A DNA stretch of 64,000 nucleotides from a virus. The stretch is from positions 8,392 to 72,391 of the IMG/VR virus record IMGVR_UViG_3300050196_000100, one strand, 5' to 3'. Position numbers and translations under genes: made by a program. The notes beneath the pieces are model-generated. The model was not told where the DNA came from. It did no database searches and worked only from the letters and a program-made list of their open reading frames with translations. This document shows, one piece after another, positions 1-64,000 of this stretch. How positions within the stretch are numbered: position 1 is the stretch's first letter; each line of letters begins with the position of its first letter.

Positions 1-765
1 CTTTATGTCCTTAGTCTTGTCAGTGGAGAACTCTACTTCACATCGGCAGATGTAGACATTCAATACTTCATCCCTGGAACATCGACAGTGGTGACATACA
101 TCGCACAGCCACTGGAACGCGGTGAGATCAAGGCATCAGTGGATTCGAGGGTAGACTCATGTTCCATCACGATATCCGATGTTACCAACGAGTTCCTAAG
201 TGCTCTCTTTGAATCCTTCGATTTTAGGGGCAGCAATGTGGATATCTACGAAATAGCATATCCAGGGAGTCTAGGTAATTCCAATGCGTATACTCAGATG
301 TTTGCAGGTTACATCGATGCCCCGTCCTTAGATTGTTCCAAAGCAACCTTCAGTGCGACGCTAAAAGCGAGATCACCCAACCTTGAAACCTACAGAACGG
401 TCAGTGCAACCTGCAATGCGTGGTTCGGTGATGCCGATGAATGCGGTGTAACACAGGCAACAAAGACAACCACGGTGGGCACAGGATCAACACAGGTTAC
501 ATTGTACTCCACAGCCATCACAGAGACAGCGAATTACTGGAAGTCTGGGGTATGCACGATAGGTTTTGAATCTAAGAAAATCATAGCATCCACAGTCGGC
601 AGTGTAACCGTGGAATACCCATTTTACTCTGTGCCAAGCGTAGGGTTGAACTTTAATATATCATCGGGTTGTGACAAGACTGCCACTGATTGTAAAAAAT
701 GGAATAACCTGACATCATTCTCGGGCTTCCCAGCAGTCGTCTTCGAATATAGTGTAAAAACCTAG
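1..765 (+). CDS. Tail-tip/baseplate hub protein (DUF2163/BR0599, lambda gpL-like), 5'-truncated by the window
   Basis: Frame 1 is open from base 1; C-terminal GCDKT..C.K.NN...F.GFP cysteine motif; lies directly upstream of the gpJ-like gene. Confidence 0.75.
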   Translation, partial: LYVLSLVSGELYFTSADVDIQYFIPGTSTVVTYIAQPLERGEIKASVDSRVDSCSITISDVTNEFLSALFESFDFRGSNVDIYEIAYPGSLGNSNAYTQMFAGYIDAPSLDCSKATFSATLKARSPNLETYRTVSATCNAWFGDADECGVTQATKTTTVGTGSTQVTLYSTAITETANYWKSGVCTIGFESKKIIASTVGSVTVEYPFYSVPSVGLNFNISSGCDKTATDCKKWNNLTSFSGFPAVVFEYSVKT

Positions 766-778
766 GAGGTGACTTAAA

Positions 779-3700
779 ATTTCCAAAAACACGGGCAAGA
801 CAATTTTCACCCTAGCAGCCATAGCATTCGGTGGTGGCTGGGTAGGTGGTATGGGAGTCCTCGGTGGTGGCACAGCACTCTCGGGCGCATTGTACGGTCT
901 TAGCCTCGCAAGCACCATATGGTCTGCCCTGCATCCCACGAAAGCCACGTACAACTTCGATGCTACCCAGAACGTAGTATCCGAAGATTCAATGATCCCA
1001 GTCATCTACGGCACTCGCAAATTCGGTGGTGTTCAAACTAATGCATTCACTGACTCCACTGGGCAAACGCAATCCAAGGACATCATCGTATCCGAAGGAC
1101 CCATCTCAGGAGTCTCTGGGGTAACCGCGAATTGCCTACTCATCACTGAGGGAGCCATATTCTCCCTTAGTAACAATGTTCACAGCGATGCTACGGTCTA
1201 CGTGTATAAAACCAATTCACCCACGGCAGACGATAAGAGACTTGTGCTGTACGCAGGGGGAACAACGGTCAACATAAACCTCCAAGGCAGCGGTGATATA
1301 TCCACAGACCAGTCCAATGATTTCTCATGTAGTACATTGAAGCTAATGCAACACATTGAGCAACTTGGCAATGGTTGGGTCATCACAAATAACGCAGGGG
1401 TAGACAACTCTCCCCAAGGTATCAGCGACATCAAAGGCATTACAAGTTCCACGTATCACCCTGCTACTACAGTGTCTTCTGGCGGTGGCAACAATGGCAA
1501 CGGTGGATCATCTACGACAACTACTACGACAGTCGCTGCATACTACACTTACACCTATGGTTCAGTGGCTTGCTATAATTCACCAGTGGATTTCCAGATG
1601 CCTGGGTTATCAGGGTCATCCTATGAATTCCACAGTGGCAGTGCTACACAGACTCCTCCGACTAACTATGCCACTGTGGGTTCCTATAAGAACTGTGCAT
1701 ACATAAGATCACACCTAGCTATATCATCGACGTTACAGGGGTCTAACCCTACGATAGCGGCGATTGTGCGGGGGAGACTCGTGTATGATCCAAGGACTGG
1801 AACCACGGCATACAGTGAAAATCCGTCCTTATGTCTCCTGGATTACATAGTAAACAAAAGATTCGGTATGGGTCGCTGGTTAACCTATGATAACCTCGAC
1901 ATCGATAGTTTCATTGAAGTCGCTGATTACTGTGACGAAACTGTGACATACCTAGATGCCTATGGAAATACAGTGTCAGAACCAAGGTACCGCCTTAACA
2001 TTGTCCTCGCAGAGAAACGGAAGAATATACAGAATGTCCAAGCGATCCTTGCAGTCTTTGCAGGGTTCCTTGTTTTTTCTGGGGACAAACTAAGCCTTCG
2101 CGTAGAGAAACAGGAGTCCATCAGTTATTCCTTTGACCCAAGCAACATCAAGAAGGACTCAGTGAAGTTTGAACAGACTGACCTTGAATCATCACCAAAT
2201 CGGTACAACATCACCTACTATGATCCTGCGCAGAATTGGGTAGGCATCAAGGTTAAAGTCGAGGACACCGCAGACCAGCACCAGCGTGGCGTAGTAATAC
2301 CCAAGGATGTAGACCTCCAAGGTTGTATACACCAAGGGCAAGCACTTCGCCTAGGGCGCATCTACAAAGCATTGAATCGCCTATGCCCAAACATCGTTAC
2401 ATTCTCCACTGGTACCTCAGCACTCCATCTACAACCAGGGGACATCATTGAATTTACCTATAGAGTTCTGTCGAAAATGCCAATGCGTATCCTTCAGATC
2501 AGCCAGAACAAAGGCATTTGGACAATCAAGGCACAGCAGTATAACCTCAGTATTTATGATGATGCACTGGGCTCCTCCATCAGCGTTGGTAACTATGTAC
2601 AAGTCGCGAACCCCTTTGGTGACGTAGTGCCCGATGTTACTTCCATCACACTGACACAGGAGTACTATGTGGACAAGGATGGAACTACGGTCAGTAACCT
2701 CAACGGCACCGCAGTACTCCCTAGTTATTCCTTCACTCGCAATGTGCATGTGCAGTACTCCACGGATGACGGTGGTTCATGGGTCAACTACGGTACAACC
2801 ACGGACGGCAACTTCGTTATTTCCAATGCAAAGACACTGACGACGTATTTAGTGAAACTCATTGTAGAAAACAGCGTAGGTCGTAAGTCCACAGGACTCA
2901 CCTCGGATGCCATATATATCACAGGGAAGGACGCTAATCCCTCAGACGTTCCGCTGATGACACTAACTCAAAGTTCATCCTCAATCATCGTTAATATAAC
3001 CAAAGTATCCGATGTTGACTTGAATCACTATGAACTGAGGTACGGGGTAACATGGGAGAAATCCATAGTCATCCAGAAATTCATCGGAATCCAGATCATC
3101 ATTGATGCACCTTGTAATGGAACTTTGACATACTGGGTTAAGGCTGTGGACAACTCAGGAAATTACTCTACGGATGCTACGCAGGCAACAGTAAACATCA
3201 TAGGGCTTGCAGAGAAGAACCTTATGGTCACCTCATCGCCAGCATTGGATACATGGACTGTCACAGATATGTACCTTGACCGCAATGGAAAATACCGTAT
3301 ACGTTCCACGAAGACTTTGGCTGACTACACGTACTTCGCAGACATCTTTGGGAGCACAGCAACCTACGTCTCCGATGCGAGCATAATTCTCCCAGTGATT
3401 GACCTTGGGGTAGGAGTCCTTGATGCTTCATGCTATTACACTGCAGGCAATGGGTCAGTCAAGTTTCACACAGTGCAGAAGCTAAGTGACTATGGATACT
3501 TTAGTGACATCTTCGGAACTGCGGTAACATATGTACAACCCACATACCTCAAGGAAACATTCATGGCTGTCACTGTAGACTATACAACCATAGGATTGGC
3601 ATCGGTGTCAACGTATTACCAATCGTCAGTCGATGGAATCACATGGACAGCATTGACACCATATAGTGGCTCACAATTCTACGGGCGTTATCTACGGATG

Positions 3701-4009
3701 ACATTGTACCCTGTGTCCAACGGTGGTCAGGTGTACATCAAAGGAGCCACTGTAACCATAGATGTCCCAGATGTCGAGGAGCTTCATACGAATATTGCAG
3801 TGGCATCCACTGGAACCACAGTGGCACTCACTAGCAACTTCACTGTCATCGACAGTTACGAAGCATATACAACGAATGCCAGTGGTTTGCAATGTTCAAA
3901 CATGGTAACCATCGCAGGAGATCTGCGTAGTCTCACTGTTCACATCTATGACAGCACTGGAACTGCGATTGCAGGGAAACTACAAAAGGTATTAATAAGG
4001 GGGTACTAA
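779..4009 (+). CDS. Tail tip/host-specificity protein (lambda gpJ-like, FN3-like segment)
   Basis: IPVIYG motif, NPSLCLLDY, RYRLN and LQPGDII segments typical of gpJ-like proteins. ORF track starts at 851, but RBS GGAGGTGA (765-772) precedes an in-frame ATT at 779. Confidence 0.85.
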   Translation: MSKNTGKTIFTLAAIAFGGGWVGGMGVLGGGTALSGALYGLSLASTIWSALHPTKATYNFDATQNVVSEDSMIPVIYGTRKFGGVQTNAFTDSTGQTQSKDIIVSEGPISGVSGVTANCLLITEGAIFSLSNNVHSDATVYVYKTNSPTADDKRLVLYAGGTTVNINLQGSGDISTDQSNDFSCSTLKLMQHIEQLGNGWVITNNAGVDNSPQGISDIKGITSSTYHPATTVSSGGGNNGNGGSSTTTTTTVAAYYTYTYGSVACYNSPVDFQMPGLSGSSYEFHSGSATQTPPTNYATVGSYKNCAYIRSHLAISSTLQGSNPTIAAIVRGRLVYDPRTGTTAYSENPSLCLLDYIVNKRFGMGRWLTYDNLDIDSFIEVADYCDETVTYLDAYGNTVSEPRYRLNIVLAEKRKNIQNVQAILAVFAGFLVFSGDKLSLRVEKQESISYSFDPSNIKKDSVKFEQTDLESSPNRYNITYYDPAQNWVGIKVKVEDTADQHQRGVVIPKDVDLQGCIHQGQALRLGRIYKALNRLCPNIVTFSTGTSALHLQPGDIIEFTYRVLSKMPMRILQISQNKGIWTIKAQQYNLSIYDDALGSSISVGNYVQVANPFGDVVPDVTSITLTQEYYVDKDGTTVSNLNGTAVLPSYSFTRNVHVQYSTDDGGSWVNYGTTTDGNFVISNAKTLTTYLVKLIVENSVGRKSTGLTSDAIYITGKDANPSDVPLMTLTQSSSSIIVNITKVSDVDLNHYELRYGVTWEKSIVIQKFIGIQIIIDAPCNGTLTYWVKAVDNSGNYSTDATQATVNIIGLAEKNLMVTSSPALDTWTVTDMYLDRNGKYRIRSTKTLADYTYFADIFGSTATYVSDASIILPVIDLGVGVLDASCYYTAGNGSVKFHTVQKLSDYGYFSDIFGTAVTYVQPTYLKETFMAVTVDYTTIGLASVSTYYQSSVDGITWTALTPYSGSQFYGRYLRMTLYPVSNGGQVYIKGATVTIDVPDVEELHTNIAVASTGTTVALTSNFTVIDSYEAYTTNASGLQCSNMVTIAGDLRSLTVHIYDSTGTAIAGKLQKVLIRGY

Positions 4010-4012
4010 GGC

Positions 4013-6235
4013 ATGGCAGAAATTCTCACACTCACCAACGATCCCACGGAAGCCATAGACTTACTAAACTATCACACGCATGGCACAGGACAAATCGGAG
4101 GTGTCATAAATACCAATGGACTCGCAGATGCCAGTGTGTCCACAGCAAAGATTGTAGACAACTCAGTGACAACAGCGAAACTCGCAGATGCTTCAGTAAC
4201 CACAGCAAAACTCAGCACAGACTTGGCTACTGCAATAAACAGCGCAGGAAGTGGAGGTGTTCCAGGACTCACAGGGTACGTCGCAGATGGTCTAAGAGTA
4301 GCATCGGTGAATGCGCTGAATGCCGTGATAAGTACGGGTAGAGCGTCGATAGCTGAGACGATACAGAAGGTTACATCGGCAACTACGGTGGCGTTGGATG
4401 CCAGAGAAGTTTCACTGATATATGCAGGGTACAATTCCACAGGTATTCCAACGATTGCTAAGGTTAACGCAGTGTCCCCTACGACATTCATTGACAATAA
4501 CACTGTAGGCATGTGGATCTTCAATAAAACCACAGGTGGCGCAGTGATTCCTAATTCTGCCGTGGGTGTATCATCATTGGCTGTGGCGAACAATTTGAAT
4601 CCCTCTGGTGGCGTGGCATCAGTCGATGGATGGAATGATTACTCACTGAAACTCGATGGTTCATCTGGGGATTTTTACAGTGATAATGCTACGAATATTC
4701 CCATAGGCGCAGCGCTTCGTGAATTTTCGGTGCAATACACAGTGTACAATGTTGCGGTGCTTCAGTGCATCATGGGCATGGGAACCTCTGGGTATGCCAT
4801 AAATCTTTACCATGATGCATCTGGGGTATTGACGGTACTCGCAGGTTCCACAGCATATTCCACATCATTCACTGTATCCGCAGGACAAACCTACGTATTC
4901 ACACTGCAATACGATGGAGCCAATGTGACAGTGTTAGTCAATGGTACCCAGATATACAAAGTAGCCGTAGTACTTGCCACAGTTGCCAGTGTGTTCTACG
5001 TAGGTCGTCTATCACACACGGCATCACAGTATTCCTATGGAGTATTCCATTGGTGCGAAGTGAGAAACAAGGTAAGGGCACAGGCAACCATCGGAGCCAT
5101 GGCAAATTCCCTGATGCTTCCATGCTTCTATACCAAGTCCTCCGCAGTAGTTCCCACAGTACCTTCCGCATATGCGTCGACTTACCACGAATACCTATTC
5201 AATGAAACCTCTGGAACATCCGTGGCTGACAGCAATACGACTTCGGCACTCACAGGGACAGCTACGAATACCACGGTTGGCACTAGCGACATAGGGCTGA
5301 CAGCGAGTAGGGTGTTTAGTTCTGCGAGTTCCTACGTGAACCTTGGTAGTTTTGCGTGTGCGTCTACGTTTAGTTATGTTGGTGTTGTGTACTTGACTAG
5401 CTATGCTAATACCCCTATACTTTGGAGCAACCAAACAAGCGTGTCCGTTGGGTGTACTATATATATTAATAGTTCAGGGTTTATTTGCTTTCAAGTAGCT
5501 GGAACGGTTGTAACACTAGGTACTACTGCATTAGGCTTGAATGTGCCAATATTTATAGGTTTAGCAATTAATGGAACTAGCGCCTCTTTCTACCAGAATA
5601 CACCTTACAAATCCCTACAGGCAAGTATAACATCGCCTAACACCACATCTGGAGTGGCTTATTTAGGCTTATATCCTACATCTGGGGCTAACTATATACA
5701 AGGTAAACTTCTCTACACCATGTTCGTCAACGCAGAACTATCCCAAGCAGACATTGACTACTACTACACCCAACTAATGGTCACTGGCAGACGTAGCATA
5801 ATCGACGATGTACTGCCGACGAACAGTGTTGCCTTGGCTTTTGCTAGGACAAATTCTACGAATGTCATTGAGTACAATGATACTGACTATGGTTATGGAC
5901 GTAGGGAAAAGGCTGTCGGTGGTAATCGCAAGGTATTCTTGGGGTGGAAGTATTTTAGTGGGACAACTACATTGACTTGGGATAACCCTTTTAAGACAAG
6001 GAAAATTAAGGCTTACTACACTTGGGCGCAGGATGCCAATGGAACCAACGAATCGGATATCAGCCCTGAGTTTGCCAGTGGTACAACTTATGGAGTTAGA
6101 AACATTGACACATCGGTTAATAGACTTAGTGTACTAGTAGGTGCAAGTGGTGCCTGTAATTCCAACGGTGCATGGCAAACCTCGGGCTATATCGGCTGTT
6201 ACGCAGAAGTACTAGAAGACTACAAAGGAGTGTAA
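4013..6235 (+). CDS. Tail fibre/receptor-binding protein with ConA/LamG-like beta domains
   Basis: N-terminal ADASV(S/T)TAK repeats; Ser/Thr/Gly-rich LamG-like segments (YLFNETSGT); follows the tail-tip gene. Confidence 0.7.
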   Translation: MAEILTLTNDPTEAIDLLNYHTHGTGQIGGVINTNGLADASVSTAKIVDNSVTTAKLADASVTTAKLSTDLATAINSAGSGGVPGLTGYVADGLRVASVNALNAVISTGRASIAETIQKVTSATTVALDAREVSLIYAGYNSTGIPTIAKVNAVSPTTFIDNNTVGMWIFNKTTGGAVIPNSAVGVSSLAVANNLNPSGGVASVDGWNDYSLKLDGSSGDFYSDNATNIPIGAALREFSVQYTVYNVAVLQCIMGMGTSGYAINLYHDASGVLTVLAGSTAYSTSFTVSAGQTYVFTLQYDGANVTVLVNGTQIYKVAVVLATVASVFYVGRLSHTASQYSYGVFHWCEVRNKVRAQATIGAMANSLMLPCFYTKSSAVVPTVPSAYASTYHEYLFNETSGTSVADSNTTSALTGTATNTTVGTSDIGLTASRVFSSASSYVNLGSFACASTFSYVGVVYLTSYANTPILWSNQTSVSVGCTIYINSSGFICFQVAGTVVTLGTTALGLNVPIFIGLAINGTSASFYQNTPYKSLQASITSPNTTSGVAYLGLYPTSGANYIQGKLLYTMFVNAELSQADIDYYYTQLMVTGRRSIIDDVLPTNSVALAFARTNSTNVIEYNDTDYGYGRREKAVGGNRKVFLGWKYFSGTTTLTWDNPFKTRKIKAYYTWAQDANGTNESDISPEFASGTTYGVRNIDTSVNRLSVLVGASGACNSNGAWQTSGYIGCYAEVLEDYKGV

Positions 6236-6237
6236 CT

Positions 6238-6546
6238 ATGTACTACAACGTAACGACTAAAGAACTAACCTCGTCCCCTCCATGGGGCAACCACTACTAT
6301 GACCCCGATGTACTCGCAGAATTATACAGCGAATGGTCAGAGGTGGCAGAGGGTTACGTGCCCACCATTGTACTCACCAAGGCTCAAAAGTATGCCGTGG
6401 TGAATGCCAAGTATTCCGCCGTAGAACAAGGGCTCCTCAATGCCATACAAATCTCAGATGCCCTTGGGCTGTCCGTAGTGGCACTAAAAGCTAAAGTCCT
6501 CGCCAACAAAGCATCATGGAAGGCAGAGTTGCTCACAGTAAAATAA
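6238..6546 (+). CDS. Small tail-fibre-associated protein
   Basis: ATG at 6238, 2 nt after the fibre stop, with GGAG upstream; position typical of fibre chaperones. Confidence 0.5.
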   Translation: MYYNVTTKELTSSPPWGNHYYDPDVLAELYSEWSEVAEGYVPTIVLTKAQKYAVVNAKYSAVEQGLLNAIQISDALGLSVVALKAKVLANKASWKAELLTVK

Positions 6547-6556
6547 GGAGGCACCA

Positions 6557-6775
6557 ATGAACTACATAGCAAATGCACTCAAGGGCAACATGGGAATCTG
6601 TGTTGTCCTTTACCTATGCCTAGGAATCACTGAGCAACTATGCAATGGCTACTTTGGTACCCATTATTCCATCCCTGACCTATCTAGTATATTCGGTGTA
6701 GTCTTCGCAAAACTCAGTGTAGACCATGGAGTCAATAGTCTCCTAAATTCACCCAAAGGAGAGATGCCAGGATGA
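6557..6775 (+). CDS. Putative holin
   Basis: 72 aa, two hydrophobic segments, RBS AAGGAGG, in the lysis cluster. Confidence 0.5.
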   Translation: MNYIANALKGNMGICVVLYLCLGITEQLCNGYFGTHYSIPDLSSIFGVVFAKLSVDHGVNSLLNSPKGEMPG

Positions 6776-7242
6776 ACCCACAGTTCACCAACGCTAACCC
6801 ATGCCAATCAGAGACAGACCTTGTGTGTGCTGCGGAGCTAAGGGGTCGCCATGAGCAACAACTTAGTGGTCTAGAGAGGGGTCAGATGGAGCACAGAGCA
6901 TCCTTAGAGAAAGGTCAGGAGAATCTACGGCAAGACGTAGGCGATCTCAGAAAGGACATTAAGGATGTCATGGTCGTCATTGGTAAAAACATTGATGAGA
7001 ACCACAAAGCACTCATGGCATCCAATGCGAACACAGACACTAAGATTGATGCCATGGGTACTAAGATTGTCAATGTCTCCCTAGATGTCGCAAAGCTACA
7101 AGAAGCATCTGAGGGACACGACGATTCCATCAAAGAGTTGCGCAGTTATATCATCGGTATCATCGTCGCATTCATCTCAGGAGTTATTGGTTTTGTCACA
7201 TGGCTTGCAGAGAAATATCCTATACATTTTGGAGGTAACTAA
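6772..7242 (+). CDS. Membrane-anchored coiled-coil lysis-cluster protein (XhlA/holin-associated type)
   Basis: Coiled coil plus C-terminal TM segment YIIGIIVAFISGVIGFVTWL; upstream of the endolysin. Confidence 0.5.
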   Translation: MNPQFTNANPCQSETDLVCAAELRGRHEQQLSGLERGQMEHRASLEKGQENLRQDVGDLRKDIKDVMVVIGKNIDENHKALMASNANTDTKIDAMGTKIVNVSLDVAKLQEASEGHDDSIKELRSYIIGIIVAFISGVIGFVTWLAEKYPIHFGGN

Positions 7243-7243
7243 G

Positions 7244-7780
7244 ATGAACAAAGTAACACTCAGCGACTTAAAGGAACTTGCACAGAATGCACAGGGTAAC
7301 ATTAGCCACCTATATTTGCATTGGTCTGCAGGGCATTACACTAGCTACTTCGATGACTACCACGTAAACATTGCAGGCGACGGTAGCATCTATGTATCCT
7401 GTGAGTCCCTAGAGGAACATAAGTCTCATACGTACATGCGCAACACTGGTGCCGTGGGAATTGCCTTGGCTTGCTGTGCAGGTGCCACATCGGATAACCT
7501 TGGCACCGAGCCACCTACGGATGCACAGATTGAAACCATGGCACAGGTCATTGCAGTGCTGTGTGAAGGTCTTGGATTACCCATAGACGTTGCACATGTG
7601 CAGACCCACGGTGAAGCAGGGGATAACATAGACGGTCTTAGCACCTATGCACCCTACGGACAAAACACCACGTGTGAGCGATGGGACTTGGCAATCCTGA
7701 AAAACGGTGATACATGGTCTAGCGGTGGCGATACCCTGCGTGGCAAGGCAATATACTATGAAAATCAAGGAGGTTGTTAA
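7244..7780 (+). CDS. Endolysin, N-acetylmuramoyl-L-alanine amidase (Amidase_2 type)
   Basis: LYLHWSAG, YHVNI, SHTYMRNTGAVGI and VQTH Zn-amidase motifs; RBS GGAGG before ATG 7244. Confidence 0.85.
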   Translation: MNKVTLSDLKELAQNAQGNISHLYLHWSAGHYTSYFDDYHVNIAGDGSIYVSCESLEEHKSHTYMRNTGAVGIALACCAGATSDNLGTEPPTDAQIETMAQVIAVLCEGLGLPIDVAHVQTHGEAGDNIDGLSTYAPYGQNTTCERWDLAILKNGDTWSSGGDTLRGKAIYYENQGGC

Positions 7781-7781
7781 C

Positions 7782-8132
7782 ATGGAAGAAACATTGGCAG
7801 CAGTAGAAGTCCCAGTGGTGGTCACAGAAGTTCCCGTGGTTCCTGTGGTGGTGTCTGAGTTAGACAAATGGAAGGCATTGTTAGCCTCAGCAAAGTCCTT
7901 GGCAGGCGATGAGGAAACTCAGGAAGTCGCAGTAATCAAAGCTAAGGTGGATGCATTAGAAGCCGAGGTTATTGCCAAGGAAGTTGCACTGGATGCTGAG
8001 ATTGAAACAGTGGAATCTGAGGTGGTTACAGGTGTAGCTGTGTTAAAAACTCAGTATGGCACAGTAATCCATAATGCCTTAAACACCATCGGAATTGCAG
8101 TGGTGTTACTGAAACTATTCGGTATCATCTAA
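7782..8132 (+). CDS. Hypothetical protein with C-terminal TM segment (lysis cluster)
   Basis: RBS AAGGAGG, acidic coiled coil, hydrophobic C-terminus. Confidence 0.5.
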   Translation: MEETLAAVEVPVVVTEVPVVPVVVSELDKWKALLASAKSLAGDEETQEVAVIKAKVDALEAEVIAKEVALDAEIETVESEVVTGVAVLKTQYGTVIHNALNTIGIAVVLLKLFGII

Positions 8133-8143
8133 GGAGGTAAACT

Positions 8144-8707
8144 ATGACTATTCTAAAGCTGTACTGGAAATACATCGCAACATTGATCCTAGGAATTGCG
8201 TTGGGTGCCTATGTCACCTATGTATACTTTCCTCGCATTGTAACCAAAGAATGTACTAAGATTGAAACCCAAGTTGTAACTCAGGTAGAAACCAAGGAAG
8301 TAACCTCGGTGGGCTACGTCCCCAAGACTTCCAAAGCAGACGCAGATGTCGAAGTCACCCGTGCTCCCAATGTTGTCACCGTGTCGGTCAACGGAACCGT
8401 CACAGAGTTGCCAGTGGTGCAGGGTGAAACTCAGAAATTCGAGGAAGGCAAGGTAGTCTTAGAGCAAACTGGGAGCGTCAAGGTAGACGTAACTGCACAG
8501 GTCAAACAACAGGTCACCGATGGCATCAATGATGCATTCAAGGCAGAGCAGAAGAAACCTAAGATCAGGGTGGGTGCTGAGGGTGCTGTAGACGACAAAG
8601 GTAGCGTCGATGGTAACCTTCGTATCTCACGGCAGTCTCAGAAGTACGATGTTGATCTGAGGATTAACAAAAATCGCCAAGTCATTAGTGGAACATTGTG
8701 GTTCTAA
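8144..8707 (+). CDS. N-terminally anchored secreted protein (possible spanin-like accessory)
   Basis: N-terminal TM segment YIATLILGIALGAYVTYVYF; last gene before the late terminator. Confidence 0.45.
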   Translation: MTILKLYWKYIATLILGIALGAYVTYVYFPRIVTKECTKIETQVVTQVETKEVTSVGYVPKTSKADADVEVTRAPNVVTVSVNGTVTELPVVQGETQKFEEGKVVLEQTGSVKVDVTAQVKQQVTDGINDAFKAEQKKPKIRVGAEGAVDDKGSVDGNLRISRQSQKYDVDLRINKNRQVISGTLWF

Positions 8708-8708
8708 C

Positions 8709-8750
8709 ATTGGGTCACTCAAGGATAAAACTTTGAGTGACCCAATTTTC
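8709..8750 (+). terminator. Rho-independent terminator closing the late/lysis operon
   Basis: ATTGGGTCACTCAA / TTGAGTGACCCAAT perfect stem followed by a T tract. Confidence 0.85.
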
Positions 8751-8763
8751 TTCGTTTATACCC

Positions 8764-8793
8764 TTGACACAAGTTGTGTCCATGTGGTACTAT
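8764..8793 (+). promoter_or_regulatory. sigmaA promoter containing a GACACA-N3-TGTGTC dyad
   Basis: TTGACA-18-TACTAT with TG extension; dyad 8766-8780 overlaps the -35 and spacer. Confidence 0.75.
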
Positions 8794-9136
8794 TGGCACA
8801 TAGGAAATGCAAAGGAGGAAACTAAGGATGGTCATGGTAACTACAGAACGCAAGGGACTCATCGTGGATGTACGAGGAAGGTGCTTAGGATGGACTTTGT
8901 AATACAATGGGTCAAAGTATTAACAGCAATGATAGTCGTGGGGTCTTGTGCAGGAGTACTCCGTAGTATCATTGCTAATCACACTGTTAATACAAGGAGG
9001 AAACTAAGATGATACAATGTAAACCGTTCATATGCCAATGGTGTAACAGTAAGATTCATGGGACGCTCATAGGAAAGACCTGGGTATGCCGATGCAATGT
9101 CTGTCAGGATTCGTGGGAGGTCAAGGAGGAATTACA

Positions 9137-9457
9137 ATGAGTAACAAAGTATTTCAACATAGTCTACATAGGGAGCTATGGCAATGGCTCAGTGATAACC
9201 CAGAGAAGGACAAGTATCAATGGATACAGTGGCGTAGTAATGATGGTACAGTGGAAGATATTCCTGGAGATTGCTTTGCTTGTAACTATGGCAATGGATG
9301 CAGAGAATGCCCATTAGAACATACTCATGTAGAGTTAAGATGCCTTGGTGGTACATATGAACGATGGGAGCAGAATGAGGGAAATCCACAGGAACGCACA
9401 AGGTTAGCCCTAGTTATTCGAGATTTACCAGTGAAGGACGGAGTTGTCTGTGAATAG
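9137..9457 (+). CDS. Hypothetical Cys-rich phage protein
   Basis: RBS AAGGAGGA before ATG 9137; CFAC...CRECPL motif. Confidence 0.55.
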   Translation: MSNKVFQHSLHRELWQWLSDNPEKDKYQWIQWRSNDGTVEDIPGDCFACNYGNGCRECPLEHTHVELRCLGGTYERWEQNEGNPQERTRLALVIRDLPVKDGVVCE

Positions 9458-9617
9458 GCGAAGTATGCCTTGATTGGACACAAGTTGTGTCGGAGGAGGT
9501 AACAATGATGTTCTTGGATTACTTTAATAACCCAGAGGATTACATCGCACAATCAGTGGGTTAACTATGTCTACTTTGGACACAAAGTGTGTCAAGGGAT
9601 AAGGAGGAGGAATACAT

Positions 9618-10352
9618 ATGAATAACTTAATTAACATCAATGAAAATGGACAATGTACCGCTAGGGAGTTATATGAATTCTTAGAACTAGCACCAAGTCA
9701 ATTCGCAAGATGGTCTAAGTCAAACATAACAAGCAATGCTTTTGCTGAGGAAAACAAAGACTTCATACGGTTCGACATCTATGTCGAGGGTAACAAAACA
9801 TCTGACTATAAGCTATCTCCAGAATTCGCCAAGAAGATATGTATGACATCTGCGACTAACCGCGGTGAGCAAGCTAGGAATTACTTCATAGAAATCGAGA
9901 AGAAATACAATGGACAATCTCAAACTACCAAGGCACTACCACAGGTCGAGGTTGACCTCATAGCAGCTAAGTACGCCAGTGAAATACTTAGACCATCCGA
10001 GGCATCGAAGATTCGTATGTTAACCACAGTATGTCGTAATCACAATGTTAACACCAACTTCCTGCCAGCGTACACCGAGGAATCCTTGACCCGTAGTGCT
10101 ACGGAATTACTAGGCGAACATGGGAAGCCAATGTCAACCATAACTCTCAACAAGCGACTATTGAAGCTTGGAATACTCGAAGAACAACATCGAAACGGCA
10201 GAGGAAATACTGTTCATAAATTCAAGGCACTCACGGATGCAGGGTTAGCCTATGGTAAGAACATGGTATCCCCTCAGAATGAACGTGAGGTACAGGTGCA
10301 TTATTACCCTGAGAAGTTCAAGGAGTTACTGCGGATGGCGGTGGGTGCATAG
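9618..10352 (+). CDS. AntA/AntB-family antirepressor
   Basis: TARELYEFL...F.RW...E..DF...DY.LS...AKKICM...GEQARNYFIEIEK signature. Confidence 0.8.
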   Translation: MNNLININENGQCTARELYEFLELAPSQFARWSKSNITSNAFAEENKDFIRFDIYVEGNKTSDYKLSPEFAKKICMTSATNRGEQARNYFIEIEKKYNGQSQTTKALPQVEVDLIAAKYASEILRPSEASKIRMLTTVCRNHNVNTNFLPAYTEESLTRSATELLGEHGKPMSTITLNKRLLKLGILEEQHRNGRGNTVHKFKALTDAGLAYGKNMVSPQNEREVQVHYYPEKFKELLRMAVGA

Positions 10353-10403
10353 CTATGCCCAAGTTGGACACAAAGTGTGTCAAGGAAATAAGGAGGAATA
10401 TGC

Positions 10404-11045
10404 ATGGGGAAATTTATTGATTTAACAGGGAAGGTCTTTGGTAGATTAACAGTAATACGAAAGTCAAGCAGTAGTATTTATAGGAAAACAATATGGCAAT
10501 GCAAGTGTGAATGTGGTAAATACGCAGATGTCGTTGGTGAATCCCTAAAACAAGGACATACAAAGTCATGTGGATGTCTAGCTAGAGAAGCTTTAGTTAA
10601 ACGTAATACTATCCATGGCAATGCAACAAGAAGTCATAAGTCAAGAACATATGAAACATGGAGAGGTATGATAGCTCGCTGTGAAGATCCATTGAATAAA
10701 AGGTATAACAATTATCATAGCAAAGGAATCACAGTATGCGAAGAATGGCATAACTTCAATGTATTCTTAGAAAGCATGGGAGAAAGACCAGAGGGATTAA
10801 CATTGGACAGGAAAGATAATAGCAAAGGATATTACAAAGACAACTGTCGATGGGCAACTGTATACGAGCAGGCTAACAATAGGTCAAACAATAATCTACA
10901 GACATACAATGGCATAACGATGACAATGATGCAATGGTCTAAGTATCTTGCGATTGACAGGTCTACTATTGCTAGGCGTATGAAAGATGGATGGAGCTTT
11001 GAGTATACTGCGGAATACTATGAAAATAAGAAGGTGACTGCATGA
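10404..11045 (+). CDS. HNH homing endonuclease
   Basis: DLTGKVFGRLTV, W.CKCECG, SCGC, TLDRKDNSKGY.KDNCRWAT..EQANN; overlaps the dnaE start. Confidence 0.85.
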   Translation: MGKFIDLTGKVFGRLTVIRKSSSSIYRKTIWQCKCECGKYADVVGESLKQGHTKSCGCLAREALVKRNTIHGNATRSHKSRTYETWRGMIARCEDPLNKRYNNYHSKGITVCEEWHNFNVFLESMGERPEGLTLDRKDNSKGYYKDNCRWATVYEQANNRSNNNLQTYNGITMTMMQWSKYLAIDRSTIARRMKDGWSFEYTAEYYENKKVTA

Positions 11046-14000
11046 GTATACCTATGTGTAACGACGATCTAGTTCAAGTTCATCTGCATACATGGTTTTC
11101 TCGCAGAGATAGCATAGCATCACCGAAAGCAGTAGTTACCAGGGTTAAGGAACTAGGGCAATCCGCAGTAGCAGTAACAGACCATGGTTGTACCAGTGGG
11201 TTGCTAGAGACTTACAAAGAGTGTCAGAAGCAAGGTATCAAGATGATCTTTGGAGTCGAGCACTACCTTGTGCCCGATGTTACAGTGAAGGGCAAGGGAT
11301 ATTCACATATCTGCATGTGGGCAATGAATAACACTGGATACAAGAATTTGCTCAAGCTGACAACACTGGCAAACCAAAACTTCTATAGAAAACCATTGTT
11401 GGACATTGATATTATAAGACAACACAGTGAGGGTATTGCAATCTCCAGTGCTTGTCTTGGTGGATGGCTGAGAAAGAAAGTAGAAACTACCAAGACAGTC
11501 TTGGTAGATAATGAATTCGGGGTTACAGAGGATATCATTGAAACAACATATGAACCGAACATTGAATTGCTTGAGAAATTCATAGCCATATTCCCTGACT
11601 CTTTGTATCTTGAGCTCCATACATACTCTGCAGATGAACAAAAGGAATGGAACAAAGTAGTCTTAGGACTTGCTGATAAGTATTCATTGCCAGTCTTAGC
11701 AGCTTGTGATAGTCATTATATTAACAAGGAAGATTCCTATACACACAAAATGTTCATTACGCAAGGTAATGATCGCGAGGATGGATATTATCAACGCTCT
11801 GACTTCTATATACATTCCTCAGACAATGTTAGAGAATCCCTTAGCTACTTGCCTACGGAGGTCGTAGAACAATCCATAGCCAATACCCAAGTCCTCACTG
11901 ATCGATGTAATGTAACCATTGCTTTCGGAGAGAAGCATTATCCAACTGTGGATATTGATGATAAAAAAGAGGCAGTTCTACAGATTATGCGTGATAACTT
12001 CCTTGGTAAAGTCCCTGATAAAACAGAACGCCCTAAGCATGTCCAACGCATCCATGAAGAAATGCCAATTCTTGAGAAGGCTGATTATTTCCCCTACTTC
12101 CTTATTATGCACGACATTGTTACTTACTGTAGAAAACATGATATCCCCCTTGGTTTTTCCAGAGGGTCAGCAGGGGGATGCGATGTGGCTTATCTCATGG
12201 ATATCCATAGTACCAACGCAATCAAGTTTGATCTCATGTTTGCAAGGTTTTTGCATGAGGAGCGAATTACCCCCTGCGATATTGACCTTGACTGCTCACA
12301 GGAACGCAGAGGCGAGGTTATCCAGTATATCAAGGATAAATATGGACATGATCGTGTATTCCAAGCCAGAACATACAGCTATATGGGAGAAGCAGGGGCT
12401 CTTCAGATGGCAGGGAGAGCCTTGAAAATGCCACCGTCTATCATTGACAGTATCTCAAAGTCATTTGTTAGCTTTGATGAAGTTCAAGGATACCCAGAGT
12501 TAGTATCTTTGGCAAAGGGATTTGTAGGAATTCTGCAGTCGTTCTCTGTTCATGCTAGTGGCATTATAGTATTCCCTGATGATCCAAGTAACTATACAGC
12601 TATCGAGAAGTCTGGAGATAACTTTATAACTGGCTATGAATTTCATACACTGGAAGAACTTGGAAATCTCAAATTAGATATACTTGGCGTTAAAATGTGC
12701 GATGTGATACATAACACTGTTAAGCTAATTCCAAAACACATTGATGTCAATAATATTCCTTTGGACGATAAGGTAACCTTTGATATGCTGTGCGAAGGTA
12801 AGTCATCTGGGGTGTTTCAGATTGAGTCCAGTGGATTCACAGGATTAGTAAAGAGAGTCCAACCAAGACACTTTGAAGACCTTGCGCCACTTATGGCTGC
12901 TTATAGACCTGCCATCATATCCGCAGGACTCCTTGATACCTATATAAAACGTGTGACAGGCGAAGAAGAAACAGAGTATCTACATCCAGACCTTGAGCCA
13001 TTATTGAAGGGTACTGCGGGAATGATGTTATACCAAGAAAATCTTATAGAAGTAGCCAAAACCATCTGTGGATATACTGCAGGACAAGCAGACATGCTTA
13101 GGAGAGCGTGTGGTCGCAAGATTCCAGAGGATATGGCAAAGCTACGCCCAGACTTCATAAGTCGTGCGGTGGCTCATGGATATACCGAAGAATTCTCCAC
13201 GCAACTCTTTGATCTCTGTGAGTTCTTTGCAGGTTATGGATTTGGTAAAGGTCATTCCTATGGATATGGATGGATGTCTTATGTAACAGCGTACCTCAAG
13301 GCTAACTACCCGAAGGAATACATGGTGTCATTGATTAATTCAGAGAAGAAACAAGAGGATATCATACCATACATCAATGAGTGCAAGAACCTTGGTATTC
13401 CTGTGTTACCCCCAGATGCTCGTTGCAACAATATGCCATGGGTAATCGAGGGAGATAATCTAAGAATAGGCATCGGTCACATCAAGGGTCTTGGCAAGAA
13501 TACATCGTTAGACTCAGTAGATTCCTTATCTTCCATAATCCGCAGTAATCCTAAAAATGTAGTCATTGGACTTATTAAAGCTGGGGCACTGGACTACCTT
13601 GGTGAGCGTAGTGAGATGCTTGGTTCCGTAGAGTCACTACAGGATACAATGAAACGCATAGATGGATGTGAGGCAAAAGTCGAAGAAAACAAAAAAGCCT
13701 TAGCACTCGCAACGGATGCTAAGGATATCAAGAAATACAAGAGACAGATGGAGCAATGGCAAGCGAAGTTGTCCGAAGCAAAAGCCAAGGAAGTCCAAGG
13801 TGTCACTGGGGAGTTTGACATAGTTGCCAGTGAGTGCGAAGTGTTAGGTTTTAGCTTCCATGAAATACCATTGGTTAAACCAGGAAGCATAACTAAGATA
13901 TTCAAGAAGAATGATAAGAACGGCAATGAGATGGCATGGTTATCACTGTTGTCAAATTATGGTTCTTACCGAGCTACAGTGTTCAGCAAAGGATGGTCAC

Positions 14001-14128
14001 TGATAAAGGACATTGTATCCGTAGGTCAATCTGTGAAATTCGTGGTCGACAAAGACATACTCCAAGAAATCAGCGTCAATGGCACTGTATACCAGACGAA
14101 CCAGAAGAAGCAATGGAAGCCCAAGTAA
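11042..14128 (+). CDS. dnaE: DNA polymerase III alpha subunit (family C)
   Basis: PHP domain (VHLHT..S, AVTDHG), RGSAGG, PCDIDLD, KLDILG, FAGYGFGKGHS. Confidence 0.95.
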   Translation: MSIPMCNDDLVQVHLHTWFSRRDSIASPKAVVTRVKELGQSAVAVTDHGCTSGLLETYKECQKQGIKMIFGVEHYLVPDVTVKGKGYSHICMWAMNNTGYKNLLKLTTLANQNFYRKPLLDIDIIRQHSEGIAISSACLGGWLRKKVETTKTVLVDNEFGVTEDIIETTYEPNIELLEKFIAIFPDSLYLELHTYSADEQKEWNKVVLGLADKYSLPVLAACDSHYINKEDSYTHKMFITQGNDREDGYYQRSDFYIHSSDNVRESLSYLPTEVVEQSIANTQVLTDRCNVTIAFGEKHYPTVDIDDKKEAVLQIMRDNFLGKVPDKTERPKHVQRIHEEMPILEKADYFPYFLIMHDIVTYCRKHDIPLGFSRGSAGGCDVAYLMDIHSTNAIKFDLMFARFLHEERITPCDIDLDCSQERRGEVIQYIKDKYGHDRVFQARTYSYMGEAGALQMAGRALKMPPSIIDSISKSFVSFDEVQGYPELVSLAKGFVGILQSFSVHASGIIVFPDDPSNYTAIEKSGDNFITGYEFHTLEELGNLKLDILGVKMCDVIHNTVKLIPKHIDVNNIPLDDKVTFDMLCEGKSSGVFQIESSGFTGLVKRVQPRHFEDLAPLMAAYRPAIISAGLLDTYIKRVTGEEETEYLHPDLEPLLKGTAGMMLYQENLIEVAKTICGYTAGQADMLRRACGRKIPEDMAKLRPDFISRAVAHGYTEEFSTQLFDLCEFFAGYGFGKGHSYGYGWMSYVTAYLKANYPKEYMVSLINSEKKQEDIIPYINECKNLGIPVLPPDARCNNMPWVIEGDNLRIGIGHIKGLGKNTSLDSVDSLSSIIRSNPKNVVIGLIKAGALDYLGERSEMLGSVESLQDTMKRIDGCEAKVEENKKALALATDAKDIKKYKRQMEQWQAKLSEAKAKEVQGVTGEFDIVASECEVLGFSFHEIPLVKPGSITKIFKKNDKNGNEMAWLSLLSNYGSYRATVFSKGWSLIKDIVSVGQSVKFVVDKDILQEISVNGTVYQTNQKKQWKPK

Positions 14129-14264
14129 ACCCACGTCCCACAATGCCATACACGACGTTTAATCCATGTGCCTCTTATGATTGCCTACGTTAATACCTAA
14201 ATCTTCACCACGGGCATCCTAGAGCGTTACACGGCAATTCTAGGCAAAACAAAAGAGCCTATGG

Positions 14265-14603
14265 TTAGGCTCTGGAGTTTTCTCTGTCAGCTTTGAATTT
14301 AGCCAGTGTAACCATGACATACTCTGTACACTCTGCGTTCCGAAGTACATCTTGAAGATCACTTGGGAATCTTGCGATGATATCACTGTCAGTCACTAAG
14401 TATTTATCCATGTTCATCTTTAGGACTCTACCAAGTTTTTCAATGATATACTTTTCTGGTAGCTTATCATATCTCTCACCGAGCTCTATGAAGCTAAGGA
14501 GTGATCTGCTGATTCCTGTGTCATTGGCTACACTTTGTTGGCTTAGTTCCAACACAGCTCTCTTCTTTGCAATCTCTGTTCCAAACTGTTTAACAATAGT
14601 CAT
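14265..14603 (-). CDS. XRE-family HTH transcriptional regulator
   Basis: LSQQSVANDTGISRSLLSFIELG HTH; promoter TTGACA-17-TATATT at 14667-14639. Confidence 0.8.
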   Translation of the reverse strand: MTIVKQFGTEIAKKRAVLELSQQSVANDTGISRSLLSFIELGERYDKLPEKYIIEKLGRVLKMNMDKYLVTDSDIIARFPSDLQDVLRNAECTEYVMVTLAKFKADRENSRA

Positions 14604-14709
14604 CTTAGTGACCTCCTGTGCATTTATTCTGTGCCCTTAATATATCATAGCTACAATGTTGTGTCAATGGTAATCTTAAAATATTTATTAGAAAGGCAAG
14701 GTGTTGACA

Positions 14710-14898
14710 ATGGCATCACAGTTACTTACAATAAAACAAGCAATGGAATACCTAGACATATCTGAGAAGACAATATATAAGCTGGTGAAGGTCAAGGAAT
14801 TCCCTGCGGTGAAGATCATGGGTGAATGGCGCATAATCGTTGACAAGCTCGATAAGTACTATGAGGTGCTTATGAAAAACAAGGCTGACAATGTGTAA
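14710..14898 (+). CDS. xis: Excisionase/recombination directionality factor (HTH_17 type)
   Basis: LLTIKQAMEYLDISEKTIYKLVK..EFPAVKI.GEWRI; adjacent to attP and integrase. Confidence 0.75.
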   Translation: MASQLLTIKQAMEYLDISEKTIYKLVKVKEFPAVKIMGEWRIIVDKLDKYYEVLMKNKADNV

Positions 14899-15132
14899 GC
14901 ACTTATAAGCACCTAGAATGCCAATGGATGGCAGAGGAACCTTGATATACAAGGCATCTCCTTGTCATCCACAATAACCCCCTTAGTTATTACATTATAT
15001 TTCACAGAATGCCCACGAGTACAGTGATTACGCTGATTCGTGGGCATTCCTTTGTTTATTACATAGGCATCTTTCGATACAATAAAGCATCAAATAAGCA
15101 CCTTCGGGACACTATAAGCACTCGTTAAGCAC
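14896..15132. other. attP region with integrase arm-type repeats
   Basis: TAAGCAC at 14896, 14906, 15095, 15115, 15126 (plus AAAGCAT at 15084), in pairs 10-11 bp apart on both sides of a central region next to the int 3' end. Confidence 0.7.
15007..15049. terminator. Hairpin between the convergent xis and int genes
   Basis: GAATGCCCACGA / TCGTGGGCATTC 12-bp stem followed by a T-rich tract. Confidence 0.65.
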
Positions 15133-16242
15133 CAAGAGTTTGCCTATTTTATCCGCCGCTTCTCTGTCTTGATCGGGGATACTGTGGACGTACAATGCCA
15201 GCGTAATGTTCACCGAAGAATGCCCCAGTCTCTCACTGACCATCTTAATGTTGCAGCCCTCGGCAATCAGATGAGTAGCGTGGGTATGTCTTAGGTCATG
15301 AAAGCGGATCATATGAATTCCACAGTCATCCACGATTTCTTTGAACCTCGCTGAGACGGTGCATGGGTACAATGGCAAACCCTTGTTGCATTGGAATACC
15401 CAGTCACCTCTTTGTATCTCCCTCAGTTCATCAACGGTAGCCTTATCGACACTGATTTTGCGAAGGGACGAAGTTGACTTTGGCAGCCCTAGTTTCCTCT
15501 TAGCCGACAGGGAATGTGTCACTGTAACGCTGTCGTCACCTATATTCTTCCATCGAAGTGCAAGGAGTTCCCCTATCCTAAGCCCTGTAGCCAATGCAAG
15601 ACGTATGATGAGGTACATTGGTTGCATTGATGGCTTTGAGTCCCCTACGAGCCTCATAGAGTATTCTAAGACGACTTTGATATCTTCCTTGGTGAGAACA
15701 TTCATACTCCTGGTATTATTGCGGAGGGATGAGCTACGGGACACTGGGTTAACAGAGACAACACCCTCATCCATGGCGAGATCGAAGATACCACTAAGGA
15801 CTTGCCTATGCTTCTTCAATGTAGCCGATGATAGCTGGGATGCTTTGGATGTCAGGTAGTTGTTAATGATTGCCGTGGTGACCTTTTGCATCTTATGCTC
15901 TCCAAGTTCAGGCATGAGTTGCTTGGTACATATATGGGAGTACAAAGTATGCGAGGAATCCCTAATGTTGCTTTGTTTAGCCTTTAGCCAGCGAGATATG
16001 TACTCTGACATTCTACAGTTATTCCCAGCCACCAATGTACCCTTGGACTTCTGTGCCTTAAACTCGTTAAGCATCGACACTACTGCCTTCTGCGTATCTG
16101 CGGTGAAACTTTTGCGTCGCTGAGTACCACTGCCATCATCGCCAATTGTTATGACAGCTTTGTATTTACCATTGGCAAGACGTTGAATACTTCCGTCACC
16201 TTTGGGTCTGCGTTTCTTTGGTTTAGCCTTGGCTTCCTCCAT
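15112..16242 (-). CDS. int: Tyrosine integrase
   Basis: N-terminal arm-binding domain (RRPKGDGSIQ), TGLRIGELLALRW, RFHDLRHTHAT, RLGHS, catalytic Y (TLALYVH). Confidence 0.95.
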   Translation of the reverse strand: MEEAKAKPKKRRPKGDGSIQRLANGKYKAVITIGDDGSGTQRRKSFTADTQKAVVSMLNEFKAQKSKGTLVAGNNCRMSEYISRWLKAKQSNIRDSSHTLYSHICTKQLMPELGEHKMQKVTTAIINNYLTSKASQLSSATLKKHRQVLSGIFDLAMDEGVVSVNPVSRSSSLRNNTRSMNVLTKEDIKVVLEYSMRLVGDSKPSMQPMYLIIRLALATGLRIGELLALRWKNIGDDSVTVTHSLSAKRKLGLPKSTSSLRKISVDKATVDELREIQRGDWVFQCNKGLPLYPCTVSARFKEIVDDCGIHMIRFHDLRHTHATHLIAEGCNIKMVSERLGHSSVNITLALYVHSIPDQDREAADKIGKLLVLNECL

Positions 16243-16496
16243 ATTATCCCTCCTAAATTATTCACAGTTAACCCTAAATTCGACATATTCCGCAGGCAAT
16301 ATAGTGTACAATAGTACAGTAGTCCTGGAGTGACAGGACTATAGTCCTACAATACAAGGAGATGCTGTAATGAACACTGTAAAAAACTGCGGAAATGTTA
16401 AGTACATACTCTACCCTTGGACTAGCGTAGAATGGGCGAGGGTGCAAGGTATGTACGTTGTCAACCCTCGCTTCGAAGCTGACTTCATTAGAAGGC

Positions 16497-16841
16497 TTAG
16501 GTCTTATCCTTTAGTTTCCTGACAATCTCTAAGACCTCATTGAGTTCTTCGTCAAGCATTGTGCCTCCACGCATTAACTTGGCGTAGACTTCAATGGGGT
16601 CATTATTATTCCCCAAGACTATCTCCTGGAATTCATCGTTACTATAGAAGAAGTATCCTGCTGGTAACTTTGCTAGATCGATGATATGCTGCATCTTATG
16701 GCTACTGAGCCACTTTGAATTATCCTTGCAATTCTCTATATTAGCAATGTAAGACTGCGTTGCATCCAATACAGTAGCAAAGGTCATTCTGTCCATCCCT
16801 AGCTTTTCCCTAGCTAACTTTACTCTTTCACCGTGTATCAT
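16497..16841 (-). CDS. CI-like XRE repressor
   Basis: RVKLAREKLGMDR..FA..L..TQSYIANIEN HTH; divergent from the early rightward promoters. Confidence 0.7.
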   Translation of the reverse strand: MIHGERVKLAREKLGMDRMTFATVLDATQSYIANIENCKDNSKWLSSHKMQHIIDLAKLPAGYFFYSNDEFQEIVLGNNNDPIEVYAKLMRGGTMLDEELNEVLEIVRKLKDKT

Positions 16842-16858
16842 ATAATCACCTCATTTAC

Positions 16859-16954
16859 ATTATATAGAATACAGTGATACTTTGCAACTCTTGGATGCAA
16901 CTTTAAAAATTACATTTTAAAAGTGTTGACAATGTTTTCCCGATGGTGTACTAT
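16859..16954. promoter_or_regulatory. Divergent promoter pair (genetic switch)
   Basis: Leftward TTGCAA-17-TATAAT (16887-16859); rightward TTGACA-17-TACTAT (16926-16954). Confidence 0.75.
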
Positions 16955-16994
16955 AAGCACATGGAACAACAATAAACAACAAAGGCGGTCAACA

Positions 16995-17360
16995 ATGAAT
17001 AACAAAATAAACCAACGTCTATCACAGATGGCAGAGAAGTACCCAGGATTACAAGGTGACCTAGTGAGACTCAGGGAAGACCTCGATGACCACAGCGAGG
17101 ACAGGCGCAGGCAATCCTTTGTGGACGATGATAGCATAATGATAGCAACGGAAAAAGCAGTGGAAATTCAGAGGCAAGTCGTAGACAAGCACAATGAATC
17201 AACCTTGGAATTCGTCAGGCAAACATTGGAAGGAACAGAGAGGACGATTGAGGAAACCATGGAGGAACTAAGGCGACTGTTCAGTATTGGCGATGATAAC
17301 CACCAAGCACTAACCAGTGAAACAGTCTACATATACACTAAGTTAAAATCTTTGAAATAA
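16995..17360 (+). CDS. Hypothetical early protein
   Basis: First ORF after the rightward switch promoter. Confidence 0.5.
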   Translation: MNNKINQRLSQMAEKYPGLQGDLVRLREDLDDHSEDRRRQSFVDDDSIMIATEKAVEIQRQVVDKHNESTLEFVRQTLEGTERTIEETMEELRRLFSIGDDNHQALTSETVYIYTKLKSLK

Positions 17361-17364
17361 ACCG

Positions 17365-17393
17365 TTGACACAATGTTTAACCTGTGATATACT
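17365..17393 (+). promoter_or_regulatory. sigmaA promoter
   Basis: TTGACA-17-TATACT with TG extension. Confidence 0.8.
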
Positions 17394-17527
17394 AAGGACA
17401 AGAGGTGAGGAACACAGTGAATAGAACAAGAGACAGGACATAGGACAGCCAGTGAGTTGTCCTTAGATTTTGACTTAGTTGGACACAAAGTGTGTCAAGG
17501 ATACATAGAATATTAGGAGGAATTACA

Positions 17528-17923
17528 ATGGAAGAACTAATAGGTCATAAGATTATCAAGATGTTCATTGATAAAGATTCGCAGGAATACTTAGTGTTCC
17601 AATGTAAACAGAGAAACTTTGTGTACTATGTAGATGGTGAGTGCTGCAGTGAATCATGGTTTGCCGATGTAGTTTCTATAGATGCATTGTTAGGTCACAC
17701 TGTAAACTCGGTAGACGAAGTTGATATGGGCGAAATCAATGATGATCGTGGTCGCCAAGAATGCGATGAAGCCTATGGGTATAAGCTTAAAACCACAGGT
17801 GGCTATGCAGACATTGTATTCAGAAATTCCAGCAATGGATACTATGGTGGATCACTGCGGTTAATAGGTGACATTGGTGAGCATATTAAGCTCATGGAAT
17901 TAACTGAGGATTACTCGGCATAA
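17528..17923 (+). CDS. Conserved-type phage hypothetical protein
   Basis: RBS AGGAGG; CCSESWF and FRNSSNGYYGG motifs. Confidence 0.55.
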   Translation: MEELIGHKIIKMFIDKDSQEYLVFQCKQRNFVYYVDGECCSESWFADVVSIDALLGHTVNSVDEVDMGEINDDRGRQECDEAYGYKLKTTGGYADIVFRNSSNGYYGGSLRLIGDIGEHIKLMELTEDYSA

Positions 17924-17969
17924 CTATGCTCAACATAGACACAACCTGTGTCAACAAAGGAGGAACACA

Positions 17970-18410
17970 ATGCTTTTCACACCGTACCACAAAGAACTCA
18001 TAGATAAACTACAGGAACTATGTCCCACAACATTCCCTCGTAAACCCTTCCCAAAAGTCCCTTTGGCATACAATAGTGTCAAGGCAGTTCAGCGAGTCCT
18101 CGATGTAAACTACACTACCGCAGACTTCCTACTACAGCATTGGTGTCACGGCAGTCGCTATGATTACGCATGTAGTACGCCAGGTGCACCAAGGTACTTC
18201 GTAGATGGCACTGTGCATGGTAAAGTTAGTTCTTCAGAATCTCAGTGGCATAAAGGTAAACTCGAAGAATACTACCGTAGCCGTGCCGTAGGACAAGCCA
18301 AGTATCACCAAGGTAGTCTTGTGGATTACTATGAGTCAAAGTTTCACAGTCAACCCACGGGAGTTATTAGATGGCTGAGGAATAAACTAGGAGGTGTACA
18401 ATGGAATTAA
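17970..18410 (+). CDS. ProQ/FinO-like RNA-binding domain protein
   Basis: L..L.P.TFP...KVPLA...W....RY......GAPRY.VDG...GKVS..E pattern follows the ProQ/FinO fold signature. Confidence 0.65.
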   Translation: MLFTPYHKELIDKLQELCPTTFPRKPFPKVPLAYNSVKAVQRVLDVNYTTADFLLQHWCHGSRYDYACSTPGAPRYFVDGTVHGKVSSSESQWHKGKLEEYYRSRAVGQAKYHQGSLVDYYESKFHSQPTGVIRWLRNKLGGVQWN

Positions 18411-19025
18411 AGGAGTCATTCAAGTTCAAACTCAGTCCATCCTTACAGAAACTATGTGACCCATGGTTTTACCTAGCCACTAAGGTGTCTAATGGTTATA
18501 TGGTCACATGGGCTAACCAAGGAGAATTACATAGCGAGCACTTTGGGTACTTTGAAGCTAAGTACGCATTGGAGAGCAAAGATTGGGAGGTTATACAATG
18601 AGAAACCCTGACCGCATCAATGAAGTCCTAGGACTCATAGGAGACATATGGAATTGTGGGCAACATAGTGACCTAAGATTCTTCCAGCTAGTCGGTGTAT
18701 TCCAAAGTTATGTCAATGGCACTAACAGGCAACCACACGATGCCGATGTATTCTATGTGGACGATGATGTTCTGCTGAAGGCACTTAGAAAGTACAAGGA
18801 GGGACTGTAATGAAATTATCTGTAGATGACAAAGTAACCATAGTGAACATTGATAGACAGAAATACCTCAGACATATGCTCGGACATACCATTGGCAAAC
18901 GGGGAATAGTCATAGTATCCGACGATCACCCTAAGCAGCCATATCAAGTCCACTTTGATGACGATGATGAATTCTGGTACTTCCCAGAAAACTTAGAATT
19001 AATCAAGGAGGAAACATATGAATAA
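18401..19025 (+). CDS. Three small hypothetical ORFs (18401-18601, 18598-18810, 18810-19025)
   Basis: Overlapping stop/start junctions with GGAG(G) RBSs. Confidence 0.55.
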
Positions 19026-19731
19026 CTTACTCACCATCAATGGTGTCAGAGGATACCTAGACTCCGAAGGTGTTGCTATGTTAAACCTAGAGGATACTGC
19101 GAGAGGTCTAGGGTTTACGCAGATTGCCAAAAGTGGCAACGAGTCAGTTCGATGGGAAAGAATCATAGGATACCTTGAATCCTTTGGCATCCCCACAAGT
19201 GGGGACGATGAATTACCTGAGTTTATTCCTGAGAATGTCTTCTATAGACTCGCCATGAAAGCTAAGAATCAAACTGCAGAAACCTTTCAAGTCAAGGTAT
19301 GCGATGAGATTCTTCCGTCCATCCGTAAGCATGGTGCATATATGACCGCAGACACTATCGAGAAGACTTTGACTGACCCAGACTTCATCATTGGTCTAGC
19401 TACGAGACTCAAGGACGAACAACGACTTCGTAGGGATGCTGAGAATACTGTGTCACTCCTGACTCACACTGGTAAGACTTGGACTTCTACAGAGCTAGCT
19501 AAGGAACTTGGATTCAAGAGTGCCATCGTGTTAAACAAGTGGCTCAATGATCATGGCATAATATTCAAGCAGAATGGAACATGGTTGCCCTATAGTAAAT
19601 ACAGTGACCTTGGATATGTCAGTATTAAACAAAGCATCCTAGATAATGGAATTGTCACCTACAATTCCAGATGGACTATGCTTGGCAGAGAATTTCTATT
19701 GAAGCTAAAGGATAAACTAGAGGTGGCATAG
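19018..19731 (+). CDS. BRO-N/KilA-C antirepressor
   Basis: LNLEDTARGLG, FIPENVFYRLAMKA..F...VCDEILPSIRKHGAYM, then PDFIIGLA and a KilA-C-like tail. Confidence 0.85.
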   Translation: MNNLLTINGVRGYLDSEGVAMLNLEDTARGLGFTQIAKSGNESVRWERIIGYLESFGIPTSGDDELPEFIPENVFYRLAMKAKNQTAETFQVKVCDEILPSIRKHGAYMTADTIEKTLTDPDFIIGLATRLKDEQRLRRDAENTVSLLTHTGKTWTSTELAKELGFKSAIVLNKWLNDHGIIFKQNGTWLPYSKYSDLGYVSIKQSILDNGIVTYNSRWTMLGREFLLKLKDKLEVA

Positions 19732-19775
19732 CTATGTCTAAGTTGGACACAGATTGTGTCAAGGAGGTGAAAACA

Positions 19776-20000
19776 ATGAGAGCGAAGTTCAGCAATGATT
19801 ACGTGGTTGCCCTTGCAACCTATAAACCAGTGAATAAACTTGTGGTAGCCGTGAAGTTACCCACAGGAGTCACAGAGATCATTATAAATACTGAAGCCAT
19901 AGAATCCAAAGTTAACTACTACCTAAATGCCTATGACGATCATATGTGTCTAAAGACTAATCCTAATGTCAAAGTATTATCATGGATGTTCGTGGGATAA
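19776..20000 (+). CDS. Hypothetical protein
   Basis: RBS AAGGAGGTGA immediately after motif copy 19746. Confidence 0.55.
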   Translation: MRAKFSNDYVVALATYKPVNKLVVAVKLPTGVTEIIINTEAIESKVNYYLNAYDDHMCLKTNPNVKVLSWMFVG

Positions 20001-20101
20001 CTATGTCCAACTTTGACACAGGATGTGTCAAAGGAGTAACAGCGACTACCAGGCATACTAGGGAGTCCTAGTGTGACCACGTAAACGAAGGAGACTAACA
20101 T

Positions 20102-20707
20102 ATGGGTAACTTATATCTAAGCAATGCGGTAACAGCACAAGGTACAGCTAAATTCTTCAAAGTAAATTCTAAGGTTGATGTCTATGAAGGCAAAGAGACT
20201 GGTTATGTAGCTAATGTATACTTCAGTGAAGCAGTGACTAAAACCATGGTGGCAGACATTAGTAAAGCCATTGCGGATGCTAAGGAATCTAAAGAATTCA
20301 CTAATGCAAAGACAGGTAAACCTGTGAACTGGAGAACAAACCCAAGAGTACCTTATAAAACTGATGATGACGGCAAGGTGTTCTTTGTATTCAAAAAGTC
20401 TCACTTGGATAAAGATGGTAACCGTCAGTACATCCCAATGTTTGACAGCCAGAATAAACCTATGAAAAATGATGTAACCATTGGCAATGATTCTGTAGTT
20501 CAAATCTCATATACACCCAATGTCTACCATAAGAATGAGGATGTCAATGGAGTTAAGTTCTTCATCAATGCAATTCGTGTGATTAAACTTGAGACGTTTG
20601 AAGGGAATCCTTTTGGTGAAGCTGTTATTGGTGGTTATGTTGCGCAAGAGGATACTCCATTTGGCAATGAGGTAGCTGAAGAGTCCAATGACAACATCTG
20701 CTTCTAA
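20102..20707 (+). CDS. ssb: Single-stranded DNA-binding protein (T7 gp2.5-like)
   Basis: TAQGTAKFFKV, FKKS, FDSQNKP...IGNDSVVQI, VKFFINAIRVIKL; acidic tail ending in Phe. Confidence 0.75.
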   Translation: MGNLYLSNAVTAQGTAKFFKVNSKVDVYEGKETGYVANVYFSEAVTKTMVADISKAIADAKESKEFTNAKTGKPVNWRTNPRVPYKTDDDGKVFFVFKKSHLDKDGNRQYIPMFDSQNKPMKNDVTIGNDSVVQISYTPNVYHKNEDVNGVKFFINAIRVIKLETFEGNPFGEAVIGGYVAQEDTPFGNEVAEESNDNICF

Positions 20708-20716
20708 GGGATAACT

Positions 20717-22246
20717 ATGACCAACATGGACACAACCTGTGTCACAACAATGGGTACTGAGGAGTCATCGAACTCCCTTGCCCACCAAGGAGGAAACAAT
20801 GGAGACAATGTATCTAAGTATCACTTTAGAATTACTATGTATGGCGGTGGTGACCAATATAGCAAGCCGTGGTATTTTATGAAACCATCATGGCTGAACG
20901 TTGGAGGTCACAGAGTAAACCTCCCTGACACCATGGACTTCATCGATATGCCATATTTAACACCGTTTGGAACTGTGGCTATACATTTGCATTACCGGGG
21001 AGAACAAAGGGCGCCACGGGCGTGTCAGGAGGTGTACGATGGAAACATGCGCTAACTGTGACAATTACAAAGAATGCCATGATGGTGAGGATTATTCTAC
21101 GGACTGCGATGGTGGATGGGTGCTGCGTAAGGATATTGAGGAATTGCAAGGCAAGCTAAAGAAAGCTTTGGACGCATTGAGACACATGAGACATAGTGAT
21201 CTTGCTCATGCTGTTCTTTGGGACAACTATGATACTCATAGAAAATGGTATTCAGTGCATATGCAGGACTACATCGATGGAATATTGGAGGAATTACGAT
21301 GATACTTATGTTAGACAATGGAACTGTGGTTGTACAATGTGGTCATGGAACAGTCGGAGTCGGTGCAGGGACACTAAAGAGCGGCGAGGTTGCCATTGGC
21401 GCAAGAGAGTTAGAACATAGATGTAACGTGGGTGACAGCGTTCCCAATGGTGATGACCAAGTGATCGTTATGTTTGCCAATGTTGAGTCTGTGGATGTCT
21501 GGATTAGGGCATTGGAAGCTGCGAAGGAGTTGTTGGTGCGTGGATAATTCTAAGGAAGTTCAATATGTAACTGAGAGATTCCTATACTACCTAAAGAACA
21601 TTGGGTCGATCATGAGTGAACTATGTCAACAGAAGTATGCCATTGAGCAGGAGCTTAGTGATCTGAGCCACGAGTTGGAGTTGTCCCAGTTGAATGCCTC
21701 AGAAATGGCTAAGATTGCCAGTGAGCAACGTAGACTACTTCGTGAGCGTCGTGTCTGCAAAGATGAACTATTGTTACTACAGTCATTCAAAGATTTCCAG
21801 AGTTCCCATGATACATTAAAGTATGACTTAGTTAAAACAGTGAGAGAAAACAATGAGGTCGTAGGGATGCTAAGGACTCGGCGGTACAAGGCTAAGGTTC
21901 GTGGGAATCTGCGGTGTTGTTGCGTGGGATAGCTATGGGTTTGATGGACACAAAGTGTGTCGAGGAGGTAACAATGGAAATTCGTATGGAAATTTATGAT
22001 GGTGACCTAGTATACATCATAAATAAACGCCAGATCAAAACAGAGTATGACAAAGAAGTCCTTAGTAAAGCCATAAATGCCATGTGTCACTTGCATTGTT
22101 TTGACTATCGCATGACCACAGAGGAGATTACAGAAGTCATAGCGGATAACAAAGGGCTATATGTGGCTTTCGTATCAATCTCAGGGATACTATATACATG
22201 TGATTATTCAAAGAAGCCAATGAAGCTCAAAGATATAGCTTGGTAA
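20717..22246 (+). CDS. Cluster of small hypothetical ORFs
   Basis: Tightly packed co-directional ORFs (e.g. 20967-21302, 21245-21547, 21474-21932, 21974-22246); exact starts uncertain. Confidence 0.45.
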
Positions 22247-22257
22247 GGAGGCAATCA

Positions 22258-22740
22258 ATGGATACATCAATAAGGCTCGTGGACTGCAATGGTGAAGTCG
22301 TAGATACCATAGATGGCAAAGACCGCATAGTTCGCGCAGCATCCGTAGAATTCCTGTGTGACACTATAGCTTGGGGCGAGGATCGTCCGTTTATCAAAGT
22401 ATTCATAGACTTCTTCCCAAAGGTAGCTGAGGAATTATCTGGTGGAGCTGTGGGTCTTATGTCAGTCATAGTACCATACATCGCATATCAGAGTAATCTC
22501 CTATGTAACCGTAGCTGCAATAATCCATTGAACAATAAGGATATTGAGGACATCACAGGAATCTCAAAGCCCAGTGTGATTAAGTACATGAATGAGCTTG
22601 TGGATGCTAAGGTATTATTTAGAGGTAACACTGGGAAATCATACCAATACTATGCAAATCCTTACATTTACTGTAGAGGTAAAAGAATCAACAAGACACT
22701 CGAAGCTATGTTTAGGAATTACCCAGAGAGGTTCAGGTAA
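22258..22740 (+). CDS. RepL-like winged-HTH replication/DNA-binding protein
   Basis: FIKVF, DITGISKPSVIKYMNELV HTH, YYANPYIYCRG; paralogous to 54800-55678. Confidence 0.55.
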   Translation: MDTSIRLVDCNGEVVDTIDGKDRIVRAASVEFLCDTIAWGEDRPFIKVFIDFFPKVAEELSGGAVGLMSVIVPYIAYQSNLLCNRSCNNPLNNKDIEDITGISKPSVIKYMNELVDAKVLFRGNTGKSYQYYANPYIYCRGKRINKTLEAMFRNYPERFR

Positions 22741-22784
22741 ACATTCTTTACCTCAAAGGGCATCTCAGGTAAAAATTCTTTACC
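22733..22784. repeat. Two 20-bp iteron-like direct repeats TCAGGTAAA(C/A)ATTCTTTACC
   Basis: 22733-22752 and 22765-22784, 32 bp apart, each containing the dyad GGTAAA-N5-TTTACC. Confidence 0.7.
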
Positions 22785-23179
22785 ATAGACAAATGCCTGT
22801 GAAGCCTTATGACACAAGGGTTTGAGCCATGTTTTATGCCTTTGTCTCCCTCTATTCTTAATATAACCAAAGTATCACATAGATCAAGGCTTAACTAAGG
22901 AAAGTTACGGAGAACGAGGAACGTGCTGCTAAAGCAGAGTGCTATCGCACTGGTTACGCTACATACAAGTCATTGAATAGTATGTACGGCACATCCTTGG
23001 CAAACCTAGCAGCCACAGGCGAACGTAGTGAGTCCTGTATGGAGCCACAGCGACATAACCCACCTAAGCACTACATTGAACACCTGTGAATACCACTACG
23101 TGCCTAACACAGACCACCAATGACCATCTTAGGTATAACTATGCCCAACATAGACACAAGTTGTGTCGAAGGAGGAACC

Positions 23180-24308
23180 ATGACAACCAACGAATCCATG
23201 AAATCCCTAATGTCCATGTTCGCCAAGTCACCCTACGGCAAAGTCAAAAGATGCCGATGGAGACTATGGTACAAGGCATTACAGAGGTACCCAGGATGGG
23301 AACGGAGGAATAACCAATGACACTAAAGTACACACCTCAGCAATTCCATGAACTACCCCTGACCAAACGAGTCCACTGGATATCAATGGCATATATGCAA
23401 CAATGTACACTCGAAGGCTTTTCAAAGAAGTCAATGTTTCAACTCAAAGGATACTTTAGGAAGCTGGACTCATCAAAGCTCCAAGTGATTTACGATTACA
23501 TCTACGACCTGCCAGAGGTGACAGTGGTTAGTCTCTATGACATCCACGCAGCCAGTGAAAAGTATCAAGGACAACTCAGACTAAACAGTGGAAATAACGA
23601 AGGTGAAACAGTGAAAGCGTATGATAGTCTACTGGATTTACTAGGTAAAATATAGGAGGTACTATGACAATACTACAGAGAATCAAAGGCATACAATGTT
23701 ACTTCAACGGACACAGGTTTCACTCCGTAGGTTTCTATGGCAGTAACCATTGTTCACGATGTGGTCGGTGGATTAAACTATGATACAATGGCAAACACAG
23801 AAGCTTACGGCATACGTTGACAACTTCTTGTTCACCATTGAATACTGGCAAGGGAAATACATCGGTGCCATTGACATCTGGGACGATAAGAAGGGATATC
23901 AACGATATGGTATATTTCAAGGAAGGACTTTGGAAGAAGCTAAGTATCATGCGGAGGAGTTGAGGGTGAAGCTATGAAACACCGCTGCAAAGGTCAACCT
24001 AAGTCAGTCCAAGTGGAATACGACGAACACTGGCTATGGTGTCTTACGAGTCCTACGTGCATTGTGGAGATACAGTGGTGTCCATTCTGCGGAGTGAAGT
24101 TGCTAGTGGCGCCAAAGGAGCTATGATGAAAAACATAGGTGACAAAGTGTACATTCGTGGAACTCGTGCCGAATTCAAGGTAGCAACCATAGTGTCAGCG
24201 AGGAGACATTGGTTTGACAATGATGAATACTTGGTGTTAGTGAATGGCATGGTTGAACTAAGATACAGTGATCAAATATGGGATTATACGGAGGTAACAT
24301 ATGAATAA
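23180..24308 (+). CDS. Cluster of small hypothetical ORFs
   Basis: 23180-23320, 23317-23655, 23780-23977 and others, with GGAGG RBSs. Confidence 0.45.
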
Positions 24309-24993
24309 CTTAGTCCTAGTCCAAGATGGCAAGGTGGTCGTAAGTAGTCGCCAAGTGGCAGAGGTGTTCGAGAAGGAGCATGGTAAAGTCCTCCGCTCCA
24401 TCGAAGCTATAATCTCTGAAACGCCAATTATGGATTCTCAGGAAATGTACTACGAATCCACTTATAAAACAGAGGGCAACAATAAATCATACCCAGAGTA
24501 TATTATGAACAAACTTGGATTCTCAGTTCTTACAATGGGGTTCACAGGCTCCAAGGCATTACAGTGGAAGATTGAGTACGCCAAAGCATTCGAAGCTATG
24601 GAGGATAAACTAAGGAATAGCTTTGCCATTCCTCAAACATATGCACAGGCATTACTCCTAGCATCACAGCAAGCCCAAGTCATCGAAGAACAAACCAAGG
24701 AGCTTGCGACTGCAGCACCCAAAGCTGAATACTTTGATGCATTGGTCAACCACGGCTTATCCCTATCCTTCCGAGACACAGCCAAGGAGTTAAACATAGG
24801 TGAACGTAAATTCATTGAGTACCTAAGTGCCCATAAGTTCATCTACAAAGCTGGAAAGAAGTGGATGCCCTATGCGAAGTACATTGGAAGGTACTTTGAA
24901 GTCAAGGAATATAACACAGTGAGTCACACGGGCAATCAATGTCTAGTCACAGTTAACGGCAGGGAGAAACTTAGAAAGGCGGTGAGACAATGA
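24301..24993 (+). CDS. Rha/KilA-C antirepressor-like protein
   Basis: VSSRQVAEVFEKEHGKVLRSI, GFSVLTMGFTG.KA..WK..Y..AFEAME, IPQTYAQAL, APKAEYFD. Confidence 0.85.
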   Translation: MNNLVLVQDGKVVVSSRQVAEVFEKEHGKVLRSIEAIISETPIMDSQEMYYESTYKTEGNNKSYPEYIMNKLGFSVLTMGFTGSKALQWKIEYAKAFEAMEDKLRNSFAIPQTYAQALLLASQQAQVIEEQTKELATAAPKAEYFDALVNHGLSLSFRDTAKELNIGERKFIEYLSAHKFIYKAGKKWMPYAKYIGRYFEVKEYNTVSHTGNQCLVTVNGREKLRKAVRQ

Positions 24994-25862
24994 TTATTCC
25001 TATGAATGCGAAACCAGCAGGGAGTAAGCTAGAGAAGCTTATGGATGATCCAAAGTATATTGCTGAGGTGAAACTTGACGGCTACAGAGCCATCTTTGAA
25101 GACGGTGAATTCTATAGCCGCCTTGGGAATCAATTGGGAGACAAGGTTCCTCACTTGGTTTCACTGTTGTCAAAGTATAACATTATACTCGATGGTGAGC
25201 TGTGTCTACCATCGGCAACATCGAACAGCAGTGATGTGACACGGATACTTGGTTCACTTCCAGAGAAGGCTGTGGCGAGACAGGAAGAACTAGGGAAACT
25301 GCGGTACGTAATCTTCGATGTGTTGGAACTTGGGTATGCAGTGATGACAGGGTTAACTTGGGCACAGCGTAGAGAAACATTGAGACGATGGTTTACCTGC
25401 GTTAGTGACATTGAAGGCATTGAATTGTCAGAGGTATATGAAGACAAGCGTGGACTCTTAGCGTCCGTAGAAGCCAGTGGTGGCGAAGGAATAATGCTGA
25501 AGAATGTGGACTCCTTGTACTATCCAGATAAACGCCCAGAATCAGTGTGGTACAAGGTTAAGAAACATATAATATACGATGTTGTGGTCATGGGATTCAC
25601 TGAAGGCAAAGGTAAATACGAAGGACTCATAGGTGCCATAGAATTTGGGTTGTACAAGGATGGGACATTGACGTACTGTGGACAATGCAGTGGATTCTCA
25701 GACGCACTACGGAATGAACTCACGGATAACATGGAGTCCTATGAGAACACTGTATTCGAGATCAAGGCGATGGAACGAACCAAGGATGGGAACTTCAGAC
25801 ATCCCGTATTCAGCCAGTGGAGGGACGATAAGTTACCTACGCAATGTCTATGGGTGCAATAA
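24990..25862 (+). CDS. lig: ATP-dependent DNA ligase
   Basis: EVKLDGYR (motif I), LDGEL, FDVL, EGIMLK, WYKVK and OB-fold FRHPVF..WRDDK. Confidence 0.9.
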   Translation: MIIPMNAKPAGSKLEKLMDDPKYIAEVKLDGYRAIFEDGEFYSRLGNQLGDKVPHLVSLLSKYNIILDGELCLPSATSNSSDVTRILGSLPEKAVARQEELGKLRYVIFDVLELGYAVMTGLTWAQRRETLRRWFTCVSDIEGIELSEVYEDKRGLLASVEASGGEGIMLKNVDSLYYPDKRPESVWYKVKKHIIYDVVVMGFTEGKGKYEGLIGAIEFGLYKDGTLTYCGQCSGFSDALRNELTDNMESYENTVFEIKAMERTKDGNFRHPVFSQWRDDKLPTQCLWVQ

Positions 25863-26134
25863 TGCATACTTTCGAATATCATAAGAAGGTCAAAGTACGC
25901 AAGGATCATAGGTGTCAAGGTTGCAGAACTGTGATACCCAAAGGATCAACTATGTATTATTCAAAGCATATCAGTGATGGATTTTATGAATTCTACGATT
26001 GCCAGGACTGCAAAGATTACATCGAAGATCATTGTCGCCAGTGTTTCAGTAGAGACATTTGCATCAATGAAGACTATCACCTTGGGTTAATCAAAGAATG
26101 CCGTAGTGAACAAAGGAGTGATTACCATTGTTAA
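25862..26134 (+). CDS. Cys-rich Zn-finger hypothetical protein
   Basis: HRCQGC, CQDC and CRQC motifs. Confidence 0.55.
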   Translation: MHTFEYHKKVKVRKDHRCQGCRTVIPKGSTMYYSKHISDGFYEFYDCQDCKDYIEDHCRQCFSRDICINEDYHLGLIKECRSEQRSDYHC

Positions 26135-26234
26135 CCCTGGCACCAATATGGTTAATAATGGTAACTGTGATACTAATGTTCTTCTACGGAGCAAACAGAA
26201 GAAACTAAGGAGGCGATGAAATCTGATAAAGACA

Positions 26235-26642
26235 TTGACGATGCTTGGGATGGCATTGGTGCTGTGGATGGCATTGCCAATGGTTGCATGGGGGCAAGGG
26301 ATAACTTTAGATGACAGTGAGTTCCAGAGGGACATGGAGGTGCTGAGGAGTAAACCAAGGTGGACTGAGGTATGGGTAGACGCGTCGGCATACACAGCCT
26401 CCTCGGATGAATGCGGGAAAGGCGATGGTATTACTGCGAGTGGAGTGGTGGCAGTCGAAGGAGTAACCATAGCATGTGATGATTTACCCTTTGGGACGGT
26501 GGTAGAGCTCGATGGTCATACCTATATAGTCCAAGATAGGTATGGTGGTGGCTATGTGAATCGCATAGATGTATTTATGGATTCTAAGATTTCTGCGGAT
26601 GAATTTGGGAGGGAAAAATTACTGATGAAAATCAAGGAGTGA
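26235..26642 (+). CDS. Secreted 3D-domain protein (lytic transglycosylase-like)
   Basis: Signal peptide, SAYT, GITASG, IACDDLPFGT, VQDR.GG...RIDVFM. The SD-linked ATG (26216) is one base out of frame, so there may be a 5' frameshift. Confidence 0.75.
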   Translation: MTMLGMALVLWMALPMVAWGQGITLDDSEFQRDMEVLRSKPRWTEVWVDASAYTASSDECGKGDGITASGVVAVEGVTIACDDLPFGTVVELDGHTYIVQDRYGGGYVNRIDVFMDSKISADEFGREKLLMKIKE

Positions 26643-27262
26643 TTATTGTGACCATGCCGATTGATCTATTGGGTAAAGTATTCTCTAGGCTATCTGTGAC
26701 AAGGAGATCAGAAAACACAAAAGGAGGTAAAGCAAAATGGGAGTGTATTTGCGAATGCGGCAACACTAAAGTAGTGTCTGGAGAAAACCTAAGAAACGGC
26801 AGAACAAAGTCATGTGGGTGCTATGGTGCGGAGGTTACATCTAAGCAATTTAAAACACATGGATATACCAAAACTCCAACATATGGAACATGGCAAGCAA
26901 TGAGAAAGCGATGTACTAATCCAAGGGATACTTATTTCAATTACTACGGTGGACGAGGAATCACTGTCTGTGATTCATGGAATACTTTTGCTAATTTCTT
27001 AGAAGATATGGGAGAAAGACCTAAAGGCATGACCATAGACCGTATTAATACTAATGGAAATTACTGCAAAGATAACTGCAAATGGTCAACCTCAGAAGAA
27101 CAAGCCAATAACAAAAGTAATAATCATAATATAACAATAGACAATCAAACAAAGACGCTCACTGAATGGTCAAGAATATATAATATAGACCCAAAGATTA
27201 CATGGAAGCGCATGAACAGGGGATGGAGTAATGATAAACTATTTATACCTATAGCTCAATAG
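26639..27262 (+). CDS. HNH homing endonuclease
   Basis: DLLGKVFSRL, WECICECG, TIDRINTNGNYCKDNCKWST. Confidence 0.85.
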   Translation: MIIVTMPIDLLGKVFSRLSVTRRSENTKGGKAKWECICECGNTKVVSGENLRNGRTKSCGCYGAEVTSKQFKTHGYTKTPTYGTWQAMRKRCTNPRDTYFNYYGGRGITVCDSWNTFANFLEDMGERPKGMTIDRINTNGNYCKDNCKWSTSEEQANNKSNNHNITIDNQTKTLTEWSRIYNIDPKITWKRMNRGWSNDKLFIPIAQ

Positions 27263-27423
27263 TCAACGGAATACCACTGGGAACGAAGGTTACCATAGAT
27301 GGCAAGGAATACACTGTAGAAGACCGCATGATGTGCGATGGGTACGTTGATATTTACATGGACAGCATTGAGGACTGCGTGAACTGGGGTGTCCAGAGGA
27401 AAACAATGAGAGTGGAGGAATAA
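27262..27423 (+). pseudogene. Orphaned 3' half of a 3D-domain gene
   Basis: Translates VNGIPLGTKVTIDGKEYTVEDRMMCDGYVDIYMDSIEDCVNWGVQRKTMRVEE*; no start codon; parallels the C-terminal half of 26235-26642. Confidence 0.75.
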
Positions 27424-27424
27424 C

Positions 27425-27652
27425 ATGGGAATAACAAAGGGTCAAAAGTTATACTATGTTGGCATTGGGTATGGCATAGAAACATTTTGCTATGAGATCA
27501 TTGAAATCAATGGTGCCCGAATAATCCATACGAATGACGGTGTTAAACGCAATGAATCCGATGTAATCAATGGAGCTTGCGACCTCTATGTTAGTAAGGA
27601 ATTAGCTAATACTAGACTATCGAATAGCTGGATGGCTAGAATGATACCTTAG
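27425..27652 (+). CDS. Hypothetical protein
   Basis: RBS GGAGG; ends just before the degenerate motif copy at 27673. Confidence 0.5.
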   Translation: MGITKGQKLYYVGIGYGIETFCYEIIEINGARIIHTNDGVKRNESDVINGACDLYVSKELANTRLSNSWMARMIP

Positions 27653-27817
27653 AAATAATTATGATTAGCATGGACACGCTTTGTGTTCACCGCCATACGT
27701 AGTCCATACGACGATTAACCTTGCATGCCCTATGGAATGTATGCATGGGAGGACAAAAGGTCACCACGGGCATCCTAGGGAGTCTGGTGGGAATGTGGAG
27801 AATATAGGAGGAATTAC

Positions 27818-29074
27818 ATGGATAAACTAAGAGTCATAGAATTATTCGCAGGCATCGGAGCATGGTCAAAAGCCCTTGAGAATCTAGGAATCAACCATGA
27901 AGTCGTAACAGCCGTAGAATTCAATAAGTACGCAATGCAAGCATACAATGTGGTGCATGGGAGTTCCTTTGTCACTCAAGACATTACCAAGGTAGATGTC
28001 GATGAACTTCCTGAGTGTGACATGGTTTGTTACAGCCCTCCCTGTCAGTCATTCAGCCAGGCTGGGAAAGGTCTAGGTATCGAGGATGCTAGGGGAACAT
28101 TGTTTTACGATGCGCTACGGATTATTGATGCTAAGAAGCCTAAGTATGCACTTATGGAAAATGTCAAAGGGCTAACCCAGAAGAATCACCGTGACACCTT
28201 TGAAAACATGCTGAAGTGCTTGGAAGATATTGGGTACACGAATCACTGGAAGTTATTGAATTCAAAGGATCATGGTGTGGCACAGAATAGAGTTAGGGTA
28301 TTCATAGTCAGCATTAGAAATGACCTAGTTGCCACGACTCCCTTCGCCTTCCCAGAACCCTATGACAACGGTGTTCGCCTTCGCCATATCTTAGAGCCAG
28401 TGGTGGACGAGAAGTATTACATAGATGATGCTAAGTGTGCGAAGCTGATCGAGGAGTTGCAGTTAGTCGATGGAAGATATGGAGTCCAAATAAATCGTGG
28501 AAAAGCTAAGATTAAACATGATGACATCGCAAGTTGCCTCGATGCTAATTATTGGAAAGGCTTAGATAACCACGCTAGTCGCATAGGTGTCTTAGAAAAC
28601 ATTGCCATCCCCTGCCTAACCCCAGACCGCCTAGTGAAACGTCAGAATGGTCGTAGATTCAAAGAAGACGGTGATCCTGCGTTTACAGTGACGAGCATGG
28701 ATAGGCATGGTGTTCTGGTGAATAACATTGACTGCCTAGGGCTCCTTGACATCAAAGGCAACCAGCAGATACGCAGAGTCTATGGGATTGGCGGTATATC
28801 GCCAACATTGAATACTATGGCTGGTGGCAATAGACAACCGAAGGTGCTAGTGGAAGAACCAAGATGGAGAATTCGCAAGCTAACAGTACTTGAGTGTTTT
28901 CGTTTGCAGGCGTTCTCCGATGATGACCACACAGCCCTCATCTCCGCAGGAATATCCAATAGTCAACTCTACCGCATCATGGGAAACTCAATAACGGTCA
29001 GTGTGGTTGAGGGCATATTCAAGGGATTACTATGTCCAACTTGGACACAAGCTGTGTCAACGGAGGTGATTTAG
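27818..29074 (+). CDS. Solitary DNA cytosine-5 methyltransferase
   Basis: Motif I ELFAGIG, catalytic PPCQSFS, ENVKG, Q.RVRVF, C-terminal MGNSI; no cognate restriction enzyme seen nearby. Confidence 0.92.
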   Translation: MDKLRVIELFAGIGAWSKALENLGINHEVVTAVEFNKYAMQAYNVVHGSSFVTQDITKVDVDELPECDMVCYSPPCQSFSQAGKGLGIEDARGTLFYDALRIIDAKKPKYALMENVKGLTQKNHRDTFENMLKCLEDIGYTNHWKLLNSKDHGVAQNRVRVFIVSIRNDLVATTPFAFPEPYDNGVRLRHILEPVVDEKYYIDDAKCAKLIEELQLVDGRYGVQINRGKAKIKHDDIASCLDANYWKGLDNHASRIGVLENIAIPCLTPDRLVKRQNGRRFKEDGDPAFTVTSMDRHGVLVNNIDCLGLLDIKGNQQIRRVYGIGGISPTLNTMAGGNRQPKVLVEEPRWRIRKLTVLECFRLQAFSDDDHTALISAGISNSQLYRIMGNSITVSVVEGIFKGLLCPTWTQAVSTEVI

Positions 29075-29713
29075 GTGGCTAAGGGAGATGTTTGTGAGGT
29101 CTGCGGAGTTGCCAGTGGTGTCCATCAAAGTATAAAGTATCAAAGAACACTCTGTGGTAAGCACATTGCACAACTGAATCAATACGGTAAAATCTTTAAA
29201 AGAACGCAGTTTGACAAGAATAAAATAGTAGTCAACGGAGATACTGCAGAAATCACAGTATACAACAGAAGCGATGATAGTACCAAAACATCAAAGTTTA
29301 ACTCAGTACACGTAGATTTAGTCAAGGATCATAAATGGAGACTTGGGAATCATGGATATCTAATGACTACCGTAGATAATAAAGCATTGTTATTTCATAG
29401 ACTCATCACTGGAGCTAAGAAAGGTGAAGTAGTTGACCATCGTGACCATTGTACCCTAAATAATACCGATGATAACCTAAGAGTGTGCAATAGGCAGGAT
29501 AATGGAAGAAACGCAGGTATCCGTAAGAACAATACATCGGGAGTCACAGGAGTAACATGGAATAGCAACGCTGGCAAATGGATGGCTCAGATGACTATAG
29601 ACTACAAGAATATTAGCCTTGGGTTATTCGATGATATTAATGATGCCATCTCAGTTCGCAAGGCTGCTGAGATTAAATACTTTGGAGAATTCAGGTACAA
29701 GGAGGTGATTTAG
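29075..29713 (+). CDS. HNH-AP2 homing endonuclease
   Basis: FHRLI...VVDHRDHCTLNN...NLR, NNTSGVTGV, LGLFDD..DA..VRK.AE.KYFGEF. Confidence 0.85.
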   Translation: MAKGDVCEVCGVASGVHQSIKYQRTLCGKHIAQLNQYGKIFKRTQFDKNKIVVNGDTAEITVYNRSDDSTKTSKFNSVHVDLVKDHKWRLGNHGYLMTTVDNKALLFHRLITGAKKGEVVDHRDHCTLNNTDDNLRVCNRQDNGRNAGIRKNNTSGVTGVTWNSNAGKWMAQMTIDYKNISLGLFDDINDAISVRKAAEIKYFGEFRYKEVI

Positions 29714-31798
29714 GTGTCCATTATTAACGCAGTCCTAGCAAAGACCGACTTAGTTGAACTCGTAGAAGAATACATGGAGCTGAGTCCAACATCGAATCCA
29801 GGGGAATTACGTGGGATATGCCCATTACCGAACCATGCAAATGCATCGAACCCTACGTCATTCGTAGTTATTAACGATGAGTACTACTATTGCCATGGAT
29901 GTGGAAGCCATGGGTCTGCCATACAATTCCATAGTGAAATGGAAGGTCTTGGGTTCTATGGTTCCGTAGAGAAGCTCGCAGAACGTGCTCAGATAAATGT
30001 AGGTGATGACAAGGAATACCAGCAACACAAAGATATTGTAAAGACCAATACTGGTAACATGGTTAAATTCATGGGCAACGTAGATAAAGTAAAGCAACAC
30101 CTTAGAGAAAAGCGATGTTTGTCTGATGAACTCATTGCGAATTACAAGATTGGCTTTGATGAACATGGGACATTCCTTAACAACATCCCTGGTATCATCT
30201 TTCCTATCTTTGATTCCTGGGGGCGATGCAGTGGATTCTCCAAGCGTCGCACAGACAGCGATGTTAAACCAACATACAAAAATAGTTATGCCGATGGTGT
30301 CTTTGAGAAAGGCAAGATACTCTATAATTACCATCGAGTTCGTAAGACGATTCACATTGATAAGACATTGTATATTTGTGAGGGGTTTTACGATGTTGCA
30401 AGCTGTGAAGAACAAGGGCTCAATAGCTGCGGATATCTCTCAGGTGGACTCACTAAGGAACACATCGGCATACTCAAAGATATTGACAAGATGCACAAGG
30501 GAATGACCTTTGTAGCATTGATGGACAATGATAGCACTGGAGTCAAAGAGGTCATCAAACTTAGAGAGAAACTAGAGAAGTACAAGGCTAACCTTAACAT
30601 CAGAGTATTCATATACCCACAAGAAGAATTTATGTTCCCCAATGGTGAAACCAAGAAAGCTAAAGACCCCAATGACCTACATATCCTTTACACCAATGGA
30701 ATTTACAATGTTCGTATCTCCGATCATATAACAAAGCACATTGATATCCATTGTCTCGAAGTAGTCTTAGATAAGTGCAAGGACATCGAGGCTCAGTACC
30801 GCGAAGTTGACTTGTATATGCCGAGTGTCCATAATCCAATGATAAAACTAGACATTGCCAAGATGCTTAGTAAACGATGGGATCAAGAACTCGATGATGT
30901 AACCACGTATCTAAAGATGGCTAAGGTTTCTATGGCTGACAACATCATCAAGGAATTCAAGGATGCTATGACTTGCATCAAAGAGTGCGAAGATATGGTT
31001 ATTAATCACGATGGAATTACCATTGGATACCCTAGCATCGACAAATCGCTGGAGGGTCTACGTAAATCCGATGTTATGTTCATCGCTGCCAGACCATCCG
31101 TAGGCAAAACATTCTTTGCTATGGAGATGGCGTTGCACATGGCTATTCGGCTGAAACTCAATGTACTCTTTTTCAGCCTTGAGATGTCTGCAGCATCATT
31201 GTATGAACGCATTATAGCCAATATATACAAAATGGAAGTCAGAGAATTACGTCGTCGCATCAGAGATAAAAGCTTTGATTATGCTGAGGTATTTACTAAG
31301 ATTCAAAAGTACCTCAAGGTCGTGGATACTCCAGGATTAACCATGGAACAAATCGAGGAGCGCATTGCCATTGCCAACACACATGATGCCTTTGATGGCA
31401 AGGTGGACGTAGTTATCATAGATTATGTACAACTCATAGCTGGTATGGGGGACTTCGCAGAGTTTGAAGCTAAGGTAACTGCGTTTAAACCCATGGCTCG
31501 GAAGTATAATATTGTCCTTATTCCACTGAGTCAAATGAATCGCACTGTGAAATCATGGGAAGAGCCTGATGTTTCACAGATGAAGGGTGGAGGAGCATTA
31601 GAAGCCACTGGCGATATCATACTTCTTCTATGGAAAACTGGGGAGGACACAAAGCTGTCAGAGATTGAGAGGTCTGAACTAGAGAATACTGTGAATTGTA
31701 AGATAGGCAAAGCAAGGCGCGATGCAGGTCAGAAGTTCTTCCAGTTGGAATCTGTAAAAGCAGAGACTACCATTAGAGAGATTAAGAAACTTTCGTAA
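29714..31798 (+). CDS. Primase-helicase fusion (CHC2 Zn finger, TOPRIM, DnaB-like helicase)
   Basis: GICPLPNH...YYCHGC, ICEGFYD, MDND..G, Walker A AARPSVGKT, IDYVQL, SQMNR. Confidence 0.9.
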   Translation: MSIINAVLAKTDLVELVEEYMELSPTSNPGELRGICPLPNHANASNPTSFVVINDEYYYCHGCGSHGSAIQFHSEMEGLGFYGSVEKLAERAQINVGDDKEYQQHKDIVKTNTGNMVKFMGNVDKVKQHLREKRCLSDELIANYKIGFDEHGTFLNNIPGIIFPIFDSWGRCSGFSKRRTDSDVKPTYKNSYADGVFEKGKILYNYHRVRKTIHIDKTLYICEGFYDVASCEEQGLNSCGYLSGGLTKEHIGILKDIDKMHKGMTFVALMDNDSTGVKEVIKLREKLEKYKANLNIRVFIYPQEEFMFPNGETKKAKDPNDLHILYTNGIYNVRISDHITKHIDIHCLEVVLDKCKDIEAQYREVDLYMPSVHNPMIKLDIAKMLSKRWDQELDDVTTYLKMAKVSMADNIIKEFKDAMTCIKECEDMVINHDGITIGYPSIDKSLEGLRKSDVMFIAARPSVGKTFFAMEMALHMAIRLKLNVLFFSLEMSAASLYERIIANIYKMEVRELRRRIRDKSFDYAEVFTKIQKYLKVVDTPGLTMEQIEERIAIANTHDAFDGKVDVVIIDYVQLIAGMGDFAEFEAKVTAFKPMARKYNIVLIPLSQMNRTVKSWEEPDVSQMKGGGALEATGDIILLLWKTGEDTKLSEIERSELENTVNCKIGKARRDAGQKFFQLESVKAETTIREIKKLS

Positions 31799-31816
31799 AC
31801 TCCTCAAATAAACCCT

Positions 31817-31845
31817 TGACACACTTTGTGTCCAGTGGTATACTA
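31817..31845 (+). promoter_or_regulatory. sigmaA promoter containing a perfect GACACA-N3-TGTGTC dyad
   Basis: TTGACA-17-TATACT with TG extension; dyad 31819-31833. Confidence 0.85.
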
Positions 31846-31859
31846 AGGATATCAAGGAG

Positions 31860-33251
31860 GTGAGCACAATGAAATACAACACAGCAACACAGATAGCCGA
31901 AGTAACATACCAACGACTACCCAATGGTGAGCATAAACTCATCAAAGACAGATATGGGAATACCAAGATGACAGCCGAAGATGCTATGAATTCTGACCTT
32001 AGAGCTTGCATTGTCAGCCAAAGACACAAGGTCATCGCAGTAAACCAAGGACTTAAAGAAATGCTGGAGGTAACCAAATAAACGTCGCAGAATTAATCAA
32101 GGAGTTACAGAAGATGCCACAGGATACAGAGGTATCTATAAAATACTATGATCCAGACTGGTGCGTCTATAATATGAGCACTGTAGACATAGTAAGCATT
32201 GAGGATGGTAAGGTGGTCTTAGAAACATTCGAATAATAGGAGGTATAACAATGGAAACAAAGAATCTACAGCAATGCCTAAGTAGCTGTAAGTATCACCT
32301 CGGATACACTGATCAGAATGCGAGTCCAACAAAGTGTGCACAAGTTACTCTTCGTGCAGCCACCGATGAACTCCAAGCCATCCAAAGTTTACTCACAGTC
32401 ATCGAGGACTTCATTGAAACCCATGACTTAGAAATAACCATAGGAAGCCTTATAGCCGATGACTATATTGATGTTCCAAAGCTCATCAAGGACATCTGCG
32501 AGAAGGTTGGGTATTGCAAGGGTGAACTATGAATTCGTTGGACACAAAGTGTGTCAAGGATAAGGAGGAATACGATGAATAAACTATGGAAATTCCACTG
32601 GGACTGCGGTAGAAGCGGTGAAATCGAAGGACTGTTCATAGCAACAGAGGAAGATGTTAAGACTACCATTGGTTGCGAGGTTGACTTTGGAGAATGCCTT
32701 GGCAAACATAGTGAAGTCTATGGAACCATTGATGATGGTGAAATCACTGAAGTCGAAGTGAGCCAAGGGACACTCGATGAATTATACAAGGTGTTCGGTA
32801 GTACAGTCAGTGGTTATAATCCAATGCATTATCTAAGGGAGGATGAGGAATAATGGGCGTTGATTTCTATGCTTGCAAAGAGTGCGGTGAAATATTCCAT
32901 GACTGCGGTGACGAATGGTATATCTGTGAGAATGACCATAGAGTATGCAAGTATTGCCTTGGAGTCGAAGATGGAAAATCCATAGAACAAGACGATAGTG
33001 GTTATGTGAATTCCAAGGATTGCCCAGTATGCCAAGAAGATGCAGAGATTAAAGCCAAGAAACCCAAAGTTAACATTGTGCCAACATGGCTACTCGTAAG
33101 GGATGACAGTGGAATAATCATTGGTCACTATGATAATCTTAGTGGTGCTAGGAAACGTAGGACAGCATTGAAGAATCTCAGTGGAAGTTGCCATAGACCA
33201 ACAACGATTGTCAAGGTATCTGCAGTGGAAGGTTGTGAATATCCTGAGTAG
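31860..33251 (+). CDS. Cluster of small hypothetical ORFs (incl. Zn-finger protein 32853-33251)
   Basis: Co-directional ORFs with GGAGG RBSs downstream of the promoter at 31817. Confidence 0.5.
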
Positions 33252-33299
33252 GCTTGCTATACCTAGTGGTATTCAATAATGTAACGAAGGAGTGCTTGG

Positions 33300-33932
33300 A
33301 TGAAACAATGTGAAGTGTGCGGTAGTACAGAGGGACAAGTCAGTCTAAGTAGAAAGCATAAAATGGTTCTTTGTTGTAAGCATATGCATCAGATGAATAG
33401 ATATGGAGAAATACAAGAAAGGACAAGATACGATCCAAATGAAATTGTAGTGTATGATGAATATGCTGAAATAGTATTGTACGATATAAAACAAAAGGAA
33501 TGTGGTAGAGCATTAATTGACATTGATGACATACCTATGGCAAAAAAACATAAGTGGAGCATTGATGGCAGAGGATACGTGACCACAAGCGAGTATCCAT
33601 ATACACTACATAGGTTTGTCATGGGTGATCCCAAGGGATTAGAGGTTGACCATGTATTCCATAACCTTTTTGATAATCGCAAGTCACAGCTTAGAGTTGC
33701 AACGAGGTCGCAGAACAACATGAATCACGGTTTATCATCGCACAATACCTCTGGATATAAAGGAATATCATATAGGAAAGCATCAGGCACATGGGAAGTT
33801 TATATTCATCAGTTTGGCAAGAAGGTAAGTCTTGGAGATTACAAAGATATCAATAATGCATTAGCTAGACGTAAAGAAGCAGAGGAAATATACTTCGGAG
33901 ACTACGCTGACAAGCGAGGTATCGCCGTATGA
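33300..33932 (+). CDS. HNH-AP2 homing endonuclease
   Basis: LHRFVMG...EVDHVFHNLFDNRKSQLR, NTSGYKGI, LGDYKD...A...R..AE..YFG. Confidence 0.85.
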   Translation: MKQCEVCGSTEGQVSLSRKHKMVLCCKHMHQMNRYGEIQERTRYDPNEIVVYDEYAEIVLYDIKQKECGRALIDIDDIPMAKKHKWSIDGRGYVTTSEYPYTLHRFVMGDPKGLEVDHVFHNLFDNRKSQLRVATRSQNNMNHGLSSHNTSGYKGISYRKASGTWEVYIHQFGKKVSLGDYKDINNALARRKEAEEIYFGDYADKRGIAV

Positions 33933-34723
33933 GTACACTGCACATCCTTGTAGATATGGATATTATAGTATTCCGCAGCTCTCTCATAGGCGAAACATCG
34001 ACAAATTGGGGAGAAGGCGTAGTAACTATAGAGCTAAACATTGAAAAATCTAATAGTTATATGGACAGCACTGTAAAATCCATAGTGTCCAAAGTGCTAA
34101 AACATATGAATCCCAAGGAATATGATGTAATATGTTGTCTTAGTGATAAGACTAACTTCCGCAAGCAAATATATGATCAGTATAAAGCAAATAGAACAAA
34201 GCCAAAACCTCAGCTATATCCGCAAGTCCGCAAGTATGCAGAGGAAAACTATAGTTGTATCTGCTGGAAAAACCTTGAAGCAGATGATCAGATTTCTATC
34301 CTGGCAACCTCTTTGGAGTCTTGTGTAATTTGTAGTATTGACAAAGACTTCTTGACGACTCCTTGTACTACGATATTTAGCTTCGACAAAGAGGAATTCA
34401 TTGAAACAACAAAGGAATCAGCAATGTATTCATTCTATTATCAGTGTTTACTCGGTGATAGTGTCGATAATGTTCCAGGAGCCAAGGGAATCGGTAAAGT
34501 CAAAGCAGCTAAGGCACTAGCGGAGGAATGCTCATGGGAACAGGTAGTTCGCATCTATGAATCCAAAGGTCAGACAGAGGAAAATGCTTTGTTAAATGCT
34601 AGGCTAGTCAGGATATTACATGCATCAGACTGGGACGCAGAACTCCAACAGCCAATCCTATGGCAACCACCGTCTAACTATGAAAACAATGGACACAATG
34701 CGTGTCAAGGGGAGGTACTATGA
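33929..34723 (+). CDS. 5'-3' exonuclease (T7 gp6/FEN-like)
   Basis: LVDMD, NFRK.IY..YKANR, LEADD, SIDKD, GDSVDNVPG.KGIG. Confidence 0.9.
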   Translation: MSTLHILVDMDIIVFRSSLIGETSTNWGEGVVTIELNIEKSNSYMDSTVKSIVSKVLKHMNPKEYDVICCLSDKTNFRKQIYDQYKANRTKPKPQLYPQVRKYAEENYSCICWKNLEADDQISILATSLESCVICSIDKDFLTTPCTTIFSFDKEEFIETTKESAMYSFYYQCLLGDSVDNVPGAKGIGKVKAAKALAEECSWEQVVRIYESKGQTEENALLNARLVRILHASDWDAELQQPILWQPPSNYENNGHNACQGEVL

Positions 34724-35331
34724 ACTATCTTATATGTGGTTCTTCAGGCTCGGGCAAGGATGTAGTGGCATCATTGATCCAAGGACAACGCATTGCCTTC
34801 GCAGATGATCTAAAGCTGGTCACGAGGCTCCTCCGCATCCACGACATCAATGGTGCCCAATGCTTCTTAGAATATCTCTTTGGTGACTACGCTCCACAGA
34901 ATATCCGAGGACATCTCCTTCGTTTCGAAGGCATACCAGTGGAGGACGGCAAGGATCGCAGGATTCTCCAAGAGGTAGGCACATGGGCACGAAGTATTCA
35001 CAGTGACATTTGGATTAACGCTGTAAAAGATAAGGTTGCCCGTAGCACCACCTCGGTCATCATAACAGACTGCAGATACATCAGAGAATTACAGTCCTTC
35101 CCAGACTTTTACCCAATATTCGTCGAATGCCCAGAGGATGTCAGAAAACAACGACTATCGCAGAGGGACGGTGGGTACTCAGAAGCATCACTGACTCACA
35201 CTGCGGAATCAGAGGTGAGGTTATTGAAGAGCCTATGCAAATCCACGATAGTCAATGATGGCACTATGGATGACCTACGGAGAAACGTTGAGTCCGTCCT
35301 CGCATGGGTGGAGTTTACTAGGAATGACTAA
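34720..35331 (+). CDS. Deoxynucleoside monophosphate kinase
   Basis: GSSGSGKD P-loop, AFADDLK, R.ILQEVGTWAR, ITDCRY, H..E. Confidence 0.8.
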   Translation: MNYLICGSSGSGKDVVASLIQGQRIAFADDLKLVTRLLRIHDINGAQCFLEYLFGDYAPQNIRGHLLRFEGIPVEDGKDRRILQEVGTWARSIHSDIWINAVKDKVARSTTSVIITDCRYIRELQSFPDFYPIFVECPEDVRKQRLSQRDGGYSEASLTHTAESEVRLLKSLCKSTIVNDGTMDDLRRNVESVLAWVEFTRND

Positions 35332-35340
35332 GGGTTAACT

Positions 35341-36814
35341 ATGACCAACATGGACACAACCTGTGTCAACAAAGAAATTCACTACGTTCAAGGAGGAATA
35401 CATATGAGGTTCAAAGCAGGTCAAAGAGTAATCGCAATAAATAACGGTATTGACTATGGTCGCCATACAAGAACCATAGGGTACTCCGTCAGCAAAGAAT
35501 GTCATAATTATGCCAAAGGATGGCAAGGGATCGTGACCAGCGAGGGCAACAACATGATAAACTTTGATAACGGCAGAATAATCAAAGGATGCGATGGTGA
35601 TAGCTTTGAGGAGGTAACAATGGAAACTAAGAAATTTAACATCGGCGATGAGGTCAAGGTGGTCAAGATACGCCAAGGTGCATCCGAGGATAAGCGTGAA
35701 TTCATTGGTAAAACGGGTATCATCAATGTTGACGATGGTACTAACCATCCCTTTAAAATCAATAGTATAACTAATGACTTCTGGTGGGAGTCGGAGGAAC
35801 TTGAGCTAGTCACCGAAGTAACTATGACACTCAAAGAGGCACAAAAGGCAGCCATTGATGGTGCTAAGGTGTGCGTGATACCAGAGATTGCTGGGGTTGA
35901 ACAATACCTATTCTTTGATGGCAAAGATTTCAAATACAGTCATCAAGGAGTCATTAGTCCAGTCAAGGAAGTATTTGGTTTCAGTCGATGGAAGCTATAT
36001 GTTGAACCTGAGGCACCACCTAGATTTACTGTGAATACTCTAGTCTACAACACTGACGGAACCATCGGCAAAGTCATGGAGGACAAAGGAGTGTACAAAG
36101 GTGTGCGTAAGTATGTCGTTAAATTCAATGCTGTCAGAGAGACACTAAAGAACGTTGATGAATCTGAATTAACTGAGTATTGCCTATGAGCCTCGATAGA
36201 TTTTCAGAAGGTATTGAGGACATCCAAGATAATGACTATGGTTATTGCGTAAACTGCGGAGAGGGCATTAGTGAGTATTCTCAGTCTGTCACAGGATGTT
36301 GTGAAGAATGCATGGATGATGATGATATGCGAGATGAAACGGAGGATGAACAAATGAAAGCGAAGATGACAACGAATAGCAAGGGTAAACCACGGGTCAA
36401 AGTATCGATGACAGTCAAGGAATCAGAGCTTATCATGGACTTGCTAGGTTCCATCTCTGGTGGGTACGATGATACTCCTTTGAGATTCCACAGCCCCTTT
36501 GACAATCCCATTAGAGAAGTCAGAGATACATCAGATAATCTATATTATGCATTGAGAGATAAGGAGGAATGTCAATGAACATCAGAGTTAAAACCATAGC
36601 ACCAAAGGAAGCCACAGTGAGTATTTCATTGGATGCATTGAGTGCCGAGGTCGTAGGGCTATTCTTCGGCAAGGCAGTGGACGTGTTGGATATGTCAAGA
36701 GCTACCGAGGAAATATTCAATGACATCTATGAAGAAGGCATGGAATTGACAGTGGTGGACATAGAGGAAACATTGGCTGCGGTGATTTCAGCATTGAGAG
36801 GTGGAGTAGCATAG
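35341..36814 (+). CDS. Hypothetical proteins, several with small SH3/KOW-like repeats
   Basis: 35341-36189 (KF..GD.V repeats), 36180-36578, 36569-36814. Confidence 0.5.
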
Positions 36815-37281
36815 TCGCAAAGAAAACACCGAAACCCAAGAAGACAAAGTTCGCCAGAGGACAACGCAGTATCAAGTGTGAATACCAAGGCATTAAGTTC
36901 GACAGCGAACTTGAACGTGACTGTTACATTGAACTTCAGCGTCGCATGGCAACAGGGGAATTCATTGAGCTAACCCTGCAACCTAAGTTAATCTTGCAGC
37001 CCAAGTTCAAACGCGATGGTAAAACAGTGCTACCAGTGACTTATACCCCAGACTTCCTCACGATAGACAAAGATGGGACTAAGGTGTACTGGGATGCCAA
37101 GGGACAGAGTACTCAACAAGGCGATCTGCGGAGGAAACTGTATCTCTATAAGTATCCAGAGGAGTTGCGATGGGTCACAAAGAGTCTAAAGTATGCTGTG
37201 GATGGCAACCCATGGGTTTCTTACGACTACCTTCAAAAATGCCGTAGAGACGCCAAGAAGAAATCTAAGGAGAGTGCATAG
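36811..37281 (+). CDS. DUF1064-like PD-(D/E)xK endonuclease (possible Holliday-junction resolvase)
   Basis: GIKFDSELE..Y.EL lies upstream of the annotated ATG 36946, followed by LQPKF, TYTPDF, DAKG and KL..YKYP; start inferred at ATA 36811. Confidence 0.75.
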   Translation: MVAKKTPKPKKTKFARGQRSIKCEYQGIKFDSELERDCYIELQRRMATGEFIELTLQPKLILQPKFKRDGKTVLPVTYTPDFLTIDKDGTKVYWDAKGQSTQQGDLRRKLYLYKYPEELRWVTKSLKYAVDGNPWVSYDYLQKCRRDAKKKSKESA

Positions 37282-37283
37282 AA

Positions 37284-38092
37284 ATGTCAAAGTTCAACAT
37301 AAATTCCAAAGTAGTCGTCAGAGATGGCAGTGAGAACGATGGTCGCACAGGAGTTATCATAGACACAGCAGTGTATTACTCATGGAGAATTCGGTACGAT
37401 GACTTTGGCAATACAGAGAATTTCCATGAGAAAGACCTTGAATTAGTCCCAGACAAGCAATGGTTAACCTACGAACAGGCGATGTTACTCTGCATCCAAG
37501 GAACTCCTGTGCAGCACGAAGGGCAGCCTAAAGATAACCATATTGAATTTAACGGTAGTTCCTTTGTAGGTCAAGATGAACGCGGTAGCACTTGGACATC
37601 ATACGTACAAAACTGCAAGGGTAGTCGCTGGAAGGTCTACGAAGCCCCTGTGTCTGAACCAAAGTTCCCCAATGGAACCTTTGTCTGCGAAGTTGCCGAT
37701 GGTGATTACTGGAGAGTCCTAGCATCTGAGTATGTCGGTGGTCAATGGAAGTACTTTGTGACTAACAACGAGAAGGACAATGATGTCGAGGATGCATATG
37801 AATTATCTGAGCCCAGCCTAACTATGCCCAAGTTGGACACAAGTTGTGTCAAAGGAGGTAACTAAGTATGACACAGGAGCATGAGATTCTATTGACGCTA
37901 AAGGCAATCCAGGGACACAAGAAAAGACCGAGGGATTTGACAATGGTGACCTTTAGTCGCATCAGAGGCTATCTATGGCGACATGGTTGGGTGTCAAGGA
38001 GTGTCGTGGGTGGTGCCTATGGTGTTAATGAACGCGGTGAGAGGTTGCTAGGCAGGCTAGAGAAGATCGAAGTGAAAGGCGAGGTGGTTTAA
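37284..38092 (+). CDS. Two hypothetical proteins (37284-37865, 37868-38092)
   Basis: ORF track; motif copy 37836 lies in the 3' end of the first. Confidence 0.5.
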
Positions 38093-40323
38093 TGAGTAAT
38101 ACAAACATCAATGGCAACTGGTGGCAGACAGAGGTTGGTCATGGGGTAATATCTAAGAAGTACTTCCACGAAGGCGAAGGGTTTGACCAAATGATTACTA
38201 GGGTAGCTGAGATTACCAAAGTTCCTGTCATGGAGTCCTACCTAAGAAACGCTGATTTCTTCCCTGCAGGTAGATCCATTGTTGGTGCAGGGTTAAAGGG
38301 CAAGAAGAAAGTCAGCACATCCAACTGCTATGTAATAAACACTCCCATAGATACCTTGGATTCCATATACAACACATGCAAAGACGCAGCTATCATCGGT
38401 AGTCTAGGCGGTGGCGTTGGAGTAGCATTGGATAACATTAGACCCAAAGGAGCCATTATTAATAACTCTGCAAAATACAGTAGTGGCGTAGAGTTTGTCA
38501 TGAATCTATTGAATGAAACAGGTCAGAACATAGGACAGTCTGGGCGCAACATGGCAATTATGGTTATGCTGAGTTGTGATCACCCTGACATCATTGAGTT
38601 CTTAGAAATCAAACATAGAGGGAACAAGCTGGATTCTATGAACATCTCTATAAAATTCACAGATGAATTCATGGTAGCGGTCAAGGATGGCAGTGATTAT
38701 ACTCTGAGTTTTATAGTAGATTCTACAGGGGAAGTCATTGAAAAGACTATAAATGCCAAAGACTTCTTTGTTAAATTCTGCGAATGCCAATATGACTGGG
38801 GTGATCCTGGAGGATGCTTTATTGACCGAGTACGTCAGAATCATCTCCTAAGTGGATATAAAGAATATACCATAGATGCCAGTAATCCATGTTCGGAATT
38901 CTTTGGAAATAATGGAAATGCATGTAATCTCGCAAGCATTAACCTGTATAACATAGTATCTAGTCCATTCACAGACAATGCCAGTATTAACTATGATAAA
39001 CTCAAGCAACTTACTGAGGATGGCATTGTTGCACTGAATAACATACTTGACTATGGTTACGATATGCAGCCCTTAGACATCAACCGAAGTTGCATAGATG
39101 ACTGGAGAAGCATTGGACTAGGTATCTTTGGAGTCGCTGATATGTTAGTGGCAATGAGTCTTAGATACGGCAGTGATAATGCCAACGGATTGCTAGAGGA
39201 AATCATGCACACCATCCTTGTTACATCATTGGAAACATCGTGTGACCTTGCAAAGCAGTACGGCACCTTTGGCAAGTACCAATGGGAGTCTACAAAGAAC
39301 TCTAGCATTATAAAGATGCTCGAAGGAACCCCAGTGTATAACAATATTAAAGCCCATGGACTACGCAATGGCACACTACTTAGCATAGCACCTGCTGGAA
39401 CCATCAGTACAATGTGTGGCATATCCAATGGTTGTGAACCACTATTCGCAGTGTCTTATGAAAGAACCACGCATTCCTTAGAAAAGCAAGGTAAATACTT
39501 CAAAGTCTATGCTAAGTCAGTGGAAGACCTATTAAAGTACCATAGCATAAGCCAAGATGTTATTACTACAGAGGGTATCAAGTCACTCTTCCCGTTTGTC
39601 GTAGAATCCAATGACATCACTCCGCAAGACAGGGTTATAACCCAAGCAGTTCTTCAACAATACGTTGATAATGCTATATCTTCTACAGTCAATCTCAAGG
39701 AGTCAGCGACAGTTCAGGACATCTTTGATACCTACGTTCTCGCATGGGAATTAGGACTCAAAGGAATTACAGTGTTTAGAACAGGGTGTAAACGTGGCTC
39801 TATCTTAGGTGGCAAGGAAGCCCCTGTTATCCCTAAGCTAAACCACATCGTCCCACTGAAGCGAAAGACCATCGGCACAACCAGTGGAGTGACTATGGTG
39901 AAACACACAGCATGTGCAAAGAACATGTATATCACTGTGAACTCGCAAGACGGCAATGTCATCGAGGTTTTCACCAATACTAACCAAGGATGCTCTAGTA
40001 ACATTGGAACCATTACGCGCATGGCATCATTGGCACTAAGATCAGGAGTCAAGGTAGACGAGGTAACCAAGGAATTACGGAGTAACACATGTTCAGCCTG
40101 CACTGTCTTAAAGTCCAAGGGTTCCAAAGGTATATCGATATCCTGTGGTGCTGCGATTGCCGAGACTATTGACGAGGTATACCTAAAGACTCCATCGGTA
40201 ACAGAGTGTTACACAGAAGAATCCATAGAGTTTAACCCATGCCCATCCTGCGGAGAATTAACGATGCCCAAGAGTGCGAAGTGTCCAACGTGCTCATCCT
40301 GTGGTTTTTCAAACTGCGACTAA
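38092..40323 (+). CDS. nrdJ: Class II (B12-dependent) ribonucleotide reductase with C-terminal TSCPD/Zn-ribbon
   Basis: FFPAGR, TSNCYV, GGGVG, SNPCSE, CNLASINL, RSIGLGIFG, SIAPAGTIS, VDNAISSTVNL, KGITVFR. Confidence 0.92.
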   Translation: MSNTNINGNWWQTEVGHGVISKKYFHEGEGFDQMITRVAEITKVPVMESYLRNADFFPAGRSIVGAGLKGKKKVSTSNCYVINTPIDTLDSIYNTCKDAAIIGSLGGGVGVALDNIRPKGAIINNSAKYSSGVEFVMNLLNETGQNIGQSGRNMAIMVMLSCDHPDIIEFLEIKHRGNKLDSMNISIKFTDEFMVAVKDGSDYTLSFIVDSTGEVIEKTINAKDFFVKFCECQYDWGDPGGCFIDRVRQNHLLSGYKEYTIDASNPCSEFFGNNGNACNLASINLYNIVSSPFTDNASINYDKLKQLTEDGIVALNNILDYGYDMQPLDINRSCIDDWRSIGLGIFGVADMLVAMSLRYGSDNANGLLEEIMHTILVTSLETSCDLAKQYGTFGKYQWESTKNSSIIKMLEGTPVYNNIKAHGLRNGTLLSIAPAGTISTMCGISNGCEPLFAVSYERTTHSLEKQGKYFKVYAKSVEDLLKYHSISQDVITTEGIKSLFPFVVESNDITPQDRVITQAVLQQYVDNAISSTVNLKESATVQDIFDTYVLAWELGLKGITVFRTGCKRGSILGGKEAPVIPKLNHIVPLKRKTIGTTSGVTMVKHTACAKNMYITVNSQDGNVIEVFTNTNQGCSSNIGTITRMASLALRSGVKVDEVTKELRSNTCSACTVLKSKGSKGISISCGAAIAETIDEVYLKTPSVTECYTEESIEFNPCPSCGELTMPKSAKCPTCSSCGFSNCD

Positions 40324-40550
40324 GGAGGTAACTAATGAACACTATATGGAATAACCCAGTAACCACTGCCATAACAGCATTCATCGTAGCCCTAGCAATC
40401 ACTACAGTATACATCGTATCACTAGGAGGTAACCTATGAACTTCTATGAATTCGCCAGTGGGTCGCCGTTCCTCACGTTCTTCCTAGCACTCATAGTATG
40501 TGACTTAGTGGTCGGTGTAGCCCGTGCGGTATTCAGTAGGTAACATAGAA

Positions 40551-40566
40551 TGTTTCACGTGAAACA
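40551..40566. promoter_or_regulatory. parS (ParB/Spo0J binding site)
   Basis: TGTTTCACGTGAAACA, a perfect palindrome matching the Firmicutes parS consensus TGTTNCACGTGAAACA; intergenic. Confidence 0.8.
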
Positions 40567-41510
40567 ATGAGTAACGGAGGTAAACCTATGAAGCAATGTT
40601 CAAACTGTGGATGGTCAAATGATCTATCGTATTACGAAGGTAAGCTAGGCTTATGCGGTAGTTGCATAAGTAAGTCAGAGGGAGACACCAAGTTTCCCCT
40701 CTGGAGACCCCAGTATAACAAGGTAGGTACAATGCCACCCACAGACCAGCAAGTGTCAATGGCATACTTCGCATTCCTAGACATCCTAGTAGCCAATGGA
40801 GTGGACATAGATGACTCGATGGAGTCCATATACTTCGCAGGGTTTCACACAGGATACATTAAGGGACAGGAGGTTGGATGATGAAGATAACTAAGGAAGG
40901 TCTAATATCATACCTAAGAGGCACTGCGACGGTCATTGACAGCAAAGTTAGTGTTTTGATGGACAATGAGGTAACCACAGCATCCCAAACTAAACTATTG
41001 AAGCTATGCATACAAGGAGACCTAATGGAGACATTGATTACTAAGATTAACAATAGATTCGAGGAGGTAGACAATGTTTAAAGACATGGAAGAAGCAAGG
41101 GAATTACTCCACACAGCCGTAGGTATAAACGACGGGTATACTAAGATGTTGCTACGGAAGGACTCCTTGATCTTAGAATTAGAGGCGACCATTGAAGCAC
41201 TAAAGAGACGCGTGGAGGAACTTGAGAATGCCTATGAGATTCCACGAACTGCGGAGGTGTCACAATGAAATACCAAAATATGGACAGAGACTTAGCTATT
41301 GCCGATATTGACAAACGATTGGATGCGCTGGAAAACCCAGTGGACTACTATGCTGAATACCGAGACTTAGAAGATAGACATAGAATCCTCCGCAACACAA
41401 TAAAGGAAGCATTAGTAGCACTGGAGCCTTGGTATTCCCATGGTCAAGCAGGGAGTCCTATGGATGCAGTAAATGCGTTGAAGAACATTGCAAAGGCGGT
41501 GAATTCATAG
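40567..41510 (+). CDS. Cluster of small hypothetical ORFs
   Basis: 40567-40881, 40878-41081, 41074-41268, 41265-41510, translationally coupled. Confidence 0.5.
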
Positions 41511-42113
41511 ATGACAGCACCCACATTGCTGACTAAACTATCCATTGACTGGATTGATGTGAAGAACAAGTGTCGCATCACTGTAAACAAAGAGGATTCA
41601 CTGAATCCTGTGACTCCTGAGTTCAAGCAAAGATTACTTCTTAGTGAACACAGCCCCATTAGACTCCTAAGAGTATCATGGAAATGGTCATTGAAGTCAT
41701 GGATTGCAGTGCATTTCTCTCGTCATCACATTGGATGGGAAAAGTGGGTATCAACGCAACGCAATGACCGCACAGGGATAGACCGCGATACTTCCACGCA
41801 GGATACAATGGTCAATATGTCCATCGAAGCTAATGCACAGGCACTCATTAATGTATCAAAGGTCAGGCTATGTTACAACGCTCACACAGAAGCAAGGGAA
41901 CACATGGAAGACCTAAAGAGAGCGTTGTATGGCACGGAACCAGAGCTTGCAGAGGTTATGCAGCCTAACTGTGTCTACCGCTGTGGGTGTCCTGAGTTTG
42001 CCCCATGTGGGTACTGGAGAGTATTCACTGCCAAACATAGTAACATCGACTTTACAGATATTACAGAGAGGTACAAGGCAGCTAATGAAGATTTCTTTGG
42101 AGGTAAACGATGA
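41511..42113 (+). CDS. thyX: FAD-dependent thymidylate synthase
   Basis: EHSPIR, HFSRH, STQR, NAQALIN...RLC, CVYRCGCPE. Confidence 0.8.
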   Translation: MTAPTLLTKLSIDWIDVKNKCRITVNKEDSLNPVTPEFKQRLLLSEHSPIRLLRVSWKWSLKSWIAVHFSRHHIGWEKWVSTQRNDRTGIDRDTSTQDTMVNMSIEANAQALINVSKVRLCYNAHTEAREHMEDLKRALYGTEPELAEVMQPNCVYRCGCPEFAPCGYWRVFTAKHSNIDFTDITERYKAANEDFFGGKR

Positions 42114-42204
42114 ATAAAACCATAACAATCACTGGTATCCCTGCGGCAATCATTGTATTCTCCGCAGTCTATGGTGTACTAAGTTTTGCAAAGTGGGTGA
42201 TACA

Positions 42205-42795
42205 ATGACAGCATCTAAGTTCAGCCTAGGTGACACCATCCGCATAGCCACCAATGATAACTGCGGATTCCCCAAAGGTCACATTGGCACCATCACTGAA
42301 GTTTGCCCCACGCAGTACGAGGTTGACCATGGGTATTACTATGATGACCATGAACTCGAAGGTGTCCAACAACGCATTAGAGGATTCCTACGAGTCCAAG
42401 AGGACTCAGGAGTACCATTGCCAGTAAGGGCGACCCGTGGTAGTGCAGGATATGATATGGCAGTCACAGAGGATGTGGTACTGTCACCAGGTTCATCCAT
42501 GGTTTACCCCACTGGCATTAATAGCTATATGGCAGACGATGAATACCTAGCAATCCATGTACGTTCTTCCATAGGTATCAAGCAGTGTGTAGTGCTGTCT
42601 AATGGTACTTCTATAATTGACAGTGATTTTTTTCCTAGGGAAATTATGATAGCACTAAGAAATCAAGGGACTAAACAATGCTTTATTGAAAAAGGCAGTA
42701 GGATTGCCCAAGGAATATTTAGCAAATATCTACTATGTGATAACGACAATGTAAATACTTTAAGAAGTGGAGGTATCGGGAGTAGTGGCAAATAA
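42205..42795 (+). CDS. dut: Trimeric dUTPase with N-terminal small beta-domain extension
   Basis: RAT.GSAGYD, VRSS, IIDSDF, RIAQGIF, RSGGIGSSG motifs I-V. Confidence 0.9.
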   Translation: MTASKFSLGDTIRIATNDNCGFPKGHIGTITEVCPTQYEVDHGYYYDDHELEGVQQRIRGFLRVQEDSGVPLPVRATRGSAGYDMAVTEDVVLSPGSSMVYPTGINSYMADDEYLAIHVRSSIGIKQCVVLSNGTSIIDSDFFPREIMIALRNQGTKQCFIEKGSRIAQGIFSKYLLCDNDNVNTLRSGGIGSSGK

Positions 42796-43510
42796 TAAAA
42801 AAATAGTACGATGCTTAGTATGTGAAAAAGAGGAGTATGTTTGCCCAAGCAGATTAGCGTCATATAAAACATGTTCCAAAGAATGTTCCTCAACATACAG
42901 GATATTACAAAATCAACAAAATAGGCAACTTATAAAATGTGCAATATGCGATAAGATCCTTAAAATAGGCAATCAAAGGATATCTGATAGTAAAACAAAA
43001 GAATTCTGCTGTAGCTATGAATGCTCATCAATTCACCGCAAAACAACTATGGCTGGAACTAACAACCATCAATACGGATTAAAAGGATCAAACAACTCAT
43101 CATTCAAAGGTGATACTAGAATAAATATACATGGATATGAATTAACCTATTCTCCAAACCATCCGTTTAGAGATTGTGATGACAAAGTTAGAACACATCG
43201 ATTAGTCGCCGAGGAGTATTTGCTAACTAATGATAATTCCGTAGAAGTCAATAGAGTTAAATATCTAAATCCCAAACTTGAAGTTCATCATATTGACGAA
43301 GACAAGCTTAATAATAACTATAATAATCTTATAATACTAACTAAGTCAGAACATATGAGGTTACATGGCAAACAAAGGAATTTACAGAGAGGCGAAGATG
43401 GTCGTTATATTGCCCAAGGAATCTTCCAGAAGTACCTAGTTGCCGATGGAGACAATGTAACCACAGTTAGACGGGGTGGCATCGGTAGCACTAACTATGT
43501 CCAACGGTGA
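42785..43510 (+). CDS. HNH homing endonuclease carrying a dUTPase C-terminal peptide
   Basis: Zn-finger Cys pairs, HRLVAE, EVHHIDEDKLNN..NNL..LTKSEHMRLH; ends IAQGIFQKYLVADGDNVTTVRRGGIGST. Confidence 0.85.
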   Translation: MANNKKIVRCLVCEKEEYVCPSRLASYKTCSKECSSTYRILQNQQNRQLIKCAICDKILKIGNQRISDSKTKEFCCSYECSSIHRKTTMAGTNNHQYGLKGSNNSSFKGDTRINIHGYELTYSPNHPFRDCDDKVRTHRLVAEEYLLTNDNSVEVNRVKYLNPKLEVHHIDEDKLNNNYNNLIILTKSEHMRLHGKQRNLQRGEDGRYIAQGIFQKYLVADGDNVTTVRRGGIGSTNYVQR

Positions 43511-43871
43511 CACAGCTTGTGTCCATAAGGAGGAATTCAATGCTAGAACTTAGTACCTACAGCTACTACATATTTCGCAATGCTGACCAATGGTTACGCA
43601 TAGGATTCCACCAAGGCGAAACCTCAACTCACCTAGCATACATAGAGGAACGTGGTGTCGAAGCACTGTTCCTTGGTACTCTTAGACTCCCATTAAAGAT
43701 TGACATTGACACTTTGACAGGCATTGGCTCAAAGAAGTACCTAGACACCACTGTAGTCACCTGTAAAGGCATCGGAATCATGATGACCAAGGCTGACAAG
43801 GGAAAACCCTTCCTAGTACTTCAGCAGGAATACTTTATGAATTCCAAGAGAAGTCAGGAGGAATACATAGA

Positions 43872-44510
43872 ATGCAAAGGTTTATAAGCAAAATCGAGGA
43901 TGAACTATGCACCCTACAGTCCATTATGGATGGTGACCCAACAATGAATGCCTGTGACATCTTGGAAGCAAGGGAGGATACAAGGAAGATTCTGAGACTT
44001 CTCAATGAAGTCTTAGTTTCCTCTAGATTAGATAGGAATGACCGAAGGATATTCTATATGTACGTCCTTGGGTACTCTGAGAATGCCATAGCAAGGAAGG
44101 TTGGCATGGGTCAACCTGGGATACACAAAAGGATTACCAAGTTACATTCTAAGATTATGCCATGTGGGAACATAAGAACCCTTAGTGACCTTTGGGAGAT
44201 TCTGCAACACCCGCAGTCAACTAAGGAAGCCAGTGTACCCGAAGTTAAGCTCAATCTATTCTTTGACTCTGCGGTTAAATCATGGGACAAAAGCGGGTGG
44301 AATCATAGTCGATCTAGGGGAGAGAACAAAAGAAAACCAAAAGAGTACCTAAGTACCAAGCCAAAAGGAGATTACATATGGGAATCAAAGGCAGTCTGCA
44401 AGGTGCCAGAGTACTTCCATGAGTCCTTTGGAGACGATAGTACCCGATGTGGGTACTGTGGCATTCAGTGTTCCAGACGAAAGGTGAATTCCTATGACAA
44501 ACCAAAGTGA
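43872..44510 (+). CDS. Sigma70 region-4-like HTH protein (phage sigma factor or activator)
   Basis: LDRNDRRIFYMYVLGYSENAIARKVGMGQPGIHKRI. Confidence 0.55.
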   Translation: MQRFISKIEDELCTLQSIMDGDPTMNACDILEAREDTRKILRLLNEVLVSSRLDRNDRRIFYMYVLGYSENAIARKVGMGQPGIHKRITKLHSKIMPCGNIRTLSDLWEILQHPQSTKEASVPEVKLNLFFDSAVKSWDKSGWNHSRSRGENKRKPKEYLSTKPKGDYIWESKAVCKVPEYFHESFGDDSTRCGYCGIQCSRRKVNSYDKPK

Positions 44511-44633
44511 AATCATAAATCAACTTAGAAATGAACTTCGAATTCAAAATGAATTTCTAAGATCAACTCAGAATGAACTTAGGTGGTACAAGGCACTCTA
44601 TGAATCAAGGGGATATGCATTGATGGGAATACT

Positions 44634-44666
44634 AAAGGACACTAAGCATTTAACTTAGTGTCCTTT
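44634..44666. terminator. Bidirectional terminator at the convergence of the two arms
   Basis: AAAGGACACTAAG-CATTTAA-CTTAGTGTCCTTT. Confidence 0.8.
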
Positions 44667-44669
44667 GTT

Positions 44670-45164
44670 CTACTTAAATGTAGCCAACAGGCTATCTATG
44701 TCTTCCACAGTGTTCAGGGGATTCTTAGAGCCATGCCATACACTCGAAGTATACCACCCAATATCCTCTGGCTTCATCTTATGATATTTTTCTAAGTATG
44801 CTCGGACACCCTCGTACATGTTGGGCACCTTGGATAGTCCCTTGACCGACTTTTTATCAACCGTGGTTGACCCGAAGTATACATAGCCGCCACTGGCAAC
44901 TATAGCATCATGCTTGTTCCTAAGATGTCCTGCAATGTACTTGAAGTCCTCCATGCTGACTTTTACTACCTTAGTTCCAACCGTGACGGTGTACATTGGT
45001 ACCTTGGTTTTGCCCTGCACTTCCTCAACCTTGCTAATGGATGCCGTTGTCATATTACAGATGTCCTCTGTGGTCATGCCTGCCTTGGCTAGAACCATGA
45101 TGCCCTCGTATTTGTCCGTAGTATTCGCTGACATTAGTTTGGTAAGTACCTGTGTATCTCTCAT
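44670..45164 (-). CDS. Hypothetical protein with its own promoter
   Basis: RBS AGGAGG; promoter TTGTCA-17-TATACT at 45221-45193. Confidence 0.6.
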   Translation of the reverse strand: MRDTQVLTKLMSANTTDKYEGIMVLAKAGMTTEDICNMTTASISKVEEVQGKTKVPMYTVTVGTKVVKVSMEDFKYIAGHLRNKHDAIVASGGYVYFGSTTVDKKSVKGLSKVPNMYEGVRAYLEKYHKMKPEDIGWYTSSVWHGSKNPLNTVEDIDSLLATFK

Positions 45165-45700
45165 TGTATTCCTCCTATACTTTGTTTGTTAGAGTATATC
45201 ATAGTTGGTGGTAGTTGACAAGGTGGCTGGGAATTTCTTAGTTCCTGCCATGGGCTGTGCCGAGTGTCTCAATACGAGGTATTTCGCCATGAGTACTTTG
45301 ATTATGCCCAAAGTTGGTCGAGGTTATACCTTTGTGGTGCACAAATTGTCCAGGGATTTTCAAAGTGCCTGCCATGGGATTTCCTCTGGGAATTGCGAAG
45401 GGTTTGCCATGGTATTCTGTGAATGACTATGAGTAACATTGGCTGTACAGGTAAACCACAGAATACCTTGTAGCCTACTAGCAATCCCACCACGCATACT
45501 TAGCAAGAAACATAGGTTACCCTATAGTCAGCACGGATAAAGCCACTGACAAGCCTGTGAGACACTTAGAATTCGATGATATGCCACCAGACGCTCTAGG
45601 AAGCCCGTGGTGCGTTTCTACGAATTGACGTAGGTTACCTATAAGGGTATCGAGGTAAAAGCCAGTGGTGGGACTGTGAGGGCGTGGTAATTCATTGAGC

Positions 45701-45889
45701 CTATAGATTATTCTTGAGTACGCGGTAAACTAGGTAAACAACCGTGAATATTATGATGCCGATGAATAATGAAGGGTAACTCAGCAAAACAAAGCCTAAA
45801 GCGATGGCTGTCAGGGCTACAGAGAAGAATCCTTTGCTCGGTTCAATGATTGCTATGAATGCCATGAGGATTGCGAAGACTATAACCAT
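45701..45889 (-). CDS. Small membrane protein
   Basis: 62 aa, almost entirely hydrophobic; RBS AAGGAGG. Confidence 0.55.
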   Translation of the reverse strand: MVIVFAILMAFIAIIEPSKGFFSVALTAIALGFVLLSYPSLFIGIIIFTVVYLVYRVLKNNL

Positions 45890-45920
45890 AGTTCCTCCTT
45901 GAATGCAAAATAGGGAACCG

Positions 45921-46151
45921 CTATGGGTTCCCTTTGTTATCGTCTGTTATCCCTAGTAAATAGTCCACAGATACATCAAAGTATTTTGCAATGGCTACTA
46001 GGGTTTCTATGGAAGGCAAATGTACACCTCTAGAAAATTGGCTAATTGATACTCTATTGACCCCCACGGCATTTGCCAAGGATTGCTTTGATATATTATG
46101 CTTATTTATTAATAAATTAAGTCTCTCAATAAATACATCTTTGTTGAACAT
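45921..46151 (-). CDS. XRE-family HTH protein
   Basis: ISKQSLANAVGVNRVSISQF..G...PS.ETLVAIA.YFDVSVDYLLG. Confidence 0.85.
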   Translation of the reverse strand: MFNKDVFIERLNLLINKHNISKQSLANAVGVNRVSISQFSRGVHLPSIETLVAIAKYFDVSVDYLLGITDDNKGNP

Positions 46152-46449
46152 AATATTCTCCTTGACAGTAAGATTATCTTTCGCTTATAATGTGAACAAC
46201 GAAAGAAATACTTTCGAATTAAATAAAGGAAGTGCTTAGATATGACAGAGGTAATATTCCAAGGGTCGATCAAAGAAGTAGCAAGGAGAACTATGCAAGA
46301 CAAGGCAGCCAATGAATTACTAAGATTCATTAAATCCACAGATACCTTTGCAGTCAATGGTTCAATGATGCAATTCACAGATAGTTACATTGTAGTCCAT
46401 AGACTTGTCAATGGTTATAATTCCCTGTACATCTTAGGAAATGAGGTGA

Positions 46450-47220
46450 GTGTCAATGACTAACATTGTAAAGCAAGTTGAATTCATGGGAGATATTTTA
46501 TTAGGTCTAAAGAACCCTGAGAATAACAAAGTGTATGTCGGAGTTGCGTGGGTATGCCAAGGTCTTGGATTCACTAAGAATCAAGCAGATACACAAACAA
46601 AGAAGATTCAAGCTGATCCAGTGCTTTCAAAGGGAGCGTCGAAAATCCCGCTCAATACTAATGGTATAGTTAACAATATCTTATTCTTAGAAATTACATA
46701 TTTACCCTTATGGCTTGCTAAGATCAATGCCAACATAGTAAAACCTGAGATACAAAGCAAGCTCATAGAATATCAACTGAGAGCAAAAGATATCTTGGCA
46801 GAAGCATTTGTTCCACAGTTCACTTCCCAGTTTAACACAATCCCTCAGACATATCAAGAAGCACTTAGAGCCCTCGCTGATTCCCATGACACCATCGCAA
46901 CTCAAAGACCTAAAGTTCATGCCTTCGACAATTTCATTGCTGCCAAGGGTAACCAAACGATCTCACAGGCAGCCAAGGCACTCGGTACTGGCAGGGACAG
47001 ACTCTTCGCGTGGCTCAGGTGTCATGGCATTCTCATGTCAAACAATGAACCCTATCAGGTCTACGTTGACAAAGGGTACTTTGATGTAGTAGAAGGAGTT
47101 AACCGTGGATGGGTCAGAGGGAGGACATTGATCACTCCGAAGGGTATATCATGGGTTGACGCGATGATCAATCCTTTGGAAACAATGGAAGACTTTGACC
47201 GTATCATAGCTAGTTTCTAG
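46450..47220 (+). CDS. P22_AR_N/KilA-C antirepressor
   Basis: YVGVAWVCQGLG, LPLWLAKIN...V...KLIEYQ, IPQTYQEALRALAD, PKVHAFD. Confidence 0.85.
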   Translation: MSMTNIVKQVEFMGDILLGLKNPENNKVYVGVAWVCQGLGFTKNQADTQTKKIQADPVLSKGASKIPLNTNGIVNNILFLEITYLPLWLAKINANIVKPEIQSKLIEYQLRAKDILAEAFVPQFTSQFNTIPQTYQEALRALADSHDTIATQRPKVHAFDNFIAAKGNQTISQAAKALGTGRDRLFAWLRCHGILMSNNEPYQVYVDKGYFDVVEGVNRGWVRGRTLITPKGISWVDAMINPLETMEDFDRIIASF

Positions 47221-47230
47221 GAATACTTTG

Positions 47231-47262
47231 GGACTTGGGTTTATACCTGAGTCCCTTTCTTT
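47231..47262 (+). terminator. Terminator after the antirepressor
   Basis: GGGACTTGGG-TTTATA-CCTGAGTCCC followed by TTTCTT. Confidence 0.65.
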
Positions 47263-47505
47263 ATGCCTAGAAGTATCTACCCAGGATGAATCCCACGATG
47301 ACTCCTGAGCATGTCAATATGGTATATCTTAGGTGTTCTAAGTCCTTGTTGCTCATTGTTCATTGTTATTACCTCCAATTCTTTGTCCGACATAGGGTAC
47401 AATGCATACCTTAGATTATACCCTATAACCACCAAAGAATACAAGGCCTTCACTCGCCTCCAAAGAAAATAAACAATGCAAAACCACAGATGATAAGATG
47501 CAACA

Positions 47506-50500
47506 TCATACCCACACCTCCCTAGCGCGTCGTAGGACGTACTTTAGATCAAACACAGGGTAAGTACTGTGTTTACTACAGAGTTCCCTCACCAGTCCCT
47601 CAGCGTCCTTAGTCGGCAACGGCATTCCATGAGTCACTAAATAATTCCATAATAACATTGCAAATTCTCTGATAATCAACTGTTTCATACTTTGCCTCCT
47701 CTAATATTCTAAGACTATGCAGGGTCTCAAACGTGGGTAACCTGTGCTGAATCCTGTGTTTCAATTCCATGTTCATTCGTTGCGTTAGTTGGGCATTCGA
47801 TAGTTTCACTTTGTTTATCCTCCAATTTTCTAAGGTACTTTTCCATTGTTGGGCAAGGGATACCGACGGACTTAGCGTTGGCTATACATCGTTTCAAATC
47901 GTTGATACTCATAGGATCGTCCTCCTTAATTCTAAGATTCCTTTGTCAACTAAGACCTTCTTTGCTGTTCTGCCGAAGCCAGCGGGTTGTCCTTCGATAC
48001 GAGGTGGGAGTCCTTGCTCCTCTGCGCGGGCTACGGCATACTTTGACCATACCCAGATATAGCCTTGAGGTGCAATGGTGGTCATACGGACACCTCCTCC
48101 AGTTTGTCAATGACTGCTAGAAGTTGACCTACGACTTCCGTAGATAGGATATTGTTATCGATGATGCTCATTATTTACTTCGCCTCCTTAGTTTTGACAT
48201 TAGAATTACAATGTGTTCTTTAAGTTTCATTGGCTGACCTCCAATGCTACAATGTATTTCGCTGGTATCTTCATTCTACCAAGGGAATCCGCTTCCCATC
48301 CGCAGAACGCATAGAATTTGCCTTGCTTTTCGTAGATTGTACCTCTGGAAATTCCGTGATACCCTTTAAGTGTTTTATGTGCATCAGTGATAATCGTTGG
48401 TTTGTATCCATTACTTACAAAGACATCCTGCGCTAATCCTTCGCACTTTACTGGGATAGTGACAATGTTTTCTTCAAAGTATTTTACTGCTTCATCTAAG
48501 GAACATCCATTGATTGAAATGTTTCTCAGTAAACCCTGGAATCCTCCGCTACCATAAAATGCTTCTTTTGCTAATTCTTTGTTTATCATTGTATTCACTG
48601 CCTTCCTTCTAATTTCTCGATGATAAGGAATAACTAGTTATGACTATTTATACCAACGTATTTTCATAGACTACACGTTGGTATACTCCAGGCTTCAGAG
48701 GTTACCGTGGACAAGGGTTGTGTCAAGGCTGGACGTAGTTAGTCCTTTAATTCTTCGCAGGACACTGCACGAGCCATATTATCGCCATCAATTCCGAAGT
48801 TGAACCATTTGCCTACATAGTATTTCCTAGCACCTTCCAAGGTAGCATTAATAGGTGTGGTTATGGTGTTGCCATCGGCGAACGTGACTTTCACTGTGAT
48901 CATTCTGCGACCTCCTTAGTAGCTTCTTTGAGGTATCCTATAGTGTGGTCAATGTTTTGTTTCAGGACTTCGTAGTCCTTTCTGCGTAGCTTCTTTAGTT
49001 CTACCAGTGTCAATAGTTGAGCCTCTAAGTATTCTAAATTATCCATGGCAATTACAATGCGCGTAGTATCCATGTTATTTCCCTGCCTTTCTTAGTATAA
49101 ATTCCATGTTATTCATAAGATTGTACATAGCATTCTTTTGCATAATTCTGCGAAGGTCATTGTATACGTTGATGACTGTGGATTCGTCTATGATTGGTTC
49201 ATTGGATTGCAGGGTAGTAATAAGGTCTTCATAGGTTATGCCTTGGAAAATATCATCATGGATGGAAGGTTTGTCTTTGGTGTTCATAGTTATTTCACCG
49301 ACCTTTCATAGTTCACTGGGATAACTACGACTCTAGGTTTATCCTTGAGTCTCTGTTCACTGGCATGGCATTTTATAGTAATACTTTGATCATCCATAGA
49401 CGTTACACCGATGACAGAGTATTTATCTTTGCAGTGTTCACGGTAGGATAAGTCAATTACTTTGTATGCTGAGATTCGTGCCAATGTTCTAGCAGGGTTT
49501 ACAACATGGTTATTCATAAGGTTATAGCCTTGACTGTCTGCGTGTACTCTGTAGCCTTCGAAGTCGTGTAGGACTTCCATGGAGTCGAAGGAACAATTTA
49601 GAGCTTTGTTTACCCATGCTACGATGTTTTCTTTTGTATAGTCGATGGATTTCATAGAGGTTTTATCATATCCTAGTCTTGATTTATTGCAATCATCGTT
49701 TTTACCATTAATGTCTGTAATTTCAAAGCAGAAGTCAATGAATAATACGATATCAAGGACTTCACCTGAGAATTTGCCATAGGATTTATATTGAGGTTTG
49801 CCATTTCCTTGTAATTCTAAGTAAATCATTTTGCCTTCATTGTTTACAAAGGCTGTCCGTATGCGACAATTGCTTACATTGGTTGCCTTGGAAGAGTCTG
49901 CGTCAGACCATCCTGCGCCTTCGAAGTATAATATGTTGTTATTCATAATTAACACCTGTCCTTCCCTATATATTCTACGGTACCCACTATGTTTCCGTTG
50001 ATGTCTCTGATTATACCGAATGCATGGCACTCCTCGATATCATCTGCCATTTGTCGAAGTATCCTTGCAATTTCATAGTCCCTTTGGTCACCATCGAATG
50101 CGCTGTTACCTGTGTCAATCTTAATTTTAATCATAGTCCTTCTCCTTATGCCTGGGATTCTAACGACCTCCACAACACTACCCTTGCTACACTTTGTGTC
50201 ACATTTGCCCATAGTTAACCCTTGACTACCATCCACACCTGCCAGCCTTTGAAGTCCTTTGCTTTGCCGTGGAATACTGCGTATTTAATCATAGTTTAAC
50301 CTCCATACGACCACCTTTATATACCATAACCTTACCATAGGATTTGCAGCCTATTAAGATATAAACCTCGGGACATTTAGTTTCATTAGTGACATATACG
50401 CGCCCATGCTCTAATTGTCGTAACAAGTGTTTGCCATGTTTCATAGCTTCTAACTTTGTGTTATGCTCATGTATTTCTAAGTTTAATGCAATGTTTGACT

Positions 50501-52629
50501 TATGGTCTATGATTGTTTTATACATTGTTAACACTCCTTTATTCCTTATCATCCTTGACGATTAGTCTCATGTTCCATTTCGACACACTTTGTGTCCGTG
50601 TTGAACATAGTTGTACCATAGCCACCTGAGACACCTCCTGAGCCTTCCCTACGACGCTGGAGGAGCTAGGGTTTAATCTAAGAGTCTAACATATGATACA
50701 TGCTCAGAGTCCCAAGGGTAATTCTCAGGATCTTTAGGTTCACCATCGATGTCTGTAATGCCCTCTGTATCAAAGAGGTACATAATTAAACATTTGCTTC
50801 CATTGGGTAATTTGGATTCCTGTTGCCATTCCTCGGCATAGCCATGGTTAGACGATCCTTCTAGGAGTCTAGAGGTAGGTTCTGCGTTGCCAATGGCACT
50901 TCCAAAGATAACCTCTGATTCTACTGTTTCCAAGGTTTTACCATGGCTGTATTGTTTTACATTTAATTCCATTGTTATTACCTCCTAATATTCTTCATCC
51001 CTAGCATACTATACAATTCACAGAATTTCAATGACCTCTACAGGACGCTAGGGAGTGCCTAGTGCCTGCCTCCTTGGGTGTGGCATAGTATCGCCTCCTA
51101 GTATTCGTTGGACTGTCTACGGACTACCTGCGCTCACCTCATGGATGACACCGCCTTTCTGAGTATTGTAGTTACTTCAGTGTTACCTCTTGACAATATC
51201 CAGGCATTGCAAGGTAGTACTCACCGCCGTTTATAGCTGTCCAGTGTTCAGCGATGCATTCTTCATCGTTATCCCATTGCTCCATTAGTGAACTATAATC
51301 ATCTTCGAGTAATCCAGTATATCCCTTGTCCTTGCAATAGACTCCTAGCAATTCCAAGGCATCCTGTAGATTGCTGGCATATACTGTAAACTTATGTTCT
51401 CCATAGCTACCCAATGTGAGCAGGAAGGCATTGCTGCCTGTGTACTCCTTGTCATCGTGGTTGACAACTTCGGATGCAAGGACAAATTCGTCGTGCTCTT
51501 CTTCGATTACTTCCCAGGTTTTAGTTGTTACGCGATGTTCTACATCAGATTTTGAATAATTTACAAAGTCACCACCTTCCATAAATAATTTATATTTACC
51601 ATTGATGATATTAACATCGTATGTAGTACCATTAAAATTCTTAATTTTCATTATGATACCTCCTTCTATTATTTAGATTCCTCGTTCTAACACTGACTTC
51701 TTAAAAACACACCATTTAATGGCAGGGTTTATTTCCTCAAATCCTTTCCTTGCATACTCTACGCTAGTCGCTGACATAAATTGCACATTCAATGTAGTTT
51801 GTGTTTTGTTTTCGTTGAGATTTCCGATGAATTCGTTTGAATCAAATCCAACGTACATTTCACGTTTTGCCATTGTAATTCCTCCTAGTATTCTTATTAT
51901 CCTTCAGACCCTCCACCGACTACCGTTGCTCCTGCCAGGCATTCACAAGGAATAGTTGGTGTTGGTCTGTGAGTCCGTGCCGTGGACTAGACGAAGTGTT
52001 GCATGGATGATACTAGGTTAACATTGTAACCAGTGTATCATAGTTTCCTGCGACTCTTAGAATTAACTAAGAGTTTCGACTGCTAACTAAGCAAGTCATC
52101 GTCAGGCAGGGTTATTAGCTTTGATTACTTTAGATTTTAGATATGGTAGTGCATTGATATTCTTTGATGGTTTAACCATTGATATCACCTCGCTTTCGCC
52201 GTATGGCTCATATTCTATGATTAGCCTTGACTTGCATCAAGTTTCCAGTGTCGCCATCGTGGAGGCTCATAGTTGACACCGTGGGAGGGCGATGGTTACG
52301 CCCTTAGTTACTTAGCATTACATCGTCAGGCAGGGTTATTGTTCTTCTCCATATCTCACAGGATTTTTCCAGTTACAAGGTATATTCGATAATTCCATAG
52401 TTTTCAACTTTGCGATTCTATTTAATATCGCAGAACCTACATTCGATAGACTAAGTAGATAATCAAGCTCTTGCTGATTTTTAAAGGACTCTTGAGTTTC
52501 CCACATTGCATAATATTTGATTCCGTTACTATCTACACCAGTAGCACTATATCTAAAATAGCAATCATCGTTATGTTTAGTTGGAGTATTGAATGTTACA
52601 GTATGATAGTTTATTTCTAGTTTAATCAT
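47506..52629 (-). CDS. Leftward arm of ~15 small hypothetical genes (early/host-takeover type)
   Basis: e.g. 48227-48598, 49075-49287, 49290-49946, 50289-50552, 50673-50972, 51172-51651, 51673-51873, 52336-52629, mostly with GGAGG RBSs; driven by promoters at 52695 and 52791. Confidence 0.55.
52047..52110 (-). ncRNA. Type I hammerhead ribozyme
   Basis: Minus strand: CCTGC-CTGACGA-T-GAC(T)TGC-TTAGTTA-GCAGTC-GAAA-CTCTTAG-TTAATT-CTAAGAG-TC-GCAGG; all core nucleotides and stems I-III present; GUC cleavage site between 52052 and 52051. Confidence 0.8.
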
Positions 52630-52666
52630 TGCTGTTCACCGATCCTTTGTTCTTTCTTATGTACTC

Positions 52667-52791
52667 ATTATATCATATGCTAGTAACTGTGTCAATGGCT
52701 TATTCAAGTTTATTCTTAGATTGTTTAGATGATTGGGTGGGCAACTCTTTGACTTGATCTTAGTATATCATATACATTAATGTTGTGTCAA
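52667..52791 (-). promoter_or_regulatory. Two tandem leftward sigmaA promoters
   Basis: TTGACA-17-TATAAT (52695-52667) and TTGACA-18-TATACT (52791-52762). Confidence 0.85.
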
Positions 52792-52894
52792 GGGTTTATC
52801 TAAGTTTATTTCACTGGTGGTCGTGGGTAGGACAGAGGAGTCATTGGTTAGCCGTGGCAATTGCAGCAGTTGACATATGGTGCTCGTTGCTACC

Positions 52895-52915
52895 TGTGGG
52901 TAAGACTGTGGATAA
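52895..52915. promoter_or_regulatory. Tandem DnaA boxes
   Basis: TGTGGGTAA (1 mismatch) and TGTGGATAA (reverse complement of consensus TTATCCACA), followed by AT-rich DNA. Confidence 0.5.
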
Positions 52916-53184
52916 CTGTTGTTACATTGTCAGACAATGATCTAGTTTAGATAACTAGGTCTAAGCATAGAATAAACTATGTAATATAATTTCACATACT
53001 ATATACCATGCTTACAGGGACATAATTTGTCCCACATCGGACCGAAGTAAGCACCTCTGGCAACACTGGTAAACATTGACATAACCTCGCATATCCTTTG
53101 ACACTTCATCAAACTAAAGGGTGGGTTATGATCACTGGGCTGCTCAAAGGTACTAACACCAGGCTCACCTTTGAGTCAACTCTA

Positions 53185-53213
53185 ACTTCCGATAACCTTC
53201 TATTATCGGAAGT
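53185..53213. other. Perfect 11-7-11 inverted repeat, dif-like
   Basis: ACTTCCGATAA-CCTTCTA-TTATCGGAAGT. Confidence 0.6.
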
Positions 53214-53651
53214 ATAAATCAAGCATAGCAAGGGCTGACAGGACACACATAGTCAGCATAGGCTCACAATGCTTCGAGGTCACAGTGGGCTTCTGAGGCT
53301 GTCTAGTGAGGGTACGGTGATATTTCTATAACCAATCTGGGAGACCTTACGGGCAAATCGGCGGCTATTGCACTCGGCTAATCTGCGTCCCAAACCAATG
53401 AAATTCTCCGCATAATCTCCGTAATATCCTCCGCATGACGATGTTATACCTAGGTGATACTTGTTATATCTTAGATCATTATAAACTTCATATAACCCAT
53501 AGAATACATAACGCCACAGGCAATAACTCAGATAAACAATAGGTGTTACATAGGGTACGGTGATAAATTAGGTATAAACCCTTGATATTACTGCGTTTAA
53601 TAATGATTCATATAATATTTCATATGTTACAAAGTTTATCTACTATAACCC

Positions 53652-53680
53652 TTGACACAACTTTGTGCCTGTGGTATACT
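53652..53680 (+). promoter_or_regulatory. Rightward sigmaA promoter with an imperfect motif dyad
   Basis: TTGACA-17-TATACT with TG extension; GACACA-ACT-TTGTGC. Confidence 0.8.
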
Positions 53681-53978
53681 TTAGTCACGGCACAGGTTGA
53701 ACTGTGGAATAACTATGAAGTAAGTGGACACAAAGAGTGTCAAGGAGGAGAACAATGCGCTTCTACGACAAAGTAATGCTAGCCCTTGCATCCAATGTCA
53801 GCAAAGCATCTATAACACTGCCGAGGGTAACACCAAGTATGCTTGGGTTTCTGATGGTGGTCAGTGTATTCGAGGTGGTCTGGGAATGGACGAAGGGATA
53901 GCTGTGAGTTCGTTGGACACAGGTTGTGTCAATGGAATACAGAGTGATTACCTAAAGTAATCGAAGGAGGAAACAATA

Positions 53979-54740
53979 ATGTTCAATGACCGCAAAGTTG
54001 TATTCAAGGCTCTCGTAGGTAGTCACAATTACAATCTCAATGATGAATCCAGTGACAAAGACTGGAAATACTTCGTACTCCCAACATTCGATGATCTCTA
54101 TGGTGGTACTAGATTTAGCGCATCTAAAGTAGGTACAGAGGAAGACTATGATGTCCACGATATCCGTAAACTCACTGACCTGCTCTGGAAAGCCAATGTT
54201 AATTTCTTGGAGGTACTGTATTCCAATGATGTCCAAGAATTCTGGAAGCTAACTGAGCAAGGTGTGCCTAGAAGATTAGCAGTGGGTTCCGCGCATATCC
54301 TTAGAGAGATCTTCGACATCCGTGACTCCATCGTAACAATGAATCTCCCATATTTATACTCTGCCTGCAAGGGAATGTTCCATGAGAAGATGAAGAGGAT
54401 TCAAAGTCCAACATCGGGTACGCAGGAACTTATGGATAAGTATGGGTATGACACTAAGCAAGCATTGCATGCATGGAGAATCTTGGACTTCATTGTACGC
54501 TTCCATGAGTTTGATTGGGATTTCAAAACGGCTATGACATATAACGAAACCGAGCGTCAAAGAATGCTAATGATTAAGCATGGACACTTTGCCTTCGATG
54601 AGTTTAAAGCATTGGCATACGATGCGTACAATGACACATTCCTTGGACTCGAAGATATCTACAAATCCAAAGTACCTAACCTTGAAACCAAAGCTAAACT
54701 AGAGGACTTGGTGAAATCTATGGTTCACAGGAATCTATAG
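53979..54740 (+). CDS. Pol-beta superfamily nucleotidyltransferase (RlaP/Nuc-transf-like)
   Basis: VGSHNYNLN...SDKD, K.N.NFLE.L, YDTKQA.HA.R. Confidence 0.75.
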   Translation: MFNDRKVVFKALVGSHNYNLNDESSDKDWKYFVLPTFDDLYGGTRFSASKVGTEEDYDVHDIRKLTDLLWKANVNFLEVLYSNDVQEFWKLTEQGVPRRLAVGSAHILREIFDIRDSIVTMNLPYLYSACKGMFHEKMKRIQSPTSGTQELMDKYGYDTKQALHAWRILDFIVRFHEFDWDFKTAMTYNETERQRMLMIKHGHFAFDEFKALAYDAYNDTFLGLEDIYKSKVPNLETKAKLEDLVKSMVHRNL

Positions 54741-54799
54741 GATAACTATTCCTAACTTGGACACAGATTGTGTCACGAAGAAATACAAGGAGTGATTCA

Positions 54800-55678
54800 A
54801 TGGGAGCAACAGTGGTAGACGATGAGACTGGTGAGGTCGTAGGGTACTATGAAAACTACGAATACGGTGATAGTCTTAGGGTCATCAAAGAAGCAAGCAT
54901 AGATAAGCTGAAGAATTCCATAAAATGGCGTAGTGGAGATAGATTCATCAAAGTATTTTCAGCCAATCTCAAAGATATCGAAGGGAAACTGTCGGCAGGA
55001 GCATTGATGATAATGTTTAGTGTCATTCCATATGTCCAAAGGTATTCCAATCTACTTACAGACAGCGATGACACTGAGGTAAATAGAGATGCCATGATAA
55101 AACTCACTGGACTGTCAAAGAATGTCATCAATGAATACCTCAAAGAACTTATATCAAACAGAGTCCTAGCACAGGTATTATGTGGAAACTCTTACCAATA
55201 CTATGCTAATCCATATTTATACTGTGATGGCAATGAAATTAACGCTACCTTAGAGAAAATGTTCAAGGCATATCCAAGCAGGTTGAAGAAAGAAGCTATA
55301 GATGAATCAATGTCAAACAAAAGAATCTACTGGGGTAATGACTGGGATTTCACAAAGCATTTCACAGAGATAAGACCTGCGTTACTCGGTGCATTGTCAA
55401 GTAAATCATCGAGTTTATTGGTGGCATTGTTTCCCTATGTATCTTACAACACCAATTTACTATGCAGGCGTGGAAGACCCAACGAGTTCCTAACCAACAC
55501 TGACATTCAAAGCATCACTGGTTTTACCAAGAAGACCACAAGTAAGTACTTGGTTGAGCTTGTGGACTCCAAAGCATTGTCAAGAGAAAAATATGGCAAG
55601 CAATGGAAATATTTCATAAACCCAGAGATATGCATTAGAGGATCAAGGATTGACAAGTGTATTGTAGCTAAATTCTAA
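54800..55678 (+). CDS. Tandem RepL-like winged-HTH protein
   Basis: Two internal repeats (LTGLSK....YLKELI...YYANP; ITGFTK....YLVELV...YFINP); paralogue of 22258-22740. Confidence 0.55.
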   Translation: MGATVVDDETGEVVGYYENYEYGDSLRVIKEASIDKLKNSIKWRSGDRFIKVFSANLKDIEGKLSAGALMIMFSVIPYVQRYSNLLTDSDDTEVNRDAMIKLTGLSKNVINEYLKELISNRVLAQVLCGNSYQYYANPYLYCDGNEINATLEKMFKAYPSRLKKEAIDESMSNKRIYWGNDWDFTKHFTEIRPALLGALSSKSSSLLVALFPYVSYNTNLLCRRGRPNEFLTNTDIQSITGFTKKTTSKYLVELVDSKALSREKYGKQWKYFINPEICIRGSRIDKCIVAKF

Positions 55679-56373
55679 GTAATAGGTGCGTTTTCTGGGC
55701 ATTAGGTGGCATACCTAGTACCCTAAAAAGTCACCTATGTTAAAACTCTGTAACCCTTGATATCATTGACTTAATGGGCATTTTAGGTATACCTCTGTCT
55801 TATCTCTATAATATAGTATAAATCATAGACAAGCCAAAGCTATCCATATATATCTTAGGCAACCATAGAATTATAAGTTAAACATTGAACACCTGTAAAG
55901 GACAACAATGCACAGCTTAGGAAACTATGGAGCGCTAAGATGCCAATGATGCACCTAACTATACAATGATATGTGTGAACGATATTTCTATGGAAGCGAT
56001 AGCGAACATAGAGCGAAAGCAACGTCCCTCCTAAGCATCCATAGCTAACATAACGATCATAGACCACTCATTGAATCCTATGGGTAGTAGACATAGATGA
56101 ACAATGCTGAGCTATGACACCTATGAACTCTATGATAACTTAGGTAGGAGTTACATTGTACCGACAATGCCTTCACACATCACTAAAGTGCTGGTTCAGG
56201 AATACGAATGTGTTAACCTTAGAACTATACATATCAATCATTGTAATTATGTACGACACCTAGACCCATAGCCAACATCGTCCCACTAAGGCATTCATAG
56301 AATCCACTGTACAGTGACACCTATGTAACCTTAGCCTGACCGATGATTGCTATGAATACAAAGGAGGAACAAT

Positions 56374-56871
56374 ATGTCACTTAGATACGCTTATGGATAC
56401 AAAGACCAACTAAGCAAACTCTACATCTCCGCAATGAACCATCCAAAGTATAAATTCATGAACTGCAATGGGTACGTCAGCTTCAACATGGATATCAAGG
56501 AAGACACTTGGAATACCTTACAGTACGTCAGTGTCAATTCCAAAGATGAAGTCATTGGCTATATAGAAGCAAGCATAGATATTAAGGTGAACTCAGTGTC
56601 ATCATTGTATGTCTTGAACTTCTATGACCAATCCCTCTGCTTCTCCAAAGACTTCTACGGCTTCTTAGACACATTGGTTCATAGGTACACCAAGGTCAAT
56701 TTCTCTGTGGTCGTAGGCAACCCTGCGGAGACGATGTATGACAGGATCATCAAGAAGTACGGTGGACGCATCATAGGTATCAAGGAAGATCATGTGAATA
56801 TTGATGGAACACTGCATGACTTTAAGATGTATGAGATTCTGAGGAAGAATCTAAGGGTACGATGGGAATGA
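56374..56871 (+). CDS. Putative GNAT-fold protein
   Basis: EVIGYI, V..GNPAE.MY..IIKKYGG..IG pattern resembles GNAT acetyltransferases. Confidence 0.45.
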   Translation: MSLRYAYGYKDQLSKLYISAMNHPKYKFMNCNGYVSFNMDIKEDTWNTLQYVSVNSKDEVIGYIEASIDIKVNSVSSLYVLNFYDQSLCFSKDFYGFLDTLVHRYTKVNFSVVVGNPAETMYDRIIKKYGGRIIGIKEDHVNIDGTLHDFKMYEILRKNLRVRWE

Positions 56872-56904
56872 CCAGTGTAACACTTAGTACATCAATAAAC
56901 TACT

Positions 56905-57162
56905 ATGAACACACAAAGGAGAATAACAATGAGAAACCTAGCTGGATACGAAGGGACAACCTTTAGACACTTCGAAGGCAACCTCTATGAACTATTGTAC
57001 ATTGCAGAGCATACTGAAACTAATGAACAATATGTGGTCTACAAAGCACTCTATGGAATACGTAAGATACACATTAAACCCTATGATATGTTCAATGAAA
57101 CCATCCCAGAAGGCAAAGAGAATCCTATGAATCAACTTCATCGCTATGAATCTGTAGGGTAA
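56905..57162 (+). CDS. DUF1653-like protein
   Basis: FRHFEGNLY..L.IA.HTET.E.YVVYKALYG....KPY.MF. Confidence 0.75.
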   Translation: MNTQRRITMRNLAGYEGTTFRHFEGNLYELLYIAEHTETNEQYVVYKALYGIRKIHIKPYDMFNETIPEGKENPMNQLHRYESVG

Positions 57163-57606
57163 CACTTAGTCCACCACTGACCGACCATCGTCCCACCACA
57201 GTCCACCAATGTTACCCAGTACGGTGACAACTATGGTAAATACAAGGAGGAAGAACAATGTTAATTTATGGAGTCTGGTGTAATCCTACATCATTCAGAG
57301 AGGAACCAATGCTTATTAGGTACTTTGCAACAAAGGAAGACGCAGAATTATACTCCGATATTGCCAATGAAGACAGTGACTACTGCGACTACATCCATAG
57401 TGTCAAAGAAATAAACGTAGAATAAACCAAGGAGGTAATCATATGAAAATTCAACGCAACATTGAATCAATCTATGCAGCCATTGAATACATTAAGCTAA
57501 CCTGTGAGCACACCAATGCAACCTATGTGTCAAAGTATTTCAGTGACTCTGAGGTTTGGTACTGTGGAGACTGTGATAGTAGGTTCACTAAGGAGGCTGA
57601 GGAGTT

Positions 57607-58011
57607 ATGATTGCATTAAATACCACTGTTAGCTCTAAACCCTTTGTAACCTGCTATAGATGCCATGGATTCAATAGCTTTACCTTAGACAAACCAATGA
57701 AAGTCCTGGAAATACTCACTACCTACCATAGTGGCTGGGCAGTAACAGAGGATGGCTATGTCTGCCCAAGTTGCCAAGGTACCATAGTTCATCTTAAAGA
57801 TCCGAGGTGGATGTCTTTGAAATACGGAGATATTGTGGTCATTGATGGTGTTAAGTATACTGTAGAGATAGTGTTAGGTACCATGTTTCGCATAACAGCC
57901 ATAGGCATCACTAGAAACTACGATGAGGACTCAGTGGTGGACTATGATATGTCTGGGCTGTTTGACGAGGAATTACAAATGTTAGACATAGCACTATCCT
58001 ATAAACCTTAG
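57607..58011 (+). CDS. Hypothetical Zn-ribbon protein
   Basis: CYRC and CPSC motifs; RBS GGAG. Confidence 0.5.
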   Translation: MIALNTTVSSKPFVTCYRCHGFNSFTLDKPMKVLEILTTYHSGWAVTEDGYVCPSCQGTIVHLKDPRWMSLKYGDIVVIDGVKYTVEIVLGTMFRITAIGITRNYDEDSVVDYDMSGLFDEELQMLDIALSYKP

Positions 58012-58273
58012 ATACCATGACCTCCTACGCACCCACAGTGACCTACAATGTACCAACATAGGCAACACTATGGACACTACGCATTAAAGTCCACCACGGG
58101 CATCCTACGCAGTCTCAGGCACATTCTAGGAGGTAAACTATGCTGATTAAATATTACTATGTAATTATGGGTGATCCAAGGATAATTCCTGTACCAACAT
58201 TGGACGAACTTAGTGTGCCGTGGAATAACGGCGGACATACTATTATGTAACTAAGTTTAACCAAGGAGGTACA

Positions 58274-58900
58274 ATGGCAAACCCACCGAGAAACACAAAG
58301 GAAAACTGTAAGACACTTGGGGGCAACACCTCCAAGGTTGCAATAATGGGGCTAGAGTCCACCATAAGAGCCATGAAGAAGCGCAGTACACGATATGGGG
58401 ACATGGCAATAGCTGATGATCTGAACAAGGGTATACTTAAGGACTCTGACGAGAAAATCAATGCTATGGACATATGGCGTTGGTGGAATAAACACAAGGA
58501 TGACGATGATCCCTCAGAAGACCGAGTGAACATCTACGGTTCATACTTGTCTTCCCTTAAGTCCATCACTAGACAAACAGAGATGATCGAGATGTACTTG
58601 GATAACCTCAACTCCTCTGTATCCAATGTAGACGAAGTTATCAAAGTGTCCAAAGTTGTCAATGATATGACTGCGACGTTCAATCAGCTCACCATGAGGA
58701 AGTCTGCGTTGACAGGGATTATTGCCGACATCCAAGCGAAGATATACACATACCAGAATTTCACTGAAGTCCTAGGACGCTTTGAAGCCGAGATGAAAGC
58801 CAAGGACGAACTATGGTGCATCCAAGTCATCCGAAGAATCAGTGAAGACCCAATGCTTGCCGAGGTGCTAAGGAAGATTAAGGATAGTAAAGGAGATTAA
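58274..58900 (+). CDS. Putative terminase small subunit
   Basis: Helical/coiled-coil protein upstream of TerL; positional inference only. Confidence 0.4.
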   Translation: MANPPRNTKENCKTLGGNTSKVAIMGLESTIRAMKKRSTRYGDMAIADDLNKGILKDSDEKINAMDIWRWWNKHKDDDDPSEDRVNIYGSYLSSLKSITRQTEMIEMYLDNLNSSVSNVDEVIKVSKVVNDMTATFNQLTMRKSALTGIIADIQAKIYTYQNFTEVLGRFEAEMKAKDELWCIQVIRRISEDPMLAEVLRKIKDSKGD

Positions 58901-59249
58901 CATATGACAAACTTAGTAGCCAATGAGATCATGGAATTATCTGACATGAACGATGAACTAATGAACATCAATGCCGCGCTGAGAGACAAGCTAGAGTCAA
59001 CTACGAGTGACCTTGTGGTGACACTGGAAAAGCTGGTGGAGTTGCAGGGTAGATTCATCGACTTTAATGAACCCTTAGAAGTCTGTGAGTGCCCGAGGTG
59101 TTGTCAATAGAATATAAAGGACTTGCTATGGACGACAAGGGAGGCGCGTTATCAAAGAGTACTTAGTTTAACACTAGATTAGCAGAGATGAATGCCTGCA
59201 CCTCAGCCGAGGGTTAAACGTCGGCAACATAAAATTTCATAAGTAAACT

Positions 59250-59296
59250 AAAGTAGACCTCCGATTGTCGTTGTGACGCGGAGGTCTACTTTGCTA
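59250..59296 (+). terminator. 14-bp-stem hairpin/terminator
   Basis: AAAGTAGACCTCCG ... CGGAGGTCTACTTT. Confidence 0.65.
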
Positions 59297-59400
59297 TGCC
59301 TATGAGCAGAAGGATTTGCAGGTTAAGCCCTGCCACCTTATGAGATGGAGTGATGATAGCCAGGGTGATCTCCTGGCACTCCACCATCAATATTTAAGGA

Positions 59401-60411
59401 GTGATCTGTATTAACAATGTATTAACAGTGGTTGAACAAAGAGAAATTCTAGGTAAAGACTTTTGTATTTATGGTGACATTGAGAATCCCAAATTTCTCG
59501 CTAAGGATGTCGCTGACTGGATTGACTATAGTGCATCTAATGTATCAAAGCTAATGGATGTCGTTGATGACGATGAAAAGCTCCTCGTACCAATGTTACG
59601 AGCAGGTCAAAACAGAGATACATGGTTTGTAACCGAAGATGGACTCTATGAAATACTAATGATGTCTCGCAAACCTATTGCTAAGACATTCAAGAAGAAA
59701 GTCAAGGAAATCTTAAAGACCATTAGAACAACTGGACACTATGAAACTCCTGAGTATAAACTGCTACAATCAATGAATGCAAAGTTAGAACTACAGGATC
59801 AACGCATTGAAGCATTATCATCGGTAATATCTGATAGTATTTGGAGTGAGCCTGTGACTAACCCAAGATATGACTTTGAATTATACAATGGTTGGTACAA
59901 AGACACAACAAAGGATGCATCACACAGAGGACTCTTTGAAGCCATAGGTGATTACTTTGGAATCTATGTTCCATACAGCGGTGAAGTTAAGCCTATTACA
60001 TTGACTCAATGGCTTATTGATAGAGTAACCTTAGATGAAATCAAGAGATTTGTCATTGGAATCAAGAAGAAATACATAGTAAAGAACGAGTTAAATCATT
60101 GGATAAACTTAAATGGTTTTGGGTCAAACAACGTTGAATTCAAGAAGGTACTAAAATACTTCGATGAATCCTGCGCTTACTGCGATGACAGTAATTCGGT
60201 GTTAATTCCTGAGCATATCATTGGACAGAACCAAATGGCATCCAGTGATCCAACCAAAGTTGACCTTGTGGGAAACATTGTATGTTCCTGTGGTGAGTGC
60301 AATGCAAGCAAAGGAACTCAAGAGATGGAGCAATGGTATCGCAGACAAGCCTTTTATAATCCATCCAATCTAAAGAAGATTCAAAGACACATCTACAAAT
60401 ACGAAGTTTAA
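59401..60411 (+). CDS. BRO-N domain fused to an HNH nuclease
   Basis: FLAKDVA..I, FVTEDGLYEIL..SRKP.AK.FK; C-terminal CAYC...EH...NIV.SC..CN.SKG. Confidence 0.8.
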   Translation: MICINNVLTVVEQREILGKDFCIYGDIENPKFLAKDVADWIDYSASNVSKLMDVVDDDEKLLVPMLRAGQNRDTWFVTEDGLYEILMMSRKPIAKTFKKKVKEILKTIRTTGHYETPEYKLLQSMNAKLELQDQRIEALSSVISDSIWSEPVTNPRYDFELYNGWYKDTTKDASHRGLFEAIGDYFGIYVPYSGEVKPITLTQWLIDRVTLDEIKRFVIGIKKKYIVKNELNHWINLNGFGSNNVEFKKVLKYFDESCAYCDDSNSVLIPEHIIGQNQMASSDPTKVDLVGNIVCSCGECNASKGTQEMEQWYRRQAFYNPSNLKKIQRHIYKYEV

Positions 60412-60586
60412 CCCCACGACAAACAAAGCTACCTGCGTTCACCACAGCCACCCACATAACTATAGCACAGTCCTTCACGGAAGTCAATGAATGTTTAGAG
60501 CCACTGAGTCCGCCCAAGGATTCGGTGGCTTCATAATGTGCATTGGGTATCTAGGCAGTGCATCCTATCTAATTACTTCTCCTTAT

Positions 60587-60657
60587 ATTGAAGTAGCCTA
60601 ATGAGATGTTTGATTACAAATCAAGACATACATGTTCGAATCACGTACTTATCTCCA
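60587..60657 (+). pseudogene. Degenerate tRNA-like element (anticodon ACA)
   Basis: TAGCCTAAT D-arm start, TTGA-TTACAAA-TCAA anticodon arm, ACATG-TTCGAAT-CACGT T arm, 3' CCA; acceptor and D stems are broken. Confidence 0.35.
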
Positions 60658-60701
60658 ATATTAACAGACAGTGGAGTAATTAACCACTGTGCCATAGACC
60701 T

Positions 60702-61583
60702 ATGACCGATCCCATAGGTCTATTTGTTATTCACGGGATCGAAATAAACGAAAGGATCGATACAAATATGAAAGGTAAAAAGCTAACAATAGAATTTGTG
60801 GAAAAGATATTCAAGTCCGTAGGATTGCAGTTACTAGAAACAAAATATATTAATAGTTCTACTAAAATGAAAGCATTATGCTCTAAACATGGTGAAATAA
60901 TGCATAGATATGACAGAGCACGTATTGGTAAAGGATGCCCTAAGTGTGGACGTGATATATCTACCGAAAAACATAAACTAACACTTGATTATGTAAGAGG
61001 ATTATTTGAAACTAAAGGATATGACCTTTTAGAAACAGAGTATATAAATAATACAGTTAAAATGGAGTTTATGTGTAGAAAACATAATAAAAAAGGATCA
61101 GTAAATGTTGCTGGCTTAAATAAATCAATACATAATTGCAAGTATTGTGTTATCGATTTACAGACTGGAGATAAAAGTCATCTATGGAGAGGAGGAGTTA
61201 CTTCCCTAACTAGGTATCTTAGACCTCACTTATCTTTCTGGGTACAACAGCAATTCAAACGCACAAATTATCGATGCGAATTAACTAATAAACAAGGCAC
61301 TCTTAATGTTCATCATATGTTTAGCTTTAAGAAAATCCTAGATATTACTATGAATGAACTTAATATGGATACTAGGGAAACCATAGGTGATTACACAGAA
61401 TACGAATTACAACTAATCACTGTCAATCTTATAAAGAACAATGATATCTTAGCTAACCCGAAGGTTTTACTAGAGTCAGTACACCAAGAGTTCCATAGTT
61501 TTTGCGGAGGGAATCATAGCGAAACCTCTCAGGAACAATGGAACTCTTTTGTTTTGCAACGAAATAAAGGTGAATTAAGCTAA
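60702..61583 (+). CDS. Zn-finger/HNH-type homing endonuclease upstream of terL (likely true start ATG 60769)
   Basis: Repeated LLET.YIN...KM...C.KH, GCPKC, LWRGG, CEL...LNVHH...H..FH; AT-rich. Confidence 0.7.
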   Translation: MTDPIGLFVIHGIEINERIDTNMKGKKLTIEFVEKIFKSVGLQLLETKYINSSTKMKALCSKHGEIMHRYDRARIGKGCPKCGRDISTEKHKLTLDYVRGLFETKGYDLLETEYINNTVKMEFMCRKHNKKGSVNVAGLNKSIHNCKYCVIDLQTGDKSHLWRGGVTSLTRYLRPHLSFWVQQQFKRTNYRCELTNKQGTLNVHHMFSFKKILDITMNELNMDTRETIGDYTEYELQLITVNLIKNNDILANPKVLLESVHQEFHSFCGGNHSETSQEQWNSFVLQRNKGELS

Positions 61584-63232
61584 TGGGTATCATGGACGAA
61601 CTTCTGGGCAACATTGATGCCCAAGGAACCCTCAGCGAAGAACAAAGGCAGTCCGATGTTGAGCGATGTCGATATTCATTGGTCGAGTTTGTAAAAACAT
61701 ATTTAAGTGATTCTGGAGACGAATTAGATGAATTATGTTCCTTTCATTATGATTTAGCATCAAGACTGGAATCAGTAGCCCTCAGTAAAAACAAAAGTAC
61801 AGAGTCATGCATAATGTCCCCACGAGGACACGGAAAATCATTTTGGACATCCTATGCGTTCATCCTCTGGTGCATTGCTTACCAACATACAAAGAATATC
61901 TTATTAGTTACTAATGAAACATCACTGGGTCGTCAGTTTATCATTGACATACGACAATTTATTGAGGACTCAGATAAATTCATTGAGGACTTTGGTGATC
62001 TTACTGGAGATGTGATATGGACTAGCGAACGCCTAGCGTGCTCCAACGGAATCTGCGTGTCAACTAAAGGCTCTGGGGCATCTCTTCGTGGCTGTAAAAT
62101 GTTTGGCGTAAGACCAACTGCGATAATATGCGATGATCTGCTCAGTTTGGAAAACTCTGGAAATACTGAGCAGAGAGCAAAGTTATATTCGTGGTATACC
62201 AAAGTCTTAATAAAGTGTGCATCCAAGTTTTGCAACACATTTATTATAGGAACACCGCAGAATGACTCAGATTTGCTCTCAATGATGTTTACTGCAGAAC
62301 AATTCAGTGATTATTACACCAAGAAATACCAAGCGATCATTAGTTATTCCGACAGTGATCTTTGGGATACGTGGTCAACTCTAAGAAATGACCTAAGCAA
62401 TCCCAATAGAACTAAGAATGCTGATGATTTTTATTTCGCCAATAAATCAGAAATGCTTGAAGGAACTAAGGTACTTTGGGATAGATACGATGACACATAC
62501 TTAGTTCTTATGAAGGAAAAGCAAAAGTTGGGCAGTGAAGCATGGTCGGCAGAGATGATGTGTGAGGCATTAGATGAATCAACAAGGGAGTTCCAAGAAT
62601 CATGGATTGAAAAGTGTTACTACGAACTAGAAGATCTGCCTGAGATAATCGCTGTACATATTGGCGTGGACGCAAGCGCAACCGCAAATCGTACATCGGA
62701 TGATGCTGCAATAGTTTGCGTCGGGGTTGGTAGCGACAATTTCTTATATGTACTCGACGTATTCTCTAAGAAAATCAATGTTGATGGATTAGCAGACCAA
62801 ATGCTTATCTTTGGTGTCCAATATTACTCTAAGATAAGCAAAATAAATATTGAAGATGTAGTATTCCAAATTCTAGTAAAAGACATTATGGAACGTAAGG
62901 CTTTGGATTCTGGATTATACCTACCATTCACTGGTGTAAAAGTAAGAACTCAAGGAAATAAGCAGGTTAAGCTAAGAAGTCTATGTGTTCCTATACGCAA
63001 TGGATACATTAAGATTCGCAAAGATCAACGCAAGTTACTCGAAGAAATGCGAAGGTTCCCAGTTTCAAAGTCGGATAATTGTTTGGATGCACTTTGGATA
63101 GCAACCTATGGTCTTATCGGTGGTGGCACATCCAACTTTGGCTTCTCCTCAATCAACACTGATTACTCCAAGTCTAACAAAGCTTCATCATGGGAACCCA
63201 AGTGGCTCCAAGCATTAAAACAGAGGAGGTGA
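61583..63232 (+). CDS. terL: Terminase large subunit
   Basis: Walker A PRGHGKS, LRG...RP..IICDD, IIGTP, nuclease IGVD.S, DNCLDAL. Confidence 0.93.
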   Translation: MGIMDELLGNIDAQGTLSEEQRQSDVERCRYSLVEFVKTYLSDSGDELDELCSFHYDLASRLESVALSKNKSTESCIMSPRGHGKSFWTSYAFILWCIAYQHTKNILLVTNETSLGRQFIIDIRQFIEDSDKFIEDFGDLTGDVIWTSERLACSNGICVSTKGSGASLRGCKMFGVRPTAIICDDLLSLENSGNTEQRAKLYSWYTKVLIKCASKFCNTFIIGTPQNDSDLLSMMFTAEQFSDYYTKKYQAIISYSDSDLWDTWSTLRNDLSNPNRTKNADDFYFANKSEMLEGTKVLWDRYDDTYLVLMKEKQKLGSEAWSAEMMCEALDESTREFQESWIEKCYYELEDLPEIIAVHIGVDASATANRTSDDAAIVCVGVGSDNFLYVLDVFSKKINVDGLADQMLIFGVQYYSKISKINIEDVVFQILVKDIMERKALDSGLYLPFTGVKVRTQGNKQVKLRSLCVPIRNGYIKIRKDQRKLLEEMRRFPVSKSDNCLDALWIATYGLIGGGTSNFGFSSINTDYSKSNKASSWEPKWLQALKQRR

Positions 63233-63236
63233 TCCT

Positions 63237-64000
63237 ACGAAATTCATAGATAATCTAAAGCTATATGCAGCGAAGAAACTTAGTGTTCCAGGGTTTACAC
63301 TGATCCCTAATATGTTTTACAACTGGTTCCAAGGAACTAAGAATAACACATATAATGCAGTACTTCCCAAAGATCCATCATATGTTCAACTTAGGAACTT
63401 TGCTCGTAATGCAATTCTCCGAATACCGATGGAGCATGTAGAAGATACCATTTCAAGGCTTGACATAGTAATAACTAATGTTGACCCACTGGACAAGCGT
63501 AAGTACATCAAGCAGCGACAACAGATTAACAAAGTCATCCGCAATCCTAACTCTGTACAGTCGTGGGTTCCCTTTGTGAAGATGCAGTTAGAAGATTGTA
63601 TGACCATTGGAGCCTCTGCGTTTCAAAAATGTCTAGGCGGAGCGAATGGATTATACCTATATCCTACCGATTCATCAACACTGCAATTCGTAGTCCCCTA
63701 TGATTATGCCAATGAAGACTCTGCAAGATACATGCAGTTGCAACCACAGGGCATGAAGTACTATAGCATTAAGGAAGTCGCATATTTACAGAAGAATTAC
63801 TTCTCCGACAGACCTGAGTCCCTAAGCCCAATTAGAGCTGCTTATGATTACATCGTCTATGCACTGAATGCTCATGAACGTGCCGACCAAGTGGCATCCA
63901 ACGCTACCGCAGACTTCTTGATTAACCTTGGAGAGTCTATAACGCCAACGCAAAGGGATGAATTCAGGAAGTACTTTGAAGAGGACATACAATCCACTGG
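63237..64000 (+). CDS. Portal protein, 3'-truncated by the window
   Basis: Frame is open to the window end (absent from the ORF track because there is no stop); VIRNPN, LEDCMTIG, LYLYPTD, LSPI; follows terL. First ATG is 63312; SD-linked ACG at 63237. Confidence 0.8.

Follow-up and report, generated by a model that had tools for sequence, protein, structure and literature searches.

The closest described systems are the stoperators and operators of the temperate Cluster A phages (L5 gp71, Bxb1 and Trixie), which comprise 20–30 dispersed sites, are oriented with transcription, lie mostly at gene junctions, double as operators inside promoters, and vary in consensus between related lineages, including at syntenic sites (PMC6550527). 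All of these features, with a putative operator role, recur in the array described here, which belongs to a class of phage repeats that is known but little understood and was analysed in a window of 64,000 nt from IMGVR_UViG_3300050196_000100 (coordinates refer to the window unless marked genome). The source is the 80-kb genome of an uncultured temperate phage, which has integrase and Xis genes along with genes for several HTH regulators; its host looks Firmicutes-like, whereas Cluster A phages infect an actinobacterium. Stoperators are sites of 13–14 bp that lack dyad symmetry and that a monomer binds non-cooperatively, whereas the putative binding sites here contain a perfect 6-3-6 dyad, owe their polarity to a distinct conserved box situated 9 nt upstream and are missing from the structural genes (PMC6550527).

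Cluster O mycobacteriophages carry a 17-bp dyad, TGTTCGG-N3-CCGAACA, with 34 copies in Corndog, which like ours combines invariant arms with a free centre of 3 bp and occurs more than 20 times, with many copies intergenic and some in gene ends, and for which a dimeric DNA-binding protein is predicted (PMC4351075). Those sites are not meaningfully oriented, lie mostly away from promoters and occur in phages that are not evidently temperate, whereas the present array shows strict orientation, a second conserved box and three putative promoter operators (PMC4351075). The SAS and extended SAS (ESAS) of Cluster K are also asymmetric repeats that closely precede start codons in one orientation and are conserved at genes from different families, with inverted repeats in a subset and a consensus that differs between subclusters; however, SAS includes the ribosome-binding site, 3–8 bp from the start, and ESAS consists of imperfect 17-mers with a variable spacer, whereas here the internal spacing is rigid and the start codon is 12 to 130 nt away (PMC3203893). 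Dispersed 15-bp elements are likewise found in the temperate Firmicutes phage SPbeta of Bacillus, where SPBRE was identified by ChAP-seq as the site of the lysogeny master repressor MrpR (PMC10516654). SPBRE lies in about ten promoter regions and not at operon-internal junctions, whereas most copies here are off promoters, and MrpR has a tyrosine-recombinase fold, of which the integrase is the sole example seen here (PMC10516654). The PeSL cassettes of T4-type phages resemble our array as composite, promoter-related stem-loop repeats at variable-gene junctions that mark modular exchange points, but they are functional early promoter/terminator composites of virulent myoviruses, whereas the junction copies here have no sigmaA promoter and a lineage-specific core (PMC2839356, PMC4122927).

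The junction motif is a two-part element of 36–38 bp, composed of a 5' box gGnaTAACTATG, a 9-nt spacer (N9) and the 15-bp dyad, with no indel in any copy; the centres of box and dyad are separated by about 21.5 bp (two helical turns). The consensus is gGnaTAACTATG-nCCAAsTTG-GACACA-ann-TGTGTC-AAgGAGG, in which the spacer, previously described as free, reads nCCAAsTTG. Within the window, 20 sites match GACACA-N3-TGTGTC exactly, against none in 100 dinucleotide shuffles. The 25 polar copies of the original prediction resolve into 23 junction copies in register (at most two mismatches, plus flanks; 20 on the plus strand and three on the minus strand) and two promoter-type copies with dyads at 8766 and 31818; a further promoter-type copy, at genome 75753, falls beyond the window. 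All 23 junction copies follow the local gene direction, and all are in early/middle regions, the structural/late region being empty as had been claimed. The triplet 12 nt before GAC is ATG in 19 of the 23 and GTG, ATT, ACG or TTG in the others, and no consistent peptide begins at the ATG. The proposed pattern of four alternating half-sites is seen in a few copies and fails elsewhere. The dyad arms are invariant around a free 3-nt centre; the degenerate copies carry seven mismatches in the right arm and one in the left, and five of the seven right-arm changes break pairing. Copies fall into sub-families that have N9 and loop in common, and the reported identities were reproduced (a 22-mer in four copies and a 33-mer in two, 20708..20743 and 35332..35367, dyad at 35353).

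The genes behind copies are often lineage-specific. On the plus strand, the copy at 9456..9491 (weak 5' box GTATG) is followed by a 19-codon ORF and that at 9558..9593 by an antirepressor-like gene (9618-10352). As originally noted, the TAA or TAG of the motif can serve as the upstream stop codon, with certainty in five copies and in up to seven: 10346..10381 (TAG; dyad at 10367), before an HNH endonuclease gene (10404-11045); 17917..17952 (TAA; 17938), before a ProQ/FinO-like gene; 19725..19760 (19746), after an antirepressor gene; 19994..20029 (20015), with 72 nt from the dyad to the next start codon; and 21926..21961 (TAG; 21947), behind which lies a gene absent from the relative L001. Five upstream genes end just ahead of the motif. 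The motif is also written over coding 3' ends, as claimed, and three genes read through the dyad: the C5-MTase gene at 29023..29058 (29044; before an HNH-AP2 gene, 29075-29713), the 5'-3' exonuclease gene at 34671..34706 (34692; right arm CGTGTC), and the gene 37284-37865 at 37815..37850 (37836). Two more genes end within the motif, at 32520..32555 (32541) and at 43488..43523 (43509), where the 5' box falls within the 3' end of an HNH gene (42785-43510). Besides the pair with the identical 33-mer, the other plus-strand copies are 17461..17496 (17482; degenerate 5' box), 23132..23167, the degenerate 27652..27687 (27673; GACACG...TGTGTT), 130 nt before the C5-MTase start, 53706..53741 (53727; right arm AGTGTC), 53895..53930 (GTG for ATG) and 54739..54774 (ATT for ATG). 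In the leftward arm, the minus-strand copies at 48710..48745 (degenerate, right arm CTTGTC) and 50582..50617 had been recognised correctly, but a third, at 50186..50221 (degenerate, right arm TGTAGC), had been missed. A Shine-Dalgarno sequence abuts the motif (within 11 nt) in 13 of the 23 copies, for which the statement that the motif usually ends at the next ribosome-binding site holds; across all of them the dyad end is 12–130 nt from the start codon.

The dyad is also found in promoters. The sigmaA-type promoters at 8764..8793 (TTGACA-18-TACTAT with TG) and 31816..31844 (TTGACA-17-TATACT with TG), both on the plus strand, carry it over the -35 element and spacer, as does a third at genome 75751, and two of these three lie directly behind terminator-like hairpins, the first immediately after the terminator 8709-8746. 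A sigmaA-type promoter of the same family at 53652..53680 (+) has the variant dyad GACACAACTTTGTGCC. Most strong rightward promoters meet a dyad early: it is contained in 8764 and 31816 and lies downstream of 17365 (copy 17482, about 100 nt) and of 53652 (copy 53727, about 60 nt, roughly 25 nt behind the predicted start). In most of the strongest promoters listed, the left arm belongs to an extended -35 element, TTGACACA, so the presence of the dyad in promoters partly reflects shared descent. The box, for its part, is similar to the -16/-10 region of promoters in this phage.

Comparison with relatives separated the two parts of the motif. The 5' box, (C/G)TATGCC(C)A, is common to relatives whose polymerase is only 55–78% identical, whereas the 15-nt core is different in every lineage compared. 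L001 has a syntenic junction behind the antirepressor gene, in which the flanks are retained and TCAACTGTGCGAAAC occupies the place of the dyad; homology with L001 stops at 19745, one base before the dyad. The same box is followed by a different core in each of L077, L007 and L008, and in L007 that core also lies beside promoter -35 hexamers. Strain-level relatives from two other samples keep dyad and box, the listed changes falling on N9 positions 1-2 and the flanks. As judged from these comparisons, the box with N9 is the evolutionarily conserved part and the dyad the variable part, a division that the original prediction had missed. The composite pattern is private to this phage lineage: it has no match in IMG/VR, matches 15 unrelated contigs in JGI metagenomes, and gives eight matches, all single, in 185,579 bacterial genomes.

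We see an about even chance that the array consists of sites at which a phage regulator docks and thereby gates transcription. The motif would be a two-part DNA control site, in which the 15-bp dyad, extended to TGGACACA on one side, is the site of a putative phage-encoded dimeric DNA-binding regulator whose specificity may evolve fast. In the three strong sigmaA-type promoters the dyad would act as an operator, while at the 23 junctions, where it is coupled to the conserved one-way box (G)GnATAACTATG-nCCAA, the bound regulator would gate transcription passing or restarting there. The favoured action is a polar roadblock silencing early/middle read-through, as by L5 stoperators, with the box possibly engaging RNA polymerase or a second, conserved factor and thereby making the block direction-dependent; over this joint reading our confidence is evenly split. 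It is favoured because sequence rather than structure is conserved (invariant arms, free centre, no compensatory pairs), because the dyad also occurs outside leaders, over the -35 and spacer of promoters, because most strong rightward promoters meet a dyad early, and because the orientation and distribution of the 23 copies are non-random. It is further favoured because the pattern is private to the lineage, because close relatives keep dyad and box, because the phage is temperate, with several HTH regulators and a cI-like recognition helix that is lineage-specific, and because the core is lineage-specific too, as in heteroimmune Cluster A phages, whose stoperators have distinct consensus sequences and cognate repressors (PMC6550527). 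The originally proposed genome-wide regulatory system with L5 stoperators as the nearest precedent is supported by the dyad in three sigmaA-type promoters, the 23 polar sites and the lineage-variable core, and a repressor array is the best fit among the four options then offered. Against this reading, a symmetric dimer leaves the one-way box at a fixed 9-nt distance and the conserved CCAA in N9 unexplained, and a two-fold site should not lose its right arm (seven changes) more than its left (one). No dyad lies in the control region of the cI-like gene, which has direct repeats of its own (TGCAACT, twice), the left arm in promoters is partly a matter of descent, and the adjoining Shine-Dalgarno sequences would equally be explained by a translational role.

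Late promoters of T4 are read by gp55, and the junction copies could in a similar way be repressible internal promoters, although we regard this as unlikely. In that case an unrecognised phage factor would redirect host RNA polymerase to the box GGnATAACTATG, used as a single -10-type element, with GyCCAA as discriminator and start site. The dyad would then fall at about +5 to +19 and work as an operator, as a hairpin that stabilises the 5' end before the Shine-Dalgarno sequence, or as both. Conservation of the box across lineages is what a site for a conserved factor should show, AACTAT is one base off the TACTAT -10 of promoters 8764 and 16926 with A2 and T6 kept, and internal promoters would explain the conserved CCAA, the strict polarity, the 12–130 nt to the start codon, the copy right after the terminator-like hairpin 17442-17463, and the copies 5' of lineage-specific or mobile genes, including HNH genes. 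However, no conserved -35 or TG extension lies upstream of the box, the junction copies are absent from the promoter scan, the box is always accompanied by the dyad, and 23 such promoters would be unusual in a temperate siphovirus-type genome. In addition, sigma r2/r4, T7-type RNAP, ArpU and NusG domains were not found in the complete genome, so the earlier suggestion of phage-sigma promoters that carry a 5' hairpin can be kept only in a form with no visible factor.

Action in mRNA is improbable. The motif would then be a nut-like linear box, 9-nt spacer and 15-nt hairpin before the ribosome-binding site, or else a translational operator or a site of endonuclease processing whose hairpin stabilises the 5' end; a phage RNA-binding protein, for example the ProQ/FinO-like one, would recognise it. 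The lambda nut site (boxA-spacer-boxB) acts in RNA at two sites per phage and has a conserved boxB loop. Its linear conserved box, 8–9 nt spacer and 15-nt phage-specific hairpin on the sense strand are matched here by the 8 + 9 + 15 nt geometry, like that of nutL, and by sense orientation in 23 of 23 copies, in 13 of which no more than 11 nt separate the hairpin from the Shine-Dalgarno sequence; copy 27673 retains pairing through G-U at both of its changes. The ProQ/FinO-domain gene behind copy 17938 is 50% identical in L001, which has a different core. Unlike nut, however, the motif has 23 copies and its loop is free, whereas the loops of hairpins recognised by proteins are usually conserved, and the cores of L001, L007 and L077 can form no comparable hairpin. 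RNAalifold on 22 copies yielded no compensatory pair and only a 5-bp helix (-5.5 kcal/mol), minimum-energy folds vary among single copies, several without the hairpin (z-scores -0.04 to -2.45), and Rfam gave no match even at E = 10. Most right-arm changes break the pairing, and the same dyad occurs in promoter DNA upstream of the transcription start. The RNA-processing/ProQ option is weakened accordingly. That the copies lack any regulatory role and are homology linkers or PeSL-like scars of recombination or mobile cassettes, kept similar by gene conversion, is very improbable: the sub-families and identical 22- to 33-mers, the L001 breakpoint exactly at a dyad, the closeness (about 45 nt or less) of four of the seven copies in L001 to a homology boundary, the lineage-specific genes behind copies and the PeSL precedent (PMC2839356, PMC4122927) all fit, but homology boundaries coincide with gene ends anyway, 23 direct repeats are a deletion hazard calling for a compensating benefit, and neither invariant arms beside a free centre (by gene conversion alone), nor one core throughout a genome and another in relatives, nor the dyad in promoters is explained, which leaves recombination as a by-product.

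Returning to the regulator-site reading, none of the candidate partner proteins could be linked to the motif, and three may be considered as binders. The protein encoded at 43872..44510 (+), previously called sigma-like, has a GerE/LuxR or sigma-r4-like HTH appearance by Atlas features only, with no Pfam hit. The cI-like XRE protein (16497..16841, -) is encoded beside the integrase gene, and its recognition helix is different in every lineage compared. A second HTH regulator (14265..14603, -) has its own strong promoter.

The dyad GACACA-N3-TGTGTC was matched exactly 20 times in the window and not once in 100 shuffles. In 23 junction copies (20 on the plus strand and three on the minus strand), the dyad is preceded by a 5' box and nine further nucleotides (N9), and alignment on the dyad gave the consensus gGnaTAACTATG-nCCAAsTTG-GACACA-ann-TGTGTC-AAgGAGG with zero indels among the 23. 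Three promoter copies, in which the dyad lies over a predicted promoter, bring the total to 26 sites in the 80-kb genome. The array of 25 copies listed in the original prediction is therefore real, as judged by the exact matches against the shuffles and by the common register of the junction copies, and the identical 22-mer and 33-mer are as described there. Every junction copy is co-oriented with the local genes (23/23), including the three in the leftward arm. A whole-genome scan added one promoter-type dyad at genome position 75753 (numbered on the whole record) and showed the structural region to be free of junction copies. In five to seven copies, the TAA/TAG of the motif is also the stop codon of the preceding gene; three preceding genes continue through the dyad, and another two terminate within the motif, in differing frames. 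Across the copies, mismatches number seven in the right arm versus one in the left.

The phage carrying this array is uncultured and was assembled from a leaf-litter metagenome as a record of 80,215 bp, rated 100% complete, of which the window represents bases 8392-72391; a look for RNA sequencing runs containing the phage gave none. It is temperate, encoding a tyrosine integrase (15112-16242, minus strand) and an HTH_17 excisionase, Xis (14701-14898). Also encoded are a PolIII alpha subunit, a DnaG-DnaB fusion, a ribonucleotide reductase, a C5-methyltransferase, a ligase, and a 5'-3' exonuclease, and further genes encode several antirepressors, a ProQ/FinO-domain protein, and at least five HNH endonucleases (10404-11045, 26648-27262, 29075-29713, 33300-33932, and 42785-43510), one with an AP2 domain. 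The nearest named homologues of one antirepressor come from Paenibacillus, and the phage nucleotide database held no match to the phage.

A single paralogous family, ATAAACCC-TTGACACAA ... TRTG-TATACT, accounts for most of the strongest sigmaA-type promoters in the genome, with members at 8764, 14667 (minus strand), 16926, 17365, 31816, 52695 (minus strand), 52791 (minus strand), and 53652, and at genome position 75751. The extended -35 element of this family, TTGACACA, is the left arm of the dyad. A complete dyad covers the -35 element and spacer of three predicted promoters (8764, 31816, and genome 75751), a variant dyad is present in promoter 53652, and promoters 16926 and 17365, which adjoin the cI-like gene, carry the left half only. 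Junction copies follow approximately 100 nt downstream of promoter 17365 and approximately 60 nt downstream of 53652, so that, together with the three dyad promoters, most strong rightward promoters contain or soon meet a dyad. Terminator-like hairpins directly precede promoter 8764 and the genome 75751 promoter. Within the junction copies, sigmaA promoters in either direction were rejected: on the antisense strand, a perfect TTGACA is present in 13 of the 19 exact-dyad plus-strand copies and the best -10-like hexamer, CATAGT, is 20 nt away; on the sense strand, TTGGACA comes with no -10 element; and both arrangements fail the promoter scan.

Two observations concern the surroundings of these promoters. 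About 50 nt past the early promoter 17365, a terminator-like hairpin (17442-17463) with a T-rich tail is followed by the copy at 17482, and this arrangement (17365-17500) looks like a regulated leader. Behind promoter 8764, two tiny ORFs of 24 and 40 codons, the second hydrophobic, occupy 8800-9010 ahead of the first annotated gene.

Relatives with the same gene order were fetched via the polymerase, which is 78% identical in contig L077 and 55-59% identical in L006, L007, and L008; contigs L001/L002 were obtained in the same way. Whereas the core is GACACA-N3-TGTGTC in the phage studied, it is TTGTCAAC, mostly followed by nnnGnGAAAC, across all eight copies listed in L001, TAAGTyAAAATTATCAAAG in L077, cacTTGACAAAsGTAAAG in L008, and GAAACATATAA in L007, where it also lies beside the -35 element of two promoters. 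The 5' part, (C/G)TATGCC(C)A, is kept in all five. In L006, a differing junction repeat of approximately 70 nt (...ACACnnTAAAAACGCTTAGAnnnAGCGTGAGACAnCTTAGAA; L006:16190-16260, 17520-17600, and 19090-19170) replaces the box and core. At the junction behind the orthologous antirepressor gene, L001 retains the upstream flank and the ribosome-binding site, the core is TCAACTGTGCGAAAC in L001 versus GACACAGATTGTGTC in the phage studied, and nucleotide homology to L001 ends at position 19745, one base ahead of the dyad. With the 5' part retained and the cores differing, what the original prediction had taken for prefix and spacer is instead the module that is conserved, and it is the dyad that evolves fast. 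By analogy, the lineage pattern appears to match a joint change of a trans-acting specificity factor and all of its sites, which is what one sees in heteroimmune Cluster A phages, where the two change together (PMC6550527).

In strain-level relatives from two other leaf-litter runs, the dyad and the TAACTATG box are kept, and the differences listed fall at N9 positions 1-2 and in the flanks. Apparent joints and loose ends in read alignments, considered as recombinants at copies, turned out to be other genomic motif copies aligning there. Beyond these relatives, the motif is private to the lineage of the phage. The CTATG-N9-dyad pattern had no match in IMG/VR, 15 matching contigs in JGI metagenomes, all unrelated, and eight single matches, also unrelated, in 185,579 species genomes. 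Because these matches are single or unrelated, a similar frequency in a host chromosome, which had been named as evidence against a phage regulatory system, was found in none of the genomes searched. Contig L015 has one full-looking copy but neither phage homology nor a second copy and was rejected as a relative. A ProQ-based locus search yielded no relatives sharing the motif, and PolIII relatives in IMG/VR are at most 34% identical. On an unrelated metagenome contig (L014, Ga0209545_100831), GGACACAGCTTGTGTC occurs twice, 9 nt apart, near 3295-3339, suggesting from sequence that the GACACA-N3-TGTGTC dyad is used by some other element too.

We consider it about an even chance that the dyad is the site of a putative dimeric DNA-binding regulator and that the junction copies act as polar transcription checkpoints in the manner of stoperators. 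A regulator is preferred over an RNA structure because of the invariant arms around a free centre, the use in promoters, the lineage-specific cores, and the lack of RNA support. Three features are not accounted for by a simple symmetric site, namely the rigidly spaced one-way box, the conserved CCAA, and the excess of degeneracy in the right arm. The box resembles the -16/-10 region of the phage promoters (AACTATG versus TACTAT with TRTG) and so may engage RNA polymerase, either by pausing it ahead of a roadblock or by serving as the sole element of an internal promoter that depends on a further factor. The internal promoter is the main rival at the junction copies, and we regard it as unlikely; it lacks a recognisable sigma, RNA polymerase, or ArpU-type factor. 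Searches of the complete genome with the profiles PF04542, PF08281, PF00940, and TIGR01637 returned nothing at E up to 1, although the PF00940 search is weak, the profile being silent in every control genome, and a very divergent factor is possible. A NusG paralogue domain was not found either, and a phage sigma, T7-type RNA polymerase, ArpU, or NusG-paralogue factor was rejected as having no such domain in the genome. The protein previously called sigma-like (43872-44510, 212 aa) has no Pfam or PHROG match; among Atlas clusters, it falls nearest to GerE/LuxR and sigma-70 region 4 HTH proteins. It thus looks like an HTH protein of the GerE/LuxR or sigma-r4 type, a resemblance that comes from language-model features only, while the sigma assignment found no sigma r2/r4 profile match. 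The position of its gene, where the rightward early/middle operon ends, resembles that of a late regulator.

As to the binder of the dyad, the recognition helix of the cI-like XRE protein (16497..16841, minus strand) differs in all three lineages compared (TQSYIAN, TQQNIAN, and SEGYIRN), a difference seen among generally diverged proteins, all of which differ between lineages. The second HTH protein (14265-14603) is also strongly diverged, so neither is singled out. Further candidate binders are the HTH proteins at 43872-44510 and 45921-46151 and the ProQ-like protein. Adjacency did not yield a binder: the first genes behind the dyad promoters encode small peptides or proteins without Pfam or PHROG matches, and in the leftward arm, no gene lying between the promoters and the first copy has a Pfam match. 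Contig L078, which was reached because it encodes a protein homologous to the cI-like one, is unrelated to the phage and has no such motifs. Between the cI-like gene and promoter 16926, the direct repeat TGCAACT occurs twice (16883 and 16896), and GATTCACT occurs twice at the equivalent place in L001 (2780-2830); these repeats are likely the cI-like repressor's own lineage-specific operators.

Action of the motif at the RNA level would suit its polarity on the sense strand, the Shine-Dalgarno sequence nearby in 13 of the 23 copies, and the presence of a ProQ-like gene; we nevertheless hold it to be improbable. RNAalifold predicted only a 5-bp core helix (-5.5 kcal/mol), and none of the five predicted pairs shows a compensatory double change. 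Five copies folded singly gave five different structures, some without use of the hairpin, with z-scores of -0.04 to -2.45. In Rfam, the whole window had no hit reaching the gathering score, and the 6 kb densest in copies (17400-23300) had none even with E relaxed to 10. With no covariance-model match, no covariation, and inconsistent folds, a structured RNA element such as an Rfam family or a nut-like hairpin was rejected. A purely recombinational role is very improbable: the breakpoint at 19745, the sub-families into which the copies fall, and the lineage-specific genes behind them speak for it, but the anatomy of the motif does not fit. Exchange at the copies is better seen as a by-product, by analogy with PeSLs (PMC4122927). 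A leader peptide or uORF starting at the motif ATG was rejected because the ORFs vary from 2 to 200 codons with no consistent stop, the number in frame with the next gene (6/23) is that expected by chance, and upstream genes run into the motif in each of the three frames; conservation in N9 across the 23 junction copies has no codon periodicity.

Dispersed repeats at phage gene junctions recur as stoperators, Cluster O repeats, SAS/ESAS, and SPBRE. To our knowledge, a binder is known only for the L5-type and SPbeta systems among these. By analogy, the putative regulator system appears to work most like L5-type stoperators, without their defining asymmetric, monomer-bound site. Cluster A stoperators are 20-30 copies of a single site, dispersed over the genome of a temperate phage; here there are 26 copies, and the 23 at junctions are, like stoperators, oriented with the local genes. 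The Cluster A site is also a true operator in a lytic promoter, as the dyad may be in the three predicted promoters. Its consensus varies with the repressor; here the core differs in L001, L077, L007, and L008, perhaps together with the putative regulator. In Cluster A phages, elongation is blocked by the immunity repressor bound at these sites, and a putative regulator might act likewise here. In contrast, Cluster A sites are asymmetric 13-14 bp sequences bound by a monomeric repressor, whereas the core here is a perfect 6-3-6 inverted repeat and the asymmetry comes from the separate box. The 17-bp dyad of Cluster O (PMC4351075) likewise has inverted arms and a free 3-bp centre, but its more than 30 copies have no orientation, whereas the 5' box gives the copies here a strict orientation, and the dyad is used in promoters. 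Start association and lineage-specific inverted repeats are shared with Cluster K ESAS (PMC3203893), and a Firmicutes setting with SPBRE/MrpR (PMC10516654). New here are the two-part design and the clean core swap at a syntenic site. The case thereby separates two usually confounded layers, a family-conserved box and a 15-nt core that is cleanly replaced between close relatives at one junction and doubles as a predicted promoter operator.

A broader reading, which we put forward tentatively and with low probability, takes the junction element to be a modular plug for gene cassettes, a direction-sensing silencer made of a family-wide box and a swappable 15-nt core. The box would act on the transcription machinery, by pausing it or by providing a factor-dependent start, and would be fused at a fixed helical phase to a core read by a fast-evolving immunity-type regulator, giving a two-component silencer, unlike monomeric stoperators. 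A gene landing behind a copy would fall at once under the lysogeny or timing control of the resident phage, and upon a change of regulator the lineage would re-tune all copies in step. Should the regulator reading favoured above be confirmed, one protein would silence or time approximately 46 kb of early/middle genes in a Firmicutes-type temperate phage, and the system would show how immunity specificity is re-tuned genome-wide and how newly acquired genes come under control.

Further observations concern individual genes. Of the HNH genes, two follow a junction copy immediately and another extends into one; an HNH-AP2 gene located upstream of PolIII in L008 likewise has an L008-type junction motif at its 5' side. 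In L001, the integrase is reduced to a 69-aa N-terminal remnant (1966-2175) and the second HTH gene and Xis are absent, and this lineage may be a non-integrating derivative. Within the late region, beyond the window, there is a moron-like unit (genome 75700-76830; L032:3310-4439) made up of a terminator-like hairpin, the dyad-bearing promoter 75751, and a stand-alone gene whose 338-aa product contains a CapR homology domain (PF21817).

Follow-up and report, generated by a model that had tools for sequence, protein, structure and literature searches.

The dUTPase gene (dut) at positions 42,205 to 43,510 of the analysed window, a 64,000-nt stretch of phage DNA whose positions are used below as + strand coordinates, most probably received an approximately 800-bp free-standing HNH homing-endonuclease cassette (about 42600-43408), copied from a donor of lower GC content, with the native end of the gene left downstream. 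The cassette would consist of the 3' portion of the donor dut, from motif III to the stop codon, together with an HNH gene that begins within this portion, ribosome-binding site included. It would replace the native interval between motifs III and IV, the native tail from the IAQG codons onward would stay downstream, and the HNH ORF, lacking a stop codon, would read through to the original dut stop. Two proteins are expected from this arrangement, an intact chimeric dUTPase and an HNH protein that ends in a vestige of dUTPase. Coordinates of the individual features are given in Table 1.

Table 1. Features of the dut-HNH locus and its downstream neighbour (window positions).
Feature	Position	Strand	Remarks
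Chimeric dUTPase gene	42205..42795	+	Pfam PF00692, E 7e-20; all five motifs
Putative native dut 5' two-thirds	42205..42600	+	GC 0.48, GC3 0.45; phage-like composition
dUTPase motif AGYD	42445-42456	+
dUTPase motif RSS	42562-42570	+
dUTPase motif IIDSDF (motif III)	42613-42630	+
Putative foreign dut 3' third (motif III to stop)	42600..42795	+	Forms the left of the cassette; GC3 0.235, low-GC tract running on into the HNH gene
dUTPase motif RIAQG	42700-42714	+
14-nt direct repeat, copy 1	42703..42716	+	Codons for IAQG plus 2 nt
dUTPase motif V	42763-42792	+
HNH Shine-Dalgarno and start codon	42770..42787	+	GGAGG at 42770-42774, GTG at 42785; within the replacement dut tail
HNH endonuclease proper	42785..43408	+	HNH_3; GC 0.33; without its own stop codon
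Two Cys4-type pairs	N-terminal half of the HNH protein
HNH motif	43283-43366	+
14-nt direct repeat, copy 2	43409-43422	+	Opens the putative native tail remnant
Putative native dut tail remnant	43409..43510	+	End of motif IV to motif V and stop; in-frame C-terminus of the HNH ORF; GC3 0.47
Phage gene-junction dyad	43509..43523	+	Overlaps the TGA stop of copy 2; appears to mark the original dut end
Downstream phage gene	43540..43887	+	Outside the cassette; homologue at the same place in the syntenic phage L009

The dUTPase ORF (42193/42205-42795) and the HNH ORF (42785-43510) overlap by 11 nt and share a 30-residue dUTPase tail at their C-termini, which reaches from IAQG, at the end of motif IV, up to and including motif V and forms codons 209-238 of the HNH ORF. 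According to the alignment of the two copies (42703-42792 against 43409-43498), 20 of 30 amino acids and 59 of 90 nucleotides are identical. The initial 14 nt are the same in both copies, in a pair that is otherwise about 65% identical. This word, ATTGCCCAAGGAAT, occurs in exactly two copies within the window, at 42703 and 43409, while 0.03 matches are expected by chance with one mismatch allowed. Candidate explanations for the identity are microhomology at the junction, later gene conversion and a conserved recognition sequence. Removal of one repeat along with the intervening DNA leaves dut in frame. A duplicated dUTPase tail with a shared 14-nt start is also what the preliminary description of this DNA reported, and its coordinates and sequences agree with those found here.

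As for base composition, GC3 equals 0.45 in the 5' part of dut, 0.235 in 42592-42795, 0.259 in the HNH gene and 0.471 in the second tail copy, with flanking phage genes having about 0.45-0.47. These values bear out the earlier remark that the first copy is AT-rich like the HNH gene and the second phage-like. In a likelihood scan of 41500-44500 the best two-breakpoint GC model places the breaks at 42600 and 43385 (log-likelihood ratio 19.4 nats). The likelihood around the left breakpoint is flat over roughly ±40 nt, and a left break at 42703 is disfavoured, being about 4 nats worse than 42600. On this compositional evidence the foreign tract appears to begin about 100 nt 5' of the duplicate, at or near motif III. 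Insertion at the IAQG codons, as previously proposed, thus holds for the right-hand junction, but not for the left one.

The end of the second copy carries a further marker. Within the window, 22 copies of the dyad GACACA-N3-TGTGTC (at most one mismatch) are spread over positions 8766-54774, all of them on the + strand, in comparison with 0.3 expected. The 25-mer around 43509 is unique, the repeated unit being the 15-nt dyad. The "motif copy" noted earlier at 43509 is therefore real, as one of the 22 dyads, and since it overlaps the stop codon of the second tail copy while none follows the upstream copy, the downstream copy stands in the phage's native end-of-gene context. Sequence similarity points the same way. 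The tail of P0005 is 79% identical to copy 2 and 62% to copy 1, and that of P0003 72% and 66%, respectively; among relatives, these two proteins stand nearest to the dut 5' part, and P0005 is also among the best matches of copy 2 overall. This ranking is weak, because both tails fall in one dut subfamily by sequence comparison. Taken together, composition, the junction dyad, the similarity ranking and the sibling system described below support the assignment of copy 2 as native and copy 1 as imported.

The chimeric ORF is assigned by sequence to the trimeric dUTPases (PF00692), motifs I-V all being located in it, including the C-terminal motif V arm. The earlier suggestion of an imported motif V that keeps the dUTPase intact therefore stands as far as intactness is concerned, but the replaced part would comprise motifs III, IV and V rather than V alone. 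Compared with the 5' part's nearest relatives (P0003, P0005 and others), the presumed foreign third lacks about 5 residues in the loop between motifs III and IV, as would fit a chimeric gene. In locus L021 a dut with a comparably short loop precedes a related HNH gene. At its N-terminus the dUTPase is extended by about 55 aa (42205-42370), as is typical of a phage dut subfamily, and the metagenomic phage dUTPases P0002-P0006 and P0188-P0219 share this extension.

The HNH product matches Pfam HNH_3 (PF13392) with 33.5 bits against a cut-off of 24.8 (E 3e-8), as well as several PHROG "HNH endonuclease" families (best E 1e-12). The invariant residues H168, H169, N176, N177, N181, H190 and H194 are present, in agreement with the His...Asn...His pattern of the beta-beta-alpha-metal motif, and 26 of 26 invariant columns of a 22-member family alignment are retained, so the gene does not look decayed. 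A PDB sequence search with the HNH protein returned no relative. The gene-caller product (P0121) begins at the GTG at 42785, which is the sole plausible HNH start and lies inside the codons of the replacement motif V; its use is inferred from sequence. With the Shine-Dalgarno sequence and the start codon both inside the replacement tail, the tail and the HNH gene form one unit. A functional role of motif V within the HNH protein was considered and set aside as unsupported, the remnants differing in length among relatives.

During co-infection the HNH enzyme would cut or nick HNH-less dut alleles in the region of motifs III-IV. Repair would then copy the cassette by means of dut homology on both sides, the left arm lying upstream of motif III and the right arm being the tail, and donor-type junction codons would protect the carrier allele. 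Such cleavage-immune recoding, already part of the preliminary description, is a plausible hypothesis.

A close relative of this phage, whether HNH-free or HNH-bearing, was not found in the collections searched. Megablast with 3 kb against 50,697 phage records gave no match, peptide-pattern scans with dut or its 5' part gave no relative in IMG/VR, JGI metagenomes or GTDB genomes, a degenerate DNA pattern for the copy-2 peptide had 0 matches in IMG/VR and metagenomes, and a search through the downstream gene returned none. Protein searches with dut reach best homologues of 53-56% identity. The search with the upstream ThyX-like gene yielded one syntenic relative, L009 (79.6 kb, IMG/VR), whose dut is only 43-49% identical and hence not decisive on the native tail. 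In L009 (4812-5896) an unrelated HNH_3 gene overlaps the dut stop, with no duplicated tail. In this phage group, different endonuclease genes seem to have settled repeatedly at the 3' junction of dut.

The HNH part matches, according to tblastn, crAss-like phages and Bacillus phage IEBH (NC_011167), the latter with 29.6% identity over 79% of the query. In IEBH the dUTPase gene gp23 is followed by gp24, an HNH gene annotated as "DUTPase superfamily", which starts inside motif V of gp23 and whose C-terminus is a second dut tail. The IEBH system thus has a related HNH, an identical layout and the same junction motifs as the locus described here. It differs in the host group, in having its right junction just after RIAQG instead of just before IAQG, and in lacking the 14-nt direct repeat. 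Its database record offers no interpretation of the arrangement.

Alignment to HNH-free relatives, proposed earlier as a check with the expectation that their dut tails match the downstream copy, was run on the IEBH system and gave a result in the predicted direction. The dut tails of the HNH-free LY4, MY192, PfEFR-5 and phage 250, and the DNA beyond them, are co-linear with and nearly identical to the downstream, HNH-fused copy of IEBH; the opposite outcome, HNH-free relatives with the upstream tail, was not seen in this system. IEBH departs from these relatives at motif III and rejoins them immediately after the RIAQG codons, and the sibling Bacillus cassette therefore shows presence/absence polymorphism at one site. 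The earlier claim that the original tail was captured as an HNH fusion is supported at the present locus too, by the GC3 of copy 2, the dyad at its stop and the identity of the native copy in the sibling system.

The cassette measures 638 bp in all five cases, namely IEBH and the IMG/VR loci L039, L040, L043 and L044. Between IEBH and L039 it is 91% identical, in comparison with 77% for the 5' part of dut and 62% for the tail and downstream DNA. L043 and L040 have longer left-hand donor-type tracts, of different length. An element more conserved than its flanks and co-conversion tracts of variable extent are thus both found in the sibling system, where the 638-bp unit has the marks of a mobile cassette whose ends are defined and whose co-conversion varies. 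In the window described here the corresponding evidence is the tract of foreign composition that extends upstream of the insertion point.

The association with dut extends to the wider HNH clade. Pieces of dut lie next to the HNH gene in at least 29 of the 33 best IMG/VR loci, and more distant HNH loci have none. Many HNH homologues carry a precomputed dUTPase domain, motif-V-like C-termini or a fusion to dut. Three layouts can be distinguished: dut followed by HNH, with or without a motif V remnant, as in this window (type A); HNH followed by a whole dut in frame, in some cases with a short dut N-terminal piece before HNH (type B); and dut split at motif III with HNH between the pieces, annotated as an intron in crAssphage (type C). 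The crAss-like phages of the latter type, with an "intron-encoded HNH endonuclease" in dut (Carjivirus communis KP06_gp34/gp35, cr1_1 and cr50_1), hold the closest annotated relatives of the HNH protein (37-40% identity, nearly full length). They share with the present locus the target gene and the break of dut at motif III, where the foreign tract starts here. Their dut, however, is in two pieces with no duplicated part, and its expression presumably needs splicing, whereas none is needed here.

The type C split, the left cassette end of IEBH and the left composition break at the present locus coincide in motif III to within one or two codons. From these positions we infer that motif III DNA may be the target of these HNH enzymes; less probably, motif III could simply offer the nearest conserved block in which recombination between diverged dut genes can resolve. 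A possible but still doubtful generalisation is that the HNH clade is a homing family specialised on dUTPase, all members of which break dut at motif III and use one of three interchangeable solutions, with the remnant serving as a homology arm. The three ways may be an intron-like split (crAss-like phages), HNH placed upstream of a replacement 5' part or whole dut, and, as at the present locus, HNH following a replacement 3' part. The native remnant kept by the free-standing forms may be a second homology arm rather than debris. If this is true, both arms lie in one conserved gene, and the cassette could move between unrelated phages whatever the neighbouring genes.

P0134 is an HNH homologue with two successive dut tail remnants, a motif IV-V piece and then a second motif V, which look like stacked relics of two invasions. 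In L028 (2115-3016) dut stops at motif III and is followed by an HNH ORF ending directly in a motif V remnant, with no complete dut, and the cassette apparently left its target gene broken. L045 (2544-3181) is of type A with the HNH gene frameshifted into two ORFs, the second ending in a motif-V-like remnant, which suggests a copy in decay. In Vibrio phages 1.189 and 1.239 (L010:1432-2278 and L012:1432-2277) HNH relatives with 43-44% identity adjoin or are fused with an NTP pyrophosphohydrolase gene and not a trimeric dUTPase.

Among the other explanations of the locus, a one-off illegitimate recombination with a lower-GC phage, with the HNH gene carried along passively, or even dead, and homing by the endonuclease playing no part, is unlikely, yet it fares best. 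The composition block indicates foreign origin and not mechanism, and the 14-nt repeat could be a microhomology junction, both of which such an event would accommodate. The layout and both dut junction positions, however, are found again in an independent lineage with an HNH of only about 30% identity, and in that sibling lineage a cassette of fixed length sits in divergent backgrounds. The tight dut association of the clade, its intron-like members at motif III and the full set of invariant HNH residues also speak against a single accident.

A tandem duplication of the dut tail in situ, with the HNH gene landing later between the copies and the upstream copy being native and diverged, is highly improbable. 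It agrees with the placement of both tails in one dut subfamily, but third codon positions are identical in only 13 of 30 cases, so that synonymous differences are saturated, and GC3 differs between the copies (0.23 vs 0.47). Moreover, the low-GC tract is unbroken from motif III of dut through the HNH gene, the HNH start lies inside the upstream copy, and the upstream copy of the sibling system can be shown to be foreign.

Scarcely credible is a group I intron or other spliced element, by which 42703-43408 would be removed from the mRNA and dut would use its native tail. It gains some colour from the related HNH genes of crAss-like phages, which interrupt dut at motif III and bear an intron-encoded annotation, but Rfam gives no match at this locus at E <= 0.1 with permissive filters, and no intron was detected by Rfam in this locus, IEBH or two crAss loci. 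The 706-nt insert is taken up completely by two coding stretches, an in-frame dut tail with all its motifs and a stop, and the HNH ORF that overlaps it; with no non-coding sequence within 42703-43408 there is no room for a group I ribozyme core (P3-P9). The foreign tract also reaches upstream of the supposed splice site, into coding sequence. An intein was rejected, the element being a separate ORF and the dut copy having its own stop.

The principle of a homing cassette that supplies a spare gene end is not new, and corresponds to the fungal mitochondrial mORF gene hybrid; its recurrence in phages is what the present data show. Such hybrids are described for atp6, atp9, cox2 and nad3 of Glomus sp. 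(Beaudet et al. 2013, PMC3630166) and, as cited there, for atp6 of Allomyces macrogynus (Paquin, Laforest & Lang 1994). In both the mORF hybrids and the present locus the order is gene core, foreign C-terminus joined in frame, endonuclease ORF and, last, the native C-terminus, and in the hybrids the native copy matches endonuclease-free relatives, with the two copies about 64-81% identical at the nucleotide level (PMC3630166). The mORF-type architecture is thus found at this locus. The differences are that mORFs encode LAGLIDADG or GIY-YIG enzymes in organelle genomes, whereas an HNH_3 enzyme, a tailed phage and a nucleotide-metabolism gene are involved here, and that the HNH gene of this locus starts within the replacement tail and runs to its end through the native one.

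Phage T4 offers a second comparison, its gene 56 encoding a dCTPase/dUTPase. Intronless homing by free-standing T4 endonucleases is known for SegF/gene 56, SegG/gene 32 and MobE/nrdB, where the enzyme cuts within the neighbouring gene, distant from its own gene, and the intervening sequence is co-converted (review PMC2988022). As in T4, a promoter-less endonuclease gene directly follows its target and overlaps the upstream ORF, and the segF overlap is also 11 bp (PMC2988022). The seg and mob genes, however, occupy intergenic positions and depend on homology in the following gene, with no duplication of the target and no remnant fused to the nuclease. A non-exhaustive literature search returned no phage paper on HNH-borne replacement of the dut end or on the arrangement of this HNH clade; the dut specialisation of the clade is the more novel and the less certain part of these results.

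According to these observations, phage homing endonucleases can live inside a coding sequence of the essential type without an intron or intein by means of a spare gene end. Such events yield chimeric enzymes and "HNH-dUTPase fusion" gene calls, by which annotation and gene phylogenies are misled. They also mark exchange hot spots between distantly related phages, the cassette here coming from a lower-GC source. IEBH, with the HNH gene, and LY4, without it, are both isolated phages and may suit measurement of gene-internal intronless homing and mapping of the target of this uncharacterised HNH clade.

The window contains other probable endonuclease insertions. At 26220-27423 a second instance of the layout is found: the first gene ends at 26642, with GC3 falling from 0.54 to 0.41 in its 3' part, and is followed at 26651-27262 by an HNH endonuclease different from that of dut (PHROG phrog_374, E 8e-70, GC3 0.32). 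The start-less frame at 27238-27423 (GC3 0.55) is a diverged repeat of the C-terminal ~50 residues of the gene ending at 26642. The lowest-GC patch of the window (about 0.32), at 60702-61583, corresponds to an ORF of 293 aa that immediately precedes the large terminase gene. This ORF matches PHROG endonuclease/HNH families with E about 5e-12, has no Pfam match, and is probably a third homing-endonuclease-like insertion.

Follow-up and report, generated by a model that had tools for sequence, protein, structure and literature searches.

A probable type I hammerhead ribozyme of a pseudoknot-bearing phage subclass at a stop codon in the leftward operon of an uncultured phage

Whether a working self-cleaving RNA lies among the small leftward genes of an uncultured phage, and what it would do to the transcript that carries it, are the questions raised by this locus. 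The phage is represented by an IMG/VR record of 80,215 bp that was judged complete, and the only sequencing sample matching it was a DNA metagenome of leaf litter, with no RNA sample among the matches. The window is the whole 64-kb stretch of this record that was analysed, and positions are numbered along it. Searches of the GenBank phages with megablast and blastn found no relative of the phage. An earlier sequence-only reading had placed a type I hammerhead on the minus strand at 52047-52110, and its parts and coordinates agreed with the sequence. As judged from sequence, the site is very probably a functional type I hammerhead of a phage and prophage subclass in which stem I has 5 bp, A9 is followed by one extra nucleotide, and loop II and the 3′ tail form a pseudoknot.

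Architecture of the hammerhead

The complete type I hammerhead, with stem I open, occupied positions 52047..52110 of the minus strand and was recognized by sequence reading, by the minimum free energy (MFE) fold, by a descriptor scan and by a family covariance model (R1). The elements followed one another in the type I order: stem I 5′ strand, core, stem II hairpin, GAAA, stem III hairpin, UC and stem I 3′ strand. On reading the sequence, stem I was formed by 5 bp between CCUGC (52110..52106) and GCAGG (52051..52047), and was followed by the core C3-U4-G5-A6-C7-G8-A9 (CUGACGA, 52105..52099), the columns of which were invariant in the family alignment A1. An extra U was read at 52098 between A9 and G10.1, an insertion common to most family copies. 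The stem II hairpin (52097..52078) paired GAC(U)UGC (52097..52091) with GCAGUC (52083..52078) in the order G10.1-C11.1, A-U, C-G, U-A, bulged U, G-C and C-G. G12-A13-A14 (GAA, 52077..52075), also invariant in A1, led into the stem III hairpin (52074..52053), which appeared both in the sequence and in the MFE fold. The latter stem had 8 bp in total, consisting of A15.1 (52074) and CUCUUAG, the loop UUAAUU, and CUAAGAG with U16.1 (52053). The hammerhead architecture places the predicted scissile bond between C17 (52052) and G1.1 (52051). By analogy with known hammerheads, we infer that Mg2+-assisted cleavage would leave a 2′,3′-cyclic phosphate on C17 and a 5′-OH on G1.1. All residues of the hammerhead core were thus present, namely CUGACGA, GAA, the A15.1-U16.1 pair and an H17 other than G (C17).

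The MFE fold of an 81-nt stretch was exactly the hammerhead three-way junction (−23.6 kcal/mol, z −3.4), with stems of 5 bp, 7 bp (with one bulged U) and 8 bp, and with the G-C pair at 10.1/11.1 closing stem II. The bulged U in stem II and the A/U-rich helices, compared with those of most relatives, are points against a working ribozyme. In the descriptor scan of both strands, this was the sole type I hammerhead in the window. When the window was shuffled 1500 times with a first-order Markov model, a relaxed motif turned up 0.011 times per window, and in no shuffle did a motif reach the observed quality (at least 5, 4 and 8 bp in the stems). Because a per-window chance near 1e-3 does not decide the matter when very many windows are read, independent evidence was sought.

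Viral relatives, pseudoknot and family model

The 16-mer that runs from stem I through the core into the beginning of stem II was present in 48 IMG/VR contigs, which was near chance expectation. Three of these contigs (L006, L015 and L016) ran on into a full hammerhead with the same extra U, and their stems differed from those of the window copy with full compensation (stem II GACCCG/CGGGUC, stem III CACUCCC/GGGAGUG). A wider pattern, fixing only the core, the U, GAC and GUCGAAAC, was then searched in viral contigs and gave 65 loci, 48 of which had all three stems. Copies often numbered 2-7 per contig, many of them 300-900 nt apart, with three each in L066, L081 and L114 and at least seven in L074. 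In addition, near-identical ribozyme copies flanked small ORFs in other contigs.

The alignment A1 contained 35 distinct copies from other viral contigs, with the window copy excluded. Standard pairs filled 96% of its cells, compared with 71% in shuffles and 27-41% with slid partners, and double-sided changes were found in 148 cells versus 37.8 in shuffles; the pairing of stems I-III is partly built into these values, because the selecting descriptor required those stems. Only the pseudoknot and the covariance model match are free of this circularity. The model R1 was built from A1 without the window sequence. It matched the window at 52120..52031 with 58.8 bits (E 3.3e-16) over model positions 1-85 of 85, with no other match anywhere in the window or the rest of the phage genome. 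The traits shared by the family were the 5-bp stem I, the extra nucleotide after A9 (mostly U) and the loop II-tail pseudoknot.

In the window copy, the 5′ strand of the pseudoknot was UAGUU in loop II (52089..52085, minus strand), which could pair with the tail AACUA (52045..52041), one nucleotide (A 52046) past stem I. The helix UAGUU:AACUA comprised five Watson-Crick pairs in the family-typical register with a 1-nt spacer. The sequence-only reading did not include this pseudoknot. When the window loop or tail was set against the tails or loops of other copies, at most three pairs were formed.

Across the family, loop II paired with a tail located 1-2 nt after stem I, and eight different sequences covaried, the family pairs including GGC:GCC, UGGUU:AACCA, GAGA:UCUC, GGGA:UCCC, UGAC:GUCA, GCGG:CCGC and AGC:GCU. 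Covariation was found in all three of the pseudoknot pairs that could be placed in register in A1, and the pseudoknot had played no part in choosing the family sequences. The matching pseudoknot is the strongest single argument that the window sequence would be a working family member and not a look-alike. Together, the family model match, the covariation and the matching pseudoknot strongly support the assignment of the sequence to the type I hammerheads.

The extra nucleotide after A9 was U in most family copies, and G, A or none also occurred. This majority of U includes copies that were found only as neighbours of pattern matches, so that U was not forced there. In the plus-strand hammerhead of CChMVd, an extra A10 is located between A9 and G10.1, and its change to U raised the rate 3-4-fold (PMC3705267, summarising De la Pena & Flores 2001). 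The earlier statement that an extra nucleotide is tolerated at this place was therefore borne out by the CChMVd literature (PMC3705267) and by U being the commonest state in the phage family.

The wider pattern also matched at least 120 loci in prokaryote genomes, and most of the 80 listed were chance matches. Among the matches listed, eight sites passed R1, the five strong ones scoring 46.5-69.3 bits. The copies confirmed by R1 came from a Barnesiella genome and from metagenome-assembled genomes of Lachnospira, unclassified Bacillota and Aquaspirillum, indicating that the subclass is spread over several phyla, as expected of prophage-borne elements.

A search with the Rfam hammerhead models, which the sequence-only reading had proposed as a check, did not report the site. 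No family was matched when the whole window was scanned with Rfam 15 at gathering thresholds, and no hammerhead match was obtained for the 251 nt around the site at E<=10 or at the site in a scan of 51600-53980. Likewise, RF00163 (Hammerhead_1; 45 positions, gathering score of 34 bits) did not match the ribozyme site when run on the whole 80,215-bp virus record. Its 15-bit match at window positions 20670-20742 was regarded as chance, since sub-threshold matches occurred in 13 of 14 control genomes and the descriptor was blank there. On three contigs holding more than a dozen clear relatives, RF00163 reported only L074:4155-4214, a copy without the extra nucleotide, and its 24.7 bits fell below the 34-bit gathering threshold. 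The blank result at the site counts against the ribozyme. That RF00163 likewise fails on the relatives with the extra nucleotide accounts for the blank without cancelling it. Neither the extra nucleotide nor the longer stem III nor the pseudoknot tail has a place in this model, and the Rfam miss was judged a limit of the models.

Operon context, stop codons and the upstream half-copy

The ribozyme was situated within an array of roughly twelve small genes on the minus strand, running from 52629 down to about 48227, for which no PHROG or Pfam match was obtained. The first gene of the leftward operon (52336..52629, minus strand) encoded 97 aa of no known family. It was followed on the same strand by a putative 25-aa ORF (52102..52179) with the Shine-Dalgarno sequence AGGUGA at 5-nt spacing. 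The earlier reading had described an ORF of about 26 codons overlapping the ribozyme; it proved real as an ORF, beginning at ATG 52179 (or GTG 52188) and ending at the UGA 52104..52102, and this UGA is itself U4-G5-A6 of the catalytic core. The first gene past the cut (51673..51873, minus strand) encoded 66 aa behind AGGAGG, and about nine more small minus-strand genes came after it. The order along the RNA was accordingly the 97-aa gene, the 25-aa ORF, the cleavage site, a 173-nt leader, the 66-aa gene and the rest of the operon.

Strong leftward promoters had been noted about 560 nt upstream of the ribozyme, and two consensus matches were found at 560-650 nt from it. One was a consensus sigma-70 promoter (52667..52695, minus strand), with TTGACA, 17 nt and TATAAT and with the TG of an extended −10 element (12/12), and the second was near-consensus (52762..52791, minus strand; 11/12). 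No terminator-like site was predicted between the promoters and the ribozyme. Two other parts of the earlier description were not retained. The 'structured RNA' upstream, between the half-copy described below and the small ORF, gave a fold z of −1.56 and no Rfam match, and the label 'early' for the leftward transcript was drawn from analogy alone.

Proteins and sequence patterns of the locus were also used as queries. With the 97-aa and 159-aa proteins, no related loci were found in viral contigs, and none were found in metagenomes with the 97-aa protein; the exact stem II pattern of the window copy gave no match in metagenomes either. In L052, which carries a distant relative of the neighbouring nucleotidyltransferase (48% identity), the hammerhead was absent by descriptor scan.

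The placement of stop codons was compared over 55 distinct family copies. In 44% of the copies, a same-strand ORF of 40 aa or more ended 0-3 nt before stem I, versus 1.8% of random positions and 3.6% of other CUGA sites, and these and the following figures are indicative because the ORF calls are noisy in G+C-rich contigs. The core UGA served as a stop in 35% of the copies, compared with 16% at other CUGA sites. Furthermore, an upstream stop was found within −11 to +10 nt in 91% of the copies versus 10-23% in the controls. The window copy shares this family position, on or next to the stop codon where a co-directional upstream ORF ends. The spacer from the ribozyme to the next ORF had a median of 41 nt in the family and was longer, 173 nt, for the window copy.

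By analogy, the leftward operon RNA would most likely be cut after its first two genes. Such processing of the leftward transcript fits the family position between co-directional genes, and it also fits the proposal made for prophage hammerheads (PMC3088659). We infer that the ribozyme would be transcribed, would cleave and would have consequences for the fate of the mRNA. Transcription of the leftward operon would start at the two consensus promoters near 52.7-52.8 kb and would include the ribozyme, which would fold once the 3′ tail emerges and would cleave itself between C52052 and G52051. The upstream RNA, carrying the 97-aa gene and the 25-aa ORF, would keep nearly the whole compact ribozyme owing to the type I topology, and would end in a 2′,3′-cyclic phosphate. 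The downstream RNA, with the 66-aa gene and about nine small genes, would begin with a 5′-OH, and the two parts of one transcript may then differ in stability and translation. In Bacillus, the 5′-OH product of the glmS ribozyme is a preferred substrate of RNase J1, whereas in E. coli a 5′-OH slows the entry of RNase E. With these opposite effects, the outcome for the distal genes would depend on the host.

A repeat of the ribozyme 5′ half was found at 52310..52340 on the minus strand, directly past the UAA (52338..52336) of the 97-aa gene and exactly 224 nt upstream of the 5′ half of the ribozyme. This 31-nt half-copy repeated the 5′ flank, the 5′ strand of stem I, the core, the U and G10.1. 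Its first 20 nt were identical and all four mismatches were in the next 11 nt, giving 87% identity overall. The stem II 3′ strand, GAAA, stem III and the cleavage site were missing from it. Two readings of the half-copy were examined and rejected. It is not a second complete ribozyme, for instance one with a large insert in stem II, since the required downstream parts, including the GUC and the stem I 3′ strand, did not follow in the proper order and the covariance model gave no second match. Nor does the 224-nt repeat represent two or more units of a tandem or circular element that had integrated, because the sequence past the second repeat diverged from that past the first.

In a nearest-neighbour fold of the 316-nt RNA, which ignores the pseudoknot, the half-copy took the 3′ strand of stem I with a pair probability of 0.71 versus 0.24, and the active fold lay only 2.2 kcal/mol above the optimum, again with the pseudoknot uncounted. 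Part of the RNA may thus misfold, as the half-copy competes for the stem I 3′ strand. The half-copy is either a relic or a possible competitor strand. The simplest history would be that the ribozyme once stood directly after the first gene and was disrupted or duplicated when the 224-nt segment bearing the ORF arose.

Alternative readings and place among known hammerheads

The half-copy opens the way to a conditional ribozyme, which was considered unlikely. According to this explanation, the strand at 52340..52310 would capture the 3′ strand of stem I and parts of stems II and III and keep the RNA in a fold that cannot be cleaved, ribosomes terminating at the UAA 52338..52336 and at the core UGA would gate the fold, and cleavage would report the translation of the first two ORFs. 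The identity of the first 20 nt of the half-copy with the ribozyme 5′ half and the preference of the equilibrium fold of the 316-nt RNA for the distal strand (0.71 vs 0.24; 2.2 kcal/mol) are in agreement with it. So are the complementarity of 52313..52303 to the stem III 5′ strand and its loop, and the finding that in 91% of the family copies a stop codon falls on or within the 5′ half. However, co-transcriptional folding favours local hairpins, the pseudoknot adds stability that the fold ignored, and the identity of the half-copy could simply be recent. The low odds given to competition by the half-copy reflect that no other family locus checked had a comparable one and that the phage has no relatives with which conservation could be tested. 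If such gating were true, the stop-codon placement of phage hammerheads would reflect a general coupling of translation termination and ribozyme folding.

Somewhat less probable still is a family member by descent that no longer cleaves usefully or acts mainly at the DNA level, as a gene-boundary linker for module exchange or as the boundary of a mobile ORF cassette, with the half-copy as a scar. The half-copy stands in the family-typical place after a stop, suggesting a disrupted ancestral ribozyme, and the near-identical copies around small ORFs in other contigs and the bulged stem II point in the same direction; some non-functional copies are also allowed for by Perreault et al. (PMC3088659). 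Decay, however, would not preserve the catalytic residues and the covarying pseudoknot, which are intact, and the 58.8 bits of the window copy fall inside the range of the strong bacterial prophage copies with the same model (46.5-69.3 bits). A fortuitous descriptor match in intergenic A/T-rich sequence, without any ribozyme, was the least probable of the readings and very improbable in itself. The Rfam blank at the site would agree with it, and a per-window chance near 1e-3 recurs many times over about 250,000 windows. But chance would not bring together the extra U, the 5-bp stem I, the 1-nt spacer and an in-register 5-bp pseudoknot; it would not reach 58.8 bits on a model made from other sequences, and it would not fall on a stop codon as the relatives do. 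A functional, self-cleaving type I hammerhead was accordingly preferred.

Prophage hammerheads have been described in clusters that flank single genes; cleavage has been shown both in vitro and within E. coli, and the copies tested by experiment include ones from Agrobacterium, Azorhizobium and Clostridium (Perreault et al. 2011, PLoS Comput Biol, PMC3088659). Their pseudoknots were required for fast cleavage at 0.5 mM Mg2+, and they were proposed to process polycistronic phage RNA (PMC3088659). The window copy resembled them in its canonical core, in its site between co-directional phage genes of unknown function and in the Watson-Crick pseudoknot that substitutes for loop-loop contacts in linking stem I to stem II; its relatives likewise cluster around single genes (PMC3088659). 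Unlike those clusters, this genome had one complete copy. The extra nucleotide after A9 is not discussed in the main text of that paper as far as it was available, and the core-plus-U motif was not found in the available part of its supplementary text (PMC3088659).

The window copy shared the topology and the core consensus of RF00163 Hammerhead_1, but its pseudoknot tail and extra nucleotide are in neither case part of that model. It was similar to the CChMVd (+) hammerhead in having one extra nucleotide between A9 and G10.1, where U is compatible and even favourable (PMC3705267). The CChMVd (+) hammerhead differs in several ways: it is of type III, lacks a pseudoknot and is part of the circular RNA replicon of a viroid, whose biology is unrelated. 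A pseudoknot in place of loop-loop contacts was also found in the crystallised hammerhead PDB 8YDC (Zhan et al. 2024, PMC11300833), the mechanism of which was as in the extended hammerhead and the cleavage of which was very fast (PMC11300833). That structure was designed from two strands and its pseudoknot helix replaces helix II, whereas a normal stem II hairpin lends its loop in the window copy.

The role of phage hammerheads is still open according to reviews (PMC6155905, PMC6765202). The present ribozyme is a well-supported but ordinary addition to a known class, and it leaves the knowledge of that class unchanged. A sizeable phage type I subclass, with the extra nucleotide after A9 and the loop II-tail pseudoknot, escapes the current Rfam models, and routine annotation therefore undercounts such ribozymes. 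The stop-codon placement in the family and the decoy-like half-copy provide concrete, testable ideas on the role of phage hammerheads.

Sequences surrounding the ribozyme in the window

The type I hammerhead lay on the minus strand at window 52110..52047. A 25-aa ORF with a strong Shine–Dalgarno sequence (52102-52179, minus strand) had its 3' end inside the ribozyme core, and a 173-nt leader (51874-52046, minus strand) extended from the predicted cleavage site to a 66-aa gene. The fold of this leader was somewhat more stable than those of shuffled sequences (z −2.66), and its 5' end, which is the 3' strand of stem I, can pair into a terminal hairpin once the RNA is cleaved. Moreover, a paralogous copy of the 5' half of the ribozyme, 31 nt long with 20 nt identical, was found on the minus strand at 52310-52340, 224 nt upstream of the ribozyme and immediately following the stop of a 97-aa gene. 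The copy was without the 3' half of the ribozyme, and in a fold of 316 nt it contested the 3' strand of stem I.

The leftward and rightward gene blocks were separated by a 1.3-kb stretch without long ORFs (52640-53978), carrying three promoters of consensus or near-consensus sequence; two of them pointed leftward and one rightward (53652-53680). Searching this stretch with Rfam gave nothing beyond one chance-level match of 15 bits. Elsewhere in the window, Rfam Hammerhead_1 (RF00163) gave a weak match on the plus strand at 20670-20742 that stayed under the cut-off (15 bits, E 0.06). This was probably a chance match, because neither our type I hammerhead descriptor nor the covariance model R1, built from 35 family copies outside the window, matched the site.

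Abundance and variants of the family

Hammerheads of type I in which A9 is followed by an extra nucleotide and loop II forms a pseudoknot with the tail were common in IMG/VR contigs (L066, L074, L081, L114 and more than 40 other viral loci). They were located between small ORFs, often with 3 to 7 or more per contig, and RF00163 missed nearly all of them. Further hammerheads were observed in the same arrays as family copies, at L065:2692, L069:4876, L074:2251/2892/5457 and L088:2703 (oriented coordinates). After the core, these appear to have either GA as two extra nucleotides or a stem II that starts at a shifted position, and the descriptor scan gave no match to them. In addition, L072, L075, L078 and L102 shared a conserved CUGAGGA...GAUC-loop-GAUC-GAAAC element, about 1.3 kb from the full hammerhead of each locus. 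No stem III closure was obvious, and the element continued into a ribosome-binding site followed by an AUG. It is possibly a hammerhead in variant or degenerate form.

Stop codons at the ribozyme

Among 55 family copies (loci L006-L114), 91% had the stop codon of the upstream ORF within −11 to +10 nt, mostly 0–3 nt before stem I (44%) or as the UGA of the CUGA core (35%), a count subject to noisy ORF calls in G+C-rich contigs. This placement suggests that translation termination and ribozyme folding are linked in the family.
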